DNA of 64,000 bases from Bugula neritina (taxonomy: Eukaryota > Animalia > Bryozoa). Both the position numbers and the translations under genes were made by a program. Numbering within the stretch: the stretch's first letter is position 1; every line of letters begins with the position of its first letter. The notes beneath the pieces were generated by a model that was not told the origin of the DNA, ran no database searches, and saw only the letters and a program-made list of their open reading frames with translations. The stretch is taken from assembly GCA_964035545.1 (NCBI GenBank), contig OZ037766.1, positions 30,230,274 to 30,294,273 on the forward strand, in the 5' to 3' direction. Shown here piece by piece: positions 1-64,000 of this stretch.

Positions 1-963
1 CATATATGAAGCAATAGTTGTTTAACTGTAAACTTTGTTCAGCTTTTTCTTTAAGAGTGTGTGTATAGCTACAATACAACTCACAAGAGTTTTCATTATA
101 GCTACAATATAAGGCTACAATACTACTCATAATTGCAATACGTACGGAGTCTATATAGAATTTAGTTTTTAAAAGAAAACATATAAACATATTTGTGGAT
201 TAGCATAATATTTTTCAATAATGTTATTTTCATTATCTTACATAGGCATTAGGTTCATTTAATTTGTTTTGAAGATAAAACTTTTACAGTTTATAGAGAT
301 TAAAGTTATGTCGTTATCGGTTATAATCCAGTTTTAAAATTATTTTGGTATTTTTTATTTTTTCCAGCACCAAAGCATTAATTGCTGGTGCAGTTAAACA
401 CACAATTTTTGTAAATTATTATAAAATGTTACACTGGGAAATCACTATAAACAAGAGAAGCACAAAAGGTTTGCATGAAGTCAGCAATAATTTTAAGAAT
501 ATTTTTCAACTCTATTATTGTAATATTAAAATAAAGGTTTTTTCTTCAAGTGACCTGTGGCTTGTTTATAACTTCGTATAACCATAGAAGACTTTTAAAT
601 ACTATATATATATATGGCAAATGCCATTCTAATTGTAAATTTATACATTTTTTTAATTTTCTCTTCAGTATATATATAAGTTCTTGTGTTCATTGAACTA
701 AATTGCTAATAGACACGTGTGAATGTTATGCAGACACGATAATTAAATTATTAAATATGGGAGCAACCTTGTTCATGGGGTTAGAGCCCAAACAAAGGTC
801 ATTATTAATGATGTTAGGAAAACCATTCAGTCATGATTGCTCTTGTGCACTATTTGAATACATATTTAACCTATTTCTTAAAAAAGCCTTTCTATGCATC
901 AGCGGTTTCTGACAAAGATGGCAGCTGTAAACCTAATGTGATAGTTATTCTATTACAACTTAC

Positions 964-1825
964 AGTGCCATTTGATCTCTCTTTCTTATGTTGTGTCGAT
1001 CCAGTCTTTTTGTTATCCAATGAATCTTCAATTTTAGAAATTCTTGTTGCTAGCCGAGCGATAAGCTGCTTATCAACAGGTTTCTGCTTCTTCACTTCCT
1101 GAAATAAAAACAAATTTTCTGAAATTTAGTTGCGATAACTCAATGAATCCATGTGCTTATATATAATCATTGCATGTTTGCATTGCTGCCTATTCTATGG
1201 CTTGTATAAGTCAATATTATTATTATCTGCTTTGGCAGTGAATTTTTTTCGCCATATTTTAGATACTACACAATCTAGTCATGAAAATTTTCTTAAATAT
1301 TCAGAAAAATTTTTTGCTTCAAAGTTATACAGCATCTAAACGTTAAATAGTTTTTTTAATAGCTAGGCTATATCTATGAGTTAGCAACTTCAAGTATAAT
1401 ATAACTACTGTTTATTATGGAACACAATCACTCTTAGAATAAACTACTTATAATTAGATTGAGGTGAGGTTCCAACCTCTTCTTGAGTAGTAATATTATA
1501 ATGTAGATTCAACAGCTTTTTCTTTGCATATGTTTTTAGTTTTTCAGCCTTTGAAGATATTGCTGTCAAAGTTTCTACTTTTTCAGTGAGGCTCATTTTT
1601 TTCAGCATGCTTGTTATGTTGATATTTCGATGCGAGCTGTGGAATCAGAAAAAATACTAACAAGGTTTTTGAACATAAATAAATATGCAAAACTTAGCTA
1701 CTACCCGGCCTCCCACACGATAACATGATGTATATATATCATACATAAAAATAATCTGCTATGAAATATATCATACATGAAAATCACATACTATACGTCA
1801 TATATATATATAAAATTAGAGCATG

Positions 1826-1879
<54 letters not shown>

Positions 1880-2764
1880 CATGCTCTAATTTTATATCAT
1901 ACATTACGATGTATTTTGCTTTAACATGCACTTACTGCGCTTTATGGCCAGTTCTGTTTTTCTTTCTCATAGCTCTCCGTTTAAGACAAATAAAAATCTC
2001 AATTCCAATTATGATCAGTGACAGTGGCGCTAAGAGCCCTGTTGAGTAATAAATTACCAAAGATGTGTATTTGATTGGCCACATGTGAGTAATAGTAAGC
2101 CTCTAATGTATAAGTGTCAACAAACAAAATTCTACTATATATATATAGCCTACAGATAGTTTACAAACAAGCATAGCAAATTCTCATCTTTTAAAAAGAC
2201 TGAATGATTTCTATGCCTCATATTGCATGCTTACACAGAATAAGATATATAATAAAAACAGTCTCGTTGGGCTTAGTGATTGTGGTAGTTACATCATCTT
2301 CCATTTTCTTTATAACTTTTACACCTTTTAAATATAAATTCAGAATACATTCATACTAGCCCGTAAAGCAGGTATAAAGCTTTTTACAATCAGAAACTAA
2401 GGGACAGTTATTACATTTAAATAAAAGCTTACATTTTTTTTCAATAATCAGTACCAGAAAGTGAACAAAAATGATTGTAACTATAATAATATACATGCAG
2501 CTACCCATTGCAAACACTAGCTATTATACACATTTTAACTTGCACTTGCCCTATATTTTATTTTCAAGCTTATGTCAAAGCAGTTTATTACAAATAAAGA
2601 AAAAATATTAGTTGAGTTATATGTATATAAATGAATAACATTTCATAAGAAAAATTCCTATATACTTATGGTAATTTCTTTTAGCAAACGTTTGTTATAA
2701 AATCCACCAGCACAAAAATAAATATTGTAGAATATAAGTGGGCTTACCTAAGAATGACTGTATG
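964..2764 (-). CDS. Internal exons of a probable single-pass membrane protein: 2764-2748, 2038-1936, 1636-1477, 1098-964
   Basis: All four exons have AG acceptors after T-rich tracts and GT donors (gtaagc, gtaagt, gttgga, gtaagt), with compatible phases and no stops. Spliced translation: IQSFLG-LLAPLSLIIIGIEIFICL-KRRAMRKKNRTGHKAH-SHRNINITSMLKKMSLTEKVETL...TTQEE-EVKKQKPVDKQLIARLATRISKIEDSL...SNGT. This is a hydrophobic helix followed by a basic stop-transfer cluster. First and last exons are not established. Confidence 0.55.
1808..1897. repeat. 90-bp palindrome with (TA)n core
   Basis: atataaaattagagcatgtta-(TA)n-taacatgctctaattttatat; the arms are exact reverse complements. Confidence 0.9.
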
Positions 2765-3149
2765 CTAAATTAAAATATATTATATCAATTTTTATTGTTC
2801 AGTATTTCCAAGAGGAAAGTGATAATATGTATTAAAGCAATTTGTGTTGAAATTTTGTTAGCATGCTCAGAAAAACAAAACAAAACTTTGTAATATAATA
2901 AAGAAAGTTAAATTATAATGCAGTGCAACAATTTTTTAAACAATATCAACTTTGTGATTAACAATAGTGCAAGAAAAGTTTAAATTTGCAATTAATTACA
3001 CTTTCATAGCATTGTTTTCGCTATCAAAAACCAAAGCTTAGGGTTCAGTTTTATTCTAACTTGTATCTATATAAAAAAATACATGAACCGTAAGGATTAA
3101 TAAAAAAATTAGCAGTATGAAAGACCTTGAATAGTTTATAGTTATTTTG

Positions 3150-3340
3150 AAGATTTACCTATCAGCAAATTATTTTTTCATCCCATCATAAAATGTAGTT
3201 TAAAACATATCCATATGTCATCATAGATTGTGGGCAGGATATGATAGGTATATTATACTCATATGTGAATGAGCTCAAGTAGATAATACCAATACTAAGA
3301 GTTATGTTCTCAACTCTATACAAGTATTGAATTTCATAAC
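3150..3340 (+). repeat. Dispersed repeat, second copy at about 62363-62590
   Basis: Shared strings atttacctatcagcaaa, tttaaaacatatcca and tatgtgaatgagctcaagta.ataataccaatacta.gagttatgt. Confidence 0.8.
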
Positions 3341-4247
3341 TATATATATACTGTCTAACAATGTCAATTACTATTATATATGTGTGCATAAATATGACTA
3401 GCACCACCAAAAATTTTAAACTAAACGCGTATTATAGCATTATAAATTTCATCTGTAATTATAGAGTGCAGCGAAATGTGGGCATATGACTTGATTATAT
3501 TAAAATATATTTATGCCTATGAAAATTGTATCATAATTGCATTACAATTACATGTATTTAGTTTGAAAAAATGTTTGTAACAATTGTGCAGATGATATGC
3601 TAATTTTGATTGCACTAAAACATGTTAATTAACCATGTCAAGAGCTAGTGTAGATCAAGTCATCATACTACTTTGTTTTGTGCATGTTCATTATTTATCT
3701 TCCTAGTATTTTATCAACTCTTTGAAATGCTTGTACACAATAGAAAAAAAGTTTTTTGAGTCATTAGGTTATAATTTTTTTCTTGTTGCTTTCCTCAATT
3801 ATATTCAATTTTCTAAGCATATTACCAGAATAAATTTAGGTTGTAAGCCCAGGTTTGTCAATAAGTAGAAAAAAAAATTAGTCCGTAGATAAAATGCACT
3901 GAAAATTTCAATTTAAATTAAAAAACTAGTAAAAAATCTGTAAAATATACTCTAAAGATATAAAAGGGCTGTTAACAGGAATTAAAAAGATTAGCTTTTT
4001 CTACTGGCAGCTAATTAATCATTCTTAGTTATTAAATAATCTCAAAGAGGAGGACCAGTAAACAAGAAATAAAATTTTATTTATTACTTAGAAATTGAAA
4101 ATTATTAGCTTTTTATGCAAATATAAAATTTTATGTGTTAAATTATAGTGGCCTATACACCAGGAAATCCTAAATAGCAATATTAATATTGAAAAATTGC
4201 AAGTAGCTTTAAACTAATGAAATTCTTTTTATGGTAAACAAAACCTG

Positions 4248-4913
<666 letters not shown>

Positions 4914-4989
4914 CCGATTAAAAAATAATGCCAGTAAAAAAAAATAAATAGCTGGTTGCTAAACTTATTACAATAATTTTGGTTTTAAT

Positions 4990-5450
4990 TTGTTTTGTCT
5001 AAAGAGCCTAAACATTTCACCAATTTTTGAACTATTTTTAACTCAATCTAGTAGCAAAGCTCACAAACATAACAATTACATTATTCTGCCATTTTTTAAA
5101 ATTACCTCTGCTTACCAGATTGTATCTTTAGAACTTACACAGAGAGATTGAAAAACAAAAAGCTGCTCTGCTTTTCTGAAAATACAAATACTACTGCTAT
5201 ACTAAATACAAATGCCATCAAAATTCCAATTCTTATCTTGAGTTTTTTTTCTAGAAAATATTTATTTTATTAGAAAACCGGAGATTAATTTTTGAGTTTA
5301 GTAAATCCATAAATAAATAAAAGTTACAAAAATAATGGTCATTTAGAAAAGACCTTACATAAAACTGTTGATTTTACAGTTTTGCTACTTTCAGTGAACT
5401 AATGTAATTTCTTTGTTCATAATTGTCTGTTTTTACGCATTAAATACTTA
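4990..5450 (-). pseudogene. Family copy A: 5' half only (promoter, exon 1, signal-peptide exon 5236-5139)
   Basis: The reverse complement aligns with copy C at 14420-14880 (exon 1, intron 1 atggatttactaaactcaaaa, intron 2 aatgtaattgttatgtttgtga). The start codon is ATA instead of ATG (ctcaag ATA aga att). The coding stretch is 98 nt rather than 97. The gtaagt donor is retained. No Cys/Arg exon was found downstream. Confidence 0.8.
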
Positions 5451-6565
5451 AATGAAATACACTCATGGTATTTAATCCTAATTTTAATTGGTTTAGTTAG
5501 ATTAAGTTTAACCTATGGCTATATGTCAGGTGGGTAAGTTTTATTGATTCCATAAAAAGTGACGGAGTCAACAAACTAGTAATGATTAGATGTTGCAGCT
5601 TAAAGTACTACTTTGATAAGCGTAGCTATTCCGTCTTTAATGATGGCAAATTGGCAGTTTTTTGAGTTTGTTTTAATATTTCATGCCAGTGGAGCGCTGT
5701 ATGTCACCTCAATTATGTTCTTGTTTAAACTAAACAAAGATTTATGCTCTGCATTCTAAAATGGCCCAGATGTGAAAATTGAAGCACTAAGTTCTGCAGC
5801 AAATGTAAAAGAATTGTAGTGAAAATAAAGAGCATGATGACTTTATCAATTCTTTCATTTAATCTAAAATATTAAATTTTCATTTCTAAGCAGAAATCAT
5901 CAATGTATTTTTTGTTTTGTATTTATCATTTGGCCTTCAATTAATAAAAAGCCTTTTAGTCTATGCAAGTTACAAGTAGATTTCTAAAACATGTTTGACT
6001 TTGTTGTCTTAATTACTATACAGCATGTTTTTTCCCTGTTTTTATTTTTGCAGAATTTTTTCCTCTTTAAATGTTTACAGCAACAACTAGAATAGAAAAG
6101 TTGTCCAGTAACTCATATTGTTAAAGCTTTCAACCTACACAGTATCTCAAAGCCACTCCTTGATAATTTAAGCTACGTTTACACTTTGTTAAATTTTTTT
6201 ATTTATAAAAGTGACAGTTTAGTTATTAGCATTAAGATACATTCATTATACTAAAGATTAAATAATACCCTCCATGAGGTGTTCATACCATGGGAAGCTT
6301 ATTTTTTTATCTGTAATAAATCAAAACATTAAGTTATAGGAAGTATTATTTATAGCTCTGTTAACCCACAGATTTTTTAAAATATGGAAGACTCGACTCT
6401 AAAAAGTGTCTGGAGGGCTGCAAGATGTTAACAAAATAATAGTCTTATACAATCTCTAATTGGTAAAGTTATTTTGTAACAGAAGAATCACAATAGCTTC
6501 AGATATTATAGCATAACGTTATCTATCATGTCCTCAACATTTTCGATTTAGGTCGCTGCAAGTCA

Positions 6566-7527
6566 TGTCATGTCATTAGCTGTCCTTCGTGTCCGAAGAT
6601 GACTTCCGGTGAATCATGGGCTTCCATTTACATCTGTCTTTGCTGAGAGATTGCCAGCTACCAATAGGGATCTTCAGGTCTTTTAGATTGCGTTTAACGG
6701 TATCTTTGAATCTCAGTCGCGGCCTGCCAACACCACGGGTGCCTTCTTTCAGTTGTGAATAGAGAATTTGCTTAGGTAATCTAGAATTATCTATTCGATG
6801 CACATGACCAGCCCATCTCAGGTTTTTTTAATGAGTAGTTCATACATGCTGGGTAGATTTGCCTGTGCTAGAGTCTCCTCATTCGAGATGAAATCCCACC
6901 ACTTCACGTTCAAGATCTGGCGTATATGTCTCATCATATAGGTGTTGAGTTTGTGAGCGGCTATCCTGTATACAGGCCAGGCCTCCGCTCCATAGAGCAG
7001 AGAGGACAGGACAATATGGCTCTGTACACTGTACACTTGGTCTTGAATGACAGATCTTTATTGTACCACACTTTGGTCTTTAGTCTGCCAAATGAGATTA
7101 AAGCATTGGACATCCTTGTATGAATCTCTTCATCCATCTTGTTGTTGCACATCACTGTAGACCCAAGATATTTAAACTTATTGACGTTGGCAAGGTCTAC
7201 ATTATCTATGCAGATACTGTCACCACTGTCATGGCCTCCAGGTGCCGGTTGGTAGAGCGTTTCCGTTTTCTTGATATTGATCTTCAGACCAAAAGCTTTG
7301 GAAGCTCTGGCGAATCTGTCGACTAATTCCTGTGCATCGTCATGGCTGTGTGCAACGAAGGCAGTGTCGTCAGCAAACATGAGTTCTCTAACCAATACTT
7401 TCTGTGTTCTTGTTGTTGACTTGTATTGGTTCACATTGAACAGATCAGCTCCAGGTCTACTTTGAATCCAGACGCCTTTATCACAGTTTTCAAATGCGTG
7501 CTGTAGAACAGCCGATAAGAAAATACT
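6566..7527 (-). mobile_element. 5'-truncated RTE-clade (BovB-like) LINE with frameshifts
   Basis: RT motifs ELMFADD, FGLKINIKKT, FKYLGS, LLYGAEAW and RLPKQILY..GRPRLRFKDTV. The 3' tail is (GACAT)n. An 11-bp target-site duplication gctgcaagtca lies at 6555-6565 and 7528-7538. Confidence 0.92.
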
Positions 7528-9190
7528 GCTGCAAGTCAACACAAACGTTTTTATATATGTATTGTAGCTTTTGATTTTTTCTTTGAAAAACTATTTAAGA
7601 TAAACTGAAATTAAAACATGTCATATAACATAATAGTTTTATTTTAACTGGTTTAAGTAATAACTTTTGTTTATAATCTTTATTAAATCTGCAGAACCCA
7701 ATTTATATCTGATAACATATGAAAGGAGGTGGTTAGGCAATATATAACACTTACTGTCAATAACACGTGCCATCATTCTGTTTAATCACATATTAAAGGA
7801 ATCTGATCTTTTTTCTGTCATAATGAAGTATTCCTTTCAACCATTTCAAGTCAACAGCAAATTGCAAATATTGTATTATAATTATGGCAAAAGCAAATTA
7901 CAATTTTTGTTGAAAGTTTCATCCTAATCAATCTTATAGTATAAAAATGACACAAAAATCATAGTAAAGCTGTGTTAGCTAAAGTCTTTGATAACACAAT
8001 AATTTATTTAGGTAACCTTTCTATTTTGACAGTTGGTGAATTAGCCTAAAATGTTAGCAAAATAATATAAACAATGAAAACATAATACGTGGTAACTAAA
8101 ACACACTATTGTGAACATAGCACTTGTGAAGAAATACATAAGCAGCAATTTGTTCTCCAGTTCTCAGCATATTGAAATATTTTTGCTGACACATGAAGAG
8201 TTTGTAAGTATGTTCACCAATAATTCAAATATGACAACTTGAAACATCCTATTTATAGTGACAGATGAAAAAGCTAGTCTTAATTTAAGCTCAATTTAAT
8301 AGAGATCAGAAAAAGAAGAGTTGAAGGTGCACAGATTGAAGTGCATATGCATGAATGTATATTTGCACACGTATAATTATCAATGTTTGTGTTATCCTGT
8401 GTTATCAGTAAAGATCTGCTCTCTCTAAAACTTAAATCCAAACTTGTTTTATTATGTACAAATTAGATAACTTTTCTGTATAAAGCATCCAAATAGCTGC
8501 CGTTTAAATGATTTACCATTATAAGTTCATTCTCATTCATTCTTATATAAATATAAATAGATGAGTAATAGTTATACATTCTGTTCCCCACTGATCCAGA
8601 TTTATTAGCTCCCTTCATTATGTAACAAAAATTGGCGGAGAAGCAAAATGGTAAATAACGTTTAGCGAGGGTGAACTTGTTGAAATGAAAAAGTCATATT
8701 TTATATTAGGTACAATTACAAGTTCTATTTTTACTGACATACTTTAGTTTTCCATGACCGCATGTACAACATGAAAAGACAAAATACTTAATTCAAAAGT
8801 TTGGTAGATTGCTGGTGAATCTTTATATATAATTTTACTTGTAGCATATTGTACAAATTTATATTTGACCAGTTGTGTATAAATAGCAATTTTTTCTGAA
8901 GCAAACGAAGACTCAAAATAAAAATTTGTTGGATTTTTTATGGGGGAAGAGAGGATACTATATGTGCACATATATAAATGGTACAGGATGATTCAAAAAT
9001 ATGTTTGATATATTTGAAAACAGTCCACTACCATTTCTTTCTAAATTATCAGGTGCTTTTTTTTAAAGATATAAATTAGTGAAATTGTGCAGTAACCAAA
9101 GTTCAAACGGATGTGTCGTGTGATTCTATAAACGGTTCGATTTTCATGTTATCAGTACAACAATAAAAAACCGTATAGGCACAAATATAT

Positions 9191-9892
<702 letters not shown>

Positions 9893-11793
9893 TTTGCTAA
9901 CATTCACCCTTAGTTAAAATTGAAAGGTTATCTATAAATATATTTTGTCATCAAAAACTTTAGCTATTACAGCTGGACTATAATTTTTGCGTTAACTTTT
10001 TCCAAGATTGATTAAGATGAAACTTTCAACAGCAATTTTAGTTTGCTTTTGCCAGATCGAATTATAATTAAATATCTGCTATTTCCTTTTGACTTGAAAT
10101 ATATGGGTCATTTTACTTAATTTAGTGCATATTCTAAATATCTTCAGTTTTTAGCTAATTTTCACAACTTATAGCTGCTAATTTATACAGATGCTTGCGC
10201 AAAAACAATACAATATTACTAAATACAACTATAAAATAATCAAGGTCTTTTCACTTTTTGCCTAATCTCTTTTGTTTTTTTTTGTAATTATTTACCTAAT
10301 TTGATTTGCGGACTATCATGGTTTATTCGTGACAATCCGTAAATTCAAATTAAGTAACTAAAAGATTTGGGAAATCAAGCGAAATTAAAAAATCTTTGAT
10401 TATTTAGTTGCATTTGTTGATATTTTATTAGTTTTGGACAAGAACCCATATACATTAACAGCTAAGTTCTAAAAAAATAGCCTAAAACTGAAAAATTTGA
10501 TTGTGTACTTCATTAAGTAAAATGACACGTATGAAAGGAATAATTCATTATGAGGGAGAAAAGATTAGACTCCTTCAATGTGTGATTAACTATAAGATTA
10601 GTGGCACGTGTTTTTGACAGTAAGTGTTATATATTGCCCAACTACCTCTTTCCACGATATGTTATCGGAAATAAATTGAGTTCTTGATTAAATAAAGATT
10701 ATAAACAGAAGTTTTTTAATGATTAAATCAGTTAAAATTAAACTATTATGTTATGTGACATGTTTTAGTCTCAGTTTATCTTAAATAATTTTTCAAATAA
10801 AATCGAAAGCTATATAGCCTACACATATAAAACGTATGGGTTATCTTGTAGTGACCTAATTCAAAGGTTTTGAAGAATTAATAGATAGCATTACGTTATA
10901 AGATCTGAAACCATTGTGATTCTGTTGTTTCCAAGTGCCTTTACTACTTAGATTATATTGCGTAAGGCTATTATATATAATTGTGCACCAACTGTTGTAC
11001 AGATAAAGTTTTACATCATAGATTGATTTCCTGCATGTGAACTAGAGTCTACTTTGTTTCTCATTTATACCTTTGTACAATAGCACCTTCTATCATGGAG
11101 CTAAGTCTTTAAGATTTAATTTTACTTTTCCTTACAGCAATTTATATGCCTTAATTTTCAACATGAAGTAAACTCTGGTATAGCGCAGCACTGTATTGTA
11201 AGCATTCCAGGGGGTTTTAAATAACATAAATGCTATTTAGGCTGTTCAAAGTTCAAAACTGCATTAAAGAACATTATAAATATACTTGCATATGGCCATT
11301 AGCGCATTGTATTGTTTACTATTTACTTATATTTTCATTTTGCTAAAAGTATCATATGTAATGTATATCACATAAGTCATGATCATTCAATAGTTTTTGT
11401 TTTAAGTATTTCCGAATAGAGATTATTAAATTATTTTGTAAGTAGAACAATTATAGAAAACTTTTATGATTCTATATTAAAACTTTGTTTTGTTGCAGCT
11501 ATATTTAGCAGTTTACTCTCCACTTGTGGTTGCATATATCCCAATAACTATAAAACTGCAATCTCTATACACTTTACAGGTACTTTCATATATAACTTAT
11601 TTTATCTATCACGAAGAAGTAATTTTCTATATCAAAATAATAATAAGTTCCAGCAACTAATCTGATATGCACTTCTTATGGAATCAATAAATCAGATTCA
11701 CTCAAATTTGTCACTTTTTTTTAAATTATTCTCACTTAAACATTTAAAGTTAAGATGAAGGATTTGCGAGTTTAATTACTTTGAGTATCCAGG

Positions 11794-11830
11794 TATAAAA
11801 AGGCCTGATTATAAAAACAGAAACTAGTTT
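11794..11830 (+). promoter_or_regulatory. TATA box and probable initiator of family copy B
   Basis: TATAAAA at 11794-11800, about 30 nt upstream of an Inr-like tagttt. The arrangement is conserved in copy E (30948-30918, minus strand). Confidence 0.6.
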
Positions 11831-11988
11831 ATTGAAAGCGGCAAAGGCACAACATCAAAAATTTTGAGGTGAAGAATGCTTTTCTTGATAACTAGTATAT
11901 TTGTAGTTTTCATATTCAAAAATTATTAAATATAACAAACTTGATCTCTACTTTTATATACTTATAAATTTATTTGTAGAAACTGAAG

Positions 11989-12784
11989 ATGAGAATTTGG
12001 ATGTTGATAGCATTTGTAATGAGTGTAGCAGTTGTATTTGTCTCTTCACAAAACCAAGCAGACTTTTCCTCTGCAGTATCTCTGTGTAAGTAGCTTAACT
12101 ATTTATAATCATATGCTACTTTGGTAAAATTTGTTATTAGATCGCCGTAAAGTGATAGTCAAGCGATTGGTCAAACTTCTAACTTTTTTTTAAGCAAAAG
12201 AAATTAGAAAACAAAATTATCTGAATGTTTTAATTGAAGCTATTTGCTTTGATTTTTCTAGCATTAGCAAATTTTTTTGCTGTTTTGTATTTATTGGCTT
12301 CTTAAAAAAAATATATTCAAAATTATGATTACTAATAAAAATAATATAGTAAACTAAATTTTGATATCTATGATGGAACTGCATTTAGAGGCCAAAAGTT
12401 AATTATATACTTCACATCATTTCTATGACCAAAGTTCGATTTTTCTTTTCAGCATGCCAAGCCTGTCCACGCACTCGTACTCAAGCATGTCTTCAGCGCT
12501 TAGGAGGAGGTAGGGGAGGTAGAGGAGGTAGAGGTGGGAGGAGAGGAAATAGAAGCGGGGGCAGAAGAGGTAAAAGAAGAGAGGGCAGATCTGGAAGGAG
12601 AAGTAGCCAAAGACAACAAAGGAAAGATGGAAGAAGAGCTTATAGAGGAAGAGGTCTTGTGAACAAAGCTCAAATCTGCAATGCAGAAGCAGGAATACTC
12701 TCTAGAATTAAGTCTTCAACAACATTTTCTAAAAATATGTGGGTTAGTAGAGTTATAAATAATACTTCTTACTTAATGTTTTGA
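11989..12784 (+). CDS. Family copy B: secreted Cys/Arg-Gly-rich protein, tail-deleted, 142 aa; coding exons 11989-12085 and 12453-12784 (non-coding exon 1 about 11825-11868)
   Basis: MRIWMLIAFVMSVAVVFVSSQNQADFSSAVSL, then a phase-1 GTAAGT..TTCAG intron, then SCQACPRTRTQACLQRLGGGRGGRGG...NKAQICNAEAGILS. After about 12704 it reads into sequence homologous to 17361 onward. Confidence 0.8.
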
Positions 12785-13439
12785 TTTATTACAGATTAAA
12801 ATGTATAATCTTTATGGTATAAAAATCTCATGAAAGGTATTATTTCATTCTTACAAAAATTAATGTATCTTTGCTAATAATTAAGCTGTCATTTTTATAG
12901 ATATAGAAATTTAATCAAGGTAGCTAAAAATATATCAAAGAGTGGCTTTGGGATACTATGAGGGTTGAAGCTCTGACAATATGAGTTACTGCGGACAACT
13001 TTTCTATTCTAATTGTTGCTGTATACATTTGAAAACGGAAAAATTTTACAAAAATAAAAACAGGGCAATAACATGCCGTGTACTAATTGAGACAACAAAG
13101 TAATTTATGTTTTAGAAATCTACTTTATATATAACTTGTATATACTAAGAGGGTTTTTATTAATTAAAGATTATATGATAAACTATATCAACAAAAAATC
13201 TATCTATCATTTCTCCTTGGAGGTAAAACTTTATTTTTTTCAGATCAAATGAAACAATTAATAATAGTTATCATGCCCTTTTGTAGATCATTTTTACTAC
13301 AATTCCTATATCAATACAGAACTACATATATAAGTACTTCAATTTTTAGATCTGGGTTACTTTAGAATTCAGAAGATAAGACCTTGTCCATTTAAAACAA
13401 AAACATAATTAAGATGACTGACAGTTTTTCGCTGACATA

Positions 13440-14010
13440 GTAAATCAAAAAAACCTAAAAAATTGCCAATTCACCAATGGATGATGCCGGTGAAACCTTG
13501 AAGTCCACTACATATAGACCATGCTATAAATCTCATGATGGGAACCAATTGGTTGGTACTTGTGGATGCATATACCAAATATCCTTGCATTCATCCCACA
13601 AGTTCTATGTCAACCAAGGCAAAAACAGACTCACTGGGGATAAACTTCACTCATTTTGGATGCCCGCAATACCATAGTCACTGACATTAGACCAAGCTTT
13701 ACATCTGAGGAGTTTAAACATTGTGCAAAGACAGAGGAAATAGATACACCTGAGAAGAGCATATTATTACTATCCTGCTACCAATGGAGCAGCAGAATGA
13801 CTATAGTAGAATCTTTCAAGCAACCACTAACGAACTTTGCACCATTATCTAGAGAAGCCCTGAAGGAATTCTAGATGCAATACAGGAAAAGACCCTATTG
13901 TCTAATGAATTCTCACCGAGCTAAACACATTGTGAACGTCAGATCCGAACGAAACTAGATGCATTACTAACATCACCAGCCCATCTTGATTAAAGAAAAC
14001 AAATGCAAGA
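13440..14010 (+). mobile_element. Decayed Gypsy-type integrase fragment
   Basis: Interrupted translation LHIDHA..WLVLVDAYTKYP...IVTD...FTSEEF...YYPATNGAAE..VESFKQ, which follows the retrotransposon DDE integrase core. Confidence 0.75.
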
Positions 14011-14630
14011 AAAAAGGAGGATTAGGAAACTACACAGCTACTGCACTGTAAGCACACATTGCTACGCTCTATAGTGTCTATAATAAAATTCCGAGGAAAA
14101 GGTTAGTTGCATGTGATTGATCTTATGATTTTCTTAAAAAGCTTTTTGGAATAATGAGAAGTATGCTTGTGAGCCGGAAATGTTTAGATAGAAAGCAGCC
14201 ACATTCCATATCTGAACAAGTTTGATTAATTGCTGAAGAAGGAATAGCTATGCTTATCAAAGTTGTACTAAGCTGCAACATCTAATCAGTACTAGTCTAT
14301 TGACCCCATCATTCCCTTGGAATCAATAAATCATACTCACCTGACATATAGCCACAGTTTAAACTTAACGTAATCTTATTCAACCAATTGAAATTGAAAT
14401 TAAAGACCATGAGTGTAAAAAATTTATTGCATAAAAACAGTAATAACCAAAGAAACTACATTAGTTTACTGAGAGACGCAAAGCTTTAAAGTCAAAATTT
14501 TTAGGTGTGTAAGTTTTTTTCCTAACGACCATTCTTTTTGTAATTTTTATTTATTCATGGATTTACTAAACTCAAAATTTAAATCCATGGGCTTATACTA
14601 TAATAAATATTTATAGAAACAAAACTCAAG

Positions 14631-15822
14631 ATGAGAGTTTGGATTCTGATAGCATTGATACTGAGCGCAGCAGTAGTGTTGATCTCTTCACAAAACGAAG
14701 CAGGTTTTCCCTCTGGAGTCTCTCTTCGTAAGTTCTTAAGATACACTCCTTCAGACAGAGGTAGTTATATATAGCTCCAAAAACTGGCACAGTAATGTAA
14801 TTGTTATGTTTGTGAACTTTGCTCCTAGATTGCAGTAAAAAAGTTTTTACAATTGGTAAAATATTTAGCTCAATAGACAAATCAAGTTAAAATTAAATTA
14901 TCGTAGTAACTTTACTGATCAGTTATTTATTTTTAATTTTTGCATGACCTCAATTTTTTTTATTTTTTTTTATTTATTAGTTTATTAGTAGAAAACTAGT
15001 TGAAATTACAGCTATTGATAAAATAAATCACTGAATTTTAATACTTATCAGGAAATTATATTTGCATCTTCTCAGAGTATGTATTGAAAAACTACTTTCT
15101 ATTTCAAAAGTTATTCACAAGTCTTAATTTCTATGACATGCGTTTCATTTATTATTTTAGCTTGCCAGGCCTGTTTACGTACTCGTACTCAAGCATGTTT
15201 TCAGCGTTAAGGAGGTGGTAGGGGTGGTAGAGGTCGTAGGGGTGACAGAGGTGTCAGGAGAGGAAATAGAAGAGGGGGCAGGAAAGGTAGAAGAGGGGGT
15301 AGAAAAGGAGAAAGAAGAGGTAGAAGAGGGAGCAGAAGTGATAGAAGAAGAAGTAGCAGGAAAGAAGGAAGGAGAAGTAGAAAAGAGGAAAGGAGAAGTC
15401 TAAAGATCCAAGCTCAGTTCTGCAATGTAGAAGCAGCAACACTTTGTACTAGTCTTTGTCAGCCACCAATTCAAGCACCCACCTTAGCACCAATCACTTC
15501 AGCACCAATCACTTCAGCACCAAACACACCACCACCAATTATGCTACCTTTAATTACACCACCACCAATTACACCAGCTCCTATTACACCAGCACCAATT
15601 GCAGCTGCACCAACCACTGCTGTAATAACCAAACCAACGTTAACCACTGCTGCACCAACTGCAGCTGCTCTAATCCCTTCAGCGTTGTTCATACCAGCAG
15701 TAGTTGTACTACCACCAACCACAACTGTACCAACAACCACAACTGTACGAACAACCACAACTGTACCAACAACCACAACTGTACTAACAACTACGGTAAA
15801 CCCAATGTACCAAGGTAAATGA
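14631..15822 (+). pseudogene. Family copy C: full-length reading frame with one in-frame TAA at 15208-15210; exons 14631-14727 and 15161-15822
   Basis: MRVWILIALILSAAVVLISSQNEAGFPSGVSL-P-CQACLRTRTQACFQR*GGGRGG...QFCNVEAATLCTSLCQPP...PTTTT...MYQGK*. The paralogs have TTA or CTA (Leu) at the TAA position. No frameshift. Confidence 0.82.
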
Positions 15823-16641
15823 AGATAACCTCTGAGTAGAAATTACTTTTTTTTTATAACGTGTATAAAACTAGAACAAAACGTATTGTGGTTATAGAAA
15901 AAATATTTAATACAAATTCCTGTATGTTAATCTTCCATATACACTTTTGTTCAGTAGTTTATATTTAATTTTCTACATGCTCTGTTTAAAATATAACAAT
16001 AATTATAATAAATATGCATATGTGGGTACTTTCATGTGTGCAGTGTGTCCAAGCATTTAAATCTGTTTTTTAAATAAATTCATTTTTTACCCGCAATTAT
16101 AGTCTGTTCAAACTACTAATGAGTAATTTGTCCATGTGTTCACATTGCATCAGTTTTGACTGACCAAGCTTATAGCTGCTTTAAAGGATTATTATTTTAA
16201 CTGATTATAGTTAGTTAAAAATTTAATCTATTCACCAATAAGAGTTCAATAGAGCATATAATCAGTCTGTCTTTACAGTGAGAAATATAAGTTTAGTAGC
16301 CAAATGATCACTATAGCATCATTCACTATTACAACTCAGTCAAACTTAATAGCTTAGTCATATATAATCAAATGTATCATGATTTTTCTAAATCTCAAAA
16401 CATTTAGTTGAACATAATATCATCAGGCTCTTTTACAGAGTTTAGTCAGAAATAATAACATATATTATAGTTCTGTAAAAGTGTATTGTTAAATAATGAT
16501 GGTTTTAGCTTGTGGAACAAATGTAAGAGCTCAGCTAATCATTCTCAGATAACCACCAATAATATATGATATCATCGCCAAACTGAATTTTAAGTGCTAT
16601 AAGCAGTGCTAAAACTACACAGCTGTAGTACAGCATTTTAT

Positions 16642-16833
16642 AAAATTAGGCTGTCATAAAGCTATTTATTAAATTAGAGATTCATACTTGTTGATGGTAT
16701 CATCTATTTTATTTAGGACGTGTAAAATATGCATCTATAGATGCATATTTTACACGTCTTAAATAAAATAGATAATACCATCAACAAGTATGAATCTCTA
16801 ATTTAATAAATAGCTTTATGACAGCCTAATTTT
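16642..16833. repeat. 192-bp spacer-less palindrome (96-bp arms, 2 mismatches)
   Basis: Centre gcatcta|tagatgc at 16737/16738; ends aaaattaggctgtca and tgacagcctaatttt. Confidence 0.95.
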
Positions 16834-18269
16834 CCTGTATTATAAAATTACGTATTATGATGAAGTAGATACTAATTTTATTTCATTGTTTTGGTGTATT
16901 TACTTAATAACATCATCATTTTTAAAATACAAATATGTCCTGAGATTTTGAGTTTTTTTAAATGATGTGACTTAGTATATAGGACATAAAAAAATACATA
17001 CATATATAACCTCATTATAAAATAGTTTTAATTTTTAGTTTGTTGAACTAACCAACATCAATGCTGCCAATACAGTTCAAATACTTGTGGGGATGCAATA
17101 GTCGTCATATCTGTGTGATAACCACTGACTGAGAGTTTTTTTAAGAAGACTCTGTCACCATTGTGGCGAAATAGTAATTGTGACTAAATGCTCTCCCTAA
17201 AGTCATCAATGCGTGACCATTAATGGTAACTAAACTACTAAATAAGTGTTTACAAATGCAGCAATGTAAATTCTATAGACAACGCAGTTTCACCCTAATA
17301 TAATAATAAATTAGTTTGCTGTCATATTATATATATTTTCTTGGCACAGTCTTCAAAGCCAAGTCTTCTACATTTTCTAAAAATATGTGGCTTGATTAAG
17401 TTATGAATAAAACTTTTTGATTTATTACAGATTAAAAATTATAATATCTTTTGGATTGGCAAACATTATTTAATTTACCAGAAAAACCTCAAAAAGAATT
17501 TTAATTTTATTCTAGTTTGCTAACAAAATGTATCTTTGCTATTAAGATGTTATTTTTATGATTAATAGATAGAACAATCGAAACTTAAAAGCAACTTAAA
17601 ATGTTTAATTTGAAAAAAAATTAGGACTGAGGTTTTATGATAAAATGAATTTTTAGCCAACTTTTCTAACCTATTTGTCGTTGGAAACATTTAAAAACAA
17701 AAAGCTTTTTAGAAAATAACAATAAAATGCAATGAGACAGTAAACTCAGTTAAATTTCCAAAGCTACTCACTTATATATATTAGAATGCTTTTGTATTAT
17801 TTGAAGGTTATGATAGATTAGCAATTAAAGTAGTTGTAGAAGAAGGTATCCAGCTAGTTCAACCAAAGTTTTTCAATGGCAATTGTGAAAAAAAAATTGT
17901 CAGTCATGTGTTGATGTCTTTTTTCACTAAAACCAAATGCATAAACATTTTACTCACTCAGATAGAGCCAATCATGTGCCTGTAAGTTTGTTGGCACAAC
18001 CCGCTTTAGTTACACGAAGCAGGCTAAACCGCCATGTGGAAAATTTGAATCAGTGCCATTTTTCTTATAACACAACTTGTTTCAAGTATTTATGCAAGCT
18101 GGAAAGTGATTTATTATAGAGATTAACAATAAAAAGCACAAAAAGATGAATAAATATTATTATAAACAAATAACAGCAATTTTTGATATGATCTGTCATA
18201 TTGCAACCATACATTTTACATCTTTATAAGAATTCTGGAAACGCTTTAAAATTCCAAGCAGCAATTTTG

Positions 18270-18515
18270 TATATGATGCTGTTTCTTATTTTCGCTATCA
18301 AATAAAGTTTACTGATTATTTAAAATCTTAAGTTAATTTATTGCACGCTTGTAACTAGACATTTCAGCAAAGTGTAACATCAGAACTTGGCAAACATTTC
18401 TAACGATAATCACCATTCCAAAAACTACAGAACTTCTTTTGAAAAAGTTATCAATTTCAGATGAAGCATGCATGTGGCTAAATTTTTCAATTTGACTTTA
18501 GGAGTTTAGTATACT
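18270..18515 (+). repeat. Segment duplicated in inverted orientation at about 29250-29490
   Basis: aagttatcaatttcagatgaagcatgcatgtggctaaattttt matches its reverse complement at about 29276-29318. Confidence 0.85.
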
Positions 18516-20311
18516 AAAAACTTTTATATTATAATTGAAAACCAATTGCTAACATGGATTGTGATGTGGGAATATCGAAAATTGCAATATTTTTTTATCT
18601 AAAACAATTGTGAATTTTGTGTCTAGCGCTTAAGGGGGTAAAATTGAGTTTTAATATAACAGTGCTTGCCTGTATACAAGACATATTTTTCACAGTGCTA
18701 ACATAAAAGGTTTTATGAAATGTTAGTTGAAGAAACTCTGAGAATTTTTAAATTTTTATTGAGTCAATAAATTAAATAAATGTCATCAATTGTAGATTTG
18801 ATGAAAGTATTAAGTCTATTTTTAAAGATTTGCCTTATCCACATATTAAAACTCATATGTTAAAAATAATAGTTATTTCAACACTATTTTCAAAATCATC
18901 ACAATGACTTCAGGTTTTACATGCAAAGCTCTTTGAGTAAGCATATATAGCTACATATTAATGTATATACATGTCACTAATTTTTTAGATTGCAATCCTA
19001 TATTGACTTGTACCTGTGATTATTCAAATGTCACCTGTGAAGTTGTTGTATATTCATACCAGTTGTAACATTTTAAGCTTGACCACAGGTTTTTTAACAT
19101 AGTTAACCATAATCTTTGTAAAGAAAACTCTACAGGTAACATTTGAATAATCACAAATACAAGTCAAATCTAGGATTTCAATCTAAAAACTCAGTAATTC
19201 GTATACTTTATTATGTAGCTATGGTTACTCAAAAAATGCGCGCACACACACACACACACATAACACACACATAACACACACATAACACACACAGACACAA
19301 CACAGACATAACACAGACATATTATATCTGTCATATATATAAGTGATCAATAAAATGTATGGCAACTGTTGCTGTCTATACATAATTAAAATAAATGCAT
19401 AATCCTCGTTAATACTGAAACCCCATGCCGAATGCAAGTTTAAACCCTTTGGTGCTTATAGTTGGTTTAGAAGCAACTGATAATAGACATAATAGGGAAG
19501 TTAGTAGCAGCTGCCCTTAACTGCTTTGTTTAAGATAGTAAGCTTCTAGCATTCCTACAGATTTCCATTATTCTCCTAATACTATCATCAGCAACTACAA
19601 ACAGTGTAGCAGTTCGTGGATGTTAGGAGATTCCTTGGCATGATGTCATATGATTTACATACCATATAACAATGAGCTGCTATGCAGAGCTTTCTGGTAT
19701 GAGTTAGGAGAAGACAACTCCTGGGAGTAAAATTATATCTATGCTTCTAATAAAGTTGATGAAAGTGTTTTTGCTTGTGATTTCGTGCTTTGTTTGACAT
19801 TTACAATCATGCTAGTACACGTATGTTTAATAAGAAGGAGCATTGAGGTTTACTAAGATTTTCTTTTGTTATTCAAATTAGTTAAATGTGTTAAGATATT
19901 TTCAATTATGTGGTACCACTGTTATTGTCTTAAAACTCAAAAAAATCTTTTAGTTTTAGTTTGTGTTGTGAAAGCAAGGACATGAAACGACTGAAAAAAA
20001 GAAAATAGAGCAAAAATTTTCCGATCACAGCGACTGTACACAGATTAAGACATAATGCTCTCACTTTATGGTCAGTAATTGAGTTCTCTATAACCATTCA
20101 AGTCACAGCTAGCATTTTTTAAGGCTCGTGACTCTTAGATAAACTCCTAGAGTCACTTGAGCTCTCTGGTTTAAGCTTACACACCGTTTAAATATGCTTT
20201 AGTAAAACTACAATTTTTTATACTATAACTATTGCGAAGGTGTGGGCCATGGTACTCTGTTCTGTGCTGAGGAAGGGACAAATCCCAAAAACAGCTGCTG
20301 TACACAGATTG

Positions 20312-20343
20312 ACACACACACGCGCGCGCGCACACACGCGCGC

Positions 20344-20404
<61 letters not shown>

Positions 20405-20438
20405 CACACACACATGTAGAGTAGAGTAGAGTAGAGTA
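20312..20438. repeat. (CA)/(CG)/(GCAC)n and (GTAGA)n microsatellites
   Basis: Directly visible. Confidence 0.9.
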
Positions 20439-20765
20439 GAAAAAAGTTAAACATGAAATTGTAACTTATTTCTCCAATAGTGTGTCACAGCTGCTGATCA
20501 TTTCTTCATTTTTCATACTTTGCGATAACTTAAGGCTAATATGCTAATTAACAGTTAAACTCAAAAATAAAGTTATATTCATCAGGCTATTTGAAAAAAC
20601 TAAAGTCAAAGTGAAAGTAAAGTTGTTTTTAAAATAACAAAATAAGTTTTGATACTGATGACCAAACTTTTTTTTCTCTGAATATTTAGATAGTAAATTT
20701 TAAAATTTCAAAGATTATTTACTGCTTTTCATTGTTATGGCCCAAATTTGATTGTTTTCTTTCAG

Positions 20766-21382
20766 ATTGTCAAGACTGCTTACGTACTCGTAGTCAAGCA
20801 TGTCTTCGCCGTCTAGAAAATAGTAGGAGAGGTAAAAGTAGTAGAAAAGCCAGAAGAAAAGGCAGAAAAAGTATAAAAAAAGGAAGTAGAAGTAGTAGAA
20901 AGAAAGGGGGCAAATCTGCAAGGAGAAATAGCAGAAGACAACAAAAGAGAGATAACAGAAGAGCTAGAAGAAGAGGTCTTGGGAACAGAGCTCAACTCTG
21001 CAATGTAGCAGCAGGACAGCTCTGTGTTACTTTTTGCCAGCCGCCAACCTCAGCTACTACACCATTTCCAATTACTCCAGCACCAATCACCCCAGCACCA
21101 TTCACACCACCCCCATTTATACTACCTGTCATTACACCAGCACTCATTACACCAGCTCCTATTACACCAGCTCCAGTCACTGCTGCACCACCAACTCCCG
21201 CACCAACTTTCACAACAACCTCTGCACTAACCCCAGCACCAACCCCTTCACCAACCCCCGCACCAACCCAAGCCCCAACTCCAGCACCAACCACCACAAC
21301 AACCACCACAACAACCACCACAACAACCACCACAACAACCCCCACAACAACCGCTGCACCTGGTCCAAAGGGAAAAAGATGA
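20766..21382 (+). CDS. Family copy D: intact terminal exon (Cys frame, Arg/Lys loop, Pro/Thr tail); own signal exon not found
   Basis: Acceptor ttttctttcag, phase 1. CQDCLRTRSQACLRRLENSRRGKSSRKARRK...AQLCNVAAGQLCVTFCQPP...TTTTT...PGPKGKR* with no stops. Confidence 0.8.
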
Positions 21383-21854
21383 TAATAAAAAATGTGTTTG
21401 AAACCGTATTATAGCATCTGTGCAGTTGGCTGCATGTATTAAATTATTTTGACCGTTTGATTTCTTTTATGTTTTGCAAATTAACATGTTTTTTCTGAAA
21501 CTATGATGATTTGGAAAATTTTGATGTCTATACTGAATTTGCATTTGTAGCTATCAAATAAATTTTATTGTTTTATTTACAACTGCACAAGCTAAATTAT
21601 ATTCCTTTTTTACTAAAATAGTCATATTCAGAATTCAAAAATTTCACAATTACTTTACACTCTATATAATATATTGTCCAGCCACAATTAATTTCCATGC
21701 ATCTGTATTACGCAGTCTCAAAGCTTTTAGAAGTAAGTTGTATATTCTTTAATTTGCTGCTATATTTTGTGTTGAGCTGCAATAATATAAATTATATTTA
21801 GTTTGTGTAGTATGATTGTACTGATAGAGCACTAGATAGCAGCTGACAACCAAC

Positions 21855-22430
21855 CCCACTAACAATTTACATTTATATCACATTCGAAAAAACGTTTATT
21901 AAAATATGTTTAAATGTCGACACCTTTTTTACTGCATAATATTATAGAACATTTAGGAAAAGCATTTTTGCCAAAACATTTCACAAATGTTGAGTTGCAT
22001 TAAGTTGCATGTAGATGTGTTTTATACAACTTTGGTAAAAAGTTGTGATTCAACATTATTTAAATGTTTAAGTTTTAATGTATCTCTTTGTCTCACACAA
22101 CGTTTAAGCAAAACGTTTTCTGCAAACCATTTTACCAACGTTTCATAAACAAGTCATACAAACACTGCTATAATGTAGCTTTGATAACATTTTTTATAAT
22201 TTGTAAACCAACGTTAAGTTGAATGTTGAAATGTAAATGTAATTTAGCTTTTTTATCCAAAACGTTCTATAAATAACTTTTCATGAATTTTATTATAATA
22301 TGTTGTGTAAACTCTATGCAGCATTGCAAATATAGGTTATTATAACCATATGGCAAGGTTTACATAACCATTGCTATATGAAAGTTTCTATATAGCAGTA
22401 AAATATTTTAAAAGTTTTGTATTGTTATTT
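21855..22430. mobile_element. Possible decayed non-autonomous DNA element rich in AACGTT/AACATT motifs
   Basis: It begins where homology with the copy F downstream flank ends (after gctgacaacc) and is dense in aacgtt-like hexamers. Termini are unclear. Confidence 0.3.
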
Positions 22431-23594
22431 ATCAAAAGGACAAATTCATAGGTGGAGAAAGGACAATTCCTCATTTCTTCTTCTCTATTGTGCATCATAA
22501 TAAGGTGTATTAACATTTGCAGCAGATCAACTATCGTGATAGTTGACAACCGTCATAGCCAATCAGCGGATTCAGATTTGATACACTATAGGCCTCCAAT
22601 TAGTAATGCATTGGGATAAGTGCTATTGACAAACATCTATATAGTTGATTGTACAAGTTTGTATAACCGCAGTTGAATAGCAGCATTGAAGTAGCTAAGT
22701 AGTGTTTCTGCTATCAGCAATTATGTAATGTTTTCTTATTTGTGCAGTAGTTACGTATACCTGTGCATTTTTTGTATAATAAACTCTTTTTTACTTTAAC
22801 TTGGCAATATTGCATTATAGCTCTAAATAACCCGTAATTGATGAAAGCGCAAATTCACAACAATATTATACAAGTGAGGCTTTTATATTGGATGTGTGTT
22901 CATAACTTTATTGTTTAAAAATGAAGAACAATAATTACAAACAATGATTATTACTAAAAAAACATGTGTAACCTAAATTGAAGACATATTTGTCAAATTA
23001 AATGACCTAAAATGAGTTACATATAAAATAAATGTGGCAATGAGCAGATAAATAAATTCATATTGCATGGAGCTAATGCAACAATTATAGATAGCAACAG
23101 GTCGTAAGAAGTACAGCAAAAACTTAAACAGCCAAAAAATTAAAACCAATTATTTTGTTGCTTTAAAACATATATAGCTATTTAGTGAAGTCAGCAAAAC
23201 ATACTTTTCTGTATATATATAAGCAAGTAAACGAAATAACACCAATTATCATATTTATAGAACGCTACTCCCTTTATATCCAAAGCTGAACATTAGCAAC
23301 GAGCTTTATTACCACTTTGGAGATTTAAAGTTATTTTAGCTCTTTCTATTAAGCTTCATCTAAAATTGAGGCCTAACTAAATGTTATAAAATATAAGTAG
23401 GTTTCTGAAAATTGTGAATTCAGTCTGCTCATTCTTTTCCTCAAAACATATACTTAAAACTTCAAGGTCTTGTTCTTTACAGTAAGATAGTGACCACCTA
23501 CAAAGCACCAAGAATACACACTAGAAACAAAAAACATACAATGTAAATGTATATAAGCTGTGGTGAACTGAAGTTGTGTTTCAGAATAAGCTGT

Positions 23595-24530
23595 GAAAAT
23601 GGGTGGGCAACTTCAAATTTCTGTATATTCCCCTATAAATATGACAAACAATTTGATGTATTTATAAATGGGTAGGCAACTTTGAGCTTATGTACATTTC
23701 ACTATAAAAATGACAAACAAGGGTGCAGATCATAAATGGGTGACAACTTCAAGTTTATGCAAATTCTGCAATAAAGATGGCAAACAAGACAGCTTTGACA
23801 GTGGGTGGGCAACTTCAATTTTAACTAGATTTTACTATAAAAGTGACTAACAAGAAAGTTGGAATATGGGTGGGCAACTTCAACTTTATAAAAATTTTGC
23901 CATAAAGATGACAAACAATAAAATTAGGAAATAGGTGGGCAACTTCAATTTTATGTACATTTCACTATCAAGATGGCATACAAGACTGTTCAGAGGTTGG
24001 TGGGTACCTTATATTTGATGTAAATTTTATTTTTGAAATGACAAACAATTTGACATGTTTATAAATGGGTGGGCAACTTCAATGTTGTGTACATTCAATT
24101 ATAAAAATGACCAACAAGAGTGTTCGGAATTTGGTGTACAAACTAGACTTTATGTAAATTTTACTATAAAGAAGATAAACAAGAAATTTCGAACATAGTG
24201 TAATGGATTTTCATCCCCTATCGTTTTGAAAAATTCTAGTTGCTATCACTGAAAAATGCCCTGCCTTTTGTTCTCTCTTACAAAGAGATATGTTCAGTAC
24301 TTAGTTTCATTCAACTCACAAAGTTACTACAATAGGTAGGAAACTTCACGCTATAAAGATGATTAACAATAATATCTGATCATAAGTGGGTGACCTCAAC
24401 TTTATACACACTGCTCTATAAAAATGACAAATAGAAACTTGTGAAAATAGGTGGGCAATTTCTAATTCATGTACATTTTACTATAAAAATAACCAACAAG
24501 GAAATGGAAAAATGGGTAGGCAACTTTCAG
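23595..24530 (+). repeat. Degenerate minisatellite of about 60 bp
   Basis: Recurrent unit gggtgggcaacttcaa...ctataaa.atgacaaacaa, more than 10 copies. Confidence 0.88.
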
Positions 24531-25102
24531 TTAAATTCCAATAAATTACTTTAAACTGCGAAATATTGCACTTTTCAAATAATTATTGATATAATGTAGA
24601 TTTTGACTTAACTTCGTACATAACACCATTAGTGCATATAGCTTATATGTTTGCATTTAAACAAAATTTTAAACTTTTTAAAAAAAATTGATAACTATTA
24701 TAATGCAAAATTTAAATTATTAAAATATTATGTTTCTTTCCAACATTACAAGCTTCAAATAATCAGAATTGGGCTCACCAACCTATCAATAAGTTCACAT
24801 AGTGGCACCTGTGCATTTACTCATATACAGTGTGTAAATTACAGATAACTTCATTGGTATGACTATAAATTTACCTGAATAGCCAAGTACATGGGAATAG
24901 CTAAACTTCTATCATTCAATACAAGCAAGGTATAGATATATTCTTCTTGACGCAGAGCCTGGATGTTTTTCATATCAAGTAACCACAGATGTGAAAATGG
25001 CCTAAGGGAAATAAGAAAATATGCACAGACTAAACTAATAATTAAAATAGGCTATAATAAACTATTTTCTGACAAAAAAGGAATATTTTGTGAAAAGCTA
25101 GA

Positions 25103-25780
25103 ATGGTAAGGGTAACGGTAAGGCTACCTAGAAAAATTTTAATACAAATATATAACTCTTTTGTAAATTCTAAATTAACATATTGCCTAGAATCGTGGGG
25201 TAATGCAGCAAACATTTATCTTGAACCACTACATTTACTGCAAAAGAAAATACTGAGAATTATATATAAAAACATCACCTTTCCCCATCTAAACCACTGT
25301 TTCTTAGTTCTTCAATCATGCCTATTCACACTCTCCACAAATTCAAACTAATACTGCTCTCACATAAACTTTACTACTCTCAACTAACACATCTCACACA
25401 TAACTATCCCACAAGATTTTCAGAGTTCAGCCTACAAACTCCTCCATCATCAACTGCTGCAGGTCAACGAAGAGTGGAATTCCAATGTTCGACGCTATGG
25501 AATCAATTGCCTAGTTCTATTCGTGCTGTGGAGAGGGAGGCTGGTTTCAAACTTGCCCTGAGAGACCATCTAATGGCAAATTTCCAGATAAAAAAAAAAA
25601 TAATTTTTTAAGTTGCTAAAACTTCCAAAAACCTAAACAAAAATCTTATATAACTGTCAACCATTCATGGCTCGGTGCCTCGACTAGCTACAGTGCTATT
25701 GCGCCATAGGCCCTGTCATTTTGTTTATTTTTTTCTCAATTAATTTTTTCCCTACTATGACAAAATAAAAACAAACAAAC
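25103..25780 (+). mobile_element. 5'-truncated CR1/L2-like LINE, 3' portion
   Basis: IYNSFVNSKLTYCLESWG, LQKKILRII, HNYPTR and LWNQLPSSIR..FK. A conserved 3' UTR motif at 25669-25713 is shared with 61333-61376. Confidence 0.8.
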
Positions 25781-26789
25781 AAACAACAAACGGGAAGGGA
25801 GAGCACAGCGGTCATATAAAGGGTACAAAAAGCTGGCCAAGTTGTAAGAGAATTTATTGACTTAGAGTTGGGATTTTTTTGTAAAAAGGTATTGACATAA
25901 TTATTTAACCATTGTAGATTCAACACTTGCAGAACATACATGTTGAAAAGGCGAGTCAAAAACTGTATTTATACAGCTACTTTTTGTAAATCTTTTAAGA
26001 TGTCGTTAAAGCTTAATAACTTTTTACACTCAAAGGTAACAATAAAAACCTATAAAGTTTACTGATGTTGTTGCCATTGCTTGTCTCTACATTGTTTAAC
26101 TAGTATAACAGCAAACTCTAAAATAGATTTCCCTTGAGCCACATTTATTTTCAATTTGGCCACACGGGGCACAGTGGCCAAGCTGATTATTGCACCCTGA
26201 TCACTGTTATTAGTTTGTTTGCCAAAAATTTTAGTTGAAACGTTAATGAAATCTATAGATATAGCCATTTCTGAGTTGTTTGTAAAATATCAAGGACATC
26301 ATGGTAAGACTACAAAGCTACAAGTTGAAGCTCCCCTAATATACACATCTGGTGAAGTTAAAACTTCAATTGCCATTTTATACATCATACAAAACACTCT
26401 GCTGTTGCTACTATAGTATAGATAGTAATGATATTCATTTTATATTATATCATTGATCGAATATTCATGCATATGTGACTAAAATAAATTGCAATTTGCT
26501 CATTTGCTCCCCCTCTCCCTTCCATGTACTCCAGCCACAAACCGAAGCCATGCACCTTAGCTATACAAATCAAAGAAAAAAGTTCATTCATAATTGTGTA
26601 GTACATGTTACTAAAGTTTTTTTCTGATAAAAGTTCCTCTGAAGTGAAAATAAAAAAAACATTTTTAGATCTAAACAGTAATGATAATGGCACCATAGAA
26701 CCGAGTGATTTGCATTTTATTTTGCTTTCCACTGCTATCCGTGGTGACACAAACTGTACAGCTAAAACATGAATTTTGCTACTTCATAT

Positions 26790-27465
26790 AGAGTAGAGTA
26801 GAATAGAGAAGAGAAGGGTAGAGTAGAGTAGAGCAGGGCAGGGCAGGGCAGGGCAGGGCAGGGCAGGGCAGGGCAGGGCAGGGCAGGGCAGGGCAGGGCA
26901 GGGCAGGGCAGGGCAGGGCAGGGCAGGGCAGGGCAGGGCAGGGCAGGGCAGGGCAGGGCAGGGCAGGGCAGGGCAGGGCAGGGCAGGGCAGGGCAGGGCA
27001 GGGCAGGGCAGGGCAGGGCAGGGCAGGGCAGGGCACGGCAGGGCACGGCAGGGCAGGGCAGGGCAGGGCAGGGCAGGGCACGGCAGGGCAGAGCAGGGAA
27101 GGGCAGGGCAGGGCAGGGCAGGGCAGGGCAGGGCAGGGAGGGGCAGGGCGGGGCAGGGCGGGGCAGGGCGGGGCAGGGCGGGGCAGGGCGGGGCAGGGCG
27201 GGGCAGGGCGGGGCAGGGCGGGGCAGGGCGGGGCAGGGCGGGGCAGGGCGGGGCAGGGCGGGGCAGGGCAGGGCAGGGCAGGGCAGGGCAGAGCAGAGCA
27301 GAGCAGAGCAGAGCAGAGCAGAGTAGAGTGGAGTAGAGCAGAGTAGAGTAGAGTGGGGTAGAGTAGGGTAAGGTAGAGTAGAGTGGGGTAGGGTAGACTA
27401 GGGTAGGGTAGAGTAGGGTAGGGTAAAATAGGGAAGAGTAGAATAGGGTACGGTAGAGTAGGGTA
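26790..27465 (+). repeat. Compound pentanucleotide array (GAGTA)/(GGGCA)/(GGGCAGGGCG)/(GGGTA)
   Basis: Directly visible. The left junction acttcatatagagtagagtagaatagagaagagaaggg closely matches the reverse complement of about 48700-48737. Confidence 0.95.
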
Positions 27466-27683
27466 GCTGAGTTAAGCTAGCTTTGAAAGTGAATTAGTAA
27501 TTAAAAACAGTAGTTGAACGGGTACAAACCCTAGCCCAGGTGAAGTGTAGTCCTCAAGCCCAGTCTAGTGCAAGAAATTTTTTTACAGGTGGTGTTGTTT
27601 TTTAAGATATATAGTAGTGCTATATATATAGTTAGTTAACTTATAGTCTAATTACAGAATAGTCTATATAATAAATATTTATA

Positions 27684-28965
27684 GAGAGACTTATGAAGAA
27701 CTACATCTCTAACCACACTCCCTTGGATAAATTTCAGTTTGCTTATCGCTCACACCGTTCAACCCAGGATGCATGCAGTGCTCTGCCTCCCTACGACTGT
27801 TACTAATTTTATTGACGGACAAGCTTGTAATTACTCACCATGCCTGTTCCTAGATTTCTCTTTAGCTTTTAATACTATAAACGTCAGTCATCTTATACCT
27901 AAGCTACAATATCTGGACTGTAATGTAACAGGATGAATAACCAGTTTCTTCAGTGGCCGAGTTCAAAAACATTAGTTGATTGCACCATATGTCTCAGCCT
28001 ATTGTTACCAATACAGGCACTCCCCAAGGTTCTGTGTTAAGCCCTCTTTTGTTTTCTGTTTACACTGATGGAAAAACATCTCAAACTAGTATAATGTCAC
28101 TATTTTAAAATATGCAGACGACACTTGTGTAATAGGTTGTATTTCTGATGAGTCTGCTTTGAGTAATTATTTTTTTGAAGTAAATAGAATATCCAATGAA
28201 TGTAATTCCTTAGCCCTTTTGTTGAACCCAAGTAAGACCCAAGAAATATTGTTTTCCACTAACAGGATTTAGCCAGACACCCCTGCTATGATTTTGAATA
28301 ATGTTAGTATCAGTTTTAGTGACAATGTGAAATATGTAGGGGTATGGATATAGACAACAAACTTCGTTTTGAAGAGCACATTAACTCTGTGGCAACAAAA
28401 GCTAGTCAAAGAATGTATATTGTTAGAAATTTTGTTTACCTTTGTTCAACCACCCTGGCTAGTATGCTATTTAAAAGTTTTATTATCTCCCTTCTTACTT
28501 ACTGTCTGCCCATTCTTTACATCTCCCTGTATGCTAAAGATAAAAAGCAACTCCGACACTTTTTTAAAGAGGCACTCAAACTAGGCATCAAAGATCTTGG
28601 GGATATCGACAATCTAATAGATGTCAGAACTAAAATCTTGCTACTGCAATATATACATGATGAAAATCATTTTTTAAAGGACTTTCTTGAAAAGAACCCA
28701 TCAGGACGATATCGTAATATTAAATACAGAAGCACATGCATGGGGCAGAAATTCTTTTATACGCCAGGCAGCACTCAAGCTAAATAAACTTGTATAATAA
28801 TTTTTGTCAATTGATTTCCAGCCTCAGAGACTTTTTATTCCTATTTTTAAGCCATGCATGTTACACTGTTATCATTTTTAATATCAGGGGCATCGGTATT
28901 CAACACCTTTTTTTGCACAACATATATCAGGTTAGTGATAGAAATAAAATCAATCAATCAATCAA
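27684..28965 (+). mobile_element. 5'-truncated Rex1/Babar-like (L2/CR1 group) LINE, decayed
   Basis: LDKFQFAYR, CLFLDFSLAFNTI, TGTPQGSVLSPLLFSVYTD and KYADDT. AATAAA at 28943 is followed by an (ATCA)n tail. A homologous empty site is at about 50100-50160. Confidence 0.88.
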
Positions 28966-29625
28966 GGTGTAGGGCCTCACAGCACAAATTTTCTCACTCA
29001 TAGCTATAAAACATGATTAGAACAATTGTTATTTATTACCTTAAGTTATACTCTACCCTCCCCTATAACCCTACCCTACCCTACCCTACCCTACCCTACT
29101 CTACCATACCCTACCCTACCCTACCCTACCCTACCCTATCCTACCCTATTCTTCTCTAATCTAATCCAATTATTTTAGATAAAAAATATTTTCCCACATC
29201 ACAATTCATGTTAGCAATTGGCTTTCAGCTATAATATAAAAGTTGTTTGTATACTAAACTCCTGAAGTCAAATTAAAAATTTAGCCACATGCATGCTTCA
29301 TCTGAAATTGATAACTTTTCCAAAAAAATTTTTGTAGTTTTTGGAATGGTAAGTATTGTTAGAAATGTTTGCCAAGTTCTGATGTTGCGAATTCCTTAAA
29401 TGTCTAGTAACAAGCATGAAATATATTAGCTTAGGATTTCAAATAACCAGTAGACTTTATTTGATAGTCAAAAAGAGAAACAGCGTTATAACACCAATAC
29501 CTTTTAAATTACCTGAATTTCGCAACAAAAATTGTTTTGTCAACAAAAAAATAGCTAATTGGTAAACAATCTAAAATACAGCCGATTAATTGCAGAGAAG
29601 CTAATGTTTCAAATGTAGTTTTTGT

Positions 29626-30749
29626 TTATTTTGTAAAGGGTGTTGTTGTAGTGGGTGTTGTTGTTGTAGTGGGTGTTGTTGTTGTAGTGGGTGTTGTTGT
29701 TGTAGTGGGTGTTGTTGTTGTAGTGGGTGTTGTTGTTGTAGTGGGTGTTGTTGTTGTAGTTGGTGTTGTTGTTGTAGTGGGTGTTGTTGTTGTAGTGGGT
29801 GTTGTTGTTGTAGTGGTTGTTGTTGTAGTGGGTGCTGGTGCGAAGATGATTGCGCCAGGGAATCGTGCGGCGATGGCTTGTGTAGTAGTAGTTGGCGCAG
29901 CAGTGGTTGGTGCAGCAGTAATTGGTGGTGGTGTAATTGGTGCTGGTCTAATAGGTGCTTGTGTAATAAGTAGTATCATAATTGGTGCTGGTGTAATTGG
30001 CGCTGCACGAATTGGAGCTGGTGTGATTGGTGGTTGTGTAGGTGCTGGGGCTGGTGGCTGACAAAAGCTAGTACAGAGTTGCTGGGCTTCTATATTGCAA
30101 ATTCGAGCTGATCTGTTTCTAAGATTTCTTTCTCCATTTCTTCTGCCACCCCTTCCTCTTCCCTTCCTCCCACTTCTCTTTCCATCTTTACCCCCTTTTC
30201 TTTTACTTCTCTTGCCCCCTTTTCTTTTACTTCTCTTGCCCCCTTTTTTATTGCCTCTCTTGCTCTTGCCCGCTCTTCTATTGCCTCTCCTGTCTCCTCT
30301 TTTATTTTTTCTCTTTTTCCCTTTACCACCCCTGCCTCCTCTACCTACTCCTAAGCGCTGAAGGCATGCTTGAGTACGAGAACGTAAACAAGCTTGGCAT
30401 GCTGAAATAACAAATCAAAATTTAGTTTGCTATATTTTTATCAACAGTATACAAAATAGCAGACATATTTCCTAATGCTAGAAAAGTCAAAACAATTAGC
30501 TTCAATTAAGACATTCAGATAATTCTTTTTTCCAATTTCTTTTGTCTGAAAAAGTTTAAAAATTTGCCCAATCACTTGACTATCACTTTACTGCAATCTA
30601 ATAACAAAATTTACAAAAATAACATATAATCATAAAGAATTAAATTACTTACACAGAGATACTGCAGAGGAAAAATCTGCTTGGTTTTGTGAAGAGACAA
30701 ACACCACTGCTACACTCAATACAAATACTATCAAGATCCAAGTTCTCAT
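29626..30749 (-). CDS. Family copy E: complete intact gene, 290-aa secreted Cys-framed polycationic protein with mucin-like tail; coding exons 30749-30653 and 30401-29626 (non-coding exon 1 about 30918-30875)
   Basis: MRTWILIVFVLSVAVVFVSSQNQADFSSAVSL-S-CQACLRSRTQACLQRLGVGRGGRGGKGKKRKNK...GKRSKRKGGKRSKRKGG...RNRSARICNIEAQQLCTSFCQPPAPAP...(PTTTTT)n..PFTK*. Canonical phase-1 intron. 873 nt with no internal stop. Confidence 0.9.
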
Positions 30750-30914
30750 CTTCAGCTTCTTCAAAAAAATTTGTAAGTATATTATAAGTAGAGATCAAGT
30801 TTGTTATATTTTATTAATTTTTGAATATGAAAACTACAAATATATAACTAGTTATCAAGAAAAGCATTCTTCACCTTAAAGTTTTTGATGTTGTGCCCTT
30901 TCTGCCTTCAATAG

Positions 30915-30948
30915 ACTAATTTTTGTTTTCATAATCAGGCTTTTTATA
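30915..30948 (-). promoter_or_regulatory. TATA box and probable initiator of copy E
   Basis: TATAAAA at 30948-30942 in a context nearly identical to 11794-11830. Confidence 0.6.
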
Positions 30949-31167
30949 CTCCAAATACTCAAAGTAATTAAACCTGTAGATCCTTAATCTTGACTTTATA
31001 TGCTTCAGTGAGATTAATTTTGAAACAGTGACAATATTGCCAGTTGAGTAAATTGCTAGGCCCAAGAGACTCACGGGTTGCATTTCATCTTTACTGTTAT
31101 AATATATCAGACCAACATTTCTTATTATATAACCAACCGTTACCAACCGTTATCAACCGTTACCATG

Positions 31168-31271
31168 ACCCTACTCTACCCTACTCTACTCCTCTCTACT
31201 CTACTCTACCCTACCCTACCCTACCCTTCCCTTCCCTTCCCTACCCTACCCTGCCCTGCCCTGCCCTGCCC
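31168..31271 (+). repeat. (CCCTA)/(CCCTG) pentanucleotide array
   Basis: Directly visible. Confidence 0.9.
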
Positions 31272-32319
31272 AGTGCATCACACGGCTTTTACGACTGTCA
31301 GGGTCGATCCTCATTTTGCCATTTCGCGATATTAGCCGCAATAAACAATATATTTTCGTGCGATAACATCGACTGTCTAGGGCGCTACTGTTGACGAATC
31401 AGAACAAAGAGAGCACATGAGTGCTGTAAACATGTACGTGTTGTTATGGTTACTAATGATGATCTGCTACGTAATTTTTGTAGTAGACAACTCTCACAGA
31501 AATCATTAATTTGTCTTTTCCTTATTTAGCTAACAACTTTTGCCTAGAAAAGAGAGAAGGCAAGGTGGCTCAAGCGATGCTGTATTTTTTTAGAATGTTT
31601 TAGCTTAAATTCTGTTTGGTTTATCCTACTAGAATGTTACCTGCTGCAGCATCAACACTATCATTGCAAAACTATATCTACTTATAACAAAATCTTGATG
31701 CCCATAGCAAAATTATATACTTTATTGTGGCGGATGTGCAAGAGTTTGGAGTCATCTCATCAATTACACATAGCAACAGAAGAACACAATATAGAAATAA
31801 CAGAAAGCCAAAGACGGTATACCTTTATTTTTAACCAAGAAAGAATTTTGTTAAACATTATATTGTTAAGTTCACCATAAAAAAACTGATTTTACAAGTG
31901 GTTACATCTTTTCCGAAAATAAAGGTGCCATGAAGCAGCCGAAAATGAAGTCGTCCGCTCACCAGACACCTAAAAAATAATTATGCAACATGATATTTTC
32001 AAAATTAAACACAGATATGCAACAGTCATCACCTACATAATTTTTTATAAATTTAACAAGCTTGTTTAGTGAAAGTGTATAATACAAACACTAATGTTGA
32101 TAGCGAAAATGCCATGTTCATGCAAGATAGTAAATCAATATAAATAAGAAGTCATATCATATCTATGTTATATATGTATTCAATTCTGGTTTATGCTTTA
32201 TGCCTTCAACTATGAGTGCACAACCACTAATCCTATTTCTACCAACACCATCTCTACCGCTAACAGTACTAACGTCAGAACCAAAAACAACTTCACCACT
32301 ACTACTAATAATTCTATTA

Positions 32320-32525
32320 TTTTATTATTATTACTTCTACTACTATACTACTGCTACTGCTACTACTACTACTACTAGTGCTACTGCTACTGCTACTACT
32401 ACTTCTACTACTGCTGCTGCTGCTACTACTTCTACTACTGCTACTACTGCTGCTACTACTACTACTGCTACTACTACTACTGCTACTACTACTTTTACCA
32501 CTACTAATATTGTTTCTACTACAAA
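32320..32525. repeat. (TAC/TGC)n trinucleotide microsatellite
   Basis: Directly visible. Confidence 0.9.
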
Positions 32526-35500
32526 TACTGTAAATCTTACCAGCAGCAAGTTATATTGGAAACTGTTTGCTCATATTTTTATCATTGTATTAGTGCAATA
32601 ACAAAATGTTTATATTTTAATATAGTCAAACCTTTTAAAAAGCTACGCTGCTACTTATGAACTAAGAAGTTGTGCTACCCACCTTGATATGCACTCAGCT
32701 CTAACACCAAGCAGGTGGTTATGATGCTTCTCCACAATAGCCAGGCTATCCAGCTGTCCGATTGTATGCATCTACGTAAAAATTATTGGCATATGGTGCA
32801 AGAAATGATTAAAAACCAGATAGGTGTGCTAGAATTTATACAGCATAATATAGAGTAAGGTAAAAGAGAACAGACCGTCAAGTGGTACAGCATAGAAACA
32901 ATTACTAGCTATTATATGCTTTATAGAAGTTGGCAAATTGTAGCCCACTAGATATGAACTTTAGTTAGCATTTTATTTTGGCTTTCAGCAACTGCTTTAA
33001 TCACTGATCTTGGTAAAACCAATATGTTTACAAATTAACACCTCCACTAGATAGGTATACAGGTCAAAATATTCCAATTGGTGACATACTAAAAGAAAAT
33101 GTATATTTATTCATTTTTAAAAGATTGCTAATAATTTATAAAACAGCGTCGAAATCACTAAAGTAACAGCGCAAATAAGTTTATTAAACAGCATTATAGG
33201 ATTGCCTATTACTAGTTTCATGATTTCTATTATTTTACTGGTTTCAAACATAATATAGGCTGAAAAAGCAATATTAGTTCTCTCACTTTTGCTAACTACA
33301 TTGCTTGGAAGGCCATCATAATTAGATTAGATCAAACAAATGTGTTGACAGGTAGACTGGAACAGGCCTAAAATTTGCAAGGTATAATTTAAATTTATCT
33401 GGCCTGAAATTGCTGAAACTGACAATACAATAATATGAGAAACGAGCAGGGTTTTTTATTAAAGCTAGCAAAAATAATTCCTCTACATATAATTAACATA
33501 CAGTCCATACATATAATATATTACTATGTCCAGGCAGCAGTGCTTGTTCTAGCCAAAAGAAAACTGATTTAATGGCTGATTTTAATGGCCAACAAGAAAT
33601 TTATGGCGCACAGTGGCATTGTCATATTTTTAATATTCAAAATTACAGTTCTAATCTATCAATCATTTTATCAATACTACTATACTATAATCTACTCCTG
33701 CTGCTGCTGCTGCTGGTTCTACCACTGCTACCATACTGTTGAGTAATGCAAGCTAAGTAATTTAAATTACAATTAAAAAAATTATCGGACTTTCTTTTCT
33801 ATTACCTGTCTAGTTTAGCATTTCTTTCATCATAGCTTGCCATATTAACTTGAAAATTCACAGGGTTTGAGTTAGACCTATGGAATATACTTACAAGTAG
33901 AATGAACCCACAGTTCTGCAATATATCATAAAAACATTCAAAATAAAACTATAGGAAAACCAAGTAAATGCTTCTAAGTATTAGCGCAAGTAAAGATGCT
34001 ATGCAATCTATCCAACATGCAGCCAAATGTCTCAAAATAGGCTTCAGAGTTATAAATATAAAATGTTTCCAAATCAAGGCTAGCAACACTTCTGTTGTTG
34101 TGATAGCAAATTTTGCTTAATAAAGTAAGGAAACCAGCTTCCCTTGCATGACTCAATTTCTATTAAAGAAAAATTATACTCTCCTATAATCGCTGAAACA
34201 CAGGCCTGTCACAAGTACATGAATGGTAAATTTAGATGTTTTCCTAAAACCATCATCAAAACAGTAAACACACTGCAAAATATTTATTTTTACTTTTTCT
34301 GCTCAAACATTTAAATGGGCTCTGCAGGATATGACAAATACCAAAATAATTCGGCTTTGTGAACTAGCAAATATGGACAAACAAACACCCTAATATTCAC
34401 GCCAAAAGAAAAGTCTACGCAGTTGGTGTTCTCAGCATTCTTCCTTGTGAATCAAAAACATGGGCAACATGTGGACTGCAAGAATCAAAGCTCAGCACTT
34501 TTCATACCTGGAGTTTAAGATGCATGTTGAGTAAAATCTGGGAAGATAAAATGATAAATGAAGATGTATTTGAAATCACAGACCCGGATTCTCTTTCTTC
34601 AAAACTGAATTTCTTCTGTCTTCACTGGGCTGGTCAACATGCCAAAGTATCTCATCCGCCGCACTCGATTGCATGCATTAATATCAAAAGGAACTCATCC
34701 AGCTAGAAGAACTTATATCTAAGGTTTGAGGATGTCCTGAAACAAGAGCTTAAGGAATTTTACATAAAATCCAATCAATTTACCACCTCTCAAATGGAGG
34801 CAAAGCATTCTTGCAGGATGGGCATTCAACACTGGAAACAATATAAAGGGAGCTATGGCTAGATGTTCAAGACATGAATGCTAAGGGTGTCATGTATATG
34901 ATCACTGAGATATTTATGACAATCTCTCAATATACCTTAGCATATTAAATATGCTTGTAGTTATAGCTATTACTATAGTTGTTATATATGCTACTAACTA
35001 ACAAGCAATAACCGTATTACAAACATAGGTGAATAAGAAAAATAATTCAACAGTGGTGATATCAGTATAGGTATTATAATTTAGCAATTGGCATACAAAT
35101 TAAAAATGATGAATATAATGATGGTTAAAGTTATTAGATACCTAAACTTATACCTATATTAATTAAAACAGTGACTTGTTGAAAAATAAATAAATTAATA
35201 TTCATTAAAACTTTATTAAATTAAAAGATAATGTTGAAGTAAAATGAACAGTTAAAATTAATTTATTCACAATAATTTTAACTTTTTATGATCAACCTTA
35301 AAATAAAAACTCAAGTATTTGTAGCAAAGTTTTGAATAAAGTTGGATTTTGCAACGGTTTGAGATACTTTCACTAGCACTATGTGCATAACTGTATAAGT
35401 TTTATCATATTAATACAGTTACATACTCATACTCAAATATATAGTAACATTTTCAATAAATCAGGTATTGGTATTGAGATTGCGTTGGTCGAGATAACAT

Positions 35501-36479
35501 CATGGTTACTCACTTATGGTTGTATACTTTAGCTTATACTTTTAGTTACATGTACTACTGCCCTATTATTAAACTTAATCTTAGTCTGTCATCACTTAGA
35601 AAACATAGTTCAGTCTTGAGGCAAATCAGTTTGAGTGTCGTTAGTTTCATTACCACTAATCATTAGATTTAGTCAGTGTACTTAAAATTTATTGATCAAT
35701 ATTACCATCAAATTTAAGTGACTATTATTATGAATACTATATCTATCAAATATCAAAAACTGCAAGCTTAATAAGTATGATTAAGAAAATCACAGCCAAC
35801 ATGGCGATGATTGAATTGTATGCTCGTGCTATTGAGATTCCTAACATAAAGGTTAACCTTACATAATGATTAGATAACAATCATATTCAATTTTTCATTA
35901 CTGTCATTTGTTAGGAAAAGCATCCAGTCATAATTACTCCTATGCTCCAACCAAATAATTGCTTAGCCCCATTTAACAAAAAACCTTTCCCATCAGGGGT
36001 TTCTCACAGGGATGCCAACTATAAACTTGCACAAGTTTTATTTAATAGTAAATTAATTTACTTATATAAAAATTATTACATTCACAGTGATACATTGATG
36101 GTCATAATGTTTTATATATCAATATCATCATTATGATACAATTATCACTATTACTATATGATATCTTATCAATAAAATTTCATAAAGTTCATGAAAAACA
36201 TTAAATATAACAATTTAATTAAAACTAAATCACTGCCAAAGGGCAAGGTAAAGTCAAAATTAAATAAGCTATAGGGTGTAGGCTATAAGTGTAAGTATAA
36301 TTATCACTATAAAACTAAGTGACTGATGAGTTGGTACTTGGTAGAATAAACATAAAATGAACATAAACAATCATAAACTAAAACACCATTACATATATGA
36401 TTTATGACCCTTTGGTTTCTATTTTTAATTTTAGCTTTACCTTGTCTTTTGGCATTGGTTATAGTATTAGTTTAGGTTA

Positions 36480-37400
36480 CACCACTATCAGTTACTATGA
36501 CTATGAGTATGAGTGAGTAGCCTTGCCCGTAGAACTAGGAGTAAGAGTAGATCACTAGAAGTAGAAGTATGGGTATCGGGGTGTGACTATAAGTATAACT
36601 CATAGTCATAGTATGATTATCTTACTGAAAGTGATACTCATAAACCTCAAGTGATAATCATAATGATACTCAGCATGACATGTAAGGTGTATGATAGTCA
36701 GTCTCGGTTATACAGAGTAGAATATCAAACTTTAAGTTTAACTGCTACTTTGAAGTAGGACTTAGACATCACCATTTATGGGTATGTCATGCCGTCATAG
36801 ACTATAGACATAGTATAAGGTTCTAATACTATAAGTATAACTATTACTACTATAAGTATAAGTCTTTAAGTTTAAGTATAACTATATTTACTATTGATTA
36901 ATTTCGATTTGATACTATTACTATTACTATTAGTAATACTGTATTAGTATTAGTATTACACTTTACAGTATTACTATTAGTATTAGTTGATCCCATACTG
37001 ATAGTGATACTCATACCACTACCATTATGATTATGATTAAGAGTACTACAGTGAGTTATACTCACAGCTATACTGATTACTAATTTAAGATCACTCTAAT
37101 CAGTAACTGTTATCACTAAGTATTAGTGGATTATTTATCATTTTATGATTTTATCATAGTCATAGTGAAACTGATTGAGTAATACTTATAGTTATAGCTA
37201 TATTCATATTGGTAGTGATACTGATAGTGATGCTGATAGACTTAGACTTAGAGTGTGAGTCAGAGTGAGAGCGATATTCATGTTTATAAATATGATTATA
37301 ACTAAGACTAAGAGTAAGAGCAAATGTAAAGTCTAATCGTGACATTATAACTATTACCATTAGTGCATTCGTATTACTATTAGTATTAGTATTACTAATT
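36480..37400. repeat. Cryptic low-complexity region with 3/6-bp periodicity (actatg/agtata/tagtat)
   Basis: Degenerate hexamer runs such as actatgactatgagtatgagt and gacttagacttagagt. Confidence 0.6.
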
Positions 37401-40400
37401 ATTAATCTATTTTCCAATAATAACCATGCATATGCCCTAGCCTATAACTATAAGTTTGAGCACGCCTATGGTATTCAAAATTGAAATTGAATCTTTGGGT
37501 TATTTGACCAAAGGAGCCGCGGACTCAATTAGGCATTGGACCTTGGGGGCGATTCTAGTGTTCAAGTAGAACCGATATTCGGTCAAAACAGGTCTGGTCT
37601 ATCATGGTGGCCAGTAATTTATCTGCGCAAATTTACTCGACTCTTGTGTTCATAATAAACTCGGCCTGACTACTCCGCAAATGGGGCGATAATCATAAAT
37701 TTCATAATAATATATTATTAGAGACTAATTTAGTATGTATACACATGTCGGTAATTACAATCTAGTTCCATTCTTCAGGAAAACCCATTACGGATCAGGT
37801 TGGTACTATTGCTATTAGGTTGAGAATATTATTAGTAAAACAATCACAATGTGCTCATTTTTGATATAAATTATTATTACTACTAGTACAGTAGTAGTAC
37901 TAGTAGTAGTAGTACTCTAGTTACTAGTACTAGTAGTAGTAGTACTAGTAGGCCCACTAGTAGTTATGGTGTCTAATACCTTGATTGAGAACTGTGAAAA
38001 TCATTAGATTTAGTGATAACAGACTACCACTGTAAGTCTGTAAGTGCTTTAGTACTAGATGTACCACAAGTATCAATGCTTTAGGTTTTTATGGTGTTAA
38101 ATACTCATTTTTTACAGTGATTGTTATTTTATTGGTACGTGTTCTGTTACTTGTGAGTATTGTTACAATTCCAAATGAATAAGCCATTTTAAGTAAATAC
38201 TCTTATACGGTGTGAATATTGATATGAATTATATGTTTCACATTTACCGCTATAGTTTTATCAGTATGATATACATTTTTTTAATAATAATGATCATAAA
38301 ACATCATCATTAAAAGTGTAAAGTTTTACTCCACTTTTTGGGACCAGTTGCTGCTTCTGGTAGCATAGGTAGAGTCTTTGCTCATTTATCCTAACACACT
38401 AAGGTTTGAGTTTTATCTTTATTGCAACATCCAAAAACCTTTGCCGACCTTGTTCTTACAATCAACTATGAAACCTTGTGAGTCTATGCCTAGTAGATGC
38501 ATTACTGATAAATAACTAATAATATCTGCTTGTTATATGGGGAAGAATTTTTTGCATAGTAATTTTTCTCGTGTTTGTATTTTGATTTTTCTAATGTCAA
38601 TATACTTAAGAAATATCCTGGAAAGCATTTTTTGCCAGTTCATTTCTTCTCTTTATTTCTTGTTCATTTTAACCATGCAATATCAGTTATTAACTCTCCA
38701 AGGTATACTGTTTTAATTATTCGTTGCTCTGGTGTAGCATCTAGGATGGTGTTGATATTAAGTGTGGTGCAGACTTTTTGAAAATCATGGCTTTTGTTTT
38801 AAAACCTTTCTTATCCATATCACAAAGTTTTCTTGCTTGTTTACCGCAATGAGTCTTAATCTAAATAAAAAAGCAATATTTGATCAATTAAATTTTCAAT
38901 CTGAAATTGGTTTTCAAACTGCTTTTGCCATTTAGTGTTCTTTTGCTGATGCTATATTAATGTGATTTTAAAAGGGAGTTTGCTGCGTTATTAGATGTAC
39001 TTATAATATGGGTATTTAAGTTCAATGGGAATATAAATATCCTTTTCATTATTGAAATGTTCACAATGACAACTCTGTTCATATGAGCTGCTGACTACAA
39101 CTTAAAAGTTATCTGTTTGGAATGATTTTTATAGACTCTTGATAATGATTGCGTATGATTTACAATACAATACTATTTACCAACTATTGTTCGATGGTCA
39201 CATGTCTTGTTTTATTTTTTCATCTTTTTTGTTTTCAATATGAGCAAACAAATAAGAATTGTATGGGTACGTTAAATTATTATTTAATTTTTCAGAATAT
39301 TTCAGTTGGTGACCACTGTGGAGGAATTGAATGGAAAGCTGCAAAGACGGTTTCAGGCACTTATATGTAAGGCATTGGATATGGAGAGAGGGAGATCTGT
39401 GCTTATCCTTATATAATGCAAGTAAGTTAATTAATGTATTGCTGGCTTTTATTTATATGCATATAAAGTTTGTTTAGTGACTATTTGTGCTTGAAATTAT
39501 TTGCAAAATTTAATTTGTCCTCTGCTTATAAAAATCTATTCAGAACTTTTTGCCTGTAGAATCTTCAACGTTTTAATTATATTTTTTTGGAGTTTTAGAA
39601 ACAATTTCTTGGTACACAATCTGTTGCTACCAATGTAAGGTGACGGTACTTCTCTTGACTTCTAAAATGCAAGCAAAGCTTGTTTCCTCTCACGATTACT
39701 TTTTGAGTGTGATGTTCGCTAAGGCACACATTTGAACATGTCAGTTACTACACTTTAATAGATGTTTTAGTATTAGATATATTTTAGTTTTAGGTAACAT
39801 GAAATATTGAAAATAATGTATGCGAATCTGGTGAATGTTTAGACTTCAACTACCCCTATGCAAATGCAGGTTTAAACCATATAATCAAACTAAAAATCAA
39901 TTATTTTTCTTTATATTTGATTTCTAGTTTTTTAGGTGAGAACTTGTTTTGTTTTGTTAAAAATTGTGGTTGGAAAATATCCTTATTCACCAGGCCACAG
40001 CTGCAACATTTACACTGCATGTCATCGTGATTTATGATTGAAGGCTAAGTGCAGTGGTAGAGTGTGGCAAGGCATAGGTCTAAGTACTGAAGAGACCACG
40101 GAGCAGAAAAATATTTATATCTCAAGATGTGGCTTGATTACACAGCATATGAATTATGATGGTAACAAAATATATGCCTTTCAACTTTAAAGTTTTTTTA
40201 AGCTTGCATTAATCTTATTCAAGATAGTATCTGTCCAAGCATTTAACAGCACATTGTATAAGGTTTTGCAAATGTTATTTAACTTTGTTTACTACTTGTT
40301 TTTTGCTATTTTCAACAACTCGAACATGCCGCCAGTTTTTGTAATTTTCAAACAAGAAATTTCACAAACTCCATCAAATTGATTCAAATAGATGTTATAT

Positions 40401-42330
40401 GCACTATGCAGTTACAAAAGAATATTTTATTAACTAATTATGAGTCATAGTGTGTTGTAAAAATCTAAAACTTAACTATGTATTATTATGTCTCGTAAGA
40501 CTATTTTTCAAAAAATTCCAAAGGGTTTTATTTATATATAACTCAAAGCCTGAAAGTTTTTTTTTGTCCAAAGTTCTTATTGTGACAATTAAAAGTCGCA
40601 TCATAGTTTTTATTCTGTTGAATTACTTCATCACCCTTCGAAATTATTTCTTTCACTATGATTATTATAGTTGCTACCTATGATTACCTAATTCAACATA
40701 TATTCTTATTGTTATCAATTTTTTTTCATAACTGTCTTAATTCCATTTTCAAAAACGTATTTAAAAATGATATTAGCAAGTTGAATAGTTAGTTAAATGT
40801 GGCTTCAGATGCCATACGTGCATACATTGTCACTTTTTACATAGGCAATCATTGTATTTCCTAAATTAATTATTTCTTTTTAGTTTAAAATGAACTACTC
40901 GATGGCTGTTGTGGTGAAGCTGAAAAATGCTGACATAGAAGATGTAATGGAAAGACTTTGTTTTGCTTGTCCAGGTAAATCATTTGTACAAAATTAAAAG
41001 TCTATTATGATAACAGATGATCTAAAAATAAATTGCATATCTTAAGGCTTAGTGGTAATATAATATACTTTGAGCACAAATTTAAATGATTAAAAAGCCC
41101 TGCATTGCTTACCTAGTATATTATCTCTTTACACATATTAGAAAAAGAAGTCATCATAATTTTTTTACTACAGAACATAGTCAAATTATTACATTTACTT
41201 TTACATGAATAATCAGTTTCTCAGTTTTTTTCTTTATCTTCATGAACAAGCATTAACTTTGAAGACCTAAAAATAATGCACACAATTTTGAGGTATTTTT
41301 CTTCTTAAGTGTTTAAAATGTTTGACAGTTGGAAGAATATTTGGACATGATGTCAGTATGTTTCCTAGTTTTTCATATGGTTGAACTTGATTTTTGTCAT
41401 TCTCCTATACTCCTCAAGTGTGGAGTCCTGAATGTACACTTTTACTACGCTATTGTTCAGGGTTGTTTTAATTTTACTCTGTTACTTTACTATATTTTAA
41501 TCAACAAACCCCTAATTTATATTGATGGTATTTATGGTTATATTTTAGTCAAGCTGACCTAACACTTGTTCAGTTCAGGCTCATCAATGTATGTTTGGTT
41601 TAGAAAATTAAACTGCAATGTGAAGTATTCAGACTAGTTACTTAACTAAAAAATGCACTAAATGCAAGGAAATATTATGTTAATATTTGTTACCATAGTT
41701 CATTTCAAACTCATACATGTGATCAACAAAATACTTCATTTTGTTTTGCAGTGTAATCAAGATGAAATTATGAATGATGAAATTATGGATGGCAGCCAAT
41801 TTATTTTGACTATCAGACAAGGACTACAGTTTTTATGGTAATTTCAATTTTTGAATATATCTCTTATATTATACATAAAATGTTCACCTTCTGCTTTAAT
41901 TTGCAGCCAGGTTTTACTCATGGCTGCTGTATTCAAGTCACCTCATCACACAGCCAATCTACAAGACTGTCATAAAAGTTGCTATTATATTTTTTCACCA
42001 ATTAATTAAAAGAAATAGAACTTCGGCTTCACAAGTGGTGTCACTCTCATACTCATTGTTTTACTTAATTTTGCCATCCTCCTATTCTTCACTGTATTCT
42101 TTTAGGTCGCAGTGTTCTGCACTAATCTATGATCTCTTTTGATTTTTAACCCCCATGTTTAAATGTTTTGGTCTTGCTCCCTTTTTCTGGAGTTTCACAC
42201 TGATGTAGCTGATTCCCTTCTTGTTTTATTGTTCTCTGCTGCATAGGTGCCCATATTATTCCAGCCTTCTCTTTCCCACAAATATAGTTACTGCATTTAC
42301 TGCCGCCCTGTCTCAGATCCCTTCATTTCT

Positions 42331-42835
42331 GGGAACGAAGCAATATTCCGAAGGCCCATTGCTCCGAAGGTCCATTAGTCCGAAAATTAGTACACACAGG
42401 CATCCTCACTGAGAATATCATTAATATCACTCACAATTCAGTTTAAGTTCTTGCTATATTATTGATCTGTGGGTGGCATGCGTGTTGCCTATTTGTGATT
42501 GTTTAGCCTGAGATTACACTATGATCAATAAGGGCTGTATCGTTTATCAACATTCCATTATGGCTGCTCCATAAACAAAGTACACACCAAGCTATTCATT
42601 AGCCTGTCACCTCGCAAGCCTGTAATTAATAATGTACCGTACGCATAATCATGTTGATAGATGATGTAGCAAGTAGGCAACACACATGCCACCCACAGAG
42701 CAATAACATAGCTAGAACTTAAACTGAATTGTGAGTGAAATTAATGATATTCTCATTGAGGATGCCTGTGTGTACTAATTTTCGGACTAATGGACCTTCG
42801 GAGCAGTGGGCATTCAGAATATTGACTAGTTACCC
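42331..42835. mobile_element. MITE / non-autonomous DNA transposon with terminal inverted repeats of about 165 bp
   Basis: 42331-42495 is the reverse complement of about 42670-42835. Termini are GGG...CCC. An 8-bp near-duplication flanks it: tcatttct (42323-42330) and tcattgct (42836-42843). Confidence 0.9.
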
Positions 42836-43820
42836 TCATTGCTTATGTAGCACAACTCATCTCCATGAAACCTAATTGATCCTCTAGGTACTAAGAACTA
42901 GGGGCTGTCTGCAGTCATAATTTATTGCCAAAAGACATTGTCAGTCAAATGCACATTTTATATCAGCATTTTCAATTTTGTTGGCGTCTTCTTGATGGAG
43001 CCTTACCCTATTTCTTTTTCTACCCCTGTTTTGCATACTCTGTTGCTATGTGTCACTTCAATGAAACCATCGCCTCAACTTATTTAGTTTGACTGTTGAA
43101 ATATATTTTGCTTTTACAGGTCTAAAAGAAAGTGGCCATTTGAGTTTAAGTGCAGCTTCACTATTGACAAGAACATCTACGTTAGAGAAGAAAAGCATCT
43201 AGCTATATAATCAAGATGATTTGCATCCTGATTGTTACGATACCGCATGGTTCTGTTGTCATACTATTGTTCTTTCATACCTTTGTACTTTTTATTGTAA
43301 AGAGCTAGGCTTGAGCTCTGTAATAGGCAAGCCTACAATATATATTGACTGACAACAAATATGTCATCTCTCTCCCACATAATCGCAAGGAGTTACATTC
43401 TAGTATTGGTTCTAAAAACTCACACCTTAGTAATTAGATGCATAGCACAAAGTCTTAGCAATAGGGAGTATTGGTAAATTTTCCACATGAGTGGTGAGAA
43501 AATAACACTAACTTGAGACCTTTCTAAAACTCAACATTGCATTGCAAATAAGCTATACTTATTGTGCTTTATTCAGTGCTAGCTGGTATTTTTCAGACTG
43601 TTGGCCACAGCAAAGTATTTTGCCTTTTTTTGTACACATAGCCTAATGGTTGATTTAAGAAAATTGGAAGCTGCAGCCTACATGCACTGCAATTCATCAT
43701 TCTCATTCCGAAATGGATTTCTCATCACCTCATGGAACTAATTACATAACGAAGGAAACCACAACTGATGAGTTACTGCAACTACAAATTCACAAAATGC
43801 TCAGTCATAGAAGCGAAGTA

Positions 43821-43983
43821 CACTGCGTTTCCATTATCGCATTATGCGAATGGATTTTTTCATTCGGCTAATGGGAACTAAGTTACATCCGATGAAACGC
43901 AACTATAAGTTAATGCAAACCACAAACCGCAAATAATCCGTACAGAATTCATTCGCATTATGCGAAGTCATGGAAACGCAGTG
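43821..43983. mobile_element. 163-bp MITE
   Basis: Terminal inverted repeat cactgcgtttccat...atggaaacgcagtg, with subterminal tcgcattatgcgaa at both ends. Confidence 0.8.
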
Positions 43984-45981
43984 ATAAAGAAGTCAATGTC
44001 AGCCCTGGTGAATATTTACCTAAAAGGCAACAAACAAATTTTACTGCACCATTTCAACAAGTTAAGATATAAAACGCCTATTCTTTTAATTTGATTGTTC
44101 AGCTTGATTTTATTTTTAGATTGTACCAGCTGGTGCAATAAAAATATATTTGGAAAGGCTTCAGTTTTATAGAGGAAAAGCAGTGAAATAACTTTCGTTT
44201 TACCATGCACCCCTAATCAACGCTCTTGTAGTTTAAGAGCTTAGGTTAATAAAGTTTCTCAGCTAATTAATCCCACCTGCACACATTTTTACACATAATT
44301 ATCAGTCGTCTCAGCACCATGCAATAGTTAGATTAAAAGGGTCATTTATTGACAATTAAAAGCCATAGTTAGCAGAGTAGTTAAAAGCCTTTTTTCAATA
44401 ATAAGTTTTTGGTTGCATTTTTCAAGTTATTCTTTCATTGTAAATTAAGATAAAAACAAAAACTGCAGGGCTTACCTACAGCCAAGTAGAGAAATTATAT
44501 TCAATATGCTGTCAAAGGCAAACAAACTATATGAACTATTATAATATGATATTAACTATGCACATGTGCTATGCTTCTATTTATTTTTGAATTGTGGCTC
44601 AGATATGCTAAATACTCGAACTGCGGTTACTTCTTTTTCTGTTCAGCTGTATAAGTCAATAGGTAGTATTTTAGGATTGAAGTTTTTTCTTAAATAGAAT
44701 TTCTATAGGGTAGTCTTTAGTATAAATTCTTTGTCTGCTAAAATCTATGAGCAAAATAATATTTATAGTACTCTGTTTTGAAAGAATAGCACACCATTTG
44801 GTACAGGAATTTGGCCCCTATAAAAATGCAAGTGTTGGTGATGGAAGTAGTAAACGAATTGCTACTGCAAGTGTAGAGTAGTGTGACTTTCAGCCATGAC
44901 AGAACGTACTTCAGAGCATAATGACATAGCATAACGTCAATAGTTGTGCATTACACGGTTTAGTTGCCTGCTGGCCCGTTTGTAACACATTCTGTTAGTG
45001 CAAATAAGTGGTAATCCAGTAGGCCTAATGGAACTGCATTCGTGAACTATTTATAGTTAACATATTATGTCAACCACAATATCATTACCCTTTGACCATC
45101 TTTGTTTTCCATATGCCTATTGTGAACTGCATAATGTTAGCCAACATGTTTTGTAAGCTTATCAGTTTAGCTATAGCTATATAAATGCTTGTAAGCTTGC
45201 TCGCACCTGGCAATACCATGGTAGGCCAACTGCTAGGACCATGACTAGTGCAGCCACAATTAATATAACCAACCAGCTTTCACTGTAGTGTGGCCATATG
45301 TTTGGCTTTGTTAATATTTTGTCAGAGTGCAAGTCTCAACTGATGCCATAAATTGCAATGTGAAAACTATCATGAATCAAGTAATATGTTGGTAAAGATA
45401 TGCAAAAATGTATAACAAGTCACAAAGTTATCTCAAAACAATCAGGGTTTCAAATTTCATCACTGATGGCCATAGCTCAAGCAAGTTGAATATCATTGCA
45501 ACAAAAAGGAAGCAACTTATTTTCTCCAAAAAATTTGTTATTGTAAAAATAAGTAAAACTAATTTAATTTTTAAAATTTACCTCTAATATTAGTTTAGAT
45601 CTTTTCATGATTTGCGGACGTAAACCTAAAATTAAGGCTGCATGCATGTTTTCTCAAACCAAAGTGTGTTTACCTATAAAAGATAATTTGACTTGTCAAT
45701 CTATTACCTAGGTCCTAGTACATCAGTGTATATTTATATACCATAGCTCTGACCGCTGGCTGTGCCTTAGTAATAATATACAAACTACAGTTTATTTTTA
45801 ACCGTTGGTTTATTTAATCAAGATACCTTTGCAAGTAGCAACAGAGTCATAGGCCAATTTTAAAACAAGATGGCAATCCACTGCTAGTAAACACCCTGAT
45901 GGAATATAACCCACTCATTTTTCTAGCTGTTGTTTATATCATTATAGTATAATCCCTTATGTATTGGCATTCTTCCTAAGA

Positions 45982-46075
45982 TGATGCATTGGCTTCGTGG
46001 TAAACCGCGTTTCCTTTGCACTCGTTGGGTATGGGTTCAATCCTCGCAGTCAGCTAAATTTTTTGCAATCTTGCA
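45982..46075 (+). mobile_element. tRNA-derived SINE-like head
   Basis: Pol III box A TGGCTTCGTGG (45990-46000) and box B GGTTCAATCC (46034-46043), followed by a T-run. No convincing acceptor stem. Confidence 0.6.
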
Positions 46076-48249
46076 TTCTTGTCAAATACTTCCACTAAAT
46101 TATTTTTACTAATTTTACACATTGATATGTGTAATAATAGTGATGGGTCAAATATGACTATAGTTGTAGAATTTCTTTCACTTTTTAAATAACACTCAAC
46201 AGGTGGACAGTGTATATAGTACATACATATTAGTTAGATACTGAACACTGGGCTAAATATAGGGTTTAGTTATTAAGTAAATATTGATAGTTGGTGCAAT
46301 AATGGAGAAATTAAGTTATGTACATGTTCTTGTGATTACATTTTTATTAACCGCACCCCACGCTAAAATTTGTTATCCAGATGAAGAAGGTTAAGCTATC
46401 AAAGCTTTTAAATTACTGCACAGAAGTGTAAAAATAGCAGCCTATTTCTTCTTGTTATATAGTGAAATGACATTCATTATGTATATAGGCATATATATAT
46501 ATAATTTAATTCTGTTACATCATATTTTAGCTTTAAAACAAGCATGTTATGTCCATTTGTTTATCACACCCCTGCAGTAAATATGTCAAAAATTCCTTAC
46601 TTTTGCTACCTAAAATTTCTTTTAAAATATAAGCAGCTACATAGAGCATTTTTTCAAGTTAGAAAATATGTATATATATTTTTCAACTACGTTTTAAAAG
46701 GAATACAAATATGTAAACCACAAAGCAGTGATTGTCTTCTTTCAATGCCATATTTTTGATGACACCAAGAAAGAAGGTGATAATGCAACTCCTAAGAGCA
46801 TGTGCACTAAATCGCTCCTCTGTCTGAGAGTATACCATTTGTATTAATGTATGAAGTCTTCAACATATATTTCAACTTATTTTTGCAAGTAACTCATGAC
46901 AGTAAACTATATGCTTGCTTTTCTTCATGTGTGTGTGCGTGTGTGAGTGTGTGTGTAAAAATGCAGCACTCATAATAGTTGCTATTTTATGAACAGCTTA
47001 CTATAGCTACAGTTATATGTAATTGCATAGGAGTGTTGCAAGTGTTTGCTAAAAGATGGTATATAAAACATGTCGACGAATTTGTTGTAGAAAAATTTAA
47101 ATAATTACTTAGCATTTAGCAATAAAATTGTTCATGTACAAATCAGAAACACCAAGTTGTATGCATATATTTCAAATAGTATATGCATGAATTTGCAAAA
47201 AAAATTAGAACTTATACTTTCACTATGAGTATATGTTTTATATATGTGCTCATTTTGTATATACTGCACAATATGTTATTTACAATGTTAAACCAAAATA
47301 ATCAGAACTCAATATAGTGTAATACAGGCACATCTACAATGTTAACAAATATAACATTAAAAACAAGAAACAAAATTGTTGGTATCTTTTACTTAATTTT
47401 TTACAAGCAAAAAATTATTCTTGCCGCAAACTAAATTTAAATGCTGAGGTTCGTAAAGTTATATGTTTGTTAAATTATTTTGCATTTGTTTATATTCTAC
47501 AAATAATTTCTACATCTTTTATATAATTGCGATATTTCTTTTCGTCTACTACATGCAGCTCATTATATGCATATGTAGGCTATATACAATGCAGCATAAA
47601 ATTTTATAATACTAAGCAAAAAATGCTATGAAAATAAAAACATTTTACAAAATGATATTATATTATGGTAGCAATAAAGTTGTAATAGACTATTATTTAA
47701 TGAGAAGACAATTATGTCTTTATAATGAAGATTGATAAATTTATAATATGAGCTGAAATTGAGTGAGAAGACAATTATGCTTTCAAAATACTTACAAGAC
47801 TAAATTCTTATCTAATAGCTACAGTATTTAATATCCTTTGTTCAGAACAAAGTCTAAAAGGAGCGGATTTAAATAAAAATTCAGACCTGCATTTGTTAAA
47901 ACTTTTCAATCAAAATTATTACATTATATTATTCTTTCTCATAACTCCTAGCTTCTAAAACCTTTTGCATGAAAAAATTGATTTAGAATGCAAATTACTG
48001 CTAGAAATTGCCGTGTTTTAATGTCAACCCTAACTGTATCCACCACTTGTTTTAGTTGTTACGATCGTTGCCTAACCAATGAAGTTGAACTGGTTGTACC
48101 TCCAGCCAATCAATTACTTATTTCAATTGCGCCTCATTAGGCTAGGATCGTTGACGAAATCTATATAATGTAATACAAATCCCATTACCACTGATTGACC
48201 CGAAGTTCTCTACGACTTTTATAGTGGTATAGGATAATAGATATACTGG

Positions 48250-48737
48250 CCCTGCCGTGCCCTGCCCTGCCCTGCCCTGCCCTGCCCTGCCCTGCCCTGC
48301 CCTGCCCTGCCCTGCCGTGCCCTGCCCTGCCCTGCCCTGCCCTGCCCTGCCCTGCCCTGCCCTGCCCTGCCCTGCCCTGCCCTGCCCTGCCCTGCCCTGC
48401 CCTGCCCTGCCCTGCCCTGCCCTGCCCTGCCCTGCCCTGCCCTGCCCTGCCCTGCCCTGCCCTGCCCTGCCCTGCCCTGCCCTGCCCTGCCCTGCCCTGC
48501 CCTACTCTACTCTACCCTACCCTACCCTACTTTACTCTACTCTACTCTACTCTACTCTACCCTACTCTACTCTACCCTACTCTACCCTACTCTACTCTAC
48601 CCTACTCTACTCTACTCTACTCTTCTCTACCCTACTCTACCCTACTCTACTCTACTCTACTCTACTCTACTCTACTCTACCCTACCCTTCTCTTCTCTAC
48701 CCTTCTCTTCTCTATTCTACTTTATTCTATATGAAGT
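48250..48737 (+). repeat. (CCCTG)n/(CTACT)n compound array
   Basis: Directly visible; inverted counterpart of 26780-27100. Confidence 0.95.
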
Positions 48738-49290
48738 GAATTAATATATAGTAGACTTGCACAGTATAAAATCTTAACATATTTTGTATGCTTCTCTGTT
48801 AGGATATCGAGTTGGAGTACGTACATTAGTGTTATTATAATGGCTGAAATATATTGTTGGATACATTATACCATCTTTTCCAGGATACCATGAAATAGGG
48901 GTAGGGGTTAATGATTCATTGAAAAATTTTATATTTCAATAAAGTGACTGCATGTTGAGAACGGCTCAGCAGATAAATTTTTTTTTATTATAGGCAGGTC
49001 CAAAAAACATCTTGAACACGTTTTTTTTTCTGGTTAAATTTAATTAGGGTCAGAAGACATGCTGTTTTACACTAAAATGTAGAATATCTGCATGATGACG
49101 CATTTACATTAATTCTGCGCAGCTACACACATATAATTGTGATTGCTTTATATAGGTTGCATGCCCCTCTCCTCATATGTTAAACTTATTAGCAGAGCAA
49201 ATGATATTCTAAGGCTTGTCAAAAAACATAATATTTCTAAAAGCAAAGCCCAATTTTGTCATTTAAAACTTTTAAATAGTCAAAATTTAC

Positions 49291-50020
49291 GAGTGGAGTG
49301 GAGTGGAGTGGAGTGGAGTGGAGTGGAGTGGAGTGGAGTGGAGTGGAGTGGAGTGGAGTGGAGTGGAGTGGAGTGGAGTGGAGTGGAGTGGAGTGGAGTG
49401 GAGTGGAGTGGAGTGGAGTGGAGTGGAGTGGAGTGGAGTGGAGTGGAGTGGAGTGGAGTGGAGTGGAGTGGAGTGGAGTGGAGTGGAGTGGAGTGGAGTG
49501 GAGTGGAGTGGAGTGGAGTGGAGTGGAGTGGAGTGGAGTGGAGTGGAGTGGAGTGGAGTGGAGTGGGGTGGGGTGGGGTGGGGTGGAGTGGAGTGGAGTG
49601 GAGTGGAGTAGAGTAGAGTGGAGTAGAGTAGAGTAGAGTAGCTAGCTGTAGAGTAGAGCAGAGTAGGGTAGGGTAAGGTAGAGCAGAGTAGAGTAGAGTA
49701 GAGTAGAGTAGAGTGGGGTAGGGTAGAGTAGGGTAGGGTAGAGTAGGGTAGGGTAGAGAGGAGTAGAGTAGGGAAGAGTAGAGTAGAGTAGAGTGGGGTA
49801 GGGTAGAGTAGGGTAGGGTAGGGTAGGGTAAGGTAGGGTAGGGTAGAGTAGGGTAGGGTTGGGTAGGGTAGGGTAGGGTTGGGTAGGGTAGGGTAGGGTT
49901 GGGTAGGGTAGGGTAGGGTTGGGTAGGGTAGGGTAGGGTAGGGTAGGGTAGGGTGGGGTAGGGTAGGGTAGGGTGGAATAGGGAAGAGTAGGGTAGGGTA
50001 GAGTAGAGTGGGGTAGAGTG
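49291..50020 (+). repeat. (GAGTG)n/(GAGTA)n/(GGGTA)n compound array
   Basis: Directly visible. Confidence 0.95.
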
Positions 50021-51109
50021 TAACTTAAGGTAATAAATAACAATTATTCTAATCATGTTATATATTAAAGTTTTATGGCTATGACTGAGAAAATTTGTGC
50101 TGTGAGGCCCTACACCTAATAGTTTTTTATTCTATAGGCTGTTTTGTAATTAGACTATAAGTTATTTTAACTATATATAAAGCACTACTATATATCCTAA
50201 TACTACAACACCACCTGTAAAGTTTTTTCTTGCACCAGACTGGGCTTGAGTACTGCACTTCACCTGGGCTAGGGTTTGTGCCCGTTCCACCACTGTTTTT
50301 GATTACTAACTCACTTTCAAAGCTAGCTTAACTCAGCTGTGTAGCTAGCTACTGTTAGCTATTATAACTATTTATAGTTATTTATTATAGCAAGCAAGTA
50401 GATGAAAATTAGTAATTAGTATCTTACTATGAACAGAACCACAAAGTATTTTGTATACCATCATGTTATTCTATACTCAAGTTCTGTTTTTGTTGTTGAT
50501 AATATCTTATAGTGTTGTAGTTTCAATGAGTAATGATACAATTTCTTGTGTAATGTTTTGTAATGCTATCAGTCCATCATTTATTATATAATAGTTAACA
50601 TTGCTTTATAGGTGTCATGGTTGTTTGGTTGGTAACGGTTGATAACTGTTGGTAATGGTTGGTTGGTTATATAAGAAATGTTGGTCTGTTGTATAATAAC
50701 AGTAAAGATGAAATTAAAACCGTGAAGTTGCGTTTTTACCTTTGATGAAAGGTATAAAGGTATAAAGGTATAAAGGCAACTTGAGTCTCTTGGGCCTAGT
50801 AATTCACTCAACTGGAAGACTGTGAAGTGAAAACTTCACACCACCTATGCATAGACATTATAAATGCTCAGAATAATTTGGATTCTTTTAATCTCGGATT
50901 AGCCAGTTGACAATAAGTATTATATATTGTCTAAGATCTACGTATTTAAATATATTATTTTATGGCATTTAATAAATATTACCAACCTAATTATAACGGT
51001 TTAGCAAGTAAATCCAATAAAATAAAACCACGCATTTTCAGCTTTAGTTTATCTGAAATAATTTTAGTTGAAAACATCAGCTATGCATTCATAAAAAAAT
51101 TTAAACAAA

Positions 51110-51755
51110 TTTAGAAATAGTAAAGGGGGTGTATCAGGAATAGGAGAAGTAGCAGAAGGCAACATAGGGGAGATAGCATAAGAGCTAGAAGAAGAGGTCT
51201 TGGGACCACAACTCAAATCTGCAATATATGAGCAGGAAAACTTTGTGCTATCTTTTGTCAGCCACCAACCTCAGCACCAAAACCATTTTCAATCACCCCA
51301 GCATCAATCACTGCAGCACCCTTCACATCACCGCCATTTATGCTACCTTTCATTACAATAGCACCCATTACACTAGCAACAATTACATCAGCTCCCGCTT
51401 ACACCAGCCCCTACAGCACCAGCTCTAGTTACGGCTGCACCAAAAACTGCTGCAACAGCAACTGCTGAACCAACTCTAGCACCGACTTCCACAGCAGCCC
51501 TAACACCAAACCCTCACACCATTTCCTCCACCAACTCCCCCCACCAACTCCCCTAACCTCCTCTCCCTATATAATAACCCCTGCACCAACCCCTGCACCA
51601 ACCCCTGCACCAACCCCTGCACCAACCCCTGCACCAACCCCTGCACCAACCTCTGTACCAGCCCCTGCACCAACCCCTACATCAACTTAGCACCAACTTC
51701 TGCACTAACTCAGCACGAACTCAACACCTGGTTCAAAAGAAAAAAGAAAATAAAT
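51110..51755 (+). pseudogene. Family copy F: decayed terminal exon most similar to copy D
   Basis: agagctagaagaagaggtcttggga is identical to copy D. Translation RARRRGLGTTTQICNI* has TGA at 51229-51231, followed by a frameshifted ccaacccctgca tail. The 3' flank 51755-52338 aligns with 21383-21852. The first Cys block is missing. Confidence 0.85.
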
Positions 51756-53683
51756 AAAAAATGCATTTGAAAGCGTGGCATCTGTGCGGTGGGCTGTATT
51801 AAATTTCTTCGATCAGTTGGTTGTTTTCATATTATGCAAATTAACATGTTATTTTATAAAACTATAATTATTTAGAAAGTTTTAATGTCAATACTAAATT
51901 TGCAGTTTTAGCTATGAAATAAGTTTTATTCGTCAATTGAAATCATTAGCTAAATTATGTAACTTTTTTACTACGCGCTTTAGAGGAATGCGCACGAGTA
52001 TAACGTCATCATTTGTTATAAACATTTCTAACTTAAATGGTCATTTCAAAAATTAAAAAATTTCACCAAAAAATTATACTCTAATATAGTACCCAGCTAC
52101 AATTAATTTCTACTCTAATATAGTGTCCAGCCACCATTAGTTTACACTCTAATATAGTGTTCATCCACATTTATTCTGCATGCATTTGTTACTCAGTCCC
52201 AAAGCTTTTAGAAGTAAGTTCTATATTCTTAAATTGCTGCTATATTTTGTTTGGAGCTGCAAGAAGATGGATTATAATGAGTTTGTGTCATAGTATGACT
52301 GTATTGATAGAGCACTATAAATAGCAGCTAACAACCAAGTTAAACCAGAAATAAGTAAACAATGTAGTGGATTCTGGCCACTTATGTTGTCAACCTCCTG
52401 GCATAGTTTACAATCTCACATTCTCTGTATATACGCTAGCTGCTATAAGTGGATACTGAAATAAAAGGGCTAAGTATTATGAGTACCATAATAAGCAATT
52501 GACTGAAAGCAAAACAATTGTGCATTTGCTAGTTTTTCTTTCTTGTTATATAAAAAGCATTTTATACTTGAAATTTGCACTGCTTAGCTTTAATTTTTGT
52601 TCTAATTGAAAACTTATTTCTGTTTTTAAAGATTTTTAAAGAAAATTCATCACCAATACTTATCTAGTTGAAAAAACTGTAAAAAGAAGAACTTTCAGTT
52701 ACAAGATTAAAAATGTCTTTCTTTTAGTTGATTAATAAACTGTTTGAATATAAGTTTATTGCACAGTTTTTCTAATAGGCTTATGAGCTTACACAAACTA
52801 GACTTACATCTTGGTGAGGGTTGATGACTGCTGGCAAATCAAATAAATATGATTGATTCAGCTGCACTTATAGAAGAATTCAGCTGAAGATTAGTTAAAG
52901 ACTCCAGCTTAAGATCAGCTAAATATCAGCCTACCACAGATTTAAACACTTTATCTTGATTTAGGTGACGAGAAATGTAGAGTTTTAATCCAAGACTTAT
53001 GGTTTATGTTCATTTGTGAACTAAAATGCGTCTGCTATAACGTGCCTCTGGCAACGCAAGGTTTCACTGTAGAATTTTAGCTTTTTGCCTACTTTACTTA
53101 TCTAATCAAAAACATTAACATATGACTAGACGAAAGAGGGCGCACAGATTGTGTTCACAGAGAGAAATATTAGTGCAGCGGGTGCACTAATATTGTTCCC
53201 AGCGCCTTTTATTGCTTTTATAGTCTGCACCACACCTATAATAGTTGCTAGACCTGCACTTATTTTGATGGTAATAGACATTTGTCAGATTAGTATAAGC
53301 TGAACAATATTTAGTTGTAGCTCTGAAACCACTTAGTTATTCTGTCAATGCTACTTTTAACAATTATTATGTAATCATCATCACTAGATCTGAATGAAGC
53401 TAAACAGTGGTTGGCGGAGCAAAAAGTGAGATCAATGCTACAACTAAATATGTTCAAGCAAAACTTTATTTACATAAGAATCATGGAACCATTGGCAGTT
53501 GTTCACCTAACAACATTATCCGTTCACATGTGCACTGATGATGACCACAAAGCTTAAAAAGAAGCTATGATAGAGTGAACACCCTAGTTGAACGCTATAT
53601 TTGGGTAATTTTAAATAGTGCTTCCCAGTTAGATGCTATTTATATATTTTCATGCAATTTATATATATATATATATATATATA

Positions 53684-59640
<5,957 letters not shown>

Positions 59641-61332
59641 ATGAGAAGAGGGGCATACAACCTACTAAGCATTCGCAATTACGTGTGCAACTGCAGAATT
59701 AATGCAACTTTCTGATGTCATCATAAAGTTATTCCACATTTCAGTGTAAAACAGCATATTATGTTTTGTGGTCCTAATTAAATTTAGACAGAAATAACAA
59801 AAAGCAATAGTTGTTAGCTTTTCTAAAATGAAATGTTTTTTAACTTGCCCAATAAAATAAAACTTCATCTGCTAAAGTGTTTTTAGCAGTCACTCTATTG
59901 AAATATCATGAAATAATGTTTCAATAAAAAATAACTGATAAAAAAGGACTTACTTCAAAGTACCCTGAAAAGGATGGTATATAATCCAAAACTATAAATT
60001 GCAGCCATTAAAATAACACTGATGTACGTACTCCATACCCTAATAGAGATGCACATAAAAGGCTGAGACATTATAATGTACAAGCATACTATATATAAAT
60101 TCATTCAATGTATTTAAAGTAATAAATAACAATTAATCTAACGATGTTATATTAAAACTACAGCTGTGAGTATGAAAATTTATGCTATGAGGCAATACAC
60201 CTAACAGTTATAGACCATTTTGTAATTTTACTATAGGTTATATAACTATATATAGCACTAATATATATCCTAATATATAGTACAACACCACTTGTGTAAA
60301 TATTATAAATGCACAGATTAATTCTGTTACATTTTGCATTTGCTTTCTGTAAACGAACTTTATTTTTTATTTAACTTTATAAAGATTGATCATACGTGCA
60401 ACGCACACATGCTATTAGCATTTTTAAGCAATGAACAGCTTATATAGTAAACTGACAATTGTATTATCAAGCAGTTACTATAATAGTTATAATGTTAAAG
60501 TTTTCATATATTTGAAAAGTTATTAAATGTACAAGTTTACGTACTTTTCAAGTAACTGCATGTATATAAAAACTGCCTGATATGAAAAGAGTTTTAAAAT
60601 AAATAACTTTAGACTAATGATATATACTCAAAGTTAAAATGAAAAATATATCTAAATTTTAAATTGTCAATAACATTTAGCTACAAGGGCTATATTATGT
60701 ACTTATAATGCTTAAAGGTATGAAGTTTATTGTATAACCGTTAAACTCAAACCTAATCAATAACAGCAACTTTAATATTTATTTGCCAGAATGATAATTA
60801 TTTTTCTGCAGTCTCTAATTTCCTTAAAAGATATAAAAATATAGTTAATTATTAGGAGATTAGGTTTTTTAATCTGTGATTAACCAAGGGTGTGGGATAT
60901 GCAGTTGACATTAAGTGATACATAATATTATCTACCTACATGATTCCATTTGTTATGAGAAATGTATTAGTTTAAGGTTTCTAATAGATATTACCGACAG
61001 AGTTATAACGGTTTATTAAGTAAATCCAATGAAATAGAACCAGTCTCTTATACTACGCACTTTTTAATTACATAAGCTTATCTTAAATGATTTTAACTGA
61101 AAACAACAGCTATGCGTTCTATAGGCAAAGTTCAAAATTTGTACTTCTACAATTTACCCATACTGATATAAAGCCTGATTCTCTCATATGACATCAACAA
61201 GTGCATGCATGCATGGTTCAGCATAACCAACTATCTTAGAGCTGGGCTGTTTGAAAGTTCTCAACAATGACTCAATGTAACTTGTTTGATTTTGTATTTT
61301 TAGACAGCTAACTGTTAGTTCTCCCGAGCAAA

Positions 61333-61447
61333 GGCCTGGTGCCTCGACTAGATGCAGTGCTATTGTGCCATAGGCCTAAACACATTTTTTTGCTATTTTT
61401 TTTTACGTTCTTGTAAATTTTTTCATAAGTGTTGAGTAAATAAAAAA
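61333..61447 (+). mobile_element. Very short 3'-end relic of the LINE family seen at 25.1-25.8 kb
   Basis: ggtgcctcgactag...cagtgctattg.gccataggcc is shared with 25673-25712, followed by a T-rich tract and aataaa. Confidence 0.7.
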
Positions 61448-62399
61448 GAATTCACGTGAGTTATGCTTGTTGTAGTAGCAGCATACTTTATATACTATTA
61501 CCTTGCATTACCATATGTGCATGTTGCTGTAGCCATATATAGCTTTCCTTATATATCTGTTCCTCTACTGTTTCCCATATGCAATTTTGCACCATTCTGA
61601 AAACGTTTGCAGAGTATTGATGACTTATATTTCCAATTGCTCCAGGACTGAATGTATGTTTGTTTTTATATATTGAAAGCAGAAAAAAAGTTATTAAGAA
61701 AAAAACCGCCTTAAATTTGCAAAAAGTGGTGTGCCCAATTGCTATTGCAGTACCTGAAACTGTAGAAAATGTAAAAATACTAGCTCATGCACATGAAAAC
61801 TTCAGCTTTGATTCAACATAATATTTTTAATTTGTGTTAGTTTTAAAGCAATGATTTAAAGAAAAAATAGAGCATATATTATGAAGTTCAACTTATAGTC
61901 CAAATCTCCTTTAGATCTATTATCTTCAGTATGAAGACTTTAATGTTTTCCAAACTAAATAAAACAATTATAAGCAAGTTAGAGCTAGTTAGAACTCAGT
62001 GCATCACTGAGTTTTTATTACTTTGCATGAATGAATGAATTTGTGGGTTCGATTTCCATTAACTGCTTATGGTAGTAGCTTCATTAGATGAAACTGTTAC
62101 TAAACATCAAATGAAAAATTTACTTCAATAGTTGAAGCTTAGCAACGTAGTGTACATATCTACGCTGGATGAAAGCAGTGGTCTCTGGCTGCACTAGCTG
62201 AAAAGCTTGCATTTAACAAAGCTTTTCTAAATAAAGTGGGTAATGAAACGGGCTATACCTACCTTAGATCTTATAAGGTAGCATATTATATTATATGTAA
62301 TTAGTTGGCAATGCTATTACCAACCATTTGTCTTGCATTTAATGAAGCATGTGTAAAGTAAAAATTTACCTATCAGCAAACAATGTTTTGTCTGAGAAT

Positions 62400-62460
62400 A
62401 AAATGTGGTTTAAAACATATCCATGGATATGTTTTAAACCACATTTTGCATACGTATGCA
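62400..62460. repeat. 48-bp perfect palindrome plus adjacent 14-bp palindrome
   Basis: aaaatgtggtttaaaacatatcca|tggatatgttttaaaccacatttt, then tgcatacgtatgca. Confidence 0.95.
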
Positions 62461-63832
62461 TATGTTATTATAAATTGTGGGCAGCATGCTAGTTATATAT
62501 ACTTATATGTGAATGAGCTCAAGTAAATAATACCAATACTAGGAGTTATGTCCTCAACCCTATATCATAAGTATTGGATTTCATAACTACTTTTTAACAT
62601 TGATGAAACGGCAGAATGAGTCTAACCTGCATCTTAAGTCTTTGTAATTTAATAGATGCACGTAGTGTTGTATATAACATTAGGAAAACCATCACTTATA
62701 ACAGAAGATATTGGGAAAACTATTTATATAAACCAAATGCAAACACATGAATATTCTAAGTTTTTTTTAAACACTTTAGATTATCTTTGAAAATTACTTT
62801 TAGGCTAAATCAACATAGCTCAATTTGGCAACTTTTTGTTATAATGTGTTTACAGTAGAAAATTTGAATATATGATATTCATATCTACATCCCAAGCATC
62901 AAAAAGATGCTAGCGCTGATTGCATCAAGAATGAAGAACCCACACATTTTGTCATGAAGTCTTCTAAAATTTAAAGTCACTAGCTATTGATTAGCATAAT
63001 TATATAGATAGCATATATATATAAACAGAAATTTCAGCAATAAAGAGTAATCAGAATGCCCTAATACTGACAACCAACAACATGTGTTTTAATTGACCCC
63101 CCCCCCCCACACAGAGCTGTACTTTGGTAAAATAGATGGAAGTTGTCTGTCCAAAACCAAGCTATTTTGTGCATATATATTAAAGTTGTCTTTCAGTGTG
63201 TTTGAATGCCATATTTAAAATTGTTTCAGATATATGTTGCATAATTAATGGTTGGTTCAAAGTGCCAACAAATCAATTTAAGGGTTATATAGTCAAGTTG
63301 TTAAGTTATTTTGATAATGATACAGAAAAGTAGTTAATTCATGTGATGTTATGTGATTTAGTGATGGTTTAATTTGACCCAAGGAAAGTGAAACTACATG
63401 TAAGTCTGCAAAAAAAATTGTTGCCAATAAAATAATTGAATGACAATAAATAACACCTAATATAGCCGCATTAATTTCCTGTAATATGTATGGCCATTAA
63501 TCTACAGTTATAACTGCCAAAATTACTGTGCATCATTTTCAGCAAACAGCAATGTTTAAAATAGCTCAAACATAAATATATTCAAGTTTTGAACTTTGAT
63601 TTTTATAATAATTAAAGAGTAGCAGAAGTTTAAGCTAAGAAAATTGATTCAATTCATGGCCTTAATTAGTAAGTCTTTATTACAACACTATTATAGAATG
63701 TTGCAGCCTAAACATCTGATTAGCTAATCTTTTGACTTGTAAGGTTTTTTGGGAATATGCCTCAAACTTGGAGTTAGAAGTTGATTAGACATGGTTCAGG
63801 TTATTCTCAAATTTAGATTTCTTTGCTATTAT

Positions 63833-63933
<101 letters not shown>

Positions 63934-64000
63934 GAAGTAAAATGAGATTTGATTAATATAATGGCATTTATTACTAGTAGTTTCGTACACAAGAACGATG

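What the first reader, a model, noticed from the sequence alone, without database searches (positions are those of the whole stretch)
4990..52340. Locally expanded family of six secreted 'Cys frame / polycationic loop / mucin tail' genes, invisible to the ORF track
Seen: six related loci (A about 5.2 kb minus, B 12.0 kb plus, C 14.6 kb plus, D 20.8 kb plus, E 30.7 kb minus, F 51.1 kb plus). The full structure, seen in B, C and E, is a non-coding exon 1, a 97-nt signal-peptide exon, a phase-1 intron and a large terminal exon, with a clear TATA box in B and E. The Cys blocks are conserved while the basic loop and Pro/Thr tail vary greatly in length and sequence. I do not recognise the protein family. 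Established: tandem expansion with rapid pseudogenisation is typical of secreted defence, adhesive, mucus and gamete-recognition proteins. Inference: this is a lineage-specific secreted effector system under birth-and-death evolution.
Basis: partly seen in the sequence, partly recalled or inferred. Interest (0 to 1): 0.88.

Follow-up and report, generated by a model that had tools for sequence, protein, structure and literature searches.

The report
Bryozoan hairpin proteins with cationic loop
A moss animal (very probably Bugula neritina) carries, at one chromosomal spot only, an undescribed family of secreted proteins in which a small disulfide-stapled helical hairpin has a hugely expanded, strongly positive loop and a sugar-bearing tail; most copies are dead, and expression and function remain untested.

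Summary
All six loci exist where stated and belong to one protein-coding family. Each has a 97-nt signal-peptide exon, a phase-1 GT-AG intron and a terminal exon. That exon encodes C-x2-C-x7-C, a 65-88-residue Arg/Lys/Gly loop (net +28 to +39), C-x7-C-x3-C and a Pro/Thr tail.

Only E is fully intact in the window. A is a signal-exon relic, B is truncated, C has one premature TAA, D lacks its signal exon, and F is a 5'-truncated relic.

The window is the third of three recent tandem copies (93-99% identical at DNA level) of an older array. The family, about 19 loci with 5 intact, lies only at C2:30.117-30.282 Mb.

Old paralogs show purifying selection on the Cys blocks (dN/dS 0.12-0.39). The loop reading frame favours Arg over Glu.

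No homolog turned up in Pfam, PDB or two multi-billion-protein libraries. Three compact cationic peptide genes 5-14 kb beyond the window share the same Cys frame and exon layout. The scan had already noted two of them (s1-475783, s1-476064). The long-loop family is probably their derivative.

AlphaFold predicts a helical hairpin with a disordered loop. No RNA evidence could be obtained, so function (surface defence or adhesive/mucus) is inference.

The parts
5139..5236 (-). Locus A: relic of the signal-peptide exon. The start codon is ATA and the exon is 98 nt with a GTAAGT donor. The rest of the gene is lost at a (CA)n tract near 4920.
   Evidence: same defect in its sister copy at C2:30160568
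11794..11800 (+). Locus B: TATAAAA box, conserved with E
11989..12085 (+). Locus B: open 97-nt signal-peptide exon with a phase-1 GTAAGT donor
12453..12784 (+). Locus B: terminal exon. It is truncated after the fourth Cys, so it has no C5/C6 and no Pro/Thr tail. Probable pseudogene.
   Evidence: sister copy B1 carries stops
14631..14727 (+). Locus C: open 97-nt signal-peptide exon, phase 1
15161..15822 (+). Locus C: terminal exon with one premature TAA at 15208-15210 and otherwise an open frame. The sister copy C1 (L037:9010-9651) has no stop.
20766..21382 (+). Locus D: open terminal exon (204 aa) without a signal exon. Homology to the complete copy D2 stops 182 nt upstream, inside the intron.
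30942..30948 (-). Locus E: TATAAAA box. A putative non-coding exon 1 (about 30915-30875) follows; it is unverified.
30653..30749 (-). Locus E: 97-nt signal-peptide exon (Met-Arg, a 15-residue hydrophobic core, and Val-Ser-Ser before the likely cleavage site), phase-1 donor
30402..30652 (-). Locus E: 251-nt GT-AG intron
29626..30401 (-). Locus E: open terminal exon of 257 codons plus stop. Cys block 1 is 30364-30399, the polycationic loop 30100-30363, Cys block 2 30061-30099 and the Pro/Thr tail 29629-30060. This is the only complete gene of the family in the window.
51120..51745 (+). Locus F: 5'-truncated relic of a terminal exon, with an in-frame TGA in Cys block 2 and a decayed tail
   Evidence: the same truncation occurs in the two sister copies
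26833..27321 (.). (GCAGG)n satellite at the left edge of the inverted block that carries E
48249..48528 (.). (GCCCT)n satellite, the reverse complement of the array at 26.8 kb, at the right edge of the inverted block

Best explanation
The loci are copies of a taxon-restricted gene family for secreted glycoprotein-like molecules.

Shown:
- The layout is a signal-peptide exon, a phase-1 intron and one large exon.
- The large exon encodes two short Cys-bearing segments (C-x2-C-x7-C and C-x7-C-x3-C), a 65-88-residue loop of net charge +28 to +39 between them, and a Cys-free tail that is 49-69% Pro+Thr.
- The family exists only at C2:30.117-30.282 Mb. It consists of an old array of about eight diverged types that was recently copied three times in tandem.
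- Five genes are intact and the rest are decaying.

Predicted: the two Cys segments are antiparallel helices and the loop is disordered.

Inferred:
- Three disulfides staple the helices, in the order C1-C6, C2-C5 and C3-C4, so the polycation is displayed as a closed loop at the hairpin tip.
- The tail is O-glycosylated and acts as an extended hydrated stalk.
- The loop arose by in-frame expansion of a purine-rich tract inside the 9-10-residue turn of the compact cationic hairpin peptides encoded just beyond the window.
- The molecule works by bulk electrostatic binding of polyanions. The most likely targets are microbial surfaces, which would make it a mucus- or cuticle-associated defence factor related to antimicrobial-like neighbours. 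A role in cross-linking acidic polysaccharides in mucus or larval adhesive is the close second.
For: - Loci and gene structure.
- Family confined to one locus.
- Three tandem units, 93-99% identical in the aligned blocks, in one gap-free stretch.
- Selection between old paralogs. dN/dS is 0.12-0.39 for the Cys blocks, 0.22-0.52 for the signal peptide, 0.39-0.88 for the loop and 0.37-0.46 for the tail, at dS 0.4-1.4. Signal-exon identity is 77-79% against 48-63% for intron 2.
- Every loop and tail length difference among the open E, D and C copies shown is in frame.
- The loop DNA is 76-83% purine, yet Arg codons AGR far outnumber the equally purine Glu codons GAR: 22:1 in E, 27:4 in C1 and 20:1 in D2. 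The translated frame is therefore under selection for positive charge.
- AlphaFold gives helices at residues 2-16 and 83-113 with block pLDDT 79-88, and a loop below 50.
- The compact neighbours fold as a helical hairpin with pLDDT 84.
- The exact Cys-frame pattern occurs in 214 kb only in family members and in three compact genes 5-14 kb past the window. All three have a signal exon ending in phase 1, and two begin Met-Arg-Thr like E.
- hhalign of the second Cys block gives P = 6e-4.
Against: - There is no RNA evidence at all.
- Block-wise HMMs of the long-loop family do not retrieve the compact genes. The link therefore rests on Cys spacing, exon plan, adjacency and one weak profile alignment.
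- Disulfide pairing and O-glycosylation are not tested.
- Recent copies have dN/dS of 0.4-1.5 on few changes, which fits relaxed constraint.
- Each loop contains 1-3 R-x-K/R-R sites and 14-17 dibasic pairs, so it may be cut out rather than displayed.
- Nothing discriminates between defence and adhesive or mucus roles.
Confidence: 0.6

Rival explanations
1. The proteins are structural or adhesive. They would be glue- or mucus-type proteins in which the polycationic loop condenses acidic polysaccharides by a coacervate-like mechanism and the Pro/Thr tail provides a glycosylated matrix. Possible sites of use are larval attachment, cuticle or surface mucus.
For: - The tail is 49-69% Pro+Thr and includes about eleven copies of an 18-nt Thr5-Pro unit.
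- The charge of +28 to +39 is conserved without sequence conservation.
- The layout of a short signal exon, a phase-1 intron and a large repetitive exon, with copy-number turnover, recalls Drosophila Sgs glue genes. That comparison is from my own knowledge and was not tested here.
Against: - The tail has no Cys and no polymerising domain was found.
- The nearest relatives are small cationic peptides, not matrix proteins.
- There are no expression data placing the genes in adhesive glands.
Confidence: 0.25
2. The protein is a pro-protein. Furin-type convertases would cut the loop at its many basic sites, leaving a two-chain, disulfide-linked hairpin on a mucin stalk and/or releasing small cationic fragments. 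The loop would then be a connecting or packaging peptide, not the active part.
For: - Every type keeps 1-3 R-x-K/R-R sites and 14-17 dibasic pairs in the loop.
- The loop is predicted to be disordered and exposed.
- The flanking cysteines could hold two chains together.
Against: - Basic sites are an unavoidable by-product of Arg/Lys richness.
- The strong frame-specific excess of Arg over Glu suggests that the charge itself is selected.
- No processing data exist.
Confidence: 0.2
3. The whole family is non-functional. It would be recently duplicated decaying DNA whose open frames survive only because the duplications are young.
For: - About 14 of 19 loci are visibly broken.
- dN/dS between the recent copies is 0.4-1.5.
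- No RNA evidence is available.
Against: - Old paralog types C, D and E are at dS 0.4-1.4, yet each keeps a complete open gene, canonical splice sites, all six Cys and dN/dS well below 1 on the Cys blocks.
- Indels in slippage-prone tracts are all in frame.
Confidence: 0.08

Closest known systems
Compact cationic 6-Cys peptide genes 5-14 kb beyond the window (L045:3786-4893 +, L045:7079-6831 -, L046:4206-4514 +). Two were noted earlier by this scan (s1-475783, s1-476064); none is published.
   Same: The Cys frame C-x2-C-x7-C ... C-x7-C-x3-C is identical. They have a signal-peptide exon ending in phase 1 and a terminal exon that starts 1-3 codons before the first Cys. They are cationic, have variable C-terminal tails (one with a Thr/Pro linker right after the last Cys) and lie in the same chromosomal neighbourhood.
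   Different: Their loop is 9-10 residues, against 65-88 here. Their tails are short basic, Pro-Arg or Arg-Gly-rich rather than long Pro/Thr. Sequence similarity outside the Cys residues is marginal.
Plant alpha-hairpinins (for example vicilin-buried peptides and nigellin; PDB 6o3q, 2nb2)
   Same: They are small secreted helix-turn-helix hairpins stapled by disulfides, often cationic and antimicrobial. They were among the stand-alone matches to the compact model (Z 5.4, rmsd 1.8-2.6 over 37-41 residues).
   Different: They have four Cys in C-x3-C ... C-x3-C, not six in the frame seen here. They come from plants and have no expanded loop or mucin tail. The Z score is within the noise for helical hairpins, so this is an analogy of fold, not membership.
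Mucin-domain glycoproteins and Drosophila Sgs salivary glue proteins
   Same: They are secreted, have Pro/Thr-rich repetitive domains of variable length and evolve fast with copy-number turnover. The Sgs comparison (short signal exon plus a phase-1 intron) is from my own knowledge.
   Different: No VWD, C8, TIL or cystine-knot domains or any other Pfam domain were found. There is no sequence relation. The hairpin with a polycationic loop has no counterpart in those proteins.
Two-chain disulfide-linked peptides made by excising a connecting peptide (the insulin superfamily; sea-urchin centrocins)
   Same: Two Cys-bearing segments are separated by a basic-site-rich connecting region.
   Different: The Cys patterns do not match insulin's (B chain C-x11-C, A chain CC-x3-C-x8-C; from my own knowledge). 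Cleavage is unproven, and the loop is far longer and more highly charged.

Membership tests
Bryozoan compact 6-Cys cationic hairpin peptides (neighbouring genes) | Cys frame C-x2-C-x7-C-(loop)-C-x7-C-x3-C | tested here: met
   A regular-expression scan of six-frame translations of 214 kb hit only 7 long-loop copies and the 3 compact genes.
Bryozoan compact 6-Cys cationic hairpin peptides (neighbouring genes) | Signal-peptide exon ending in phase 1, and a terminal exon starting just before the first Cys | tested here: met
   The signal exon is 97 nt here and 88, 91 and 115 nt in the compact genes. All are phase 1 with GTAAGT donors.
Bryozoan compact 6-Cys cationic hairpin peptides (neighbouring genes) | Short (9-10 residue) hairpin turn | tested here: not met
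   The loop is 65-88 residues. I therefore treat this as a derived subfamily.
Bryozoan compact 6-Cys cationic hairpin peptides (neighbouring genes) | Detectable sequence similarity beyond the cysteines | tested here: inconclusive
   hhalign gives P = 6e-4 over the second block only. Block HMMs do not retrieve the compact genes.
Alpha-hairpinins | Helix-loop-helix fold | tested here: met
   AlphaFold predicts helices 2-15 and 20-40 in the compact core (pLDDT 84) and helices 2-16 and 83-113 in E. These are predictions only.
Alpha-hairpinins | Four-Cys motif C-x3-C ... C-x3-C | tested here: not met
   Six Cys with spacings 2, 7 / 7, 3.
Gel-forming or classical mucins | Pro/Thr/Ser-rich domain | tested here: met
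   The tail is 105-148 aa, with P 0.19-0.29 and T 0.25-0.48.
Gel-forming or classical mucins | VWD/C8/TIL/CK or SEA domains | tested here: not met
   No Pfam family at E <= 1, and no Cys in the tail.
Gel-forming or classical mucins | Dense O-glycosylation | not testable with these tools
   Needs glycoproteomics.
Any curated protein family (Pfam-A) or solved structure | Significant profile match | tested here: not met
   Pfam gave nothing. PDB sequence search gave nothing better than E = 2. Foldseek against PDB gave none. The ESM Atlas gave none.

The most novel reading that the evidence does not exclude
These would be a previously unknown class of animal surface molecule. A disulfide-stapled helical hairpin presents a +30 to +40 disordered polycation as a closed loop on top of a glycosylated stalk. 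It would have evolved from antimicrobial-type hairpin peptides by in-frame expansion of a purine tract. The colony or larva would use it to control bacterial colonisation (possibly including the bryostatin-producing symbiont of Bugula neritina) or to condense acidic polysaccharides during attachment.
Probability: 0.25. Interest if true: 0.7.

Novelty: new variant of a known kind. Interest (0 to 1): 0.5.

Why it matters
This is a clean, datable example of how a small defence-type peptide fold can acquire a new module. A hairpin turn has been inflated about eight-fold by slippage of a purine-rich tract, while selection keeps the reading frame that spells Arg and Lys rather than Glu.

If the proteins are expressed, they are candidates for two roles in a major fouling organism that also hosts a pharmaceutically important symbiont: surface defence with control of the microbiome, or bio-adhesion.

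The locus also documents a three-fold segmental duplication, plus an inversion bounded by inverted pentanucleotide satellites, within one gap-free assembly stretch. This makes it useful for studying birth-and-death dynamics.

Tried and rejected
- **Homolog searches, all blank.** E terminal exon residues 1-125 against 5.8 billion clusters. A profile of six cores against 1.84 billion representatives gave one hit, which was a repetitive junk translation. A profile of the compact genes. The ESM Atlas by features and by shape. Pfam. PDB by sequence and by Foldseek.
- **VIA-align.** It gave only generic helical hairpins at Z <= 6.2.
- **More flanking DNA.** I could not check whether the 18-gene cationic peptide array 559 kb downstream (s1-475709) has the same Cys frame.
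- **Literature searches.** Searches on Bugula neritina with mucin/secreted, antimicrobial peptide, cysteine-rich/signal peptide, and settlement/adhesion found nothing describing this family.
- **Rejected from memory, by Cys spacing only.** ShK domain, crustacean hyperglycaemic hormone, saposin, attractin and insulin-like peptides.
- **Rejected: haplotig artefact.** All three units lie in one stretch without N gaps and differ by rearrangements.
- **Joined protein not built.** The exons were searched separately by reference.
Full report
**Source and context**

The window is AT-rich eukaryotic DNA. It lies at G000:C2:30230274-30294273 in a 216,009,554-base assembly. Earlier notes of this scan call the genome a bryozoan. 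The size and nine large chromosomes match the published Bugula neritina assembly (216.00 Mb, 9 pseudomolecules; PMC11480708). I treat that identity as very probable.

**The observation**

All six loci exist.

E is a complete gene on the minus strand:
- TATAAAA at 30948-30942.
- A 97-nt exon at 30749-30653. It encodes Met-Arg, a 15-residue hydrophobic core and a small-residue cleavage motif.
- A GTAAGT donor in phase 1 and a 251-nt intron.
- A 257-codon terminal exon at 30401-29626.

The terminal exon reads C-x2-C-x7-C, an 88-residue Arg/Lys/Gly loop, C-x7-C-x3-C, and then a 144-residue Pro/Thr tail. The tail ends in about eleven 18-nt units encoding Thr5-Pro.

B and C have the same exon plan. 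However, B stops after the fourth Cys and C carries a TAA at 15208-15210. A is only a signal-exon relic whose start codon is ATA. F is a 5'-truncated terminal-exon relic with an in-frame stop.

D has an open terminal exon but no signal exon. Its similarity to the complete copy D2 ends 182 nt upstream of the exon, inside the intron. So only E is intact in the window.

**Extent of the family**

A protein search and a profile search of the whole genome place every recognisable copy in C2:30.117-30.282 Mb. I fetched 214 kb around the window and catalogued the following:
- 12 signal exons.
- 15 terminal-exon loci.
- Two further decayed copies of an eighth type.

Self-comparison shows three tandem segmental units of about 57-76 kb, whose aligned blocks are 93-99% identical. 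Each carries the same ordered set of diverged types, D-E-F-G-(H)-A-B-C. There are no N gaps between the units, so a haplotig scaffolding artefact is unlikely.

The window holds the end of unit 2 (A, B, C) and unit 3 (D, E, F). E is inverted within a block at window 27.2-48.25 kb. That block is bounded by (GCAGG)n at 26833-27321 and its reverse complement (GCCCT)n at 48249-48528.

The defects of A, B and F are shared by sister units, so they predate the triplication. The loss of the signal exon in D is shared only with D1 in unit 2; the unit-1 copy D2 is complete. C's stop is newer still, because its sister copy C1 is open. Complete models are D2, E2, C1, E1 and E.

**Is it coding and constrained?**

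Between the old types (C, D, E; dS 0.4-1.4):

| Feature | Result |
|---|---|
| Signal exon identity | 77-79% |
| Intron 2 identity | 48-63% |
| dN/dS, Cys blocks | 0.12-0.39 |
| dN/dS, signal peptide | 0.22-0.52 |
| dN/dS, loop | 0.39-0.88 |
| dN/dS, tail | 0.37-0.46 |

- All splice sites are canonical and the intron phase is kept.
- Length differences among the open copies shown are all in frame.
- The loop DNA is 76-83% purine. Yet in the translated frame Arg codons (AGR) outnumber Glu codons (GAR) of the same base composition by 22:1 in E, 27:4 in C1 and 20:1 in D2. This gives net charges of +28 to +39.
- A neutral purine tract would not hold one frame, so positive charge itself appears to be selected.
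- I found no sign of positive selection.
- Recent copies differ by too few changes to judge (dN/dS 0.4-1.5).

**Relatives**

There is no match outside this genome:
- Pfam.
- 5.8 billion clustered proteins.
- A profile search of 1.84 billion representatives, whose single hit was a repetitive artefact.
- PDB sequences.
- The ESM Atlas.

These libraries probably hold few or no bryozoan proteins, and a motif of about 25 residues cannot reach significance in them. 'Lineage-specific' therefore remains provisional.

Within the fetched DNA, the exact Cys frame occurs only in family members and in three compact genes 5-14 kb beyond the window's end. Each compact gene has:
- A signal exon of 88, 91 or 115 nt ending in phase 1; two of them begin Met-Arg-Thr like E.
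- A terminal exon starting 1-3 codons before the first Cys.
- A 9-10-residue basic turn.
- A different tail: short basic, Pro-Arg repeats, or a Thr/Pro linker plus an Arg-Gly-rich end.

Profile-profile alignment links the second Cys block at P = 6e-4. Block-wise HMMs do not retrieve the compact genes. I judge common ancestry probable (about 0.75) but not proven. Two of these genes were already noted by the scan (s1-475783, s1-476064). The link to the long-loop family is new here.

**Structure**

AlphaFold on six aligned cores gives helices at residues 2-16 and 83-113 (block pLDDT 79-88) and a loop below 50. The compact core gives a helix-turn-helix hairpin with mean pLDDT 84.

The spacings (3 and 8 residues in helix 1; 8 and 4 in helix 2) fit a ladder of three disulfides between antiparallel helices. 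I could not inspect the coordinates, so the pairing is inference.

Fold searches return only generic helical hairpins. The stand-alone peptide matches are plant alpha-hairpinins at Z 5.4, within the noise. That is an analogy, not membership, because the Cys motif differs.

**Mechanism**

The best-supported reading is a secreted, probably O-glycosylated stalk carrying a stapled hairpin, whose tip has been expanded into a flexible polycation. Charge is conserved but sequence is not, which points to bulk electrostatic binding of polyanions.

The nearest relatives look like antimicrobial peptides, so I favour a role at the animal's surface against microbes. An adhesive or mucus cross-linking role is nearly as likely. 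The many basic cleavage motifs allow a pro-protein reading. No data here discriminate between these.

**Limits**

Exons were searched separately by reference, and the joined step is left out.

**Verdict**

This is a real, undescribed, single-locus family with a distinctive architecture and a plausible origin from neighbouring compact peptides. Function and expression are open.

Noticed in passing
L045:3786-4893 (+), L045:7985-6831 (-), L046:3604-4514 (+), i.e. 4.7-14 kb beyond the window's end: Three compact secreted cationic peptide genes have the same six-Cys frame and the same signal-exon/phase-1 layout as the family studied, but a 9-10-residue loop. Their tails differ: short basic, Pro-Arg repeats ending Gly-Lys, or a Thr/Pro linker plus C-x3-C and an Arg-Gly-rich end.
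   Followed up: partly
window 26833-27321 and 48249-48528: Inverted pentanucleotide satellite arrays, (GCAGG)n and its complement (GCCCT)n, sit at the two edges of the 21-kb block that is inverted relative to the sister duplication unit. This suggests that the inversion arose by recombination between them.
   Followed up: partly
window 53975-59026 (+): A BEL/Pao-type LTR retrotransposon remnant. It has a 1269-aa open frame with Pao peptidase, integrase zinc-binding domain and DUF5641 matches, and no reverse transcriptase domain was detected.
   Followed up: partly
window 6961-7542 (-): A reverse-transcriptase (RVT_1) fragment of a non-LTR-type element lies between loci A and B.
   Followed up: no
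G000:C3:13.02-13.12 Mb: The Thr5-Pro tail of E matches, at 92-100% identity, many places inside a single open frame reported as 19,701 aa long. This is presumably a giant Thr-rich mucin gene.
   Followed up: no
L043:5512-5790 and L036:163-480 (C2:30225512 and 30150163): An eighth, decayed family type ('H'), about 3 kb downstream of type G in two units, has a recognisable first and second Cys block in different frames.
   Followed up: partly
window 4459-4947, 9144-9903, 20300-20420: Long (TG)n/(CA)n and (CGCA)n microsatellites abut the truncation points of loci A and D. Simple repeats may mark the breakpoints of the rearrangements.
   Followed up: no
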